The notes below the pieces were generated by a model. That model was not told the DNA's origin. It saw nothing but the letters and a program-made list of their open reading frames with translations, and ran no database searches. The position numbers were made by a program, and so were the translations under genes. DNA of 64,000 nt from Octopus sinensis (lineage: Eukaryota), in the NCBI RefSeq assembly GCF_006345805.1, contig NC_043006.1:94302001-94366000 (forward strand), read 5' to 3'. The first letter of the stretch is position 1. Each line of letters begins with the position of its first letter. Below, piece by piece: positions 1 through 64,000 of this stretch.

Positions 1-69
1 TGGGACTGAACTTGGAACCATGTGGTTGGTTAGCAAGCTACTTACCACACAGCCACTCCTGCGCCTATA
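1..69 (-). mobile_element. SINE family A, 5' tRNA-like head (continues beyond window start)
   Basis: Reverse complement reads ataggcgcaggagtggctgtgtggtaagtagcttgct..ccacatggttccaagttcagtccca (A-box/B-box-like), matching the head of the full copy at 28861. Confidence 0.85.
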
Positions 70-723
70 TTATTTAATATTTAAAAACCAGATAAAATGT
101 GTAGAAATAATGGTAAGCGTTCTTATCAAGGTGAACAAAGCCATGAAGGAATGCAGCTTTTAAAAATTTTATTTTAAAGAGTTAAATACAGGAGTGGGAT
201 AAGTGGGGAAAAAATTCAAATATGGAGGAGGTTTTCATAGAAGTACCAGTCAGATTATGAGTATGGAGTGTGAAAATGTGGGAAAATGAAAAGGGAATAA
301 AATGAAAAATTTCTGTGATGGTAAAGAAATATGAAGTCACTAATTTTGGAAAAATCATGTGTTAGATTGTAGAATAAATCTATGAGTGGAAGGAGGATGC
401 GTGAAAAATTATAAAGAAATAAATGAAGACATGAAATCAAAAAATAATAAATTACAATAATAAATTATAGGTTGAAATAGATTAGATGAAATGGAATGGG
501 GGGGTGAGAAGGGGAATAGAAGAAAATACCTGCTTAGACCAACTATGAGAAATGAAAGTATGAATTTGAATGAGATAAGGAATGAGAAAATATACCAGAA
601 AAAGTAAAGAACAGCACTTATAAAACTGAACAAAGGCAACATTATTCTTGAAAATCAGTAAAAATGAATATGTCGAAAAGAGAATCAGAATGGTTGCACA
701 AGTTCAGAGATTATTTCAATGTA

Positions 724-1458
724 CGAGGTCTGATCAATAAGTATCCGGACTGTTGCCATAGTAACTAAGCTAAAGCACGCCGAGTGAAGCCGCTTGGCAA
801 AGATTTACCTGGAACTTTGCTGTGCATGCGCATTAAGTTTTACCGTTCTAGCTCACTTCCACTATTTACAACAGTGCTTGGAAGGAAGATGTGTAGCGAG
901 TGATCGTCGCATTGACCATAGCAGAGAATGTTGTTATGGCGATATCCGCTCAGAGGCTTATGCAAAGTTGCAGAAAATGTATGGAAATCGTGGAATCACC
1001 ATCCGTAAGTTATCAGACATTGTGCAGATTAGTTATGGTTCAGTTCAACCCATCATCATTGAAGATCTGGGTATGAGATGCAAGCCTGCCACGTTTGAGC
1101 CCAAACTACTTTCAGCTAACCAAAAAGACATTCGAGTTTCAGTTGCACAAGATCTCCTTGATTGCATCGAGAATAATGAAAAGTTTTTGAAGAGTTTACT
1201 GGGCCTCTGAGCAAGTATCGCCAAGCTTTTTGGAAAAATTTGATGCAGATTCTCTGCTCAACTTTCTCTATCATGGTCAATGCGACGATCACGCGCCACA
1301 CACCTTCCTTCCAAGCACTGCTGTAGACAGCGTGAGCTAGAACGTTAAAACTTAGTACACAGCAGAGTTCAAGATCAGTTTGTACCAAGCGGCTTTACTC
1401 TGCATGCATTAGTTTTGTTACTATAGCAACAGTCCGGATACTTATTGATCAGACCATG
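724..1458. mobile_element. Non-autonomous Tc1/mariner derivative with ~230-250 bp inverted arms and TA TSD
   Basis: TA|cgaggtctgatcaataagtatccggactgttgc ... gcaacagtccggatacttattgatcagaccatg|TA. Plus strand encodes SEAYAKLQKMYG/NRGITIRKLSDIVQISYGSVQPIIIEDLGMRCKPATFEPKLLSANQK (mariner HTH and WVPHEL-equivalent region). Minus strand encodes MIEKVEQRICIKFFQK (mariner N-terminus). Confidence 0.9.
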
Positions 1459-2264
1459 TATATATTACGGTATGGCTGTAAAGGATACGCTCTGCGCACG
1501 ATCGAAAACCTCAAAATTCACTTTCGCATATGTATAGTATACAGTTTGCTGCTTTAACAGATGTGGCAAAATGGTGATGCCATTTAGAATATTAAAATGG
1601 CAAGAGCAGATTACAATGAAAGGTAATACTAAGTTAAGATAAAGTTAATATAAATGTATCTGGAGGAAAATTAGAACACTGTTCGGTCAACGTTAAGAGG
1701 ATGAGAATAACTGGCTCAAAATATTTGTCGGTCTTAAAGAACAATATTTTAGCGATAAAACTCAGAATTGGGTCTTTGGCAAAGTAAATTTCGAAGTTTC
1801 CTGAAGTACACATACTGTATGATTTATTGTTATATTTATTGCTATGAGCAGTTTTTTTTTTAATTTTCAATTTCTAAATGAAGCGATAGAATGATGTTTT
1901 ATTGCTTCGGTTAAAATTTCGAAATGTGTATGTATGATTAAAGGAGTAAGCTTTAAAACAACTGACGGTGAGACCAATGTACAACTTCGAAGATATATTA
2001 GTTTTTATATGCATTGATAAACTTGAGTCACTAGAGAGACATTTAAAGTCGAAGAAACATATATTATAATTGGCATAGACATAGTTGTAACTTGATATTT
2101 ATTTAAAAGGTTAGAATAGCTGGATGAAGTTAGTACAGCAAAGTAAGAGACTTTAACAGTAATCTTGGTACAAAAAACATTGTTAATGAAGGTTCTGGGG
2201 CAGCAAAATGTGTTTCAACACTTAGAAAAAGAAATGCTACTGCCACGTTGAAAAAGAAATTGTA

Positions 2265-2357
2265 CCATTTAAAGTTTCTCTTCCATTTCTATGACTCTGG
2301 GAGTCTGTGCCATTTAAAGTTTCTCTTCCATTTCTATGACTCTGGGAGTCTGTGCCA
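2265..2357 (+). repeat. Perfect 45-bp tandem duplication
   Basis: ccatttaaagtttctcttccatttctatgactctgggagtctgtg occurs at 2265 and 2310. Confidence 0.95.
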
Positions 2358-3576
2358 GCTGATCGTTTAGAATAAGAGATGTTTTATTCTCTTTAGAACT
2401 ACTTGTGAACACATTCTCATTTAAAGCATAGAAAAGTTTCATAAAAGTTTTTTTTATTAGTGGAAAGAATAAGCAATGGGAAGAAAAAAAATTTACTAAA
2501 TTATAAATTACATTTCTAGAGGTTAAAATGTTCATGTGGATAGCTCAAAGATCTGTTTCGTTTCGATCAAAGACGGTAGAGGGAGCTGGTTACATTTAAG
2601 ATGAATCCAACAAGTTAGCGTTGGCCGGGTGAATTCTGGGATTCAATGAAAATAAAAAGTTCTTGAGAAAACATGTAGCGTTTCTTGAATTCTGATGCAG
2701 CCCTCCTTACCCCTCCCCCGACAAGCTGAAACGGAAAACCCAGGGAAGTGACTCACAGAGAGTTAGCTATGAATAAGGAATGTTATTCCACCGACTTAAG
2801 CGTATTGTGTAGATTTAGAGTTTCATTGCATCTCTCACACCCGTAAAACCAGTGACACACTGACACACGCACACACACATATAATACATACACATATTTC
2901 TATACCTATATATATATATATATATACACACATTGTATATACAGATTGATTTAGATATACGCAAATATACGCTTACTACATAAACACCCGCTCATATGTG
3001 TGTATGTGTGTGTGCATGATACAAACATATTTCATAGAAGAATTACAGATCAAAGTAGGTAGGGTGCATTATTCATGAGGTTAATATTTCTATTTAGTTT
3101 TACAGCGGCCGTCTTTCATATAATCAAAATCTGGCTGCTGACAGAATTTTCTCGTGGTTCTTTAATAACTTAAAACTTAATGCATATTAATTTTTAAAAT
3201 GGAATAACATTTAATTGAAAACATACACTTGCATACACATATATAAACACATATTTGTGTGTGCGTACGTGCGTGTGTGAGTGTACATATACACCACATG
3301 TAGTAGCTTGTGTGTGTATGTATATATTTACATATATTACTTTGTGTATGTACTCATATAGAAATATGCATGCATACACACAGAGAAAGAGGTAAATATG
3401 TATTTATATTTACACGTAATCACACTTATGTACATCTTTAAAGATATATACTTACATGTGTTGATGTACATAGGCGTGTTAATACATATTTATATTCATC
3501 CATTTATCCAGCTGTCCCTCCCTCTCTCTTTATCTATTTATCTATCCATTTGTCTATCTATCTACCCGTTTGTATT

Positions 3577-3617
<41 letters not shown>

Positions 3618-3889
3618 GTATATGTGTGTGTCTTTTCTTGTAACCGATTACCATATTTCCGTGGTTGCAGGGGTTCGGTTGTATTTGTTCTGTAGATTAA
3701 TAAGTATTTTACCTTTAAGCATTCAATATTGGCAAATCAGACAGGAAATTTGTACAAAATCCTATTAAAAACTTAACCATTTCCAAGACTGAAACATTTA
3801 ACGACGGCTTCGAAATGGCAGAACTGGGTGGGCGTCTATGGCATACCAGAGGACAAAATAAAGCTCCTGTTTACCGTCATTTTTGTACT

Positions 3890-3956
3890 CTATCCACCCA
3901 TCCATCCATCCATCCATCCATCTATATACCTACCTACCTACCTACCCATCTGTCTG

Positions 3957-4052
<96 letters not shown>

Positions 4053-4096
4053 CCCATCTGTATATCTATCTATCTGTATATCTATCTATTTGTATG

Positions 4097-4127
<31 letters not shown>

Positions 4128-4248
4128 GTCTGTCTGCCTGTCTGTCAGTCTGTCTGTCTATCTATCTATCTACCCATCTGTATATCTATCTATCTGTATA
4201 TCTATCTATTTGTATGTCTATCTATCTATCTATCTATCTATTTGTATG

Positions 4249-4299
<51 letters not shown>

Positions 4300-4357
4300 G
4301 TCTGTCTGTCTATCTATCTACCCATCTGTCTGTATGTCTATCCATCTATCTATCTCA
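3890..4357. repeat. Compound (TCCA/TACC/TCTA/TCTG)n microsatellite with 120-bp higher-order repeat
   Basis: Blocks 4021-4120 and 4141-4240 are near-identical, including interruptions. Confidence 0.9.
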
Positions 4358-4359
4358 GA

Positions 4360-4810
4360 TAGACAGTACTTTACGCAATATGCGTGCAGTTCCAAGTAAT
4401 GGCGACTTTTGCAATAGATCTACAATTGTAGGGTTTTTCTAAGGTTTTCAAATGTTTTTTTTTTTTCAGATTGGGTGGTATTGAACCCAATGCTCTGATG
4501 ACAATAGGGATAACCTTTATGTTTGAATCACGTAGCTGCCACATTTCAGCGATCTCAATTATCAGTATTTGTGGGGAATTCCCACACGATCTTGTGATTC
4601 CCACTTTCGATTATAGCCTATGCTCCATGTTCATACCATTCCTTTGTTTTGCGAATAATAACCCAATCCGCTTTTTATGTTTTCACAGTCGTATCTACGT
4701 TTATACTCCTCTTGTGCTAGTATACTGCACTCATCCAGAATGTGATTGATACTTTCGTCTCATTTCCTACAGATTCTACATTTGCTGCGTGATTGAGTTT
4801 TGCTGATTTT
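4360..4810 (-). mobile_element. R4/Dong-type (RLE) non-LTR retrotransposon 3' fragment
   Basis: Minus strand: CRICRK*DESINHILDECSILAQEEYKRRYD (CCHC knuckle) then IEIAEMWQLRDSNIKVIPIVIRALGSIP...[18 protein letters not shown]; ends in (GATA)n. Confidence 0.85.
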
Positions 4811-4940
4811 TATATTTATCAGGTTCTATTTTAAGGGCTTCACAGCACAGCAGGGTGGTCCTGGTCGGCATAGAAATACTACTAAAAAGGCTAGGAGATA
4901 ACAGAGATCTTCTTCTTCTTCTTCTTCTACTTTGTTATGG

Positions 4941-5420
4941 GTGAGCTGGCACAATCCTTAGCACGTTGGACGAAACGCTTAGCGGTATTTCATCCGTCGC
5001 TACGTTCTGAGTTCAAATTCCACCAAGGTCGACTTTGCCTTTCATCCTTTCGGGGGCTATAAATTAAGTAGTAGTGAAACACTAGCAGTGAAAGACGTAA
5101 TCGACTCATCCGCTTCCCCAAAATGGCTGCCTTGTGGCAAAATTTTGAAACTATTATTATTATTGTTGTTGTTATTACTATTATTATTATCATTATTATT
5201 ATTATGATTGAGCTGGGAGACTAGTTAGCACGCCGCACAAAATACCTAGCAGTATTTCGTCTGTCTTTACGTTGTGAGTTCAAATTCCACCGAGATCGAC
5301 TTTGCCATTCATCCTTTAGGGGGCCGATAAAATGAGTAGCAGTTGAGTACTGGGGTCGATGCAACTGACTGCCCCACTCATCTGAAATCGCTGGTCTTGT
5401 GTCAAAAATGTGAAACCATT
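4941..5420 (+). mobile_element. Two tandem copies of SINE family B within (ATT)n/(ACT)n tracts
   Basis: gagctggca..ttagcacg..gagttcaaattccaccgaggtcgactttgcctttcatcctttcgggg..ccttgtggcaaaatttgaaac followed by trinucleotide repeat; copies at ~4941-5150 and ~5208-5420. Confidence 0.9.
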
Positions 5421-5664
5421 ACTACTACTACTACTACTACTACAGTTATTATTGTCATCATCATCATCATCATCATCATTACTATTATACTTCATCATGT
5501 CATAAATTTTGTGAGTTCGCTTTGTATTAACTTTCTAAATTATTTTTATATTCTTTTGTGAATGTATATTTTTACTTTCTTTAGTTTTCCACATTTTAAA
5601 TTATTCATATATATTTTAAAAATAAATAAATATCAGTAATAATAGCACGGATATCGACAAATAC

Positions 5665-5739
<75 letters not shown>

Positions 5740-5941
5740 AAGAAGAAGAAAAGAATAACAACAACAGTAACAAAAACAACACAGCACAGCCCCAGATGCA
5801 TTTTGCTTTCATTTTTGTTTCATAAAAACTTCAAATACATTCTAATTATTCTTAGCATTTTCCTGAAGCAAATAAAATTCATGATTAAATTTTGTTCAGT
5901 ATAGTATATACACACATAATTGCATACAGCACACACACGCA

Positions 5942-5988
<47 letters not shown>

Positions 5989-6143
5989 GCACGCATACAC
6001 ACACATATATATATATATATCTATGCGCTTAGTAGACACATACAAACACACGTGCACATATATATTCAACCTGGCAAAACTTTGCATCAAGTAGGTGCGG
6101 AATAGGATTTTAATCAGAAAATATGTAATAATAATAATAATAT

Positions 6144-6188
<45 letters not shown>

Positions 6189-6213
6189 GTAATAATAATA
6201 AATAATAATAATA

Positions 6214-6262
<49 letters not shown>

Positions 6263-6270
6263 TAATAATA

Positions 6271-6545
6271 AATTTCAGGCAAAAATCATATCTCCTCATA
6301 GACATGACTATCCCATTCGACATAAATGTATCTTACAAAACCTACCAAAACTGAGCAACTATAAAGACCTTGAAACAGAATTGGCAAAATGTGGAACCTC
6401 GAGAGTAATACAATAGATGTTGTCATAGATGCCCTAGGAATGAAAGCAAAAGAGGCTGATTGCTACCTAGCTCATATACCAAGAATTCCAAAAATGGAAG
6501 AAATTCAAAAAATATCCTGTCACTTTCATGGCATGCGCTGATCTT
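6271..6545 (+). mobile_element. R4/Dong-type RLE endonuclease fragment embedded in (TAA)n
   Basis: QKSYLLIDMTIPFDINVS..KLSNYKDLETE..KMWNLESNTIDVVIDALGMKAKEADCYLAHIPRIPKMEEIQKI with frameshifts; TAA repeats on both sides. Confidence 0.85.
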
Positions 6546-6566
6546 TCACTTAATAATGATAATAGT

Positions 6567-6760
6567 AATGGTTTCAAATATTCCCAATAGGGCAGTAATT
6601 TTGAGGGAGGGGTTAAAGCGAATACATCGACCCAGTGTTTAACTGGTACTTCATTTATCGACCTCGAAAGGATGACAGGTAAAGTTGACCCCGGCAGAAT
6701 TTGAACTCAGAACGTAGCGGCTGACGAAATACCGCTAAACATTTCGCCCAGTCTGTTTAA
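6567..6760 (-). mobile_element. SINE family B
   Basis: Reverse complement of the family B consensus (actggtact..atcgacc.cgaaaggatga..gaactcagaacgtagc..gacgaaataccgctaa). Confidence 0.85.
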
Positions 6761-6810
6761 CAAATGATGATGATGATGAAAATAATAATAATAATAATAA
6801 TAATAATATA

Positions 6811-6845
<35 letters not shown>

Positions 6846-6849
6846 AATA

Positions 6850-7285
6850 ATGCCCTGATGTAGCATATTGCTGTGATAATAGCATAATAGCCATGCGTTG
6901 AAAGGAATACTTTGGGGTTTGAATAATTCACCTGTGGAATCAAGGGTGTTTTGTTCATCTTCCTTCAACAACTTACATTCCAAAATCTTTTGTGCAGATT
7001 CTCCTTTAAGCATTTACTAACAAACCCTAGAGCTCCAATTATCATTGGAATGAATATGAATTCATAGTCCTGATATAGAAGCTGGAGGTTTTGAAGCAGT
7101 TGTCCATAGATATCCTCTTTTTCTTTGATTTTCAAAGAATTATTTATATCTTTAGGGCAGTTGACCTCTACGACGGTACATACCTTTGCCCTTCTGTCCC
7201 AAACAACAATATCCGGCCTGTTATGCTTACATTTGATAGAAATTTCGATGGGAATATTCCACCAGTATTCCTCGTATGTATGTCG
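6850..7285 (-). mobile_element. RLE-type non-LTR retrotransposon 3' end (third distinct family) with 3' UTR ending in (ATT/ATC)n
   Basis: ORF 6965..7366 contains YWWNIPIEISIKCKHNRPDIVVWDRRAKVCTVVEVNCPKD..KEKEDIY..IPMIIGALG, a PD-(D/E)xK restriction-like endonuclease motif. Confidence 0.85.
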
Positions 7286-7687
7286 GTAGATACCCCCACT
7301 CACACACATGTACGTATATATGCATGTATGCACACAACTCTTGTCCATGTGTAGATATAGAGGCAAAATTCCAGAGTGAAATTAGCACGAGTTTAGTATC
7401 CAAACAAGTACTCTTATAGAAAAGCCTGAGCGACGAACTTCATTAAGTTCATGGCAAACATTTCCCCTAATTTCTGGTATGAGCATTTCCTAAAAGTGTG
7501 AGTGATCCTATAAAAGGCTTCTTCATCGAAAACAAGTCAACTATGTGGGTAGTCTAACAGTTGTGATAGTGACTGCTTGGACCCTCATAGGTCCGGGCCG
7601 ACTGGAGAATCCATTATGTGTGTGTGTGTTTGTTTGTTTGTCTGTTTGTGTGTATGTGTGTGCGTCTGTGCATATGTATAAATATAA

Positions 7688-7737
<50 letters not shown>

Positions 7738-7836
7738 ATATATATACACACATATATATATACACACACATATATATATATACACACACATATATATATA
7801 TACACACACACACATATATACACACGCATATATATA

Positions 7837-7869
<33 letters not shown>

Positions 7870-7874
7870 CACAT

Positions 7875-7916
<42 letters not shown>

Positions 7917-8566
7917 AGACACGTAATGATTTAATCGGATGATCGTAGTATTCTGCAAAAAAGCCAAAACGAAAACTAGTAAAAGGGAGAATAATGTAGA
8001 ATAGATATATTAAGCTTATTGTTCTCTCCAACAAGGGAAGATAATTCAATTCTGCTCATTGTTTTCTTGTGTTTTTCTATGAAATTGTCTTCTCCGTAGA
8101 ACCAAGAGTTGAAACGTCTGGCCATGTTGTGAGCAAGCAAATATAAAAACGGCTCATACACATACATGTACACAAATGTGTATATATGTATCTGTACATA
8201 TCGTTTTCTCTCTTATGTTCAGCGTGGCAGGACATTTACTTGTGCATATGCTATCTTTCGCTTTAAGATCTTTCGATTTTGATATTTTGCCCAGATGATA
8301 TTATTACTGTCATAGTATCTGATGTTTGTTTTCTTGTTGATTTTGTCATCATACTCTTCCATGGTTATATTGATTATTTCATGTGTTTTTTTTCTTTTTT
8401 TTATTAACTGTATTTTTATGCAATTATATGTACATCTGTGTTTAAATACACACACACACGCACACATAGATGCAAATATTCCACACATATATGAACGTAT
8501 GTGCCTGTATATGTGTTTGTGTGTGTGAGTGTGTATACACAATATATATGTATATATAAACATAAA

Positions 8567-8629
<63 letters not shown>

Positions 8630-8729
8630 AACCATATTTTAGCGATATCTACACACACACACACATGTATATATTTATGTCTGTGTAGGTGAGTGTGTAT
8701 TTATATATATTAACGATCTTATCCTTATT

Positions 8730-8761
<32 letters not shown>

Positions 8762-9214
8762 AGTGTGTACGTGCGTGTGTGCGTGTGTGTATACATGCAT
8801 ACACACACAAGCACATATATATGCCTACACACGCACCCATACACATTAGATATCAAAAACCGATAAAAAGTCCTTCCACAACATATGAGCTGAATGAAAT
8901 ATCATAAAATCTCAAATATCGGCAAGTTTCAGGCGCTTCGCTATGAATACGCAAGACAACATAGCACAACATGAATTCACGAGGCCAGGAGAGTTTGCCG
9001 AGTCAGAAAACTGCGGCAGCTCAAGGCTGTAGTACGTTGTGAGTCAACGTTTTGTGCACATATTTTGAAAATGACAAAACTTTGCAGAACACAATTGGAT
9101 AGACCCTAAGAATATTCAGAACAAGATTCCAACACCCAAAGGGTTTAGCTTCAGTCCCTAAATTAAAAGACCCAATTCGGTCATGAAAGATCAGGGAACT
9201 GCACAAAGAAAGTT

Positions 9215-9499
9215 CTCCACTGAGGCACAAGTCCGGGCAAGGTTGTTTATGGAAGACCAGCAGTCACCCACGTATACCAGCCTCCCCTCTTCGCGCAACC
9301 AGTGTTATCCAAGGGAAAGGCAAAGGGGCCAGCTTGGCACCAGTGACCTCGTAACTCATTTCTACAGCTGAGTGAACTGGAGAAACATAAAATAAAGTGT
9401 TTAGCTCAAGAATACAACACACGATCCGGACCTGGAGTCGAACTCACTACTGCATGACTGTGAGCCCGATGCTCTAACTACTGGGCCATGCGACTTCAT
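9215..9499 (-). mobile_element. SINE family C-related copy (tRNA head, ctccagttcactcagctg core, different tail)
   Basis: Reverse complement: tgaagtcgcatggcccagtagttagagcatcggg..gtgagttcgactccagg..ctccagttcactcagctgtagaaatgagt. Confidence 0.8.
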
Positions 9500-9933
9500 G
9501 AATGGCTAAATTATTGCTCCAAATAAAGGTCTTCTCAGACTGCCACATTCAGAGGGCGCTCTTTGTTCTTCTCCTGTGAAATCGAGGAACTCCAAACAGC
9601 CTGCGTCTCAAATTGTAACACGTCTTCTGTCTTGTCTCTTGGAAAATAAGAGAACGGACATGGAATTAATGTTGAGACTATGAGAAAGGATTGCACAAAG
9701 CAGGGAATAGGACGGCGACAGCAGTCACTGCACTCAGACAACAAATGCGGAGGTGAACGATGAAGTGCACGCGTGCATTGGTGTTGCTCCAGCATGGACA
9801 CAAGTGGATAACAGAAGCTAAGGAGAGAAAGAAAGGATAGTACATCTACACACACACACACACTTATAAACAATCACGCACAGAGATATACGTATGTATA
9901 TATGTGGCTATGTATATATCAAGGTATATATAT

Positions 9934-9992
<59 letters not shown>

Positions 9993-9995
9993 GTG

Positions 9996-10052
<57 letters not shown>

Positions 10053-10853
10053 TTATTAATATGTATGTATAGACATATATACATAAATATAGATATAGAT
10101 ATGTGTGTGTGTGTGTGTGTGTAGTATATGTATGTATGTATGTATATGTATGTATGTATATGTATGTATGTATGTATGTATACGTACATAGACAACATAT
10201 TTTCTTTAACTAACAAAGATGAATAAAACAAGATGGAATCTTTTGATCTTTTGGAATCTTTCCTAGTTCCATTCCATTGTTGATGTCATCTTTCTCATTT
10301 TTGTTTTTTTTTTCGCTAAATAAAACATAATAAAAAAAACCAAAACTTATCCTTTCATTGTTACTGATCGCCGTTCTTACTCGCTCTTTATTCCTCTCTA
10401 TTTTCCTTTTCTGATTTTACTTCTTTGATTCTTTCTTCTTTTTTTTTTTATCCTTTCTTGGTTGATTTTGGTTGTTTGGGGCTTCGGTAGTGATTATTCT
10501 CTTTTCAGTACGGTTCTACACTGATTTCTTCTATCTTAGTATATTGTGTAGTTTAATCTAACCAAACCGAAAAGAATTTGGATTCTATTTTTTTTTTGCT
10601 TTATTTTGTAATTTTTTGTGTCAATTTACTTTGTTTTGATTCGCTCCCCCCATTTTTATTTTTTTTATTTTGCCTATGGCACTATGCTGTTATCTGCGCG
10701 TGTATGTATGCGCGCGCGCATGTCTCCATGTATTTTGTAAGCGTATATGCCTGTCTCTCAGCGTATACGTTTTATGCACATATGATTACACCTATATACA
10801 TGTGTGTGTCTGTCTGTATATAAATATATGCATGCATCTAAGTATGCACGTGA

Positions 10854-10896
<43 letters not shown>

Positions 10897-10994
10897 TACA
10901 TATATATGTATATATATATATATACACACATATTATATATGCATTATATATACACATATATATATATATATGCATATATGTAAGTATGCATGTG

Positions 10995-11037
<43 letters not shown>

Positions 11038-11139
11038 ATACATGCATAATGTATGTGTATGTATATATATGTCCATATATATATATAGTATATATATATG
11101 TATGTATATATATATATTATATATATATATATGTGGGTG

Positions 11140-11275
<136 letters not shown>

Positions 11276-11781
11276 GTGTGTGTGTGTATGTATGTGTGCA
11301 TGATGCATGCCTGTATGTACGTTTATGTATGTGCGTATGTTCCTGCAAGAGCCGTGCAGTGTATATGTGTGTGGGTGTGTGTGAGTGCATTGTGTCTGCA
11401 TGTATGTGTTCATTTCTAACTACATTTATGTGTAGTTATGCATGTTTGCATGTGAGTGTGGTTTCAATTTGTGTGTTTTTGCCATCACCAAGGTTCGTGC
11501 ATGTACTTCAATCAACTAGTTTCTGTGCATTTTGTATGAGAGGTTATGAATTTGTGTATGTTTGGGTATTGAAATATCTTTATGATTTTCTCTTTGAGTA
11601 TGTTATGCTATTACCGTCTCTCTCTGTCTTTGTCCGGCCATTCTGCCTGTCTCTATCACTGTCTGTGACCCTCCCGCTTTCTCTACCCCCCCCCATCTCT
11701 CTCTCTAGCCATTTTAATTTAACATTACTCTCTTTACGTATGTACTTGCATATGTGTGTATGTATATGTATGTGTGTGTGT

Positions 11782-11823
<42 letters not shown>

Positions 11824-11897
11824 AAGGGAGAGGGCGTGGACAGAGAAATTATGGAAAAGTCGCGTAGATGGATAGAGAGAGAGATAGATAGGTATTC

Positions 11898-12026
11898 ATT
11901 TCTGTTGAAGTGCGTAGGCTCGAAACGTAAAAGACTTTCTCACTTCACGAGCGTTAAACTAATACATCCGTTTGTTGTCTACACACCTATCTTCGTCTTT
12001 TGTTTTGTTTTGTAAATTCCAACTAA

Positions 12027-12027
<1 letters not shown>
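11898..12027 (+). mobile_element. Short Penelope-LTR-like repeat (family E) with variant hammerhead motif CUGUUGA
   Basis: ttt CTGTTGA a gtgc gtag gctc GAAA cg TA aaag, followed by the body shared with 52245-52430 and 52882-52970. Confidence 0.7.
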
Positions 12028-12109
<82 letters not shown>

Positions 12110-12135
12110 CATAGATAGATAGATAGATAGATAGT

Positions 12136-12168
<33 letters not shown>

Positions 12169-12477
12169 GAGATGAGATGAGAGGACGAATGCGTAGGGTG
12201 ATCTATGCTAACATACACCGATAAATGCAAACACGCACCCCTGCACACACGCACACAGGCGCGAGTATAGAAAGAGAAAGGTAGAGATACCAGACAAGAA
12301 AAAAATAGAGAATTTAAGAAAAGTAATACACACACACAAACGCACACAAAATGATTGACAGACAAGTATCTGGCTAGAAAAATTTTCATAATACTCAATT
12401 GCATCTTTGTAATGTTGTTCATATTGCACCCGTGTGGCGAATAAAGGAATTACTACTACTACTACTACTACTACTGA

Positions 12478-12700
12478 AAAGGCAGTGAGCGAGCTGGCAG
12501 AATTGTTAGCACGCTGGACAAAATGCTAAGCAGCGTTTCGTCCGTCTTTCATGTTCTGAGCTCAAATTCAGAAGAGGTTGACTTTGCCTTTCACCCTTTC
12601 GGGGTGGATAAAAAAGTACCAGTTGAATACTGGGTCCATTTAATCGACTTACCTACTTCCCCGAAATTGCTGGCCTTGTGCCAAAATGTGAAATCATTTA

Positions 12701-12737
<37 letters not shown>

Positions 12738-13155
12738 AAACGCGGTGAACTGGCAGAATCGTTAGGAGGTCGGTGGCGTTCGTTCTGGCTCTTTACATTC
12801 TGAGTTCAAATCCTGCTGTGACCAACTTTATCCTTAAACCTTTCCGGGTCAATAAGCTAAGGTACCATTTAAGTCTGAGGGTCGATGTAATTGGCTTGCC
12901 CTTTTCTCTCAGAATTGCTGGTCTTATGCCAAAATTATTAGTATCATTGCTTCTAATTTAGGCACAAAACCAATAATATTTAGTGGAAGAGAAACGTGAA
13001 TCCCATTATTTATCGAAAACACCAATTCCATTTCTTGTCTGGCGCTTTATTTTATTCAACCAAGAGGAACGAAAGGCAAAATTGAAATCAGCGGGATTTG
13101 AACTCGAAACATTAAAAGACGGAAGAAATACGCTCTGATGATTCCACCAACCTCT
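12478..13155. mobile_element. SINE family B cluster: two + copies (12478-12695, 12738-12940) and one - copy (12945-13155)
   Basis: Family B head, core and tail motifs, flanked or separated by (ACT)n/(ATT)n. Confidence 0.85.
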
Positions 13156-14642
13156 ATTTGTCGCCATTTTTATTATTCATGGCTGGATTCTTTTCTTAAA
13201 ACAAAAATTAGGTATATATATTGGAAAACGTTAAAATGTTGGTAATTATATCACATGAGAGCCATTTGAGTCATTTTTAGACGACAGGAAAGCTATTATA
13301 TTCACTTTTTCTATTCTTACTCATCTAAATATTTAAGGTTAACAAACGCTCAGTAGAGTATCATGGTTTTGAGCGCCCTGTGTCGAAACCAAATTAGCTA
13401 TCCACTTCCTTAAACGTAATACATACCTTTAACTACAGGATGCAAACGTATATAAAATGGCCGCCCTGTGCGGTTCGCTTACACTGTTCACACGGCGCCA
13501 TGCGCCTGCGAATGCTACGTGAGAATATACAGACTATCTTAAGATCCTGTAAATATTCGCACAACTGTATATGTAGATACATACACAGAAACACACAAGC
13601 ACATACAGGCACACAAACACACATATAAATGGATAAAATATCTCCCGCCCCAAGCTTTTCATTCGATCACATGCAATTTTATTTTAGCTTTCTTCTTTAC
13701 AGAGATAAATGCGTAAATAGGTCTTCAGCATTCTCTCTCTCTCTCTCTCTCGATTGTCTTCAACTGTTTATATTTGTAGGGGATTCATCTTTATAACCTG
13801 TCCCTGGAAAACGTCAATCACCTATCGAGGCGCTGTATTACTATTATGAACTCGCTGGAAATAAATCGCCAATGGATTTTGTTCCGGAAGCACACAAGAT
13901 AATGAATACATAAGAAAACCGAGAATATTGCAGCCAGTGTGGGCTTTTTCTGAGACGAATGCCCAAGATACTGATGCCAAACGAAAAATAAATTAAAAAC
14001 GATAAAAAAAATGCAATGAAAGACATCCCAAAGTCCTTTAATAAGACTGATTAGTGAACAAAAAATGTTTAAAAGTAATTTTTCTTCACTGGATTTATTC
14101 CGTCATTTATTCTATGTACTACTGACCACTGACTACTGATTGTAGCATCCTTTTTTCGCCTTCATTTTTGGCTTTTTTCTTTTCTTTCTGTCTTTCACAA
14201 CTTCCAATTTATTTATACAGTATCTCCAGAAAACGTTTATCTCAAACAAAGAATTCTATCCAATACGGCAAAATTTTTGCTCTTCTACGTGGCAAATTAA
14301 TGTATCTCATAATTGTTTTAACTTATTTTATACTAAATATCTACGAATGCAGGCCAATGCTAGACCCGTCAGAGCTGTTATTGCTGACTTCAGTTAATAT
14401 TTTTAACTTTTAAAACCGGAATAAATTGCTCCATTGTGAATTGGAAAATATTCGGACAGAACCTTTCATAGGAGAATCTATTAATTTGCTACCACCAAGA
14501 AACAATTCTCTCCCTCCCTCTCTCTCTTGTCACACATTGGTGAGATACAGACGCAGACACACACACACACACACACACGCACGCACACACACACACAGAG
14601 AGATAACATACATACACACATATATATATATATATATACACG

Positions 14643-14673
<31 letters not shown>

Positions 14674-14825
14674 TCAGACACACATGTACATCTGAGTATA
14701 TATACACACACACCCACATACATATAGTCAATCCAAACAAGAAGAAGCAAGAAAAACCTCAACGCGAGGACGTGGTACAAGTACTGTGTTATTGGACGCT
14801 CAGGAAAGGAAAGAAAGGAGAGAGG

Positions 14826-14860
14826 ATTTCACGTTTCGAGCGGAGCTCTTCATCAGAAAT
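14826..14860 (-). ncRNA. Minimal type-I hammerhead ribozyme motif (cleavage triplet reads GUG, likely inactive) in a short element ~14715-14925
   Basis: auuu CUGAUGA A GAGC ucc GCUC GAAA cg UG aaau; stems I and II pair perfectly. Confidence 0.65.
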
Positions 14861-14964
14861 ATAGAAAAAGTCCAAAGAAGGGAAGAAGGAGAAAGAAAAT
14901 CGCCAACGATACACACACGGTCACACAGACACACACACACATACATATATATACACACACATTT

Positions 14965-16081
14965 ATATATATAATATGTGTGTGTGTGTAGAGAGAGAGA
15001 GAGATAGGTACATATGTACGTTATATATATATATATATATAGCTAAATATATATATATATATATATAGGCACATGCCTACTTACACACATACATTCCTAA
15101 TTAACACAGATATCGCTAGCTAGCGAATCTTCAAACTTGAAAAACAGCTTTTTTTTTCCCAAAACCGAAACAAAATATAACTCAATGAATAAATAAACAG
15201 GCAACAGACCCCAAAATCACTACAGAAAACTAAGAAGTAATAAAGGAAGGGATCAAGCATAAATAGATAACAAAACTGAATAAGAACCGTAAATCAAGAA
15301 TGATCAGAACAAGAACGACAAAGTACATCGTCCGAACACCAGCAATAACATAAATACAATCGTACTAACACTTTCCACATTCAAGAAAGCTAAAAAAAAT
15401 ATATAAAAAAAAAGAACAATAATGAGAGAGCGCAGTGTGTCGTTGTTGATCTGAACCGAAGAAACATAAGAATATGGTTCGTTCTTTTCAGAACAGAAAG
15501 AAATAGAAATGATAAGATCTGGATTGAATTGGAGAAATATCTTTCAAATGTATAAACAATCAGAAAATTACAAACATACATACATAGATAATATATATAT
15601 ATATATATATATAATATATATATATTATATATAATATATATATATATATATACGTATATATACATATATATACATATATATATATTATATATATATATAT
15701 TATATATATATATATATATATACTATTATATGTATGTATATACATACATACTTACATATATGTGTGTACGGTGAGTGTCTGTGTATTCTGTATGCTCAAT
15801 AATTACGTCAAGAAAAATTATAAGGGAATAAAAGAAAGAAAAAGGCAATTATGTCAAAGAACGAGAAACGGTGTAGAATAAAATTAAGAGCTTCTTCCGA
15901 ATTGAATTTTGAGATGAGGTGATTAAATGATGTAAACGGCAGAACAATGGAATTCTTCATCGTTGATGATTGTGATAAGGAGGGGTTTGTTAGCAGACGT
16001 TCCATTGACGCTTCGTTTGCTCAGAGCCGCACGAAGAAATTGGTCACAATAAGTGATAAGCAGAAGCAATACTATACCTAT

Positions 16082-16124
<43 letters not shown>

Positions 16125-16216
16125 CACACATATATTATATATAATATATATATATATCTATATATATATATATAATATATATATTATATATATAATATAT
16201 ATATATATAATATATA

Positions 16217-16268
<52 letters not shown>

Positions 16269-16435
16269 ACATATATATATATATATATATATATAGATAT
16301 AAATATATACATAGATACATAGATATATATACATACATATATATATATATATGCATGCATACACATACATATATATGTACCTATATACATAGATATAAGC
16401 ATATATGTATGTATATACATATATATATGTATATA

Positions 16436-16478
<43 letters not shown>

Positions 16479-16489
16479 TACATATGTAC

Positions 16490-16542
<53 letters not shown>

Positions 16543-17052
16543 TGCCTACTTACACACATACATCCTAATTAACACAGATATCGCTAGCGAATCGTCAAAC
16601 TTGAAAAACAGCATTTTTTTCCCAAAACCGAAACAAAATAAATAAATGAATAAATAAACAAGGCAACAGACCCCAAAATTCATACAGAAAACTAAGAAGT
16701 AATAAAGGAAAGGGATCAAGCATAAATAGATAACAAAACTGAAATAAGAACAATAAATCAAGAATGATCAGAACAAGAACGACAAAGTAACATCGTAGAA
16801 CACCAGCAATAACCATAAATACAATCGTACTAACACTTTCCACATTCAAGAAAGCTAAAAAAAAATAATAAAAAAAAAGAACAATAATGAGAGAGCGCAG
16901 TGTCGTTGTTGATCTGAACCGAAGAAACATAAGAATATGGTTCGTTTCTTTTCAGAACAGAAAGAAATAGAAATGATAAGATCTGGATTGAACATGGAGA
17001 AATATCTTTCAAATGTATAAACAATCAGAAAATTACAAACATACATACATAG

Positions 17053-17091
<39 letters not shown>

Positions 17092-17550
17092 CGTATATAT
17101 ATATATATAACATATATATACATATATATATAGATATATATATTATATATATATAATATATATTATATATATATAATATATATATATATGTATATACATA
17201 CATACTTACATATATGTGTGTACGTGAGTGTCTGTGTATTCTGTATGCTCAATAATTACGTCAGAAAAATATAAGGGAATAAAGAAAGAAAAAGGCAATT
17301 ATGTCAAAGAACATAGAAACGGTTTGTAGAATAAAATTAAGAGCTTCTTCCGAATTGAATTTTGAGATGAGGTGATAAAATGATGTATGTAAACGCACAG
17401 AACAATGGAAATTTCTTCATCGTTGATGATTGTGATAGGAGCGGGGTTTGTTAGCAGACGTTCCATTGACGCTTCGTTTGCTCAGAGCCGCACGAAGAAC
17501 ATTGGTCAAATAAGTGATAAGCAGAAGCAATACTATACATATATATATAT

Positions 17551-17585
<35 letters not shown>

Positions 17586-17618
17586 ATATATAAAATTATA
17601 TATATCTATAATACATAA

Positions 17619-17712
<94 letters not shown>

Positions 17713-17880
17713 TATATATATATAGTAATATATATACATATTATATATATATACATAGATATATATACATACATATATTTATATATGCATGCATACACAT
17801 ACATATATATGTACCTATATACATAGATATAAGCATATATGTATGTATATACATATATATATGTATATATGTTGTGTGTG
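14965..17880 (+). repeat. ~1.45-kb tandem duplication (copy 1 ~14965-16430, copy 2 ~16430-17880)
   Basis: Unique blocks repeated, e.g. 15100-15590 vs 16560-17055 and 15750-16080 vs 17200-17540; differences are largely single-base indels. Confidence 0.95.
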
Positions 17881-17974
17881 TGATAGTTTTATATATATAT
17901 ATATATTATATATATATATATATATATAATATACATATAATATATTATATATATATAATGTTATATAAAGTGTG

Positions 17975-18016
<42 letters not shown>

Positions 18017-18723
18017 GTATGTCTGTGTGTGTGTATCCTTGCATGCATATATATGAGTCTGTTTTTGTGCGCGTACGAACATACATAAACATACATGTGT
18101 CTATGTGTATGTTGTGTCTACATACATGCATATATGCACGTTTATGTGTGTTAATGCTTTTTGTGTATATATGTGTATGTAAATATGTACGCTATGCATG
18201 CGCACGTGTTTGTGTGTGTGTGTGTATGTACCTACAGGTAAAAATGCATTAGGAAGATACTACAGGTTGGAAATATCAGTGTAAAAACAAAAGCGAACGC
18301 ACACACGCGCATAAACACATTTAGATTTCCCCCTCTTTACTGCGGTATTTGAACTTTAAAATACCCTTATTAACACAGAATGAAGTCGGAGTTCAGCCGA
18401 GATCTATGCAAATATGTAACTTATAAACGTTTGCGACATATACAAATTGTTATTGACATATTAACCAATGAGCTAAGTACAGCTCTTGATTGTTGTTCTT
18501 GTTGTTAGTAGGATGTACATACATATATATACATCATGAATGCATGCACACACTCACCCCCCCCCCACACACACATACACGGACGTATGTAATTGAATAA
18601 AATTCGAGTAAAAACATCTATGCAAAGCTCATCCACAGCTATTAGCTGCCTGCTGTTATCATATAGTGGAAACGCACCCACTAATGGATATTAAGCAGGA
18701 ATTCCATAGTTCGTAGAGTCTAT

Positions 18724-19093
18724 TGTGGCATTCTATCGTTTACGACGATGAGGGTTCCATTTGATCCGATCAACGGAACAGCCTGCTCGTGAAATTAACG
18801 TGCAAGTGGCTGAGCACTGCACAGACACGTGTACCCTTAACGTAGTTCTCGGGGAGATTCAGCGTGACACAGAATGTGACAAGGCCGGCCCCTTGAAATA
18901 CAGGTACAACAGAAACACGAAGAAAGAGTCAGAAAAAGAGTGCAGCAGGGTTCGCCACCACCCACTGCCGGAGCGTCGTGGAGCTTTAACTGTTTTCGTT
19001 CTATAAACACTCACATCGCCCGGTCTGGGAATCGAAGCCGCGATCCAACGATCGCGAGTCCGCTGCCCTAATCACTGGGCCATTGCGCCTCCA
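18724..19093 (-). mobile_element. Full-length SINE family C with 12-bp TSD
   Basis: Head gtggaggcgcaatggcccagtg.ttagggcagcggactcgcg..gcttcgattcccagaccggg; flanks cgtagagtctat (18712-18723) and cgtagagcctat (19094-19105). Confidence 0.9.
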
Positions 19094-19342
19094 CGTAGAG
19101 CCTATATAAATAGGTAAACGATAGAGAATGAAATTATCGACATTTTCTATTTAAAAATCACTATAATTGTTTCGACACATTATCCACCCATAGTACATTG
19201 GTGAAGTATTGTGTAATCATCCATCTAAGGTGCAAAATGCACCTCCTCAGTTGAATGTTTAAATAAATCATTCCTTAGATCCTATTGTCATTTCATTCAG
19301 CATGAGAAAGCATATCAAAATTATGTATCATTTTCCAGCAAT

Positions 19343-19442
19343 NNNNNNNNNNNNNNNNNNNNNNNNNNNNNNNNNNNNNNNNNNNNNNNNNNNNNNNNNN
19401 NNNNNNNNNNNNNNNNNNNNNNNNNNNNNNNNNNNNNNNNNN
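19343..19442. other. Assembly gap (100 N)
   Basis: Run of 100 N, a typical fixed-size scaffolding gap. Confidence 1.
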
Positions 19443-20016
19443 ACCCCAGGTCACTCCAGTTTGAGTAAACTAATGATCAAAGCATGTAAAACTCATCAGT
19501 TTTTCCTTACAAGTCCTTTTATGAATAATAAAAAGACGGTAAGATATGATTTGAAGGAGATTTGGCTGCGTTTTCTAGCCGCTCCACTGACCACATTGAG
19601 GCTCCCTCTTTCGTTTACATCTCAGTTTTATAAAAGCTTGAGCTGCTGCTGCTGTGTGTGTGTGTGTGTGTGTATGTTTGCGGGCGTGTGTGCATAAACA
19701 TAACTTTATCTGCGACTATGTATGTGTGTGTATGCCTCAATGTATGTATGCCTGTTAAGTCTCTAGATGCGCGTATGTATACGTGAGTGTGTGAGTATGC
19801 GACTAACTGTATGAGTGTGCGTGTGTGTAATAATTTCACAAGTTGTCCCTGTATATGCTTATGTGTATGTGTACAAGTGTGTGTGTGTGTGTGTAGTTTC
19901 TTGTATGTATATGTCTGTATTTGTGCAGGCGTGTGTGTGTATATACGTCACTATGAATGTATTCTTTCTCAATGTGTGTGTGTAAATGTACGTTTGCGTC
20001 TATCTCAACGAGTTAA

Positions 20017-20048
<32 letters not shown>

Positions 20049-20243
20049 TGTGTGAATAAACATAACTTTATGTGTGTATGTATGTATGTGTGTGTTTGTG
20101 TGCGCGCGCACAACTAGCTTTCGCGACTTCGTCTAGCAGATGCTGCGACTATATGCGTGTGTGTATGCGGTGTGTTCGTGCGAATGTGTCCATGAGTATC
20201 TATGTGTGCGTTTATGCGTGTGTGCTTGTGCGCGTGTCTGTGC

Positions 20244-20285
<42 letters not shown>

Positions 20286-20424
20286 GTGTGTGTGTGTGTA
20301 CGGCTAGGAGAGACGGATGGTTAGCGCTTGCCTTCACAAGGACCGAATAGATATCATTTAATCTTTCTCACATAATCATTGTCATTGCTCTCTACTTCAG
20401 AGCAACACTTCTTTTCTATTTTAT

Positions 20425-20954
20425 AGGGGCAGGTATGGCTGTGTGAGAAGTAGCTTGTTTACCAACCACATGGTTCCGGGTTCAGTCCCACTGCCTGGCA
20501 ACTTGAGCAGGTGTCTTCTACTATAGCCTCCGGCCGACCACATTCCTTCCAGTGAATTTGATAGACGGACACTGAAAGAACCTCGTATATACACACACAC
20601 ACATATATTTTTTTTTCAGTGATTTGACTGCGGCCATGCTGGAGCACCGCCTTTAGTCGAACAAATTGAGTCCAGGACTTATTCTTTGTAAGCCTAGTAC
20701 TTATTCTATCAGTTTCTTTTGCCGAACCGCTATGTTAAGGGGACGTAGAGCACACCAACATCGGTTGTCAAGCGATGGTGGTGGGGGACAAATACAGACA
20801 CACAAACATATACATGCATATATATACGGGCTTCCGTCTACTAATTCCACTCAAGGCCCGAGGCTATAGTAGAAAACGCCCAAATGCCACACAGTGGGAC
20901 TGAACCTGGAACCATGTGGTTGGCAAGCAAGCTACTTAGCACTTAGTCATTCCT

Positions 20955-20985
<31 letters not shown>

Positions 20986-21185
20986 GCTCATGTCTGTGCC
21001 TGTGTTTGTACCCCGCACCGGTATTGGTGTGTTTACATCCCAGTAAATTAGCGTTTCGCAAAAAGCAACGTTAGAATAAGGACCAGACTTTAAAAAAGTA
21101 CTGGAATCGATTCATTTGACGGAGCTCTTCAAGGTGGGGCCCCAGCATGGCCGCAGTCTAATGACTGAAGTGAGTGAAAAGATGT
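20425..21185. mobile_element. Nested SINE A: + copy split by an antiparallel full copy (20612-20960)
   Basis: + head 20425-20590, complete - copy, then + tail 20988-21185. Confidence 0.85.
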
Positions 21186-21239
21186 ATATCAAGAAAAGTT
21201 TCCCTGCTTATATGTGGGTTTGCGTATTATGGGCCCCCC

Positions 21240-21280
<41 letters not shown>

Positions 21281-21476
21281 ACTCTCTCACTCTCTCTGTA
21301 TCTGTCTGTCTGTCTCTTCCCCACTCTCTCTTCTTCTCCTTCTGTGTGTGTGTGTAAGCGAGTGAATGTTTCACGATGTTTACATGAATGCGTTTATGTA
21401 TTTGTAAAATGTGTGTATGTATGTGCTTGCACATATGTGTGTGTGTGCATTCGTGTGTGAGCTTCAACGCTGTCTT

Positions 21477-21511
<35 letters not shown>

Positions 21512-21862
21512 CACTGTTCAATCTGTGAGCTTATCTGTGCGTGAGTGCTTCTCTTCCATTTCAGTGTGTAAACTGGGTGCGTGACTGTCTTTTAAATTGT
21601 TAGTGTGTGTATGTGTGTATGTGTGTGTGGGGAGGGGGGCGTGCTTTTGCCTGTGCGCGTAATGTTTATATCGCTTAAGTTTCATGTTTATTTTAATTCG
21701 GCGATGAGTTCCCAACACAAAACAACACACACAACACGAATATATATATTTATATATATATATATACATCTCTTCAAGAGAAGAGGTTGAGGGAGAGAGC
21801 CCGAACAAAATGTACATAGCTATCTATCTCTCTATCTGGTCTTATCTGTCTGTCTATCTATC

Positions 21863-21949
<87 letters not shown>

Positions 21950-22155
21950 AATAAAATAAAACATATGCATATATACATACATATATGTACGTACCTACCT
22001 CTACATGTATATATACATGCATATATGGGTACAGGACACCAAAAAAACGTCGAACACGATGAGAAACGAAAACATAAACACAAAACCAAGGAAATGGACA
22101 TTTTTCTGAAGTAACGAAAAAAATAGAGTACAGGACATACAATACAAGGAAAATA
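21950..22155 (-). mobile_element. Family D repeat fragment (related to 27731-28800)
   Basis: acaggacacca..aacgtcgaacacgatgagaaacgaaaacataaa is the inverse of 27900-28025 and matches 28630-28700. Confidence 0.75.
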
Positions 22156-22247
22156 CACACACACATATATATGCAAGCTCCACACACAGAAGAAGGAATT
22201 CCAGTTGTAGTCGTTTCGGCCAGCGTGTTACATATCTGTGCATTAGT

Positions 22248-22290
<43 letters not shown>

Positions 22291-22953
22291 TTATCTGTCT
22301 TTGTATGTGAACGTTTATAAATGCCCAGAGTGATTAATATATGAGGCAGAGTGTGTGTGTGTGTGTGTGTAAGCAGGCGCGTCCGTATGTTGTGAAGAAT
22401 TGAAGCTGAGAATGGTGGTGTTGATGGCGGCAGCGGCGCTGATGCAGAGTTGTTGAGCAGCGAAGGGGGTTAGTGGCCTTGCTGAACAGAGCCCTACTTA
22501 CTACACGACACAGTGAGAGCCAATGAAAGCACACATAAATTTATGGCCTTCCTCACCCCCTCCTCTTCCTCTTTCTGTCCCCTTTTATCCATGTGATATC
22601 GCAAGATACACTACCGCTTCATAGTGAACTGGGAACTTACATACTTGATGCTTCTGTCTCCCGTCCCCTAGCCCCCGAGCCTCCCCCCCATGGAAGAGGC
22701 TCCTTTATATACGCCACCAACTTTGGTACACTTGTTCATGATTTCGTATACACACATACACGCACACACACAGACATATAAACAAATACGCACACAAGAA
22801 CTGGGGTATGTTTTGGTTCGTATGTTGCCCCAGCCTGGCCGCAAGTCACTGACTGAGCATGTAAAAGAATGAAAGATAAATAAAATATGTATTTCTATTA
22901 TGAATGCGTGTGTACATGTATATGTATGTGTGCGTGTGTGTATCTGTACAGAC

Positions 22954-22984
<31 letters not shown>

Positions 22985-23049
22985 GACAGAGATAGATAGA
23001 TAGATAGATAGACACACAGAGAGGCAGACAGACGGAGATAGATAGATAA

Positions 23050-23095
<46 letters not shown>

Positions 23096-24224
23096 GGGTT
23101 TGTGTGTGAAAGGGAGACAGACGTGATCTATCTATCTTTCTATCGATCTTTTTTCCGAAAAGATAAAAAAAAACAGAAAATGTTGGATATCAAATTCCTC
23201 AACATGGTTTTCCTTCCTGCCTTCATTTCCTTCTTTCATTGTTTCTTCTTCATTTTTTTAATTCATGCTTTTCTTCTTCCTAAAGCTAATAAGGATGAGT
23301 TGTTCACGAAAACGGTTGGCCTGTACCTTTATTTCTAGCGAGTCAATTAATCTCATAGAGTGGAGGGCTGACCTCATTCAGTGCTGACCAGAACTACATA
23401 ACCCAAAATTACAGGTGATCTTTCCTGAGGGGCTCTCTTTATGTAAATACAGTGTGAAATGAATTGAATACATGCCAATGACCCTTGGGTGTGTTAAAAG
23501 ATCAGGGAGCAACAACGGGTAGCGCCATCTGCGTAGCTCTACGCATTGTTGGAAGTGATAGCAAATAAGAAACTCAAGTAATTACTGCAGGAAGAATGAG
23601 AACAAAACCGAACCTTGGATAGCTTACATCTCAGAGTGAATGAGAGAGAGAGAGAGAGAGAGAAAGAGCTTCCTAAACGTCCTCCTTATCGGCGTCACCA
23701 ATCTCAATGACGACAGACTGAGCTGGGCAGGTTTCACAGGAAATGGTCGTGACCGATACGGTCTGCTGAAATCCAACGATGAGTGACATAAATGCATAGG
23801 TCTTGGATATATTTGACTTTTCGAAAGCTGGATTGTTGAAGAAAGACAAAGAATCCAGGTATCAGAAAATGGTGTTTTTAGTAGGTGCCCCATCGACCTT
23901 ACGGCATTGGAACAGCGTTGTGATAGGATGGTAGTTGGCTGAACCAGAGGACTTGATTTTCTTGAGAATGGTACATACTGTAGTGTTTGCCAAGAGCAGG
24001 ATATGTACATAGTCAGAGAGAGACAGAGAGACAGAGAAAGAAAAAGATGTGGGCACTGAGGATTTTGGTGTATAGGGGCTAGCTAGCTCTGGGACGCGAT
24101 ATTTTTTAGAGTAATATGGGAAGCTGGAATCAACATTGTCACAGCTGGTGTTTGTTGGTTTGAAGCGACCGGACGTGCTTCCGCACTCGGTATGTTTTTA
24201 AAGACTCCGCCGGTACGACGACGA

Positions 24225-24517
24225 GGGTCCCAGCTGTATACGATCAACGGAACAGCTTGCTCGTGAAATAACGTGCAAGTGGCTGAGCATTCCACAGACA
24301 CGTGTACCCTTAACGTAGTTCTCGGGGATAATCAGCGTGACACAGAGAGTGGACAAGCGACCCTTTGAAATACAAGTACAACTCATTTTTGCCAGCTGAG
24401 TGGACTGGAGGCAACGTGAAATAAAGTCTTGCTCAAGGACACAACGCGTCGCCGGAATAGAACTCACAACCTACGATATTGAGCCGATGCCCTAACCACT
24501 AAGCCACGCGCCCTCAC
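24225..24517 (-). mobile_element. SINE family C
   Basis: Shares the gatcaacggaacagc..acgtgcaagtggctgagca..cgtagttctcgggga body with 18724-19093; tRNA-like head at the right end. Confidence 0.85.
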
Positions 24518-24587
24518 CATGTTTATGTACACAGTGGCGACCCGACTGGATCATAAACAGAGAGAAGTTAACTAGACTGATCTAGTG

Positions 24588-25333
24588 CAGTGGTTTTCAA
24601 CCGCGGTTCATATGAGCCCCGGCGTCCATACAACATTTTGGGGCCCACCTAAGCAAACTAGAAAGTTGGGTCCACAATACTATTTCAACAAGGGTCTGTG
24701 ATAAAATCTTGCTATAGAGGTATTTTTTGCAAGTAAATAGCTTGGTCCCTTTCTCTAACATTTTACAAGTGAATGTGCGATGAGCAAAATAGTAATTTTG
24801 TAGCTGTGTGGTAAGTAACATGCTTCCTAACCACATGGTTCTGGGTTCAGTCCCACTGCGTGTGACCTTGGACAACTGTTTTCTACTAACGCTCGTGTAG
24901 TGAAAAAGTTTTTAACGTTTCGAGCATACGCTCTTCCACAAAAAGGAACACAGAAAGAAACAAGGAGAGGAAATAAAGAATGTGTAATGGCTAGCGATCT
25001 ATAATGGCGAATATATAATGTGTGTGTCTGTGTTTGTGTTTGTCCCTCCACAATCGTTTGACAACCGATGCTGGTGTATTTACGTCCCCGTAACTTAGCG
25101 GTTCGGCAAAAGAGACCGATAGAATAAGTACTAGGCTTACAAAGAATAAGTCCTGGGGTCGATTTGTTCGACTAAAGGCGGTGTTCCAGCATGGCCGCAG
25201 TCAAATGACTGAAACAAATAAAAGAATAAAAGAAAATAACATCAGTTTTTAAAGACAGAATGGCTATGGAGGTCCCCAAGAATAAATCAGTAACCGTAAG
25301 AATTCATAAGTTGAAAATGGTTGAGAACTACTG
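24588..25333. mobile_element. hAT (Charlie-like) MITE carrying a nested SINE A (24800-25235), which itself carries a hammerhead-family fragment (24890-25010)
   Basis: TIRs cagtggttttcaacc / ggttgagaactactg; the SINE A head and tail are separated by acgtttcgagcatacgctcttccaca. Confidence 0.75.
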
Positions 25334-26540
25334 ACCCCAGTGTGTGCGAGCAACGGGCTGGATGCACAAGCGAGCAGCGAATATGAAGGCTTTCTTCACG
25401 AGAATGTCGGATATATAGAAGCATCTTTCGTCGCCTGGATAGCAGTTTTGCAAGAATTACAGTGCTGGTGAAAAATCGTTTGATTTCTATGGTTGAGTGA
25501 ATTTTAGCAAGCGTTGGAAACCATTGTACATTTTTTCCTTGCTTGAATTCGTGGACTTGACGGAGAGCGCTTTGATTGGGAAACATGTCTAAGATGATGG
25601 TTTCGGTCACCCAGCAAGTCTTTTCTGATTAACCAGAAGGACGGCACATCTGCAGCCAGAGATAGCAAACAAGCTGGAGAAACTCAAACCTTTTAGCTGA
25701 CCGGAGAGTGTTGTAGAACATGGAAAGTAGGAATCTTAAATAGTATGTGGATGAGGTAGGTTAGTGGGTGATCAGATAGTCCTTGAACGCCTTAAAAAGG
25801 GAGGATACGGTTATGATCTTTCTCCGTTATAGTCTGATAGCGAAGAAATAAGTCAATGGTGTTTAGCATGTCCGTGTGAGGGTCTGGAGATGAAACCAAA
25901 TGTTATGCTTTACACCAGCAGCATTAGCATGGTTTGTTTGTGAGAGCCAACAAGTGTTGTGAGCAACGAGACGTTGATGATGATGACTTCGGGCAGGAAG
26001 GAAATAAGATAGATGTCCTTGATGCTGGAAGAGATTATGATCTTGTTGCGGGTTAGAGGAGATAGAAGAACGGCAGATGGATTTGAGAGAGTTGGAGGAG
26101 GAAGGTTTTCCGCCAAGCTAAGTGAAAGATTTCGTAGCTGAGAGACGTGGGTAGCGGGGAGAATGGAATCTAGACATGCGCAGACAGCTTTTTCGCAGTA
26201 GTGCTTCAGTAAAGAGTGTTATCTGGACAGAAGAAATGTATTATAGATAAGATTGGTGTGTGGTAGACTGTGCGTGTGTGTTATAAATTTGCTGGCAGTA
26301 ATTTCGAAGTTTCGCCAGTGGTGGCTAATACAAACTGTGAATAAACTACCATTAGTGAAATTTCGAAATCACCTGAGATTCTACAAATGTATTGAATTAT
26401 TCATTCTGTTAATGTCCCATGTTTTATGCATTTAAAAACATTTAACGCTGGCTACACTCACGCACACTCATATGTATATCTTTTATTCCGTTTTTATATT
26501 TGGTTTGCAAGCTTCTTGACGTGAATCTGTGTGCCAAAAC

Positions 26541-26721
26541 AAATCTTTTGTCTTGGAAGGGTCATTACGCCAATACTATTAACACACACACTGGTTTAGT
26601 ATCATTTCTTTACTGTTAGTCTGTTGGTTAATTACTTAACCAATTGACTAACAATGAAGTAATATTGAACCAGTGCGTGTTGTTATTATTGGCATAATGA
26701 CCCTTCCAAGAAACAGGATAT
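26541..26721. repeat. Long fold-back palindrome (~80-90 bp arms, 4-nt loop)
   Basis: tcttggaagggtcattacgccaata..gttagtctgttggttaa ttac ttaaccaattgactaac..tattggcataatgacccttccaaga. Confidence 0.9.
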
Positions 26722-27401
26722 CTTTTATCTCCTATCTTTTACTTGCTTAAGGCATTGGACAGCGACCATACTGGGGCACTTCCTTGAAGGGATTCACTGC
26801 AACAAATCGAATTAATTCTTTTCATTTTAAAGTTTGGTGCTTATTCTACTGGTTGGCATGCGGTGGCAAGGGGATAACGAACACACGCATACATACATAC
26901 ATACTTACATACATACATACATATATACAGACATGCATACATACATAAATCAGCCGAGCACTGAGTCAAAGTTGTGAGGGAGCCAAAAGCGTGTCTATAG
27001 CCACTCGTGTCTATATATACACATTAAAGCAATTAACAAAATCCTTTGTACTAACCATGGGGTCACACTCACTTGCGAGTGACGGCTACGTTTTTATATA
27101 TGCACCCTCTCACACATATTGTGGTGTGGGAGAGAGGGAGAGAAAGAGATGTGAATACACAGACACACGCACACACTTATACACATATTCACATATTTAT
27201 GCTCAACCCAAACCACATTCCTACATATATACACCCACACGCATAGCTTCCTCTTCCACATGTTATAGAGAGAGACAGCATATGAAGCATATCAGTGAGT
27301 AATGCTTTCTTTAATGCTGCTCTCTCACCCGTGACGGCAATATTATATTTGCCAAAATATCTACGCAAGGATATATACTAACAACAACAATAATAATACT
27401 G

Positions 27402-27438
<37 letters not shown>

Positions 27439-27452
27439 TAATAATAATAATG

Positions 27453-27488
<36 letters not shown>

Positions 27489-27609
27489 TAATAATAATAA
27501 AGAATAATATACATTATGATAACATATATATTATACATATATGTATAAATGTGTATGTATGTTGTTATATCTTATTTCTCTCCTCCCCCTCTACATACAC
27601 ACACTCTCC

Positions 27610-27643
<34 letters not shown>

Positions 27644-27683
27644 GTATATATAATATATACATATATATATAGATAGATAGATA

Positions 27684-27720
<37 letters not shown>

Positions 27721-27730
27721 TTAAACTTAC

Positions 27731-28021
27731 TTGGAGGATAAGAAACGAACGACGCGAGGCGCTCAGTCATATAATAACAATTTAACAAATAAATTTTATT
27801 TCATTCATTTTGCAGGAAGGATTGCTTCGACCGGATCGTGTTCTGCCCTTACCTTCGAAACACGCATTGAGTCGAACCAGGGTCGGCTGATGAAGGGGAA
27901 TATTCCTTGTATTGTTTGCCTTGTACTCTGTTTTTTTCGTTGTTAAAAAAAGTCCGTTTCCTTGTTTGTTTTTATGTTTTCGTTTCTCGTTGTGTTCTAC
28001 GTTTATTTGTGGTGTCCTGTA

Positions 28022-28113
<92 letters not shown>

Positions 28114-28195
28114 TATGTATATATACATATAGATGTAGGTATGTATATATATGTATGTGTGTATGCATATGTTTTATTGTTAAATTGTTATTATA

Positions 28196-28271
<76 letters not shown>

Positions 28272-28801
28272 TGTATGTATACATGTAGATGTAGGTATGT
28301 ACATATATGTATATATGTATGCATATGTTTTATTTGTTAAATTGTTATATTATATATATATATATATATATTATTAAAAAAAAGGAGATGTCGAACACGA
28401 GTGGTGATATATAAAAAAGGAAATGAAGAAAATGCTGACAAATAATTGAAGTATTAGTAATTTAATTAGGTGAAAGTTCTTTTTACCGGTTGCGCATTTG
28501 TTATGCTTATATATTTATATAACTTACTTGGAAAAGGATGCGTGGCGTTCGATCATATAATGATATAAATAATATATAAACATATACATATATACATACC
28601 TACATACATATGTATATATACACATGCATATATGAGTACAGGACATAAAAAAAAAAACGTTGAACACAATGAGAAACGAAAACATAAAAACAAAAACATA
28701 GAAACGACCTTTTTTCGAACAAAACAAAAAACAGAAACGAGACAAAAAGAACATTTCCTTCTTCAGTTGTCCCTATTTCATTTACTCCACGTTCGAAGAC
28801 A

Positions 28802-28803
<2 letters not shown>
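27731..28803. mobile_element. Family D repeats in inverted and direct arrangement among (TA)n tracts
   Basis: aacttacttgga..gcg.ggcg.tc..tcatataat at 27724 and 28521; inverted body 27800-28350; internal ~85-bp duplication (28109 and 28268). Confidence 0.7.
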
Positions 28804-28860
<57 letters not shown>

Positions 28861-28865
<5 letters not shown>

Positions 28866-29262
28866 CGCAGGAGGAGTGGCTGTGTGGTAAGTAGCTGGTT
28901 TACCAGCCACATGGTTGTTCCGGGTTCTGTCCCACTGCGTGGCACCTTGGACAAGTGTCTTCTACTATAGCCTAGGGCCGACCAAAGCCTTGTGAGTGGA
29001 TTTGGTAGACGGAAACTGAAAAGATGCCCGTCGTATATATCTATATATATGCGTGTGTGTGTTTGTCCCCGTAGCATTGCTTGACAACCGATGCTGGTGT
29101 GTTTATGTCCCCGTTACTTAGCGGTTCGGCAAAAGAGACCGATAGAATAAGTACTGGGCTTACAAAAAGAATATGTCCCGGGGCCGAGTTGCTCGACTAA
29201 AGGCGGTGCTCCAGCATGGCCGCAGTCAAATGACTGAAACAAGTAAAAGAGTAAAGAGTAAA
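28861..29262 (+). mobile_element. Full-length SINE family A
   Basis: tRNA-like head, internal TA/TG microsatellite, tail cttgacaaccgatgctggtg..gcggttcggcaaaagagaccgatagaataagtac..cagcatggccgcagtcaaatgactgaaacaagtaaaagag. Confidence 0.9.
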
Positions 29263-29264
29263 AG

Positions 29265-29309
<45 letters not shown>

Positions 29310-30413
29310 CACTCGTACATCTCTGTATCATTGCATGCAGTCACCGACATACACACATACATTAAGTAACTAACACTGTATCTTAAATGTTGTGTGTCAC
29401 GTTTATTTTTACCTTCCTACAGGACCATTTACCCTACCACATACGGACACACACGAGCGCACACGAACACACACACGCATGCATATCCAAGCACACACAT
29501 ACGCACATACAAATATATTTAGAAGTGTGAAAAGGCAAAAATTTTTCAGATGTTTCATTATTTAATTCTAATCTCTACAGCTGTTTCAACAGTAAAATAC
29601 TCATTCATACCAATTAATATATAAAAAAAGTACATAATTAATTCCCCCCTCTCTCTCTCTCTCTCTCCTTCACTATCCCTCTGTTTCGATCTCTTTCTCT
29701 CTATGTGTGGTTATACATACACACACACAATCATATAAATATATACATATTTATGTACACATGTACACACATACACTCACGCACACACATACACACACAC
29801 ACATGGCCATACATTTGTGTTTGTAAATTCGGGAAGAGTAAACCCATGACTAATAGAACACAGAAGTAAAAATTAAATTGTCGGTGCGGGTTCAATTCCC
29901 ACAAGACCCTTGTTTTGCTTTATGTATTTTCTTATACATATGAGTCTTTCCGAATTTCCATTATATCTATGTAAATATAAATACATATGTATGTATATAT
30001 ATATGTGGATATATACATTTATATCTAAAATGTATACACACACAAAACACAGACACACACACATATATATATATACATGTGTGTATAACATATATATATA
30101 TCACACACACACATATCTATATACATATATGCATAAATATACACGCACATATATACACAACTTCCGTTTTCGAATATATATCATGTTTGATGTTAGAATA
30201 TATTGCGTATCGTTTTATGTCTGAATGTATATACGCGCGTGTGTATGTATACCTTCTTGTAACACACACACATAAACACATATACACACATATACACACA
30301 TATATATTCACACACAAAAAATATCCAACAAATGTGCCTGGTTTTCGAATATAAATATTGTTAATATTGACTGTAAATATATGAGCGCTGATGTATATAC
30401 GTGTGTGCCTCTG

Positions 30414-30464
<51 letters not shown>

Positions 30465-31544
30465 ATGCTTGTGTGTATTTGTATTTGTGTTCCTGAGAGT
30501 AAATGCGGTTTTTTTTTCTTATTTAACCCTTATCCATCGCTTAGCTTTTTTGCAGCAGACCTATAATCGAAGACGTTCTTGTCGTGACTATCCCATCGGT
30601 TTATCGTGTATATTATGAATAACGTTGTTCAATGTATTCTTCTAAATTTAAAATTGCATTGAGAGTCTGAGGGAAGTTTAGCTGCTCTTTCTAGTAGATC
30701 GAGAGACTGAATAAAGTTTTTTTTCTCATTATTTGTTAGGGAGGAGATAGTGTGTGGGTATATGTATATGTATGTGTGTGTGTGTGCGCGCGCGCGCGCG
30801 TGCGTGTGTATGTGCGTGTGTGCGCGCGGTGTGTGTGTGCGTGTGTGTGTGCGTGTGTGTGCGTGGGGGATGTGTAGAATAAAGCGTATATATATCTGTA
30901 TATGGTGTGAATTTTCATTGGAATGGTTACTTTGTGTGGAAAGACGTGTGTTTAGGGAAAGGAAAATGAGGAGGAAGAGAGAAAGAGAGAGAGTATGTAT
31001 GTATTAAATGTGTGTGTGCGTGTGGAAAGAGTCACAGATGAAGTGAATGGAATGGTGAGAATTCCAGATGTCAAGTTGAAGCAAGGAATTGGCAAGTCTT
31101 TGGACGATAAACCTCGGTGATGCGATTTGGCGGTGGCAAGGTGATGGGGATGGAGTGGGTGGCGGCGGCGGTGACGGTGGTGGTGGTGGTGGTGGTGGTT
31201 ATGGTGTCAAAGCTGATTGCCGGTGGTGTCGGTCGTGGGACAGGGGTATGGGTGGGAGGAGTAGGAGGAGGAGAGAATATTGTGGTATTTGTGCTTGTCA
31301 CTGGCTCTGTGGAGGGATGGCGGGGGGCGGAGAGTAACGTTGGTGGTTGTGTGGGTGGTAGAAGTAGTAGGATGACGTGACACGACAGAGGAGATGGGAG
31401 AGGAAGGGGGGCCTGTGGGAAGATGGAGATAGGTGGAGGGGGGATCTTCTTGTTCGAGGTTAAGAGGTCATGAAGACAAGAGGGAGTTAACTATCAATCA
31501 GACAAAAACGGGTCGCTGCTGTCATAATAGCCACACGTGTATTA

Positions 31545-32200
31545 CCTATAGTAGTAGTAGTAGTAGTGGCGGTGGTGGTGTTTGTAGTAGTAGCAACAGC
31601 AGCAGTGGTAGTATTAGTAGTGCAACAGCAGTAGTAGTAGTAGTAGTAGTGCAACAGCAGCAGTAGTAGTAGTAGTAGAGACGGTGGTGTTTGTAGTAAT
31701 AGCAACAGCAGCAGTAGTAGTAGTGGTAGTAGTAGTAGTAGTAGTAATAGAAACAGCAGCAGCAGCAGTAGTAGTAGTAGTATTGTAGTAGAAGTAGTAG
31801 TAGTAATAGTAGTAGTAGTAGTAGTGTAGTAGTAGTAAGTAGCAGTAGAGGTGGTGGTGGTGGTTGGTGGTGGTGGTGTTTGTAGTAATAGCAACAGCAG
31901 CAGTAGTAGTAGTGGTAGTAGTAGTAGTAGTAGTAATAGCAACAGCAGCAGCAGCCAGTAGTAGTAGTAGTTGTAGTAGAAGTAGTAGTAGTAATAGTAG
32001 TAGTAGTAGTGTAGTAGTAGTAGTAGTAGTAGTAGTAGAGGTGGTGGTGGTGGTGTTTGTAGTAATAGTAGTAGTAGTAAAGGCAGCAGCAGCAGCGACT
32101 GCAGCAACAGTAGTAGTAGAAGTAGTATAAGTGTAGTATCAGCAGTAGTTGTAAACGTAGTAGTAAAGGTTGTAGTATTTCTGGTAGTTAGTAGTAGTAG
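31545..32200. repeat. Compound (AGT)n/(GGT)n/(AGC)n repeat with higher-order unit
   Basis: Unit ggtggtggtgtttgtagtaatagcaacagcagcagtagt recurs at ~31571, 31683, 31871 and 32045. Confidence 0.9.
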
Positions 32201-32348
32201 CTGTAGCTTGTGGTGGGGAGGGTGACAATTAACCCCGTTGTTTAGCCCCAGGTCAGCAGTCCTGATGATGAATGTGATCAAAGATATTCGAGCAATGATC
32301 ATCCGGATTCTTTTTGTATCCTTTTCTCTTGGTTTTTTTTTTTGGTCT

Positions 32349-32383
<35 letters not shown>

Positions 32384-32924
32384 TATATATATATATGTAA
32401 CACTATATTATTCAATGACTTTTTAATATCGTGGGGTCTTATTTGAGGAAATTTAGCTACTGTTTTTAGCCAGGCTGACGTGTATACAGAGCAGGGACAG
32501 GCAAGCTTTTTCAAGAAGTGAGTCGCATGAGATATGTATGGGTCAGGCGCAATTTGTCCCTGACTGATATAGGTGCTTCCTCGATAGTGACTGGTATGGA
32601 TGTATTTAGCAGTGTTCGAAGAGGTGGCCACTACAAGCAACGGGAGCCGACAGTGTGGTAGATATAATGGTCGCGATAATAAAGGCAGGCTTCTTCTTTA
32701 GTGCCAGAGCAGATCTGATGTAACAGACCGATGAAACTAAGCGTTCCAACTGTGACCAACCTGTATTTTCAGATAGGCATCTTTGTGATTCTGCTCAAAA
32801 TTAGTCGCCGCCTTGATCCTTAAGTACCCTTAATAGAACCTGCACTCTAGAAAGGTTTGAAGACCCCTTTCCGCCCGCCTCTCTACCACTCCCTTAGGCT
32901 GAGTAATGAGTCATGATCACTGCC

Positions 32925-34305
32925 ATGGCTGCGTGGTTTTGGGTTCAGTCCCACTGCTACGCAGCTCGAGCAAGTATCTTCTACAATGTCCCCCTACTCC
33001 CGGTTCGAATAAGGCCTTGTGAATTAATTTGGTTGCTAGAAGCTGTGTGGAAGCCCGTCGTGGGTGTGTGCGTCCTCCTCTGTGTTGTGTTTCTCTCCAC
33101 CGGAGCTTGACAACCGATGTTCGTTTGTTTATGTTCCTGAAACATTAGTGGATCAGGACCAGACTAATAAGAATTAGCATAGATTTGTTCCCTTGAACCA
33201 ATGATTCTCAGCCATTGGAACCTCATAGCCATTCAATAATTAAAAGGAAATGTGGATCTTTATGGTTATCGTCACTGTCTGCAATTTTGTTCCAATGGTT
33301 TTCAAATTTGGTGTATGAATTAGGTTTTGTATACTGAATTCATTTTCCCTATAAATCCATAATCAAAAAGTTATTAGCCTATAAAATTTGCAAAATTTAA
33401 GTATTTTAGCCAATAAGAAGCGAGTATTATACACATCACCGTGGCGAAAAACTCTGTTTCCACAGTAATCAAAGGTGCTGCGCTTGCGCACAAGGAGGAG
33501 AAGGAGATACGAGGAAGATAATCTTACTATAATAATACTCTTGTGTTTTTTTCCGTCACAACATATGGATGAGAAAGGAAGGGGTGATAGATGAATAAGG
33601 AAGGAAGGGGTGATGACAAACTGGAAGTGGGATCGTTTCAACTCTGAGTGAGCATATGTGTGTGCATGTAAAAGGGAGGTATGTGAATGTGTGTTCGTGC
33701 GTGTATGTGTGCGTGTGCAATGGAAGTGGGATGGTGAACATTCAACGCCGAAAAGAAAAATCAAGCGGCGTTTCACTCCTGTGTGAGTATATGTGTGTGT
33801 ATGTATGCGCGTGTACAAGGGAAGTAGCAATGTTTCACATGATGATACACTCCCTCGCCCCGATGATGGAAGAGGCAACGAAAGCGCTGTTTTCTGATTG
33901 GCTGAAAATTCTGAAAATGATCAAATTTTGAACATCTGTAACATTTTCGCAATTCTTTTTCTGGAATAAATGAATACCAAATTCAGATTCAGCGTCAAAA
34001 CTTACATCAGTATGATACGTTAAAACAATTATTTAAAGATAATTGTAAACAGTGACAAAACCCACAAAGATCCAAACGTTTCCATTATATTTTAGCGTTA
34101 AATATTATTAGGAATTATATGAAATTTTTAAAATATTGTATTCTTGAAGTATAAACAATTTATTGCTCAGAAACTTTCACAAAACATTATATGAACGTCA
34201 AAGAGCTATTTGGATCCCAGGTGAAAACCACTACATTAAACCCTTGAAGGCGGTGCCCAAGCATGGCCGCAATCCAATGACTGGAACAAGTAAAAGACAA
34301 AACAC
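32925..34305. mobile_element. Three-layer nest: SINE A > hAT MITE (33199-34233) > unclassified TIR element (33246-34083)
   Basis: hAT TIRs caatgattctcagcc / ggtgaaaaccacta with imperfect 8-bp TSD ccttgaac/cattaaac. Inner TIRs tggatctttatggttatcgtcactgtctgcaatt / aattgtaaacagtgacaaaacccacaaagatcca. SINE A tail resumes at ~34238. Confidence 0.75.
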
Positions 34306-34656
34306 GAAAACATATGAAAGTTTACTATTTATGATTTTTAATGGTGTGACTTGAGTGAGATTTGACTGCTAATTCTAGCCGGTCAACGATCGTGTATAAG
34401 TTCCTTTTCTGGCTCTTATATTAGTTACATACTTGGCGGAAATTCAATTACGTAGACATTGTATAAAGGGAAAGATTTATGGTTTCAAATATTGCAAGAC
34501 TCGCCAAAGTTTTCTCATCACGTTTCGCGATAATCTCTCGAGAAATGGGCAATTCTGTCTATAGAGTCACAAATCACCAATTATATAAACATACAATCTT
34601 GGACATATACTTATTGATTCTATCATCACTCCTTCGGCACGTACGCTAAAGATTAT

Positions 34657-34700
34657 ACATTGCTGATGAGGTCATAATAAAGCCGAAATATATCTTGTTC
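34657..34700 (+). ncRNA. Degenerate minimal hammerhead motif
   Basis: CUGAUGA GGU cauaauaaa GCC GAAA uaua UC; palindromic stem III; stem I poorly paired. Confidence 0.45.
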
Positions 34701-34789
34701 ATTTAAAGAAAATACGAATCTTGGGGATTAGATTTAATGGATTATACTTTGACTTAAATACTTCACTGGTATTTATTTAACAATTCGCT

Positions 34790-35185
34790 GGAAAGGCTTT
34801 GTAAGAAGCTTGCTTCTCAACCACATGATACCAAGTTCATTCTTACTGCGTGGCACGTTGAGCAATCTCCTTCTGCTATAGTCATGAGCTGAACAAAACC
34901 TTGAGTGGATTTGGTGGACGGAAACTGAAAGAAGCGCGTCGTATACATACGGGTGCGTGCGTATGTGTATGTGTGCCTTTGTAATTGTGCTCGTCCTTCC
35001 TCCTTTGACAGCCGGTGCTGGTTTGTTTACGCTGTTAGTTTGTTTATGTTCAGAACAAAAGAGACGGACAGACTTAGTACCAGGTTAAAAAAATAAATAC
35101 TGCGATCGGTTCATTCTACCAAGAAATTCTTCAAGACGGTACAACAGCATGGCCGCAGCCTGATGACCAAAGCAACTAAAAGGTC
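34790..35185 (+). mobile_element. Diverged SINE family A
   Basis: gtaagaagcttgcttctcaaccacatg..gagtggatttggtggacggaaactgaaagaagc..cagcatggccgcag. Confidence 0.8.
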
Positions 35186-35366
35186 AGATTACTTCAGGCA
35201 GTATTTGAACTCGAAGCGTAAATAGACGCCGAGGACCGTAACTGTGAACGCCAAGGCACTTTGTCCGCCATTATTATCAATTCAACTAAGAAATGATAGT
35301 GTTTGTTTTTCAACGCATATTTATTTCTAACGTTTTTGACCAAGTGGCATAAATATGCTAACAATA

Positions 35367-35414
<48 letters not shown>

Positions 35415-35723
35415 GTAATACACAGATAACTCCTTAGACGGTTTTTATAACCTCTAGTTAATCTTACCTGTACATACATAGATAAATATATTAATCAATG
35501 AAATTCCAACCTAATCTGATTTTCACGTTTTATTATTTACAATTTTACAATATTATAATAATTCAGTTAAGAGAAGGATAAGAAAATATTAGATTTATAA
35601 GCCCTAAAATCCATTTTCCGAGTTCGATTCCAAGCAGTGACCTGAATAATAATAATAATAATGATGATAATAATAATAACAACAACAACATACATAAGAT
35701 ATCCAGGTTCGAAATTTTCCCAA

Positions 35724-35769
35724 AACACCTGATGAAGGCTGGAAGGTATATCAGCCGAAACGTTGTGTT
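35724..35769 (+). ncRNA. Intact minimal type-I hammerhead ribozyme (family F element ~35700-35820 next to (TAA)n)
   Basis: aacac CUGAUGA A GGCUG gaagguauau CAGCC GAAA cg UU guguu; 5-bp stems I and II; palindromic AACGUU in place of stem III. Confidence 0.8.
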
Positions 35770-35829
35770 ACCAACAAACAAGATGAGGACAAATATCCGT
35801 CAAATGTAAATAATGTATTATAATAATTC

Positions 35830-36030
35830 TTTCAACTGGAATCGCAGGGGAAGGGATTAAGTCGATTACATCGACTCTAGTCCTTATCTGGTATTTATTT
35901 AATCGACCCCCGAAAGGATGAAAAGTAAAGTCGACCTCGGCGGAATTTTAACTCAGAACCTAGCAACAGACGAAATACCGCTAAGCGTTTCGCCCGGCAA
36001 GCTAACGAATCTGCCAGCTCGCCGCCTTAC
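35830..36030 (-). mobile_element. SINE family B
   Basis: Reverse complement of family B, head ending ctgccagctcgccgcctt. Confidence 0.9.
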
Positions 36031-36077
36031 AATATTATAATAATATTATTATTATATTATCTTTATTTATTGTGATA

Positions 36078-36115
36078 AAACTAGTACTTTCATGCGATAC
36101 GCAATCATCAGGTTT
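36078..36115 (-). ncRNA. Minimal hammerhead ribozyme island between (ATT)n tracts
   Basis: aaac CUGAUGA u UGCG uau CGCA u GAAA guac UA guuu; palindromic AGUACU. Confidence 0.7.
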
Positions 36116-36117
36116 AT

Positions 36118-36202
<85 letters not shown>

Positions 36203-36239
36203 ATACATGCATAACATTAATAACCAAAAGCTGGAACTT

Positions 36240-36600
36240 GATAGAAATGTAGTTTGAATTCTTGCGATATTTTCGCTTTGAAATATCCTAGAAAACTCCT
36301 CTAAAGTTATGACAAAATTGCGGCAGGCATCAATGCATATCGTTAATGATAGTATTCAAGGGTCGATATTTGATCCTTACCTCTTCATAATTAGTATGGA
36401 TTATGTAATGCGTATATCATTGCAAGAAGATCGATAAGCATGTCAGGAGAAGGTTTATCCGATTGATTTATGGTTGTAAGTCTTCCTATATCAGATTTTG
36501 CTGAGAACCTTGCAATTTTAAGTTGTAAGACCTTTGTAGCACAAAGATAACTCACAGATTCTGAAACTAGAAAACTTGCTCTGAAAAATCAATTAAAACT
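36240..36600 (+). mobile_element. RTE-type LINE reverse-transcriptase fragment
   Basis: SIQGSIFDPYLFIISMDYVMRISL and ISDFAENLAILS resemble the QGxxLxPxLF and FADD motifs. Confidence 0.7.
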
Positions 36601-38772
36601 AGTGATCGTACGCGTGTGATTTGAACCCCGTGGTCCCGTGGTTCGGCAAAAGTGGCCGACAGAATAGATAGTAGGCTTAAAAGAATAAGTCCTGAGATTG
36701 CTTCATTTGACTCAAATTCTTCAAGGCGGTACCCCAGCATGACTGCAGTCTAATGACTGAAACAAGTAAAGATAAAAGCTAGTTGTTAGAACGTCGGATC
36801 GAATACCACTTGGTACTTGTTCTGACAATTATTGCGGTGAGTTCAAACCCTGCCGAGGCCAACATTTTCCCTTGTTTTTTTCTGCAGTCGATCAAAAATG
36901 TATGGCAATGGATTGGCGGAATTGTAAGAACATTGGATCAAGTACCTTGTGATATTTTGCTTCGGCTGTTTGCGTGCTGCGTTCAAATCCTTCATGGGAG
37001 ACTTAATTTCTCGCCTTGTTTATTACGCTTACGTGTCAAAGTGGGTGCCTTCGCTGAGGTCTACGCTGTCACAAATATTTCAGGCCAATTGCCTGATTTG
37101 AAGCCTTCACAAGTCCCAGATTCTCTGTAAAGGCTCATGGGCACAACCTCCCTCCCCCTGAGATGCTGCTCGTCCGAGAAATGAGCCCCATGAGGTGGGT
37201 TAGCTGCTGCAGTGAGTGTTGCTGGTCATTGTCTGCGGCAACACCTTTGCAATTATGACTGCGCGGCGCGGCTAAACACGCTATTTTGTTTATGGTGTAC
37301 AATCCAATACTCTCTCTCTCTCTCTCTCTCCTCACCATCTTCTGCCGCTTAACCTCCTCACCATTTTTTCTTTTATTTTGTTTCCTTAATGAGTTAGTTA
37401 TGAGTCTTTCTGCGATAATTTGGTCTTTTATACTTTTAATTGTTTTCTTTTCTTGTAAAAAATTGTTGCTAAAAGTTCGTGATTTGAAAAACTAAAGGTT
37501 ATATGTACACATGCATATACATACACACACACAAACACGCACATATATACATGTATGTATGTATGTATGTATGTATGTATGTATGTATGTATGTATGTAT
37601 GTATGTATGTATGTATGTATGTATGACTGTATGAGTTATATACATATGTGAAAATTCAAAATGGAACATGGAAGCAATGAACAGAGAAAGAACGAAAGAC
37701 CAGTTAACATAAAAATACGAACAACCTCTCATTAGCAATGGGAACCCAGACCACTAGAGTAGTTTCAGCGCGTTTAAAATTCCTAGACTGTTAATTCCAT
37801 GGCGTTGCTTGTCTGGATTGCGCCGGTGATAGAGTGAATATCACTGAGATGATAGACTAAACGCGAAGAATATATCATACACTCGTACGTATAAACATAC
37901 AAACACGCACAGACATTAATCACAAATTGCAACAATTGTTTCTGTGTATTGGTAATAGCACTTAGTTGCTGGGGTTTCCATATGCTATTATATGAAATAT
38001 CATATAAGTGAACATGATCCAGCTGTGCGTGTACCAGCAAGTCATCAGGTTAGTAGCTTTGAGAGCATTCAAAATTCGCAACTAACAGCTGTTATTACTG
38101 TACGGAAACAATTGTTGTGATTTATGATTAAAACCTATTCATTCTATCTTCTTGTCATATAAATCTTTATATGAATTCTGCATACACCAACGGATTTCCG
38201 TGTGCATATTCAGTAAAAGGAGTAATCCTGCTGTATAATGGCATATGGTAACTTTTGGGGAGCTTTGAAATGCATATTATGAGGTTATTACCCAGATAAA
38301 ACACACACACACACACATACACGAATACATTGTCAGACGCTCAACTTCCTATGTCACACACATGTTTTGGATATACTATGACAAAGAGTAGAAATGCTTT
38401 CAGATGAAAACTTGAGTTAACAGGTGTAGCGACACACAATCTTTGCCAATTCTTATAATGTTCAGCCAGTGATAGAATTAAAATGTTACTTTTCGAAGTT
38501 TAAATTGAAATAGTTCTGTTCAATAGCATCGGAGTCTGGACAATAACACCGATGCTATTAACACGGACAGATGCCGGACATTCCTGTCTCTGGTATTTAC
38601 ATTTGATGTTTATTTCCAGAATAAAATACCAAACGGCTGAATATAAGCGAGCAGACATGCTCATGTAATAACAGTTTTACATTAAAAAAAGATTCATTTT
38701 AATTGGACAAGCTTTTAGAAAACCAAATACACCACAAATCACGCAACTGTAATCAGAAACAAGACGCAATAA

Positions 38773-39149
38773 CAGTCGTTCTCAACCATTCTTTTTGACC
38801 TTTGGATATCGCAGATTCCTATTACACCTGAGTGGACCATCATAGCAGTTCGATGTTTTTAAAATCCTTCTATATTTTTATGATTAAATATTATAAAGAA
38901 TTGTATTTAAAAAAAAAGAAAAACTGTTAAAATATTTTAGGCATTGTGGAAGTATAACCTATTTATTGAACATGATAGGCGCAGCAGTGGCTATGTGGTA
39001 AGAAACTTGCTTCCCAACGACATGATTCCGGGTTCAGTCCCACTGTGTGACACCTTGCGCAAGTGTCTTCTACCATAGCTTCGGGCCGACCAAAGCCTTG
39101 TGAATGGATTTGGTAGGCGGAAACTGAAAGACGCCCGTCGTATACACAC

Positions 39150-39223
<74 letters not shown>

Positions 39224-39890
39224 GTATATATATGCATAAGTATATATATGTATACGTATACATATGTATATATGTATATATTCACTCTTTTTTTCACTCT
39301 TTTACTTGTTTCAGTCATTTGACTGTGGCCATGCTGGAGCAGCGCCTTTAGTCGAGCAAATCGACCCCAGGACTTATTCTTTGTAAGCCTAGTACTTATT
39401 CTATCGGTCTCTTTTGCCGAACCGCTAAGTTGCGGGGACGTAAACACTCCAGCATCGGTTGTCAAGCGATGCTGGGAGGACAAATACTGACACAGAAACA
39501 TATATACACACATGCATATATATATATACATATATACGACGGGCTTCTTTCAGTTTCCGTCTACTAAATCCACTCACAAGGCTTTGGTTTGCCCGAGACT
39601 ATAGTAGAAGACACTTTCCCACGTTGCCATGTTTGTTCCCCCATCACCACTTGACAACCGGCATTGGTGTGTTTACATCCCCGTAATTTAGCGGCTCGGC
39701 AAAAGAGCCCGATAGAATAAGTACCAGGCTTAAAAATAAGCCCTGGGGTCAATTCATCCAACAAAAAATTCAAGGCGGTGCCCCAGCATGACTGAAACAG
39801 ATAAAAGATAAAAGAAAAGATAAGCTTTAACAACAAAATCTTATATGGATCCCCGCCCCCAAGGGGCCATACTTGGTTGGAGAACCGCCG
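38773..39890. mobile_element. hAT MITE interrupted by a nested antiparallel SINE A pair (38976-39820)
   Basis: TIRs cagtcgttctcaacc / ggttggagaaccgccg; body similar to 62404-62501 and 34085-34233; + head 38976-39145, - copy 39290-39615, + tail 39625-39820. Confidence 0.75.
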
Positions 39891-39894
39891 CTTT

Positions 39895-40265
39895 CAAGGT
39901 TTTATCATGTGACGGGAGATGTGAGTTCTCTCCAAAGCATCGCTGGTGTAAACATTAATTCGGCAGAGTGCGTGGTTCGGAGATCAGGGTGTCGGGGCAC
40001 GGTGTCTCTTTATAACGAGAGGTCACCAACTACGATATGACGATATGACATCGCCTGAGGAAAGTATCGCTAAGGAGATTTTACGTGCTTGGTCAGCTGA
40101 CAGCACGCTTAGGGGCTGACCACGAGCGAGATGTTTGGATATTATATTGGTCAGGCTTGGGGATCCTGTCGGAATATTAGCTCGTTACTTCGTTGTTACT
40201 GATTAGAATTTTTAGGGCGTGTTTCAAAACGCATTTTCTACGACCTCCACAGAAATAATGGGCTA
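39895..40265 (+). mobile_element. RTE-type LINE 3' end
   Basis: ERS/QLRY..TSPEESIAKEILRA..RG*PRARCLDI matches the RTE C-terminal RGRPRxRWxD motif. Confidence 0.7.
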
Positions 40266-40294
40266 AGAACGTAGATGGATGGATACATATAGAT

Positions 40295-40765
40295 GGTTCG
40301 GCAAAAGAGACTGATATAATAAGTACGAGATTTGCAAAAACATAAGCGCTTCGGTTGATTTATTCAACTAAAGCCTTGAGAGCGGTGTCCCAGCATGGCC
40401 GCAGTTCAATGATTAAAACAAGTAAAAAGATAAGTCAGTGAGGGTCTAGTCAAGTGCAGTGTTACTTTTAGTGATAGTCCGGCCTTTCTTGAAGATTAGA
40501 AGTCAATGAATAATGTAGATTGGCCAGGCTGGGGCGTACATGTCAGTATCGGTTGCCAAGCGGTGGTGGGGGGAAACAAACACACACACATATGTATATA
40601 TTCGACGAGCTTCTTTCAGTTTCCGCCTACCAAATCCACTCAAGGCTTTGGTTGGCTCGAGGCTATAGTAGAAGACACTTGCGCAAGGTGCCACGCAGTG
40701 GGACTGAACCCGGAAAGAGGAGGTTGGTAAGCAAGCTACTTACTACACTGCCACTCCTGTGTCTA
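40295..40765. mobile_element. SINE A tail (+, 40295-40432) and SINE A (-, 40530-40765)
   Basis: Family A motifs in both orientations. Confidence 0.8.
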
Positions 40766-41403
40766 GAAAAAAATAACCAGCAAGAACCGAGTGAGAAAGA
40801 TCTTTCTTTAGAGATACCTATGAAATAGCAAGGACTCAAGTGAAGCAAAGCAGAGAGAAAAAACCAGCCCAGAGACGAGAAGAGCGAATGAATGTCGCGG
40901 AGGGGCCGATGTGCCATAGGAAGTGAAACACTTAAATAAGTCCAACTGACGCTGAGAGCCAAGTGAACTAAAACATCGAAGCGCATGCTGAAGGAAAAAC
41001 TACGTCCATACGACGGTTTGATCCGTCGCCCCAATAACAAACCCAACAATGTGAAACACTGGGCCACACATCTCAACTAAGCGTAGTCTGATCTATAATA
41101 TTTTTATAGGTCACAAACAAATTTTTCCGATAGCATCTCTGTAGTGTTGTAAGATTTCTTTAATTGTCGATATTTCTGTGTAAATGTCAAGTGATTATGT
41201 TGTGTATTATTTATGGTGGGAAAGAACGATGTCTTTACATATTTATATGCAATGACAGCCGAGTTGGGAGAAGAGGTTGGATGGGAGGGAGAGGAAGAAT
41301 ATCAATCCACGAAATGGAAGATCAGATTCGACAGGAGGGTTTCATAGGAAACAATGTGTGTGTGTGTATATATATAGATAGAGATAGATAGATAGACAGA
41401 GAG

Positions 41404-41436
<33 letters not shown>

Positions 41437-41439
41437 GGG

Positions 41440-41820
41440 GGTAGGGGTTTTGTAAGAAGCTTGTTTCCCAACCACATGGTTCCGGTTTCAGTCCCACTGC
41501 GTAGCACCCTGGGCAAGTGTTTTCTACTATAATCTCGAGTCGAAGAAAGACTTGAGTGGATTTGGTAGACAGAAACTGAAAGAAACGTGCCGCATGTATG
41601 TGTGTGTGTGTGTGTGTGTGTTTATGTTTTGTTACCGGTGCTTGTGTGTTTGGTTACATCTTCGTAACCAAACGGTGGTTTAGCAAATGAAACCGATAGA
41701 ATAAGTACTAGGCTTTAAACACATAAGTACTGAGGTCAGTTCATTCAGTTAAAAATTCTTGAGAACGGTGCTCCAGCATGACCACAACCTAATGACTTAA
41801 ACAAGTAAAAGACAAAAAAG
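41440..41820 (+). mobile_element. SINE family A
   Basis: ccaaccacatggttccggtttcagtcccactgcg..ccagcatgaccaca..aacaagtaaaagac. Confidence 0.85.
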
Positions 41821-41999
41821 ATATGTTGATTCTTATATACGCGCAATAGGCGAGGGAATATCGACCCTAGGAACTTTTTGTTATCCACTCTAGAAATAGC
41901 AGAGCTAAATCTTACTTCGGCGGAACCTCAGACTCAGAAAATAACGGACCTTCACAAAAACCACATGGTATTGTTTTACTCGCTGGGTCTGGAGTAATG

Positions 42000-42440
42000 A
42001 ACCGTTCCATGGTCTTTGCAGTGTTTCTCTTCAACACCTGCAAGAAAAACATAAGTGAAGGGGGAATTTCAGCAGAATGAGGTTGCGAGGATAAAGGCCA
42101 GTGAATAGTGGTTAGTGCTAGGCCTTGCGGTATGGACACAAGGTTGATGAGAGAAAAGAAGGTGAGTAGACTAGAAGTGGATTAGAAATGCCAGAGTGGA
42201 GATGTTTGTCCCCCACTACCGTTTGGCAACCGGTGCTTGTGAGTTTACATCTCCATAACCAGACGCGGTGGTTTAGCAAACGAGACCGATAGAATAAGTA
42301 GTAGGCTTTATACAAATAAGTACTGACCAATTCCAAAGCACAGAGGCCATTTTCGTTGCATTAGAAAAGACAAAGAGAGGAGAAAACGTGACTGTGGACA
42401 GTGTCTGAGGGAATGCTTTATACTGAACAGCCTGTTGAGG
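42000..42440 (-). mobile_element. CR1/Jockey-type LINE ORF2 C-terminus, split by a SINE A fragment (42195-42335)
   Basis: SLCLF*CNENGLCALE..STHLLFSHQPCVHTARPSTNHYSLAFI..LQVLKRN resembles the conserved CR1 3' end. Confidence 0.65.
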
Positions 42441-42454
42441 CTTTCGTAGATATG

Positions 42455-42765
42455 TTCTTAATGATTAGGTTATTCGGTTCGCGATCGTATGGTCGTGAGT
42501 TCGATACCAGCTAGCACGCTGTATTCTTGAGCATGACACTTTAATTCACGTTAATCCTGTTCACTCAGCTGACGAGAATGGGTACTGCTTGTATTTCAGA
42601 GGGTAAGCCTTGTCACATTCCGTTTTGCGCTGAATTTCTGAGAACTATGTTAAGATTACGCCTGTCGGTGAAGTGCTCAGCCGCTTGCGCATTAATTTCA
42701 CGAGCAGAATGTTCTGTTGACCGGATTAACTGGAACACTCGCTGTCATAACCGACAACGACCCAC
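42455..42765 (+). mobile_element. Diverged SINE family C
   Basis: gtcgtgagttcgatacc..ttcactcagctg..gtgctcagccgcttgcgcattaatttcacgagcag. Confidence 0.8.
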
Positions 42766-42991
42766 GGTTTTAAGAGAGAGGTGTATAGCATTTCGGTTAC
42801 GATGGTGAATACTTGGAGAATGGTAGCGACGAATGAAAATCGGTATTATGTGTGAAAGAGATGGTCTTATGTAAATCCTTAATGTACAGGGTATAAAAAA
42901 AAAAAGAAAAAGAGCAGGGTGGAAGAAAAAACGTCCTATTAAGGAGGTACACTAGATCTTTTAGAATCAGGGTGGGAAAGAATTCTGTCGA

Positions 42992-43425
42992 CAGGCGTGG
43001 CTGAGTGGTAAGAAGCCTTCTTCCTAACCACATGGTTCCGGGTTCAGTCCCACTGAGTGGCACTTTCGGCAAGTATCTTTTATTTTAGCCTCGGGCTGGC
43101 CAAAGCCTTGTGAGTGGATTTGGTGGATAGAAACTGAAAGAAACCTGTCTTGTTATATATATATGTGTGTGTGTGTGTTTGTATATTTATGTGTGTGTGT
43201 GTGTGCGTTTGTGTCTGTGTTTGTCCTCCACCATCGCTTGACAGTCGATGTTGGTGTGTTTATGTACACGAAACCTAGCAGTTCGGCAGACGAGACCGAT
43301 AGAATAAGAACTAGGCTTACAAAGAATAAGTCCTGGGATCGATTCCTTCGATTAAAGCCGGTGCTCCAGCATGACCGCAGTCAGATGACTGAAACGTGTA
43401 AAAGAGTAAAGGAGTAAAAGAGATA
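42992..43425 (+). mobile_element. Full-length SINE family A
   Basis: Complete head, microsatellite and tail, as at 28861. Confidence 0.9.
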
Positions 43426-44150
43426 AAAAAAAAATTTACGGGTCATTGCGGAAGTTTCCGTAAATGTTTCACTTGCCATTCACGGTCGAATGCTTTATTG
43501 GTGACGAATGGGATAAAATTGCTTTCACAAAATTTCTTCGAGGCAAAGAAGCCCACTGATCTGTGACGGGGGTGGGGCTCAACCGCGCATCTGGCTTTGC
43601 GGGAACCCTATCCAGTTTGTGACTCATTAAAGGTGAGAAAAAAGAATTACACGCTCGTACACGCACACACACGCATATATTATATAGATATATATATATA
43701 TAATATATATATATTATAATATATATATATTATTATATGTATATATGTATGTATGTATGTATGATGTATGTATATGCACATATACATGCACACACATACA
43801 TACACATACATACATACATACATACAAACAAACATACATACATACATACATATATATGTATATTATACATATACCGCTTGATAATCTCAATGGAGGCAAT
43901 GCAAGCGGAAACTAGAGGAACATAATTAATAACCACACTCAAAATCAAATATATATATATATCCTTCTACATTTATAAAACGGATATAAAATTCCAAATA
44001 TATAATTATAAAAATACATACAAATAGATAAATGTCGATGTGATACATAAAACGCAGTTATAATACATTGGTGTAATAAAAATTTGAGATGATGAAACAT
44101 TATAAGGACGTACAAAAATACCACGAAAATGATACAATTTTTTTAAATTC

Positions 44151-44232
44151 CATCTACAGGCCGTTTCAGAGACGTGCCAAGTAACATGATATATTTCATA
44201 TTTTTAAACCTGACCCTCCTCTCATCAGGATG
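44151..44232 (-). ncRNA. Hammerhead-like motif with ~55-nt stem-II insertion
   Basis: cauc CUGAUGA gagga..(internal auga/ucau hairpin)..gucucu GAAA c ggccu GUA gaug; stem I cauc/gaug perfect. Confidence 0.55.
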
Positions 44233-44340
44233 TTTTCACACAATACAGACAAAACAAATACAAAACTGACAATATCTGCGGGTATTGTTAACACTAGCAA
44301 TCTCAAAATTGCTAGTGTTTATATAAAATAAAAAGCAGTG

Positions 44341-44371
<31 letters not shown>

Positions 44372-44504
44372 GTCTAGACTTCGTAAATATATATATATAT
44401 ATTTTCAGTGAGGTTTATTCACTGATCACCAAAATTAGAAATATTAAATTTCTAAATATCTCATAGAGATATATGCGGTGGTGGAGAGCGATAGATGGTT
44501 GCGT

Positions 44505-44848
44505 GGCATCTGGGCAAGTGTCTTCTGCTATAGCCCCGGGCCGACCAATGCCTTGTGAGTGGATTGGTAGACGGAAACTGAAAGAAGCCTGTCGTATATA
44601 GTAATATATGTGTGTGTGTGTGTATATTTGGTGTGTCTGTGTTGTCCCCCCTAGCATTGCTTGACAAACCGATGCCGGTTTGTTTACGTCCCGTAACTTA
44701 GCGGCTCGGCAAAAGAGACCGATAGGAATAAGTACTGGGCTTACAAAGAATAAGTCCCGGGGTCGATTGCTCGACTAAAGGCGGTCTGCTCCAGCATGGC
44801 CGCAGTCAGATGACTGAAAAAGTAAAAGAGAAAAAGAGGAAAAGAGAA
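44505..44848 (+). mobile_element. 5'-truncated SINE family A
   Basis: gggcaagtgtcttctgctatagcc..to cagatgactgaaa. Confidence 0.85.
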
Positions 44849-44899
44849 GAGGATCTTTTCAATATCGTTGGCCAGGACCCCAGATCTCCCTCTAGTTAA

Positions 44900-45252
44900 C
44901 TACAAATAATTTGAAAATTCGTGTACTCATAGAGTGGAACTAGTTTATTCGCCAGTTGGAACTAGTTTATTTGAGAAAAAATCTATTTTATGACTTTAAT
45001 GTAGATTAAAACTGCGAATTTTAACCAATGAGATTGCTTGTTTTCATATGTAAAAACGTTACTGCGATCTGTTAGTGTGACGTTGAAAGCAGTTTTGAAA
45101 GCAGTTTTGACGTAGTCTGCTCTCTCTTCTTGTAAGTCTGTCTGCCTCCCCCTCTCTACTATATTACATTTATCTTGCTTGAACTCATTGAAATAAAAAC
45201 GTCCTCCTTTTTTTCTGTCTGTCTGTCCTTTTCTCTCTCTCTCTCTCCCTCC

Positions 45253-45290
<38 letters not shown>

Positions 45291-45443
45291 CTATCTATCT
45301 ATCTGTATATATGTATGTTCATATATGGATGTAAATATTTATGAAATAAAATAAACACACATATTCGGGCGGATGTATTAAATATCTAAAATGTGTGAGC
45401 CTATATAAATTAAACTGATGATATATATATATATATATATAAC

Positions 45444-45487
<44 letters not shown>

Positions 45488-45835
45488 GTGTGTGGGTGTG
45501 TGCGTGCGTGTAATGTATGTATAAATTATATATATGCGTGTGTGTGTGTGTGATGAAAGGCAAAATCGACCTCGGCGCGAGATGCCACTTCTTAATAGCA
45601 AACGAAAGCGCTTTGTTTACATTTAAGATGTTTAATACGTCACGAAATTGGTGGTCGAGACGGAGTAAGAAAAATAAAAGCCGAATGACGGAATATCATT
45701 GGTTAAAATTCTAATTATTAAACAACGTTAAACTTAGAAGTTACAATTCCGTTTTTCATTCTGGTTTACAATTAAGTTTACTTTTGACACATTCTACCAG
45801 TATACGAAGTTTCAAATTGTTTGGTTCAGTAGGAA
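44900..45835. mobile_element. Degenerate inverted-repeat (MITE-like) element
   Basis: aaataatttgaaaattcgtgtactcatagagtg vs the reverse complement of cattctaccagtatacgaagtttcaaattgttt; also gaattttaaccaatga vs tcattggttaaaattc. Confidence 0.6.
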
Positions 45836-45956
45836 AAATTTGAAAAAACTGGCTTCAGAATAGAAAAGATCCGAGGAGAGTATACTGTCAACTTAACGTG
45901 ACAGTCCCATATACATATATATATATATATATGTATATACAGATAGATAGAAAGAA

Positions 45957-46019
<63 letters not shown>

Positions 46020-46948
46020 TAGATAGATAGATAGGTAGATAGATAGATACACAGGTAGGTAGGTAGGTAAATAGATTGATAGACAGATAGATAGATGCAC
46101 ACACATATCCACTCATATTTACATACTTACACTTATAACACCCACTTCTCCCCCTGTCCATCTCTCGTGGGCTGATTGGCGGACTGACTGACGGACGATA
46201 GATAGATAGATAGATAGATAGATAGAGGGAATGGGAGGGAGAGAAAGAGAGACAAGAGGTGGTAGTAGAAAGATATAGGGCTGAAAAAGAAGGGATAAAA
46301 AAATTGATGCGAAAGACTTCTTTCGATGTAGGTGTAGAGTAAAAAAAAAAAGATAAGATAAAATAATGGGCGGAGGCCGGGGTGGGGTATTGTGATAACG
46401 GAGAACATAAGATAAGGAGAATGTTTGGTGGAATGGATGGGGGAGGGCCTGATAAAAGGGTCTGATGAAAGGGTCTGATAATAAATAAGTCACAGCAAAG
46501 CGAGACCATGAATTCATATTATATTTAGTCGGGCGACATGATACCATAGATGGTGTTTCAAGCAGTTTTAGTATGGGGGCGGAGCAGGGCAGGGTAGGGC
46601 AAAGCAGACCAGGGTAGGGCAGCCTTGGGAAGTGCAGGGCTTGAATGAAGTTGTGATGGTGGAGCTGCTCGAATTGGTATGGAATTTGGTATAGGAGGAG
46701 AGATAATGGACAAAGCTACATCGCTAGATGGCTTTGCCGGTGGCTTTCGGTAATTACGCATACATACACACTCACACACACCACATACACACACACACAC
46801 GCACACGCACACACGTAAGAACACACCACCCTAATGAAGCTTCTAAGCTGAAGTGGAAACAGCACGGACTTTGTCTTCTTACCCTCTTACAGGATTTAAG
46901 TAAGATTATACAAATATGTCCGACTGTTTAAATTAATTCTATTTATTT

Positions 46949-47024
46949 ATGCAGCTGAAGATAGCTCTGCATTTAAATTGCATTGTTCAATTAAATGGTG
47001 TCGCTTGAAACGGACGTACTGCAT
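46949..47024 (+). ncRNA. Type-I hammerhead ribozyme with extended stem II
   Basis: augcag CUGAAGA u AGC..CAUUUAA..AUUG..CAAU/UAAAUG..GCU u GAAA cggacg UA cugcau; 6-bp perfect stem I; GUA triplet ends at 47018. Confidence 0.7.
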
Positions 47025-47257
47025 CACCTCTGGATATCTTGTTGCTTATTTTGATATATATATTATATATATACATAAATTAGAGACAAGAAACCTTTTA
47101 GCCGGTACCCCTACTAAACTTGCAGATAGTACACACGGTTTGTACTCTATGGCTCTCATGCACGACTGGTGTAAACAGACGAAGCCATAATAAAAAATCT
47201 CATAAAGAAAACTGCAAAATGAATCAGACCAAACGACAAATTCTGTCATGAATAATA

Positions 47258-47450
47258 TATTGGTTTCAAATTTTAGCACAAGGCCTGCAATTTCGAAGGT
47301 GATGGTGAGATGAAATCGATTACATCTACCCCAGTACTCGATTTGGACTTATGAAAAGCAAAGTCAACCTCGGTGAGATTTGAACTCAGAACGTGAAGAC
47401 TGACGAAATGCCGTTGTGCATTTTTCTCCGGCGTGCTAACGATTCTGCCA
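47258..47450 (-). mobile_element. SINE family B
   Basis: ggtttcaaattttagcacaaggcc..gaactcagaacg..gctaacgattctgccag. Confidence 0.85.
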
Positions 47451-47818
47451 GGATATTGCAAGACAATAAGACCGAAACAGCTCTTATTAACACACCTTAG
47501 GCATGTAAACCCAAGGGCAAGGCATAATTGTCCAATGAAAATATGAAATCTGATTTGCAAACATCATATTTCTCCATTGTAAGTTCATCCTCCATTTGCA
47601 ACCAGAAGTATTTGTAACACACGAGAGCGTACACCAAATACAAAGCTAGATAGAAAAATATTCTTTTCTACTCTAGGCACAGGGCCCGAAACGTTTAGGC
47701 AAACTGTCAAGGGAATGCAAAAACTGGTGGTGAAACGAATTTCTAGAAACAGCAACAAAAGCTCCCTCACTTCACAATTTATTTCTCGAAACAAAAAAGG
47801 GGACATTGCGTTCTAGAT

Positions 47819-47988
47819 AAGGAGTTCTCAACCATTTTAATATCCAGGCTAAATCCAAAACTTCGCATTTTTTTATGAGGCTGTTCCAAAAACTGTAAAA
47901 TATAAGTCAATAGAAGACAAAATTACATTTATTGTGGGTATATATGGCCGCTGGAAGGATGTTTGAGGGCCGCAGTTCAGAAGCATTG
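47819..47988. mobile_element. hAT (Charlie-like) MITE with 8-bp TSD
   Basis: ttctagat|aaggagttctcaacc..gggccgcagttcagaagcattg|atctagat; NTCTAGAN target typical of Charlie-type hATs. Confidence 0.75.
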
Positions 47989-48278
47989 ATCTAGATGGGA
48001 CAGATTTGAAAAGCGAGAGGGTCGCGCCCTGAACGTCAATGCTTTCCTTGACGAGGGTTGAACTCCGGAGAAACTACAGTAACTGGAGAGTGTGTGTGTG
48101 TGTTGTGTGTGTGCGTGCTTGCGACTGTGTCGTTTAGGGAACGGATGTGATTATGAAACTGAGCATATGTGACTTCGAGAAAGAGTGGGGAATGAGAGAG
48201 ATAAAGAGAGAGGAGAACGAAAAAGAAAAGTAAAAGATAGACTGATAAGTAGTTAACTAACTAACAAGATAGATAGAT

Positions 48279-48337
<59 letters not shown>

Positions 48338-48824
48338 AAGAAATATATAATATATGTGTGTGTGTGTGTGTAGATAGATAGATAGATAGATAGTAGATAG
48401 ATAGATAGAGAGAGAGAGAGAGAGTAAAGGGAGTGAGTGACTTACAAATAGGAGCTGCTTATGCATGAGCTAAAATTATGAGTAAAGACAAATACGAATG
48501 CCACAAACATAATTGTAGAGACACATGCACGCAAATGCATACACCCACGTGTGTAGGAGGAGGAATGAAGGGAAGAGAGAGGAACGAGAAGAGAGGTGAG
48601 GAGGAGGAGGAGGGGATGAAAGGAAACGTGTTTGGGAGAGAAAGAACGGCTCTGGAATAGAAAATGATACCAGTTCCCAATCCGCATTCACTTACACAGT
48701 CACACACGTATATAAGCAAACTCACACACACACACACATTTGTGTACGTGTGTCTATATGTACAAGTCTGTAGATGTGTGTGCGCGTATGTGTGTATGTA
48801 GGTATGTGTGTATGTTTGTATGCT

Positions 48825-48862
<38 letters not shown>

Positions 48863-49099
48863 CCACTGGGGATTTCGGATTTGAGAATAAGTATTTCGAT
48901 TTGATTAATTGTTTTCGGCCTCAGATAGACAGACATGCAGACAGACAGAGAGACAGGCAGACTGGAAAACTAGATAAAGATTAATGGAAGTATATAGACC
49001 ACTGACATGATTACAATGATGATGGTTGTTATTGGTGTGAGCTCAGCGTCAGCCCTAATCTTGTAAAGCTATGATGGAAACCGCCCCGATTATGGAGTA

Positions 49100-49470
49100 T
49101 AGAAGCTACATGGTTTTCTGTTTAGTATTATTGTGTGATACCTTGGGCAAGTGTTTTCTACTCTGGCTCCGAGCCAACTAATGATTGTGAATGAATTTAG
49201 TAGACGGAAACTGTACGGAAGCCCGTCGTATATTTGTGTGTGTGTCTATATGTTTATCATTGAGTCTGTGCTTGTTTCCTACTCCGTTTGACAACCGGTA
49301 ATGTTTCTGTTTAAGTCCCCAAAACTTAGCGGTTCGGCAAAAGAACCCAATAGAACAAACACGAAACTTTAACAGATAAGTACCGGGGTTTCCGATCAGC
49401 TCGGTTAAACCATACCAAGCTGGTGCCCCAGCATGACCACAGTTCAGTGCCTGCAACTGGTAAAAGACTC
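49100..49470 (+). mobile_element. Diverged SINE family A
   Basis: ccttgggcaagtgttttctact..agacggaaactg..acttagcggttcggcaaaaga..cagcatgaccacag. Confidence 0.75.
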
Positions 49471-49986
49471 AATCTAATAAATATCTCGTCTGACGAAACT
49501 ATATCTTGGAAAATAAATGTTCGGATTCATCCAACGCCTTCCATTGTTTCTTTTCATTTAATTTCACTCGGGAAGCTCGGTTCGACCCCAGGCTATGGAA
49601 AACATACGGTGAAGGTATGGCGGAATCTAATCAAACCATGTTTATCGCGAAACTAATTTCTTAAAAGCACAGCAAGGCGCCCAAACATATTAAGACAACG
49701 AAATATATACAAATACCTAGAGGGACATCAACGTGCTTTTATATATACATATTTTGTATATATTCCTATTTATTGAACTTTCAGTGTTCTTTTTATTTAG
49801 CCAGCTGATTATTGGAAAGATTAGCAGGGTTTATCTGCACAAATTCGATGATTGACTCCATGGCTACGGGAAGAATTGTATACGAGGCAGAATAATCAAC
49901 CGATGTCGTAGTGAGTTAAGTAGACGGAGACTTGAATTACCACCCACCAGTTGTGATATGAAACACCTGCAAGACCTTACTGACCT

Positions 49987-50022
<36 letters not shown>

Positions 50023-50283
50023 AGTCAACTCGTGACCGAGAAAATGTTTCGAGAATCCAAGAAGTTCCTGCTCATGAATTTGTTCTGAGTGGATAAAATG
50101 TTGCCCCAGCGGTGATCCCATTTTTCAGCGCAATCAGTCATAACATCAGTGACACAATAGAGGTTGAGACAACCAGATACTATCTGCACTCAAGAATTAT
50201 TTTCTACTAGAAGGAAGTTCTGACACAAACTAGGGGTCCTTCGCTCCCATTGGTTCATATGCTAGTTAAACCTTTCTGTAGTT

Positions 50284-50397
50284 CATTATTTACATTATTT
50301 ACATTTCACGGATATTTGTCCTCATCTTGTTTGTTGTTAACACAACGTTTCGGCTGATATACCCTCCAGCCTTCATCAGGTGTCTTGGGGAAAATTC

Positions 50398-50446
<49 letters not shown>

Positions 50447-50631
50447 CAACAACAACATCGAAAAATACCATAGGAATGTGAACCCAGGTTCGAAATTTCC
50501 CCAAGACACCTGATCAAGGCTGGAGGGTTTATCAGCCGAAACGTTGTGTTAACAACAAACAAGATGAGGACAAATGTCCGTCAAATGTAAATAAGGTAAA
50601 TAATTCCCCATCTCTTAAATATAGAACTGTA
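50284..50631. mobile_element. Complete family F insertion: inverted pair of hammerhead-bearing repeats around (TAA)n, 12-bp TSD
   Basis: TSD ctttctgtagtt at 50272-50283 and 50632-50643; intact HHR on - strand 50339-50384; HHR with CUGAUCA mutation on + strand 50505-50550. Confidence 0.85.
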
Positions 50632-50703
50632 CTTTCTGTAGTTGTGGTAATTGTTGAATATATAAACTGATTGGCTGATTGTTTCTCTCGGATATGTCAA
50701 ATT

Positions 50704-50763
50704 GCTGTAAACGCCTCTGATGAGAATCCAATAAGATTCGAAAATGTATTAAGCTTGTTCAGC
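50704..50763 (+). ncRNA. Hammerhead motif (family G)
   Basis: gcug..gccu CUGAUGA GAAUC caauaa GAUUC GAAA augua UU aagc..cagc; perfect 5-bp stem II. Confidence 0.65.
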
Positions 50764-50881
50764 CTATTTTCCCTTTATAAACAGATAAATTAGCCCTATA
50801 TATAGGTATTATACCCGTTATACACACACACGCATGCACTCACACACATACATACATACATATATACATACATACATACAC

Positions 50882-50916
<35 letters not shown>

Positions 50917-52196
50917 GACATATATTATGATTTCACCAAGGCAACGTTAAAACTCGAGATACCGATGGTTTAGAGCAAAACGTTAGGCGATTATGGAGTG
51001 GAATATTACTTAATGAATGGCAGGGGAACAGGAATCACATAATCATTTTAATGGCTCCGAAGGGGCATTAAGATGTTGCACTAACACTCAGTTTTGAGTG
51101 CATACTTCTTATAGCACAGACAACTGTAAGCTAATGAAGGTGATTAGTGGCTCCCGTTCACTTCTTAATTAATTTACTAATTAATGTTTACATATATATG
51201 CGTATATGTGTGTGTTACCTCACATAGTTGCACATTACATCTACATGTGTGCAAATCCCTCTCTCTTTCCCTCTCCCCCTCTCATATATATATATGTATA
51301 AACTTGCAAGATATATTTCATATCATTAGTGTGTTAATTACGAGAAAATATACGCTAATACAGGGTCTCTCCATCAATTATTTAGTATAGATTTGCATTA
51401 ATGCCCCCATTTCTCTCTCTCTCTCTCTCCCCTCTCATTTTCTATTATTTAAATATCTAATAAACCTCACGAGCGTTAATATATAAAGGCTAACTAGAAT
51501 TGTCTCAATTAATTTTCACTTTCCTTGTCGTATTTTTCATTTTCTTTCCGTTTATGCAATTTTTTTGTTTTAATTTTTGATTTGGAATCATTTAATTTTT
51601 TTAAATATTTTTATTTCTTTTCTCATTTTTTCCACTTCAAAGTAAAGTTGCTTGATTTGTAGTGATTTTATTGTTGTTGTTGCTACTGCTACCGCTATTG
51701 TCGTTGTTGTTGTTGCTGCTGTCAAGTAATTGAATTTATAATGTCAAGGGACGAAATATAATAAAACATTTTAATAATGTATTATCTCATTTTAAAAAAA
51801 ATATTTGTTTATTTTTCTTCGTTCTTGTCTGTGTGGTATTTCACGAGAGAATACGCCTATCAACTACCCCGACCCTTATACATTTTATTTACCTTTTTAA
51901 AAGCACCTCGTAATTATATCATTTTCTTTCTTTACTTTTTAATTATTTTTTTAAATTTACTTTTCTAATTACTCTTTCACTGGTTTAAATCAGTCATTAG
52001 ACAGCCGTCATGATGGGACACCGCCTCCATGAGTCTTAGTCAAATTATATCGACTGAACCACCTTTCCAGTAAAATTTTTTATCGATCGATCTCGGAAGT
52101 GAAGGAATCGATCACGGCGTAAAGCGATATAACAGAAAAGAAGCGAAACACTACAAATGTTTCCGGCCATTTTCCTAACATAACAGAACCACTGAC

Positions 52197-52240
<44 letters not shown>

Positions 52241-52326
52241 CAAATTTACAGAAAACAAAAGATGAAGACAAGTGAGAGAACAACAAGCAAGTGTATTAGT
52301 TTGATGCTTGGGAAGAATGGAAAAGT

Positions 52327-52362
52327 CTTTGACGTTTCGAGCCGACACTCTTCAACAGAAAG
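52327..52362 (-). ncRNA. Variant-core hammerhead (CUGUUGA) in family E element 52245-52430
   Basis: cuuu CUGUUGA A GAGU gucg GCUC GAAA cg UC aaag; both stems paired; GUC triplet. Confidence 0.65.
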
Positions 52363-53206
52363 GGATAAGAGGTGAAAAAGTCGAAAGGAATAAAACGGAG
52401 AGAAAAAATGCGTAGGGATTAACGGTTTATATATGTATATATATAAACACATACATGCACACATACATAAGTACATACATACACACATTCTAAAAGGTCA
52501 ATTTTAGCTTAAATGATACCAGAACTATAGTTATATCGTATTTTAAAACAACCTCTACTATCGTGTACCCTAAGGATTTGTGAGCCCTTTCCTAGAATAT
52601 ACTTTAAGAACAACTATCTAATAGCTGAATCCTCAGTTCGCTTCACCCACCCGCATGGCTAAAACCTTGAACAAAACTGCATAGGAACGTGTAGTTTTGA
52701 TGAATATATACAGCGACTAACCAACTAAATTCGCATCAAAGGATATTAGGACACTTGTCCAATAGAAACACGTGTCGGATTGGAATCTGATGTGAATTTA
52801 ATGAGAATAATACTACAATTAACAGATTTTGAAGATGAAATATTTCTCCATTCTTCTTTATGATGCCTTGATTATATATATAGGCTCGAAACGTTAAAGA
52901 CTTTCTCACTTCCCGGGCGTTAAACTAATACATTTATTGTTGTTTACACACCCGTCTTCGTCTTTTGTGTGTGTATATATATATATATAGAAAAAATATA
53001 TATAAGTCGAAACAATTTGTTGGCCTTTTATGATTTTTATAATTATTTATGTTATATAATATAATGTTATGTTATATTCATAGTATCTAATGTAATATTG
53101 TAATATAAGCAAATTTTGGGTTTGTGAATAATATATCTCTATATTTAATTATAAATATATATAATATATATATATATATAATATATATATATATTATATA
53201 TATAAA

Positions 53207-53640
53207 CATATGGTATAATTATAAACAGGGCATATGTTAGCCATTTCTCCGCAAACGGGAAAAAAATGAAGACCTTTAATCGATTTCCGAAACTTATCGG
53301 GTTTTCATCAGAGGCGCCCACGTCATTCTGACAGCCTCCACAGGACAGGCAGCTGAACTGTTTATATAATCAGCAAATGCAGCAGTTACTCCATGAAGGA
53401 GTCCCTAACGTGCATACCGAAAGTGTTCAACACTCTATAAATATCAGCGGCCTGTCAACGGGGACCTTAGTCAACACAGTGTCAGGGGTATGATATGGTA
53501 AATATCTGATATATGATATAATTATAAACTGGTCAAATTTTAGCCATTTCTCCGCAGATTGAAAAGAAATCGATTTTCGAACCTTATTGAGTTCTCATCA
53601 GAGGCGTCCACACTATTTCGACAGTCTCCAGAGAAACATA
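53207..53640 (-). repeat. Diverged ~300-bp tandem dimer, each unit carrying a hammerhead motif (53273-53317; 53566-53607)
   Basis: ttagccatttctccgca at 53237 and 53540; tcatcagaggcg at 53305 and 53595; second unit reads CUGAUGA GAAC ucaauaag GUUC GAAA aucgau UU. Confidence 0.7.
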
Positions 53641-53759
53641 TGTGTGTGTGTGTGTATACATACATACATACATACATACATACATACATACATACATACA
53701 TACATACATACATGTACATACGTATATCCTATCTCAGTGGACTGAGCCTGTTTTTTTCT

Positions 53760-53992
53760 TATTTCCTTACTAACCACAAGGGGCTAAACACAGAGAGGAC
53801 AAACATTGACAGACAAACAGATTAAGTCGATTATATCGACCCCAGTGCGTAACTGGTACTTATTTAATCGACCCCGAAAGGATGAAAGGTAAAGTCGACC
53901 TCGGCGGAATTTGAACTCAGAACGTAACGGCAGACGAAATACTGCTAAGCATTTCACCCGGCGTGCTAACGTTTCTGCCAGCTCGTCGCCTT
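53760..53992 (-). mobile_element. Young long-tail SINE family B
   Basis: Near-consensus reverse complement, including tail atttccttactaaccacaaggggctaaacacagag. Confidence 0.9.
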
Positions 53993-55069
53993 TCCTGTTC
54001 TTTTCTAATGCTGTTAAGAAAACGTTCATGTAGTTGTTAGTCGTCCAAGGAACCAAACTTCATCGTCATTAACAAAGCCTTTGCATTTGTTTGTTGACAT
54101 TCCAGTTCACAGTTATATGTAAGCGTGGGTCCAAGCTTTGCTCCTTAGAATTTTTCCTGGCCTTTAGTGATAGCTGTTATAGTCCTAGTTTTATAAACAG
54201 ACTGGATAGGCACATCTGGAGGGACTAAGCAACAACTCCCGGCAGCTCTTTAGTTGTGCAGAGACGTTTAGTTGTGAGATAATAACAACACCTCCATAGA
54301 TAATGGGAAGACAAAAATATGTATGAAAATGTATGTATATAAAAGTGTGCACCTGTATGTTTGTATATGTTTTGTGGTTGTGTGTGTTTCTGCAAATTTA
54401 CGACACTTTTTAAATGTGTACAAGTGTGTGTGTGTGTGTGTGTGTGAATATTCTCTGCCTCTCTTTATCTATCTGTCTCTCTCCCACACACTCTTTCTCT
54501 GTTTCTCTCGCTCTCTTCTCTTTTTCTGTCTCTATATATTCACATACGCACACACACATATATATAATATTTTATATACTTCGTATGTATGTGTACATGT
54601 GAATGTATAACGGACACACACCTACAGATGCACCCGCATATGAGCACACAGATATCGATAAGTAGGTAGACAGTGAGAGACCGATAAATAAATAACATAG
54701 ATATTATATGATATTTTTTTTCTTCTTCAAGTGGTTGTCTAGTTGTGGAGTGCCTTTAAGCCATCGTCTCTATAAAAGCACTTACCGACTCGAGGGTTGA
54801 TAAAAAAGTAAAAATAAATTAAAAAATACAGATAAGGTCAAGGAAATAAAACAAGAAACATACAATAAATACACAGTGAAAAAGGCCAGGACAATCAATT
54901 AACCACCTTTTTCAAGTGATGATAACGTTACAGACATGAGATGCAAGAAGACTTTTACCTCCACTGTTTAGTTATTAATAAGCGAATATGATAGCAACCA
55001 CAGTGTCAACAACAAAAGCAAGAAAAGGAGTAGAAACAGCAACAGCATTATATCATTAATTGATTGATG

Positions 55070-55945
55070 AAGGCGCCGAGCTGGAAGAAACGTTAGCACG
55101 CCGGGTGAAATGCTTAGCGGTGTTTCGTCTGCCGCTACGTTCTGAGTTCAAATCCCGCCGAGGTTGACTTTGCGTTTCACCCTTTCGGGGTCGATTAAAT
55201 AAGTACCAGTTACGCACTGGGGTTGATATAATCGACTTAATCCATTTGTCTGTCCTTGTGTGTCCCCTCTATGTTTAGCCCCTTGTGGGCAATAAAGAAA
55301 TAAGAAACGTTAGCACGCCGGGCGAAAAGCTTTGCGGTGTGTCGTCTCCCGCTACGTTCTGAGTTCAAATTCCGCCGAGGTCGACTTTGCGTTTACATCT
55401 TTTCTGCGTCAATAAACTAAGTATCAGTGAAACACTGGGGTCAATGTAATCGAATTAATGCTCTCCCTCAAAATTACAGGGCCTTACGCCTTCAGTAGAA
55501 AGGATTATATTATTAACGGATTGATAAAGAGCGACGAGCTGGCAGAAACGTTGGCAAGCCGAGCGAAAAGCTTTGCGGTGTGTCGTCTCCTGCTACGTTC
55601 TGAGTTCAAATTCCACCGAGGTCGACTTTGCCTTTCATCGTTTCGAGGTCGATTAAATAAGTACCAGTTACGCACTAGAGTCGATGTAATCGACTTAATC
55701 CCCTCCCGAAAGCTGCCTTTGTGGCAAAAATTTCAAATCATTATTAATGGATTGATGAATTCACAAAATCGGTAGAGTATCGTACAAAATGCCTTGTTGT
55801 GATATCAAATCCCCCTTTTACTCTTTGCAATCTGAGTTCAAATCCCGCCAAGGTTAACTTTGCCTTTCATTATTTCGAGGTGTTAATAAAATTAAGTGCC
55901 AGTTAATTTGTAGGGTCGGTCGATGGTAATCGCTAAATCCCTCTT
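55070..55945 (+). mobile_element. Head-to-tail array of four SINE B copies
   Basis: Copies at ~55070, 55303, 55528 and 55755, each with ttctgagttcaaat..gactttgc.tttca. Confidence 0.9.
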
Positions 55946-56284
55946 TGCCTGTGTGCGGGTGCGAGTTCGTGAATGTGTGGATGTTCTGATTTTATTTTAC
56001 AATTTTTTCACCGAGCGAAAGAGCTTGTTTCTCACCTAGAAATTCTTTCATCGTAGCTTATGCAATGCCAACTGAGTTTACGCCTGCCTGTGTGTCTGTC
56101 GGTCTATCTGTTTGTCTGTCTGTCTGTATGTCTGTATGTATGTATGTATGTATATGCGTATATATATATACATTTGTATATATAATATATATATATGTAT
56201 GTATATATATATATATATATGTATGTAATGCGTATATATATACATTGCAATATGACCATTCCGAATATAACAATATATATATAT

Positions 56285-56346
<62 letters not shown>

Positions 56347-56852
56347 TATATATATATGTAAATATATATATATGTGCGTATGTATATATATATATATATT
56401 TACATATATATGCATGATCGTATGTATACACACACATATGGATATATACGTATATATTTGTGTCTGTACGTATGTGTGTGTGTTTGTGTGTGTGGTGTGT
56501 ATGGGTGGGTGTGTGTTTGTTTGTTTGTATGTCTGCTCAGCTACATATACATGCATGAACGTATGCATATGTACATGTATATGTATTTGATGCATATATG
56601 CATGTACGTATGTGCGCCTATGTTTGCGTGAGTAGTGTTGTGCGTTCCTGAGCAATTATATTAGTTAAATAGCTGTCAATTTAAAATGACATTATTCTAT
56701 TTCTGTGACACCGAAATCGCTTCTTTCATGTACCTCATGGGGTTTGTTAGCTCAATCACTTTTATTAAAGGATCATCTGCAGTCCAAACTGCAGCTGCAC
56801 CTGATGAATAGTCTTATAATTGGGGCCAAGACCTTTTGAGACGATTACGAAG

Positions 56853-56894
56853 TTCGAACCTAGTAACAATTTTTTTTTTGTTACTAGGTTCGAA
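56853..56894. repeat. Perfect 17-bp-arm hairpin
   Basis: ttcgaacctagtaacaa (T8) ttgttactaggttcgaa. Confidence 0.9.
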
Positions 56895-56944
56895 TTTGTA
56901 GCAAGTATCCGACAGATTTTTATGTTGTGTCACTTGTTGTTGTT

Positions 56945-57893
56945 AAGGCGGCGGGCTGGCAGAATCTTTAGCACGCCAGGCGAAATGCTTAGCAGTATTT
57001 CGTCTGCCGCTACGTTCTGAGTTCAAATTCCGCCGAGGTCGACTTTGCCTTTCATCCTTTCGGGGTCGATTAAATAAGTACCAGTTAGCCCCTTGTGGGT
57101 AGTAAAGAAATAGAAACAGGTATTTCGTCTATCTTCACATTCAGAGTTCAAATTCTGCTGAGATCGACTTTGCTTTTCATCCTTTCGGGGTCGAAAAATT
57201 AAGTACCAGTTGCGTACTGGGATCGATCTACTCGACTGCCCCCTCCCCCTCCCCAAAGAGCTCAGCATATAAAGGCCAAATATTTTAGATGTGGCCTATA
57301 GGCACAGGAGTAGCTGTGTGGTGAGTAGCTTGCTTACCAGCCACATGGTTCCAGGTTCAGTCTCTCTGCATGGCACCTTGGGCAAGTGTCTTCTACAGCC
57401 ACGGGCCGACCATAACTGAAAGAAGCCCGTCGTATATGTGTGTATACATGCGTGTGTTTGTGTGTCTGTGTTTGTCCACCCAGCCAACATCGCGTGACAA
57501 CCGATGCTGGTGTGTTTATGTACCCGTAATTTAGCGGTTCGGCAAATGAGACCGATAAAATAAGCACCAGACTTACAAAGAATAATTCCTAGGGTCGATA
57601 TGCTCTACTAAAGGCGGTGCATGGCCACAGTCAAATGACTGAAACAAATAAAAGAATATATATTTCTTTACTACCCACAAGGGGCTAAACACAGAGGTGA
57701 CAAACAAGGACAGACAAACGGATTAAGTCGATTACATAGACCCCAGTGCGTAACTGGTACTTAATTTATCGACCCCGAAAGGATGAAAGGCAAAGTCGAC
57801 CTCGGCGGAATTTGAACTCAGAATGTAACGGCAGACGAAATACTGCTAAGCATTTCGCCCGGCGCGCTAACGATTCTGCCAGCTCGCCGCCTA
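56945..57893. mobile_element. SINE cluster: B(+) 56945-57112, B(+) 57119-57260, A(+) 57298-57660, B(-) 57662-57893
   Basis: Family motifs as above; the outer B copies are near-identical and inverted. Confidence 0.9.
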
Positions 57894-59072
57894 AAAGAAT
57901 ATAGCTTCACAAAACCTGTAACTTGTGGCGAAATATCACGCACCACGTGACAAATTGTTGCTTTTGCCGTCATCGTTATTGATGTTGTATTTTAACCACA
58001 AAGAAGTCCTGACTGGGTCAGCCAACGCTCAAAGACAATCTAGCCGTGAATACCTCACCACCACATCTTTTTAATAAGTACACAAAACTAAAATGCAAAT
58101 TAAGGGGCGGGGTGAAAAGCACAATACGTTATTGAAGAATTTAGTTCGCCGCTCCGCTGTTTTTTACTCGTCTTCTTCAGCATAAATCAATATTTTAACA
58201 AAAAAATTCAAAGACAAAGCAACCTGAAAAGAAAAAAGAAAGATAATAAAAAAATAAAGTAGGGAAAATGCGAACCATACGAAGGTCACCATCGTTTTCC
58301 ATTAAATCACACACACACACACACACACCATCAATATAACTGTCACCACCACCATCACCATCACCACGGCCATTGTATCAACAATAACAACGTCAGAAAA
58401 GATTCTTAAACTTTTAATTAGCCAACAAAAAACCGATTGGAAGTAGAAAAAAATATATAAAAAAGGTGGGGGGGGGGATAAGAAAAAAGCCACAAAAATA
58501 CGAGCTAAAAGATACAAAAGCACAAAATACAAAAAAAAAATGCCAAAATATGTTTTCAAAAAAAAAAAATAATGCCGAAATACATAATAAAAAACATAAA
58601 ATACAGACTGAAAAAAAAAAAAAAATTTTTTTTTACAATTATTTTTGTCTGTCATAATTCAGAAAACAGAAATTTCTAGTGTTTTCTGACAGACACAATT
58701 AGAATATCCTCTGACGTGAATGTTTTAACGAACACAACAACAATATCTACTACTACTACTACTAAAATAATATCGTATATCAAATAGCAAAACCGTGAAA
58801 TAATTGTTTCTAACATAGCAAATCCGTACAATAATAATAATATAATAATAACAACAATATTATTATTATTATTGTTATTATTATTATTATTATTGAAAAT
58901 AGAAATGAAAATGAAAGAAGACAGCAAAACCACAGCGAGTCACAACCACAAAAACCGCAACTATCACCACCTTGACCACCACCACCATCACTGGCAGACG
59001 TAGTGGTGGTGGTCGTGGAGTGATGGTATTGATAGTGAGGTGGTTGTGGTGGTAGTGAGGGTATGAGCGATG

Positions 59073-59103
<31 letters not shown>

Positions 59104-59269
59104 CAGCAGCAGCAGTAGTAGTAGTAGTAGTAGTAGTAGTAGTCGAATTGAGGATCATAGTGCTACAGGTGGTGGTGGTGGTAGTGCTGGTAATGTTTTT
59201 GTTTATACTGATGGGAACAAAATCGGAATACTGGTCGTGGATCTGACTTGATAGGAGAGAGTGAATGGC

Positions 59270-59577
59270 GATGAAGACGACGACGACGGCGACGATGATG
59301 ATGTTGATGGTGGTGATGACGATGACGATGGTGGTGGTGGTGGTGGTGGTGGTAGTGATGATGATGGAGTGGTGGTAGTGATGATGATGATGATGATGAT
59401 GAATAAGATGATGGAGTGGTGGTGGTGGTGGTGTGGTGATGATGATGATGAGGATGGTGGTGATCGTGATGATGATGATGATGATGGTGGCGGCGGTGGT
59501 GGTGGTAGTGGTGGTGGTGGTGATCGTGATGATGATGATGATGACGATGATGGTGGTGGTGGTGGTGGTGGTGGTAG

Positions 59578-59609
<32 letters not shown>

Positions 59610-59635
59610 GCGGTGGTGGTGGTGGTGGTAGTGAT
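59270..59635. repeat. (GAT)n/(GGT)n compound repeat with ~60-bp higher-order unit
   Basis: tgatcgtgatgatgatgatgatga..ggtggtggtggtagt at 59461 and 59521. Confidence 0.9.
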
Positions 59636-60075
59636 TATATTGAGGGCAAATTAGCAGGATTTCAGTGGTGGTGGAGGGGTATGTGTGAGCCGCTGTTATT
59701 GTCGATAATGTTATTTAACCCCATTTAAATCCTGCTCAAATGAGACACTCAATCAATATTGTTCCAGTCACGGCCATCACGACATTCTGTACACCTAACA
59801 CTAGCATCATTCAATGTATTCTCCCCTCTTCGGAAGGCAAAAGGGTATCATTCGAGGTAGATTTGGCTTACCATTTCTAGCAAACTTAAAGACTCTGTGT
59901 ACTCACTTGTGTTCTTGTTGATATTGGTTGTAGTGGTGGGGGAGCGATGATGATGATGATGAAAAGGAGGAGGAGGATGGTGATGATGATGAGTAGGAGG
60001 AGGAGTATGGCGATGATGGCAATGATGATGATGATGATGAAGGTAACGATGACCATGACGATGATGATAATGACA

Positions 60076-60110
<35 letters not shown>

Positions 60111-60959
60111 ATCGGAGAAGAGAAAGTAGTAGTAGTAGTAGTAGTGGTGGTGGTGGGGAGGCAGGGAGAAGATGTTTTATGACAGCAACAAGAACAAGAA
60201 CGACTGCATAAAACAAAATTAGCTCCAGCATCCAACAACAACAACAACAAAAACAACTGCAATAAAAACACCTACAACAACTTCAACCACCTCAACAACA
60301 ACGACAACAATATTACTGCCTGGTTCACACGGCAGAATTAATTTGAGGGAAAAATGGCGATTCTCGAAGTTTCTTGCTAATGGCCAATAATGGCGACGAT
60401 TTAAGATTTACTGGAATCTTGCAGAACACACACACACACACACGTAATCTTTTTTCTGCACACACATATATACGCAAGACGACATGGAAGTTCCTATATT
60501 GATGCAAGTACGTAGAAAGCATATACATGCATACGCGCACTCGTACATACATACACAATACATACATACATATACATATACATATACACACATATGTGTG
60601 TGTATATATATATATGCATGGCGTCCACAACATAAAGGAGAATTCATCCTTTAGGTTAATGAATATTATATCCGAATATTTTGCATTAATACAAACTTGG
60701 TAGTGTGAGTACACACATACACACACACACTCACACACACACACCACACACACACGCATACATAATATTATATATATAACATACGTACACATATAAATAT
60801 GCACACATATATGTATGCATGTATGTATGTATACATATATATTTACACATATGTGTATGTCTATATGTAAGTATGTATGTGTATAAGTGAGTATCTTCGG
60901 ATACTTGCAAAGAAGCGCCTGTATAGAAAAGATTGTAACCGTAATCAAGCAATGAAATT

Positions 60960-61930
60960 AAACAGGTAAATGTTACGTGGATTCCACAGTCGCCATGACA
61001 AGACATGATACTGGCGTCAGTTCTTGCAAATTGCGGAACTATCAAGAGAAAATCCATTAAACTTTTGAAATGAATCAAGACCTATACCACTATTCCAAAA
61101 AGTTAGAGGTAGATCACTCGAACGGTTATATAAAGAAGATGAAGAGCTACCGGGGTGTGAAAATATATATTGCAACGCGAAGCCGCTGCAGCAGTGAGGA
61201 ACCTTTGTTGGGGGAAAATGTGCAACTGTAGTTAACGAAAATGCTTAATAAAAGAATGCACCATGAAAAAAAACTGGTCAGTAAATAATAGTATCGACAG
61301 ACCAGTAGGTTTTTACCCCTCGAGGAAATTGCTTAAATCCTGAACGTCAAAAAAATAATAATAAAACACCGTAGTAATAATAGGGAAAGAACCGTTGCCA
61401 TTCGATGGACACGTTTAGGAACAATAAGGAATGAATGGACGATAGAAACAGCTCAAAACACAATTCACAGCAATTCACAAAACTCTTCATATCAACAAAA
61501 CACTAAATGAAAGAACGATTATGGTAATGTATTTATCGAAAACATATTTACTTGATGTTCTCCGTGATCGATCAGTGTGCTAAAGAATAACTAGCACAAA
61601 TTGAAGCCCTCGGCTTTTGGATATTGAATGTATTACAGAATTGTATGGCAATAACCATTCACCAAGAGATAGGAGTAAGAGATCGATCGAAATGATAAAC
61701 CAAAAAAAGTTACCAATCACAAAGAAAGAAAAAATCGGACAGGCTTTAGCAAAACATCGGAAATTTGGATACTGTCATTAGATGCAGAGTGAATAATGAA
61801 TTAGCAAACCACTAGCTATGGCTTGGTGGTTGACTATCGAAAATTTACGGAACTGTGGACGTACAAGCGCCAAGCGAAAGCTTAGTTATCGAGGAATTTA
61901 CAAGAACACGAGATTATCGACCGTTAATTT
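60960..61930 (+). mobile_element. Possible very old LINE (RTE-like) remnant
   Basis: A-rich, stop-riddled unique sequence with faint motifs (LAQIEALGFWI ~ RLEAFEMW). Confidence 0.3.
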
Positions 61931-62119
61931 GCGTTAGACAAATAAGCTATACACCGCATCATGAAGTACCATACAATGAAAGTTGTAAACAGATGTAGTT
62001 GTGATGCATGTACCTGGTGTACCCTTGTCGAACGGGTAGTCATGATGGGTATATTGGGTTTCGTATATTTGTAGCCAAACATCATTTTGATGGTGTGTGC
62101 TGCTCTCTTCAATAATAAT

Positions 62120-62326
62120 AATGGTTTCAAATTTTGGCACAAAGCTAGCAAATTTAGGGGAGAGCTTAAGTCGACCCCACTACGCAACTGGTACTTATTT
62201 TAGCGATCCCGAAAGGCTGAAAGGCAAAGTAACCTCGGCGGAATTGAAACTCAGAACATAAAGACGGACGAAATGTCACTAAGCATTTTGTACGGCATGC
62301 TAACGATTCTGCCAACCCGCCACCTT
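62120..62326 (-). mobile_element. SINE family B next to (AAT)n
   Basis: ggtttcaaattttggcacaa..actggtactta..gctaacgattctgccaacccgccacctt. Confidence 0.85.
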
Positions 62327-62403
62327 AATGATAATTACCAATTAACAACGATGGACGCTGTGTAAATATACACTCACATACATTTACACAAACTCATATG
62401 CAC

Positions 62404-62501
62404 CAGTGGTTCTCAACCATTTTTTACCTATGGACTCCTTCGATTCCTATTTCACTCAGATGGACGCTCATAGCCGTATGGACACCGGCTGAGAACTACT
62501 G
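62404..62501. mobile_element. 98-bp hAT MITE
   Basis: TIRs cagtggttctcaacc / ggctgagaactactg; imperfect 8-bp TSD atatgcac/atatacat. Confidence 0.8.
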
Positions 62502-62748
62502 ATATACATATATACACAAAATCGCACAAACACACTCACACACACAATACGTACAATAAATAACACGATACATTCTTGTGCACCCGATCCCCACCCACAC
62601 ATACATACACATATTCATGTACGCACATACACATACTTGTAATAATATGCATTGGCACGCATACTTCCACACAAATACATACCTGTGCAGACATAACATT
62701 CAACCACATGCTCTTTCACACGTGAACACACGCATACATACTTAGATG

Positions 62749-63080
62749 TACAGTAATTACTCACCATATCGCGGTTCATCTTTCACGCCCTCAGTACAAC
62801 GCGGATTTTTCTCGCTTATTACATGTAAATTTATATCGCGGACTCCTCAATATTTCGCGGGTTTCTGCATCCGTTAGGTATTTATATTTTTCTTGATGTT
62901 TTATATAGTTTTTTTTTGTATGAACGAACACATACACTCACACATACGCACACACAAACAAACAAACACCCACACAACCACACAGTCGCACACGCATACA
63001 TATAGAGAAAATAATGCAGATAAACGAATGAAACCGCTTCGGTAAGATATACAATATACACGTACATTATATATATATAT

Positions 63081-63121
<41 letters not shown>

Positions 63122-63695
63122 ATACACACACACACATGTGGGGATAAGCAAATAAGGTAGATCAAAATATAAAGTACATTGAATATATGAAATACAAAAA
63201 AAAATGTGTGTATATATGTATACAGTAATCCCTTGCCATATCGCGGACTTCTCAGTATATCGCGGGTTTCTGCGGCCGATAGGTATTTATTACTTTTTTA
63301 GATTTTAATTATTTCTGTGGTAAAATAAGCATTTTCACGCCTAAAAATTAATAAATTTGGAAATAAAAATAGAGCACAGTACTGCTGTGTATAACAGATT
63401 AATTAAAATATATTAAAAGAAAATATGTAGTGTACCGTAGATGGGTAAACAAAGAATCGCACATACTGTATGGGAAACGAAACTCGGGTGGCGAGTGTGG
63501 GGTGGTGTTTTGAATTTATATAAATCATAAGAATAATAAAAAATTATACAGTACAAGACTATACAGTATATAAAATATACAGTACAGGCACACGCATACA
63601 TACTTAGATGTACAGTAATTACTCGCCACATCGCGGTTCACCTATCACGCCCTCATTACAACGCGGATTTTTCTCACTTATTATATGTAAATATA
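62749..63695 (+). mobile_element. Three same-orientation Tigger/pogo-like element ends
   Basis: TA|cagtaat..gccatatcgcgg at 62751, 63223 and 63613. Confidence 0.7.
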
Positions 63696-63705
63696 ATATA
63701 ATGTA

Positions 63706-63737
<32 letters not shown>

Positions 63738-63746
63738 TATATATAT

Positions 63747-63787
63747 ACTAGCATTATGACCCGTCGTTGCCGGGTCATAGTGCTAGT
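63747..63787. mobile_element. 17-bp-arm hairpin bounded by ACTAG/CTAGT; Helitron-like 3' terminus
   Basis: actagcattatgacccg tcgttgc cgggtcatagtgctagt next to (TA)n; GC hairpin about 10 nt before CTAG|T. Confidence 0.5.
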
Positions 63788-64000
63788 GCATGTATATATG
63801 TGTACATATTACCATGTACATCTATATATACATCTACACATAAAATACAAAATACAAAGTTATATCTTGATATCACTTGTGATAACAATACTCAAAATAT
63901 ATAACAGACTGGAATTGTAAGCCCGTCTCTTGCAATTTCGACCAATTGTATCTTGTCCTCCCTCTTGTATAGAAGTGTGGCTACAATCCAGCCTACCTCA

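Follow-up and report, generated by a model that had tools for sequence, protein, structure and literature searches.

The hammerhead motifs scattered over a 64,000-nucleotide stretch of the Octopus sinensis genome (hereafter the window, with positions counted from its first base) are in all likelihood the hammerhead-bearing 3' ends, or pseudo-LTRs (pLTRs), of several families of Penelope-like retrotransposons (PLEs). One of these families, B, has U6 as the normal state of its core. The original prediction that this DNA holds minimal type I hammerheads of the kind known from PLEs and retrozymes, in many families, is borne out.

Hammerhead motifs in the window

Fourteen of the 15 sites originally listed combine a type I hammerhead fold with membership of a genome-wide repeat family, and the boxes and stems lie where they had been placed. 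The remaining site, 34657, has only three weak relatives and is devoid of both helix I and the palindrome; neither for it nor for 56801, 58180, 13728 and 38048 did the family search give a supporting family. Where at least six families had been announced, grouping of relatives gives eight (A, B, B2, C, D, E, F and H, with B and B2 related), each with tens to thousands of fold-keeping relatives. The common state of A, C, D, E, F and H is a CUGANGA and a GAAA box with a U16.1-H17 site, and the helix III palindrome differs from family to family. The copies are as follows.

11896..12025, + strand: family B stub, U6 core CUGUUGA, C3 at 11902, A17, private helix II change
14718..14924, - strand: family B2, sister of B, canonical A6, C3 at 14856, G17 at 14830
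19120..19300, - strand: decayed copy of family F, C3 at 19250; the family has a long helix II and helix III ACAAUUGU
24887..25017, - strand: family B stub, U6, N7=G, U17, private C3U and helix II changes, tail shortened
35567..35829, + strand: family A 3' stub, with an ORF-end remnant (35567-35610), the 3' half of a tRNA-like segment from 35616, then (AAT)n and an intact minimal hammerhead (C3 at 35729, helix III ACGU, predicted cut after 35764)
36027..36117, - strand: family H stub, its hammerhead having helix III AGUACU and U.U at 10.1-11.1, C3 at 36111
44056..44273, - strand: family E (putative Hydra-type PLE) stub, passes the descriptor given below, C3 at 44228, predicted cut at 44155
46838..47070, + strand: family D stub, helix II long and interrupted by U.U, helix III of 8 nt (with a central mismatch here), predicted cut after 47018
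50285..50397, - strand: short inverted family A copy, hammerhead intact, C3 at 50379, predicted cut at 50344; forms a head-to-head pair with the copy listed next
50439..50630, + strand: family A copy, core G8C, C3 at 50510, complete 3' tail
50651..50765, + strand: family C fragment, C3 at 50717, helix III and helix I decayed
52237..52429, - strand: family B stub of the older C17 subfamily, U6 core, C3 at 52358
52881..52968, + strand: family B stub cut off within helix II, absent from the original prediction
53205..53638, - strand: family C head-to-tail dimer, ~290-bp ORF-less unit, C3 at 53601 and 53311, both hammerheads broken

Judged by their sequence, most of these copies are decayed. Of the ten sites first described as intact, half are not: 14826 (G17), 50505 (core G8C), 50704 (helix III and helix I decayed), 53273 (A13 lost) and 53566 (without the 3' strand of helix I). 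As for the five sites taken for degenerate, 19158 is indeed a decayed copy, of a real family, but 11899, 24905 and 52327 belong to a single family in which U6 is normal, a fixed core variant that the earlier reading had overlooked. The cut positions proposed at the time, 35764 and 47018, coincide with H17.

Chance matches in AT-rich, microsatellite-rich DNA are hardly credible as the source of these motifs. Such a reading could point to the CUGANGA box alone, which is barely enriched in the window (31 against a shuffle mean of 21.2 and maximum of 30), and to 34657 and 56801 with no supported family, but a type I descriptor requiring an intact core, at least 4 pairs in each of helices I and II and a short or palindromic helix III gave four matches (C3 at 35729+, 36111-, 44228- and 50379-) against a mean of 0.025 and a maximum of 1 in 40 block-wise dinucleotide shuffles, so that the folded motif lies, as had been expected, above its dinucleotide-shuffled frequency. 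Together with the eight families and their fold-keeping relatives, this refutes a chance origin for 14 of the 15 sites. A looser descriptor setting, run with no shuffle control, added 46955+. In an unselected 999,800 bases there were 10 matches against a shuffle mean of 1.0, that is, ~9 net descriptor matches per Mb of genome; relative to this sample, the motif density of the window, which was picked for its motifs, is above the genome average (P ~0.004 for at least four matches in 64 kb). This density and the exact U6 copies of family B, which fall outside the descriptor, uphold the claim of a large genomic population. No hammerhead was among the 150 of 431 Rfam matches listed for the window, which were microsatellite-driven miRNA matches and one U6atac, Rfam gave 0 matches on L042:1450-1800, and no host exon was identified among the long window ORFs.

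Probable origin as stubs of Penelope-like elements

Followed upstream, families A, B, E and H continue into PLE reverse transcriptase (RT) or GIY-YIG coding sequence, which marks them as 5'-truncated pLTR stubs of a known kind. Their copies have shared 3' ends and ragged 5' ends, the long ones of A and B carrying an RT followed by a C-terminal GIY-YIG and those of E and H a GIY-YIG only. Motifs read by eye suggest that A is Penelope/Poseidon-type, B Neptune-type and E Hydra-type. In the long A copies L221 and L222, whose 5' end bears a hammerhead copy in inverted orientation, there are frames for RT (with the DKG motif) and of GIY-YIG type, and an inverted partner at most 700 nt away is seen at 13/28 A loci. 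One of three A segments queried matched RVT_1 (E 1.3e-7), the atlas neighbours at 0.97 carry HTH_animal/GIY-YIG, and there is no linker finger; Pfam gave nothing for the endonuclease half of A, for two further RT stretches or for an in-frame query of L279, a search of solved structures gave 0 matches, and none of six long A loci is full-length with direct pLTRs at both ends.

In family B, an endonuclease lies upstream on the same strand at 7/40 and 1/23 loci, L279 has RT and EN upstream of its U6 motif, and L279, L243 and L266 are the long-copy loci with evidence of RT and then GIY-YIG. There is a CX4CX2C linker with two cysteines within GIY-YIG, a GIY-YIG match (PF01541, E 3e-4, under the cut-off) and atlas neighbours at 0.96; the Neptune features found, with motifs read by eye, are the CX2-5CxxC linker, the CCHH finger and (TA)n targets. 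Nine spaced B pairs or neighbourhoods contained no pLTR-ORF-pLTR unit. The frame upstream of E has CxCX5C, CxxC and CxH motifs with no CCHH pair, and GIY-YIG was seen upstream of H in one of 20 loci (L384). Family D shares 1.2 kb upstream that holds no frame, and no ORF was reached within 1.5 kb; F was covered by ~180-bp pieces, which reach no ORF; and for B2 no PLE ORF was reached within 1.5 kb upstream of the motif in 24 loci.

From published work, the element protein would nick AT-rich DNA and prime on its own RNA, and the palindromic helix III would pair between two RNAs, cleavage needing this dimer and probably protein. Reverse transcription starting ~100 bases downstream of the hammerhead and stopping early has probably left the short stubs, which as solo genomic copies would mostly be silent, decaying passengers. 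The predicted double-hammerhead fold is less stable than two monomers, both for A (-23.5 vs -26.4 kcal/mol) and for B (-14.9 vs -21.6 kcal/mol).

It had been proposed that the motifs belong mainly to non-autonomous elements, and they could be seen as retrozymes or SINE-like ribozyme elements replicating as short units: most copies are short in every family, 46/58 head-bearing alignments of A begin between -10 and +8 relative to +1 of its tRNA-like segment, and in C the ~290-bp unit is tandem and ORF-less, its helix I being long and bulged and its loop II CAAUAA. We consider this unlikely for the motifs at large, since A, B, E and H extend upstream to PLE coding sequence as the 3' ends of coding elements, a query with the A ORF end gave 2325 first-look candidates, and in families other than C a tandem partner on the same strand is seldom seen (A 0/28, B 1/30, D 1/19, E 0/18, H 0/19). 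Only C appears to be both ORF-less and tandem. Its units, short, non-coding and head-to-tail with a type I hammerhead in each, are spaced by 290 in the window, and a same-strand partner 256-424 nt away is also found in 4/24 other loci; all three window copies of its hammerhead are broken, no ORF was reached within 1.5 kb upstream, and a PLE protein match was found in 0/25 loci. C is likely a non-autonomous tandem unit (a non-LTR retrozyme) using PLE machinery.

A tRNA-like segment in family A

The tRNA-like segment of family A sits in the 3' UTR of the coding element: among copies picked by their ORF end, it is present in 26/30 and the hammerhead in 21/30. Its head shows A and B boxes, and alignment with 20 tRNA genes (G000; six amino-acid types, with no single isotype singled out) gives z of 2.9-7.7 over shuffles; ARAGORN found no tRNA gene in 30 A loci. 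A separate SINE with a targeted (AAT)n tail was considered and dropped, because heads lead to the hammerhead (27/33) and ORF ends to the head (26/30). The head is also internal in coding A copies. In the subset picked by hammerhead alone, 16/25 alignments begin between -10 and +8 relative to the tRNA-like +1. This pile-up of 5' ends suggests a PLE-mobilised SINE; a small hairpin at the start of the segment could halt reverse transcription there and mimic 5' ends. Tentatively, a Poseidon-type element might have acquired a tRNA-like promoter within its pLTR and now give rise to a SINE that bears the hammerhead and is copied by the Penelope machinery. We did not find this pLTR segment described in the literature, Lünse 2017 being outside the comparison.

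Microsatellites and host transcripts

The association with (TA)n/(TAA)n that had been reported is correct for the 3' ends of B, B2, C and D, where a (TA)n-type run follows in 26/30, 20/24, 17/24 and 19/19 loci, respectively, against a background of 0.20, but not for A (7/30), the (AAT)n of which is an internal part of the element.

A bolder claim, that transcripts running across an intact copy could be cut by it, finds no support. It is true that 4 or 5 window copies keep core and stems intact and that extrapolation from the 999,800-base sample gives ~25,000 such motifs genome-wide, but core and stems are kept in only 5/34 A copies not chosen by their hammerhead, single minimal hammerheads did not cleave in vitro (PMC4209133), the hammerhead of anole Poseidon required the protein of its element and no read ends were seen at its site (PMC11167929), and the sole close same-strand pair in the window, that of C, is broken. 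Solo copies are unlikely to cut host transcripts, and intact copies acting as functional cutters is a reading to which we give very little credence.

The U6 core of family B

The core of family B reads CUGUNGA, canonical A6 being absent as a family state: genome-wide there are 12,349 exact U6 copies and 426 non-U6 copies (70 C, 22 A and 8 G among the first 100 listed), and U6 was found in 10/10 copies picked by their tail and retaining the box. The U6 rows form one branch of the tree (support 100/100), and the youngest subfamily has 97.9% identity. Across four subfamily clusters, 2/36 motif columns vary (N7 and H17) against 65/125 flank columns, an invariance that is inflated because copies were mostly motif-picked and 55/151, in small clusters, were left out; for the same motif-picked sample, the Fisher P of 1e-9 is not a true probability. 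Between B and B2 the outer helix I pair covaries (C-G/A-U/G-C/G-U), and in 18 hand-picked B/B2 rows 96.1% of cells are paired, with one covarying pair. In the 14856 subfamily of B2, G17 is the normal state (23/25 clustered copies). The U6 pattern gave 0 hits in metagenome contigs, and no description of a U6 core family was found in the literature (Lünse 2017 again outside the comparison).

Family B master elements would have fixed A6U and amplified on with every other core base kept. We lean towards the U6 motif being a slow, protein-assisted ribozyme; possibly it does not cut and is retained because its structure binds protein or dimerises, and an accident of history is improbable. The fuller scenario, a recently amplifying Neptune-type lineage in which a U6 hammerhead is under selection as a slow ribozyme rescued by its own protein, is put forward with some reserve. 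It has to be weighed against a dead U6 core, which we rate as a serious possibility: the master would have lost A6, the rest being retained by inertia or as a structure that binds protein or dimerises, with cleavage needless for insertion. In keeping with this, activity is low when A6 is changed: the A6C rate is under 0.1 per min (PMC3088659), an A6 change in one construct caused a >10,000-fold loss in Mg2+ relative to Mn2+ (PMC7151607), and hammerhead mutants were without effect on in vitro insertion by the anole Poseidon protein (PMC11167929). Moreover, loop II is invariant too in B, though catalysis does not need it, and the G17 subfamily of the sister B2 has been amplified (172 exact copies), which together favour a role other than cutting. 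Against a dead core, variation among U6 subfamilies is confined to the two columns that stay free in an active hammerhead, and at H17 the base is A, U or C, with G at background (82/12,431).

Two further ideas were set aside. A U6-A15.1 pairing locking the monomer in a rod is a prediction confined to N7=U copies (probability 0.02-0.78 in five of them, at most 0.07 in five copies of other subfamilies) and is therefore rejected as a general explanation. Complementation in a heterodimer of A6/G17 (B2) and U6/H17 (B) would leave helix I with one mismatch beside three A-U pairs, and B copies exceed G17 copies ~70-fold.

B and B2 amount to a natural experiment, with near-identical stems and three combinations (A6/H17, A6/G17 and U6/H17), all amplified. 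A U6 core that cuts would make the catalytic consensus looser than the one taught, and animal ribozyme counts too low; one that does not would imply a second, non-catalytic role strong enough to fix the motif. Since U6 cores are unseen by any CUGANGA-based search, sizeable populations of them may go unnoticed in animal genomes. The finding also touches on what PLE hammerheads are for, the hammerhead in the one in vitro system cutting only with protein and cleavage being needless for insertion (PMC11167929). The remaining motifs are the ordinary, large footprint of PLEs.

Comparison with known systems

Minimal hammerheads in the pLTRs of metazoan PLEs were described by Cervera and De la Pena 2014 (PMC4209133), and they share with our motifs (i) type I topology, a short helix I, an extra base after A9, G10.1-C11.1 and a palindromic helix III, and (ii) thousands of solo truncated copies per genome, in many families, with close inverted pairs. 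However, 56/56 Fig. S3 representatives have A6 and a non-G cut site, U3-A8 being the sole core variant, whereas U6 is the state of family B and G17 that of a B2 subfamily. No tRNA-like pLTR segment is mentioned in the passages compared. The EN+ PLE clades Neptune, Penelope/Poseidon and Hydra were covered by Craig et al. 2021 (PMC8557442), with which our families share a C-terminal GIY-YIG, a CX2-5CxxC linker with CCHH in B, a lack of linker finger in A, CxCX5C, CxxC and CxH without CCHH in E, (TA)n targeting and inverted 5' copies, assignment here being by motif alone. The hammerhead search of that paper used a fixed cuganga string, which cannot find family B.

A natural change at core position 6 is also known from the A6C hammerhead of Bcep176 (PMC3088659, PMC7151607), a single phage C6 that is slow in Mg2+ and rescued by Mn2+, whereas U6 is here fixed in >12,000 animal retroelement copies known from sequence only. 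Like animal non-LTR retrozymes (PMC7229834; bioRxiv 10.64898/2026.07.22.740005), family C is ~290 bp, non-coding and type I with a long helix I, occurs as monomers and dimers and is likely PLE-dependent, but only dimers and no long arrays were seen, and the other families here are coding-element stubs. Finally, the SINE-like elements Sm-alpha/Sj-alpha of Schistosoma (reviewed in PMC6765202) are short retroposons in which a hammerhead adjoins a Pol III-type promoter, an arrangement shared by short A copies, but the hammerhead of A is minimal and palindromic, its pairs are inverted rather than tandem, and its tRNA-like segment lies in the 3' UTR of a coding PLE.

Hammerhead motifs in the window and their background

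The genome (2.72 Gb) contributes a microsatellite-dense window with a G+C content of ~37%, both strands of which were scanned with a purpose-written type I hammerhead descriptor. Core positions follow the usual hammerhead numbering, in which H17 is the cut site, and tRNA boxes their usual positions. The first version gave five matches vs a shuffle mean of 0.12 (60 shuffles), and a tighter version (at least four pairs in each of helices I and II, one mismatch permitted, helix III loop of at most 4) gave 4 vs 0.025 (40 shuffles). A further match, 46955+, was gained under a looser setting run with no shuffle control, and the CUGANGA box alone occurs 31 times vs a mean of 21.2 in shuffles. In a background sample of 100 evenly spaced 10-kb stretches (999,800 bases) there were 10 matches vs a mean of 1.0 (range 0-4) in 8 shuffles, a rate that projects to about 25,000 descriptor motifs genome-wide; density in the window, which was selected for that richness, is ~6 times the background (P 0.004). 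Genome searches placed 14 of the 15 sites originally listed in eight repeat families, leaving 34657 unsupported (three weak partial relatives, helix I missing), and five of the ten sites thought intact are broken or non-canonical.

Hammerheads in the window, by position of C3 and strand
35729+, 50379-, 50510+: family A (the first two match the tighter descriptor)
11902+, 24946-, 52358-, and a truncated stub from 52881+: family B
14856-: family B2, sister of B
53601-/53311-, 50717+: family C
46955+: family D
44228-: family E (matches the tighter descriptor)
19250-: family F
36111-: family H (matches the tighter descriptor)

Family B and its U6 core

The family B sites had been taken for degenerate copies, but U6 is their normal core (CUGUNGA). 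When an exact 31-base pattern was counted in the genome (reversed controls, 0), the U6 form had 12,349 matches, non-U6 forms 426 (the first 100 listed comprise 70 C, 22 A and 8 G) and a G17 version of the U6 pattern 82. A search with the tail only, over 1.1 Mb, returned 13 copies, ten of which kept the box, all ten with U6. Across subfamilies, N7 is any of the four bases and H17 is A, U or C. Clustering 151 B-like copies on their tails put 96 into six clusters of at least four members (the other 55 were omitted), and between the four U6 clusters 2 of 36 motif columns differ, N7 and H17 only, vs 29 of the 41 flank columns upstream and 36 of the 84 in the tail, a contrast inflated because most copies were selected by motif. 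In a flank tree (35 rows) the U6 copies and the A6 copies form separate groups at 100/100. Support from public contigs, which carry the labels of four organisms, is soft, since the variant table is visibly pruned: among the variants listed, those inside the motif are N7 and H17, position 6 has none, and the motif alone aligns, at 80%, in one of the runs.

Same-strand endonuclease (EN) sequence lies upstream of the motif in 7 of 40 and 1 of 23 loci (46-100% identity), and in one fetched locus (L279) reverse transcriptase (RT) then EN precede it. This EN, with its CX4CX2C linker and CCHH cysteines, appears to show the Neptune pattern (PF01541 at E 3e-4, under cut-off; 0.96 in the protein-neighbour atlas). 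The youngest subfamily has a mean identity of 97.9% (ten copies), and 26 of 30 copies end in a (TA)n-type run. In two loci (L265, L266) an endonuclease frame lies upstream of family B copies that have A6, either by reversion or as small A6 sublineages within B. At L253, L255, L289 and L271, B and B2 stubs are stacked head-to-tail at shared (TA)n sites, and such same-strand stubs of different subfamilies could make mixed dimers.

Family B2 shares helices II and III with B and differs from it in loop II and in having a canonical A6. Of 25 copies of the subfamily represented in the window, 23 have G17 (172 exact copies), and another subfamily carries H17; PMC3884650 describes G17 as strongly impairing minimal hammerheads and as tolerated where tertiary contacts stabilise the fold. 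Where B has C-G as the outer pair of helix I, B2 has A-U, G-C or G-U, and an alignment of both (18 hand-picked rows) is 96.1% paired. No ORF was found in 24 B2 loci.

What might this core do? Hammerheads changed at position 6 are slow and not always dead, as with A6C (PMC3088659, PMC7151607). We lean slightly towards family B encoding a slow cutting ribozyme; a structural, non-cutting element is a lesser possibility, and an accident seems improbable. Free variation at exactly N7 and H17 favours kept catalysis. The invariance of loop II in family B, the existence of a G17 sister subfamily and the dispensability of the hammerhead in vitro (PMC11167929) count against it.

Family A, an element with a tRNA-like segment

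Family A has 3919 first-look candidates in the genome, the best 40 places having 93-100% identity, and runs from a tRNA-like segment through (AAT)n to the hammerhead. We treat these as one unit because a hammerhead lies within 420 nt downstream of 27 of 33 segment copies and the segment lies upstream in 16 of 30 hammerhead loci. Coding sequence precedes the segment; among 30 copies picked by the coding end, 26 have the segment and 21 the hammerhead. A 2.4-kb stretch common to two loci (L221, L222) holds RT frames (DKG motif) and has a GIY-YIG-type end; on the 5' side both loci carry another copy of the hammerhead, in inverted orientation. Pfam matched RVT_1 in one of three segments (E 1.3e-7) and nothing in the endonuclease half, and atlas neighbours at 0.97 carry HTH_animal and GIY-YIG. 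No linker zinc finger was seen in the protein, as in Penelope/Poseidon according to PMC8557442. Of 28 loci, 13 have an inverted partner no more than 700 nt away and none has a same-strand one. Core and stems are kept in just 5 of 34 copies not selected on the hammerhead.

Aligned with 20 of this genome's tRNA genes, the tRNA-like segment gives z of 2.9-7.7, and its A and B boxes are spaced as in a tRNA; neither ARAGORN nor Rfam called it. In 46 of 58 cases (16 of 25 in loci selected by hammerhead alone) the alignment starts between -10 and +8 relative to the segment's first base, the remainder extending far upstream (2) or starting inside it (10). This pile-up is consistent with Pol III transcripts copied by a PLE (Penelope-like element) protein, and it also fits reverse transcription halting at a small hairpin there. 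That the short copies are a SINE is a tentative reading, because copies with the ORF are abundant too (2325 candidates). Head-to-head inversions occur in L036, L039, L055, L058 and other loci, with the junction at the small hairpin before the tRNA-like start, which suggests fold-back priming at the cDNA end. In the window, a family H tail fragment (35500-35560-) lies directly upstream of, and inverted to, a family A copy.

Other families and repeats

Family C, a unit of ~290 bp with a long bulged helix I, a CAAUAA loop II and an 8-nt palindrome, falls on sequence within the definition of a non-LTR retrozyme and is a putative one: a tandem partner is present in the window and in 4 of 24 further loci, and neither an inverted partner nor a PLE protein match was found. 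Its boxes are exact in 11 of 25 copies, and every copy in the window is broken. The frame upstream of family E (L350, L352) has CxCX5C, CxxC and CxH and misses the CCHH pair, in agreement with the Hydra description in PMC8557442. Family H has exact boxes in 13 of 19 copies and GIY-YIG upstream in L384, and copies of family D share 1.2 kb upstream with no frame in it. Helix II is opened by U.U in both D and H, a known tolerated mismatch in the account of PMC3088659. Most of the 16 fetched relatives of family F keep an 8-nt palindrome and a helix I of 4-5 bp, lost in the window copy.

A common repeat family (27887+, 28766-, also 21895-22154; 6-7 relatives among fetched loci) combines a conserved CUGAWGA box with a hairpin and a possible helix I, with GAAA missing at the expected place and CGAAA ~50 nt further, reminiscent of the Naiad PLE "half core" motifs in PMC8557442. 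At 56801+, the end of the range first proposed, CUGAUGA and a hairpin are accompanied by GAGACG where GAAACG is expected, and fetched loci held no relative. Unselected DNA contains many more hammerhead families (L088:7997- and 8494-; L069:1139+; L062, L081, L102, L105, L116, L309, L316 and L330), which have palindromes of up to 12 nt and include one tandem pair (spacing 497 nt). An Rfam U6atac match at 20294-20424+ (37.1 bits vs a gathering score of 33) is perhaps a decayed copy, and a largely microsatellite tandem duplication of ~1.6 kb spans 14940-16534 / 16400-17957 (88.5% identity). Two very abundant SINE-like families, each with at least 10 window copies, are unrelated to the hammerheads.

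Examples of SINE-like copies in the window
4932-5453, 53755-53993, 55044-55758, 56943-57898: SINE-like repeat
28860-29309, 39285-39629, 44500-44844: second SINE-like family

How the motifs may spread

Copies share 3' ends ~100 nt beyond the hammerhead and have ragged 5' ends, and coding links and target runs were observed for families. According to PMC11167929, the anole Poseidon protein cleaves AT-rich DNA and begins reverse transcription within its own RNA; the hammerhead cuts solely with protein present, its mutants insert normally and reads ending at its site are absent. Lying close to the priming site, a hammerhead would for that reason be present in every insertion, truncation would strip the rest of the element, and the stubs would then decay. 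Minimal hammerheads show no cleavage as monomers and weak cleavage as dimers (PMC4209133). Our computed dimers are less stable than paired monomers, which agrees with cleavage requiring protein.

Comparison with known systems

The window's motifs are real and mostly ordinary PLE debris, from which two things stand out as worth testing, (i) one high-copy core variant (U6) and (ii) one composite pseudo-LTR (pLTR; family A). PLE hammerhead variants are reportedly treated by Lünse et al. 2017. The literature searched, with that work and Repbase (either of which could list U6) and supplements of PMC4209133 and 10.64898/2026.07.22.740005 outside its scope, held no A6U hammerhead and no tRNA-bearing pLTR, and a query for hammerhead with A6C/A6U returned A6U in glmS and twister papers only. 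A6 occurs in all 56 representatives of Fig. S3 of PMC4209133 and is fixed in the descriptors given there and in PMC8557442. The zoo itself is known in kind: metazoan genomes are described as having thousands of minimal hammerheads each, in many families (PMC4209133), and a coral as having more than 6000 in 16 families (PMC7229834).

Follow-up and report, generated by a model that had tools for sequence, protein, structure and literature searches.

A 348-bp insertion in the genome of Octopus sinensis carries two inverted arms, each with a hammerhead-like motif. It raises the question of what kind of element left it there, whether both arms arrived together and whether the ribozymes could still act. 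We analysed it within a window of 64,000 nucleotides (contig NC_043006.1, positions 94,302,001 to 94,366,000 of the forward strand), whose numbering is used throughout. Our answer, which we hold with considerable confidence, is that the 348 bp are two head-to-head, 5'-truncated, hammerhead-bearing repeat ends, likely the pLTR of an octopus Penelope-like element (PLE), that likely arrived in one event and are predicted to hold no working ribozyme.

Anatomy of the insertion and of its relatives

The insertion and a second copy of the same family comprise the following features:

50272..50283, no strand: left target-site duplication, 12 bp, exact, two window copies only
50284..50397, minus strand: inverted 5'-truncated copy of the repeat end, ending at the proximal 3' end point, without tail
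50339..50384, minus strand: minimal type I hammerhead motif, core intact (descriptor match at 50379)
50398..50457, plus strand: (AAT)n(AAC)n tract, family-internal (the second copy carries it at about 35645-35689)
50458..50491, plus strand: family sequence from tract to arm, 34 bases (Octopus predicted proteins match the frame from 50482)
50492..50604, plus strand: right arm, direct copy of the repeat end
50505..50550, plus strand: minimal hammerhead motif with G8C at 50515 (CUGAUCA), predicted inactive
50605..50631, plus strand: 27-nt 3' extension ("tail"), on one arm only, missing from the left arm and the second copy
50632..50643, no strand: right target-site duplication, 12 bp, exact match to the left copy
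35551..35564, no strand: left 14-bp duplication of the second copy
35565..35815, plus strand: second family copy, 251 bp, single direct orientation, without tail
35816..35829, no strand: right 14-bp duplication of the second copy

The 12-mer CTTTCTGTAGTT has only two copies in the window (50272-50283 and 50632-50643). Both abut the ends of the element, and the repeat cannot be extended. Among the 46,523 non-simple 12-mers of the window, 19 have an exact copy 320-380 nt downstream. This unique pair confirms the claim of the first-pass annotation that a 348-bp insertion (50284-50631) is framed by a 12-bp target-site duplication. Calling the insertion complete was overstated: the duplications do frame it, but both arms are 5'-truncated. 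The arms (50285-50397, minus strand, and 50492-50604, plus strand) lie head-to-head and point apart, and the match of 107 of their 113 bases bears out the inverted arrangement described earlier. With the second copy as outgroup, four of the six differences are private to the right arm and two to the left. The internal (TAA)n is present as well, as (ATA)15.3 at 50398-50443, and gives way to (AAC)n, which runs to about 50457. The 5' truncation of the direct copy falls within this tract, and the inversion junction (50397/50398) shows no clear microhomology or palindrome. Of the bases at 50458-50491, the final 10 or so are common to the second copy and the remainder differs. The inverted repeat stops short of the right end, as the right arm extends for 27 nt before the duplication. 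The left arm and the second copy stop in a 9-nt repeat just ahead of this tail, which would measure about 36 nt if the end point of the second copy were taken as reference.

A solo copy had been placed at 35700-35820. It is real, but rather than a bare arm it is a 251-bp insertion with a microsatellite and a 14-bp duplication; a comparable AT-rich 14-mer finds such a copy by chance in 12 of 3,180 cases. It comprises a unique 5' part that includes a B-box-like 12-mer (35620), then the (AAT)n(AAC)n tract and an intact motif at 35724-35769. Because this copy shows the same tract and a 14-bp duplication, the tract is internal to the family and the length of the duplication is variable. The unique 5' head is missing from the 348-bp copy, which was therefore oversold as the best entry point to the family: the second copy extends about 80 nt further 5'. 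An 18-bp duplication (35545-35562 and 36027-36044) frames the second copy together with a SINE-like repeat of about 200 bp, and the 14-bp duplication is nested inside it. This repeat (35826-36030) belongs to a SINE-like family of about 180-200 bp, with copies 66-88% identical in both orientations at about 15 other places in the window (for example 53820-53992, 55070-55246 and 57717-57892), several of them with B boxes.

The two copies of the hammerhead family diverge just upstream of a common CCAG/GTTCG (35703 and 50484), a sequence similar to a 3' splice site. According to the available part of PMC4209133, an intron that ends next to the ribozyme can be present in PLE terminal repeats. The divergence could separate spliced from unspliced forms, or two subfamilies.

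Further relatives came from a phmmer search with the open frame 50482-50631 (50 codons) as bait, which picks up predicted proteins translated by accident from the repeat. The 104 relatives (44-199 aa) are known only as translations, mostly unnamed and most of them from sister families; DNA-level copies number three. Named matches are O. sinensis LOC115224785 isoform X2 (at its N-terminus), O. bimaculoides A0A0L8FV75 (80-82% identity, tail included) and O. bimaculoides dystrobrevin beta X1 (in its N-terminal part). NCBI gene models of both species, for a cysteine-rich membrane protein in O. sinensis and for dystrobrevin beta X1 in O. bimaculoides, begin with repeat peptides. These family copies at N-termini are either exonised or annotation contaminants. 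The frame 50482-50631 was also considered as the start of a parent ORF, and is treated as incidental in view of the lack of any long in-frame relative, although the ORF of a PLE can begin within the pLTR.

By analyst-set thresholds, 61 relatives have the tail and 29 lack it, whereas 8 are uninformative and 6 ambiguous. Most of the 29 break off where the left arm ends. An antisense match that beat 100 of 100 shuffles was found in 14 of the 104 relatives; one overlapped the sense copy and was dropped, and the other 13 lie upstream of it. The inversion junctions differ among relatives (positions are approximate), and some relatives contain head-to-tail units.

These patterns bear on the possibility that the insertion is a DNA MITE, with long terminal inverted repeats and a chance hammerhead-like motif. 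A MITE would be short and non-coding, with long inverted arms and a flanking duplication, as here. It would also have inverted termini with fixed ends and duplications of fixed length, whereas here the inverted repeat ends 27 nt before the right end, the single-arm copy has a duplication of 14 rather than 12 bp, and the relatives vary in inversion point and 3' end. The check on inversion points proposed in the first-pass annotation thus speaks against a MITE (13 inversions and two 3' ends among the 104 translated relatives). Because ends, inversions and duplication length vary, we consider this explanation most improbable.

Hammerhead motifs and their predicted folding

We ran a minimal type I hammerhead descriptor over the window and over 100 block-wise dinucleotide shuffles. 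Intact cores were found in the window at 50379 (minus strand) and 35729 (plus strand) only, and none in the shuffles; the motif of the right arm (50510) is picked up only with G8 relaxed. The left-arm motif has a stem I of 5 bp, CUGAUGA, an extra A, a stem II of 6 bp, GAAA and a palindromic ACGU, and cleavage is predicted to follow GUU at 50344. The core CUGANGA / GAAA / NUH with helices I and II is present in the left arm and in the second copy, and the right arm departs from it at G8. Hence, of the two divergent hammerheads claimed earlier, there is indeed a motif in each arm, but the right core is mutated to CUGAUCA (G8C). This change is most likely private decay, as far as sequence comparison can tell, because the codon matching G8 encodes E in 91 and Q in 2 of 103 aligned relatives; conservation of core codons is partly circular, the relatives having been selected by similarity. 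In a tested PLE hammerhead, G8C eliminated cleavage (PMC11167929, available part). Codon pairs that could reflect stem II covariation (R/R 32, W/R 21, W/Q 20 and R/Q 11 of 104) were left unused, as CpG decay confounds them.

Rfam 15 did not recognise the hammerhead motifs, and at the gathering score its only match in the window is to U6atac. More permissive Rfam scans gave no hammerhead family on the element, only generic hairpins (MIR2606, 41 bits for a cut-off of 140). The U6atac snRNA-like match (20294-20424, plus strand) scores 37 bits for a cut-off of 33 and has broken 3' stems; it is likely a pseudogene or a divergent copy. Elsewhere in the window, 14810-14875 (minus strand) holds a hammerhead-like core of another sequence family (CUGAUGA, a 4-bp stem II and GAAACG).

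The predicted folding energy of the insert is -183 and -189 kcal/mol. Isolated motifs form stem II with a probability of 0.6-0.9, against about 1e-21 in either full transcript, which backs the earlier suggestion that pairing of the arms masks the motifs. The antisense arm is transcribed before its motif in both directions. For this reason, read-through RNA from either direction is predicted to be a 113-bp hairpin and not an active ribozyme. Min-HHR activity is described in the available part of PMC4209133 as none for the monomer and low for the dimer. Self-cleavage of a dimer is here a prediction only: unconstrained co-folding of two copies did not recover the double-hammerhead fold. The models thus predict that the ribozymes of the 348-bp insert are silent today, because one strand has G8C, the other a lone monomer, and the antisense arm is made first. 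The statement that transcription in either direction meets a ribozyme does not survive: the plus motif has G8C, and the minus motif is a dimer-dependent monomer that follows its own antisense arm.

Such a hairpin would be a likely target of ADAR or Dicer instead of an RNA that cleaves itself, and it illustrates how insertions of this kind give rise to long RNA hairpins. In the parent, the ribozyme most likely worked on tandem transcripts, where dimers can form. One could instead imagine a switch maintained by the host that cuts or protects transcripts of both strands, given a motif on each strand and one intact core. Yet the right core has G8C, min-HHRs need a dimer where each strand has one motif, the antisense arm comes ahead of the motif whichever strand is transcribed, and Pfam finds no nearby host gene among the 150 longest of 202 filtered window frames. 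We find this hardly credible.

Descent, integration and age

We infer PLE descent from four diagnostic traits. The insertion contains a head-to-head inverted, 5'-truncated copy of the 3' repeat, an arrangement that recurs in 13 of the 104 translated relatives. It has an optional tail between two 3' end points, of 27 nt and on the right arm only. Its terminal repeat holds a min-HHR. Finally, its duplication is short and of variable length (12 and 14 bp, from two insertions only). In the available parts of the published descriptions, a typical Penelope insertion has a direct pLTR and an adjacent shorter inverted pLTR, with duplications of 8-10 bp, and Penelope has a 31-bp tail on one inverted pLTR (PMC3846280). 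The same arrangement is described with a tail of 30-40 bp (PMC8557442), and again in PMC8969392. PMC3846280 and PMC8557442, together with the tail, the variable inversions and the min-HHR, support the view of the first-pass annotation that an inverted partial LTR is a hallmark of Penelope.

From each duplication, read 5' to 3', both strands start with the reverse complement of the 3' end of the element. For a PLE protein of Anolis, cutting and extension of both strands have been shown, with two RT start sites that bound the tail (PMC11167929, available part). We propose that a Penelope RT/GIY-YIG protein, acting in trans, would have cut the two strands with an offset of about 12 nt, and that each 3' end set free would have primed one cDNA on the element RNA. 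One cDNA would have begun at the distal start site (the arm with the tail) and, some 234 nt on, ended within the (AAT)n tract; the other would have begun at the proximal start site (the arm without it) and ended after about 114 nt. The two cDNA ends would have been joined head to head and the stagger filled in, giving the duplication. Later neutral decay would then account for the 6 arm differences, one of which lies in the catalytic core. For the inverted pLTR, the alternative favoured in the available part of PMC3846280 is self-priming on an antisense template.

Two rivals concern this step. The first is that the arms have separate histories, with one insertion whose 3' part was later inverted and duplicated (by repair or template switching), or two insertions at one site. 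The 6 differences in 113 bases could then reflect two templates. However, the left arm ends at the proximal end point of the family, directly against the duplication, no second duplication is seen, and the same arrangement recurs in relatives. The perfect 12/12 duplication is also compatible with an arm divergence of 5.3% (P about 0.52). We thus regard separate histories as unlikely, and the same abutting end point and lone duplication support the claim that both arms arrived in a single event. The second rival is a SINE mobilised by a LINE, with an inversion by twin priming. The 12-14-bp duplications, the 5' truncation and the B-box-like 12-mer fit target-primed reverse transcription. In L1 twin priming, the inverted part is upstream sequence and not a second copy of the 3' end, unlike the inverted part here. 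Furthermore, the simple repeat is internal and not 3'-terminal, and two fixed 3' ends with a min-HHR are PLE traits, leaving this second rival very unlikely.

If the arms of this PLE insertion began identical, their divergence suggests an age of very roughly 7 My, because they differ at 6 of 113 bases and the rate is 0.0036 per My (PMC13282606, available part). An in-silico empty site was sought in the paralogous repeat 53190-53660. The two align to about 26 nt beyond the junction, but the upstream portion of the alignment, taken by itself, has no significance (662 and 100 of 1000 shuffles reach such a score).

In the left flank, broken frames at 50022-50231 (plus strand) recall, by eye, what we take to be the C-terminus of a Penelope endonuclease. 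As a decayed GIY-YIG domain, this flank (50022-50207) gave no Pfam match, and none of 4 candidates passed the homology search. To the right, 50644-50815 (plus strand) is an older repeat with its own hammerhead-like core at 50717 (CUGAUGA, a 5-bp stem II and GAAA, with stems I and III degraded and a weak Rfam match to HH9, E 4.3). It is likely a second PLE-type family, because there are two copies nearby, 67-81% identical (53212-53376 and 53568-53638, minus strand). On this sequence evidence, the 348-bp insertion would be nested in it or lie beside it. Farther away, a 138-aa frame at 6968-7381 (minus strand) has a PD..D..E-type motif and only weak nuclease matches in Pfam; it presumably resembles the restriction-like endonuclease of R4/Dong-type LINEs. 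A 140-aa frame at 788-1207 (plus strand) has a weak HTH match (E 0.0017), and we take it to resemble an N-terminal fragment of a mariner transposase.

The parent PLE was not found in protein-level searches: none of the 104 phmmer matches exceeds 199 aa, and the sole long match is a host gene model. The second copy raises the idea of a short Pol III-headed element (B-box-like motif, AAT tract, Penelope end) copied in trans by a Penelope protein, i.e. a Penelope-dependent octopus SINE. This is possible, though we doubt it: the reading builds on one B-box-like 12-mer at 35620, noticed after the fact, and this 12-mer has 15 matches at 13 loci in the window. No A box, expected 30-35 nt from a B box, was seen in the second copy, and Rfam and ARAGORN gave no tRNA match. 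If true, the many tiny inverted insertions would document the use of both RT start sites on the two strands of a single cut, so that a genome-wide test of how PLE inversions arise would become feasible.

Comparison with known systems

As a single locus, this decayed transposon stub of known architecture has small weight. It is nevertheless a compact specimen: a single event combines the two PLE 3' end points, in line with the biochemistry of Anolis Poseidon, which involves two strands and two start sites (PMC11167929, available part). Counting such stubs across a genome could put ideas on how PLE inversions form to the test. In the open literature (subscription journals and repeat databases lay outside the search), we found no paper describing an octopus hammerhead or Penelope family or a Penelope-driven SINE; the available part of PMC13282606 reports 30 recently active Penelope families in O. 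vulgaris, and the O. vulgaris repeat library of that study may already include the present family. An exact 42-nt scan of prokaryotic genomes gave no match, as expected.

The available part of PMC4209133 describes metazoan PLE min-HHRs with a short helix I, a long helix II (7-8 bp in Schistosoma, 6 bp in D. virilis), an extra nucleotide between 9 and 10.1 and a palindromic 15.2-16.2. These features are all found here, with a helix II of 6 bp. The same source already notes min-HHR pairs on opposite strands, 100-700 bp apart. Like the min-HHRs of Cervera and de la Pena 2014, ours are of type I, with a 5-bp helix I, an extra A after A9, G10.1-C11.1 and a palindromic ACGU without helix III. They differ in the cut triplet GUU and in the G8C of one copy.

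Schistosoma also has SINE-like elements with a hammerhead, which we take to be those named Sm-alpha and Sj-alpha. In the available part of PMC6765202, they have a promoter-like head upstream of the HHR, a likeness that holds provided the second copy's B-box-like 12-mer is genuine. They differ from the octopus family in that the latter has no A box or tRNA match and has a PLE-type tail and inversion. Animal non-LTR retrozymes, which derive from PLEs, are likewise short and non-coding, have a type I HHR and are related to pLTRs (bioRxiv 10.64898/2026.07.22.740005, available part). Their copies are tandem, whereas the window has an inverted pair and a monomer instead of head-to-tail HHR units, and a tandem retrozyme was rejected. 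No dimer cleavage or circle is predicted, because the two copies are inverted.

The named comparators are the EN+ PLEs of the Penelope/Poseidon type (Adineta Pen2/Pen2a, Anolis Poseidon PAc and Schistosoma Cercyon). With them the insertion shares the inverted truncated repeat, the one-arm tail, the short variable duplication and the min-HHR (PMC3846280, PMC8557442, PMC4209133 and PMC11167929, in their available parts), the tail being 27 nt here against the published 30-40. Unlike them, it has no ORF and retains only the terminal 234 nt and the inverted 114 nt. An ORF with RT and GIY-YIG was found neither in the insert nor, by Pfam, in the 150 longest of 202 filtered window frames, and an autonomous PLE was rejected on the lack of such an ORF in the insert. 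The architecture is one already described for PLEs, of which the 348-bp insert is a tidy example and not a new system.
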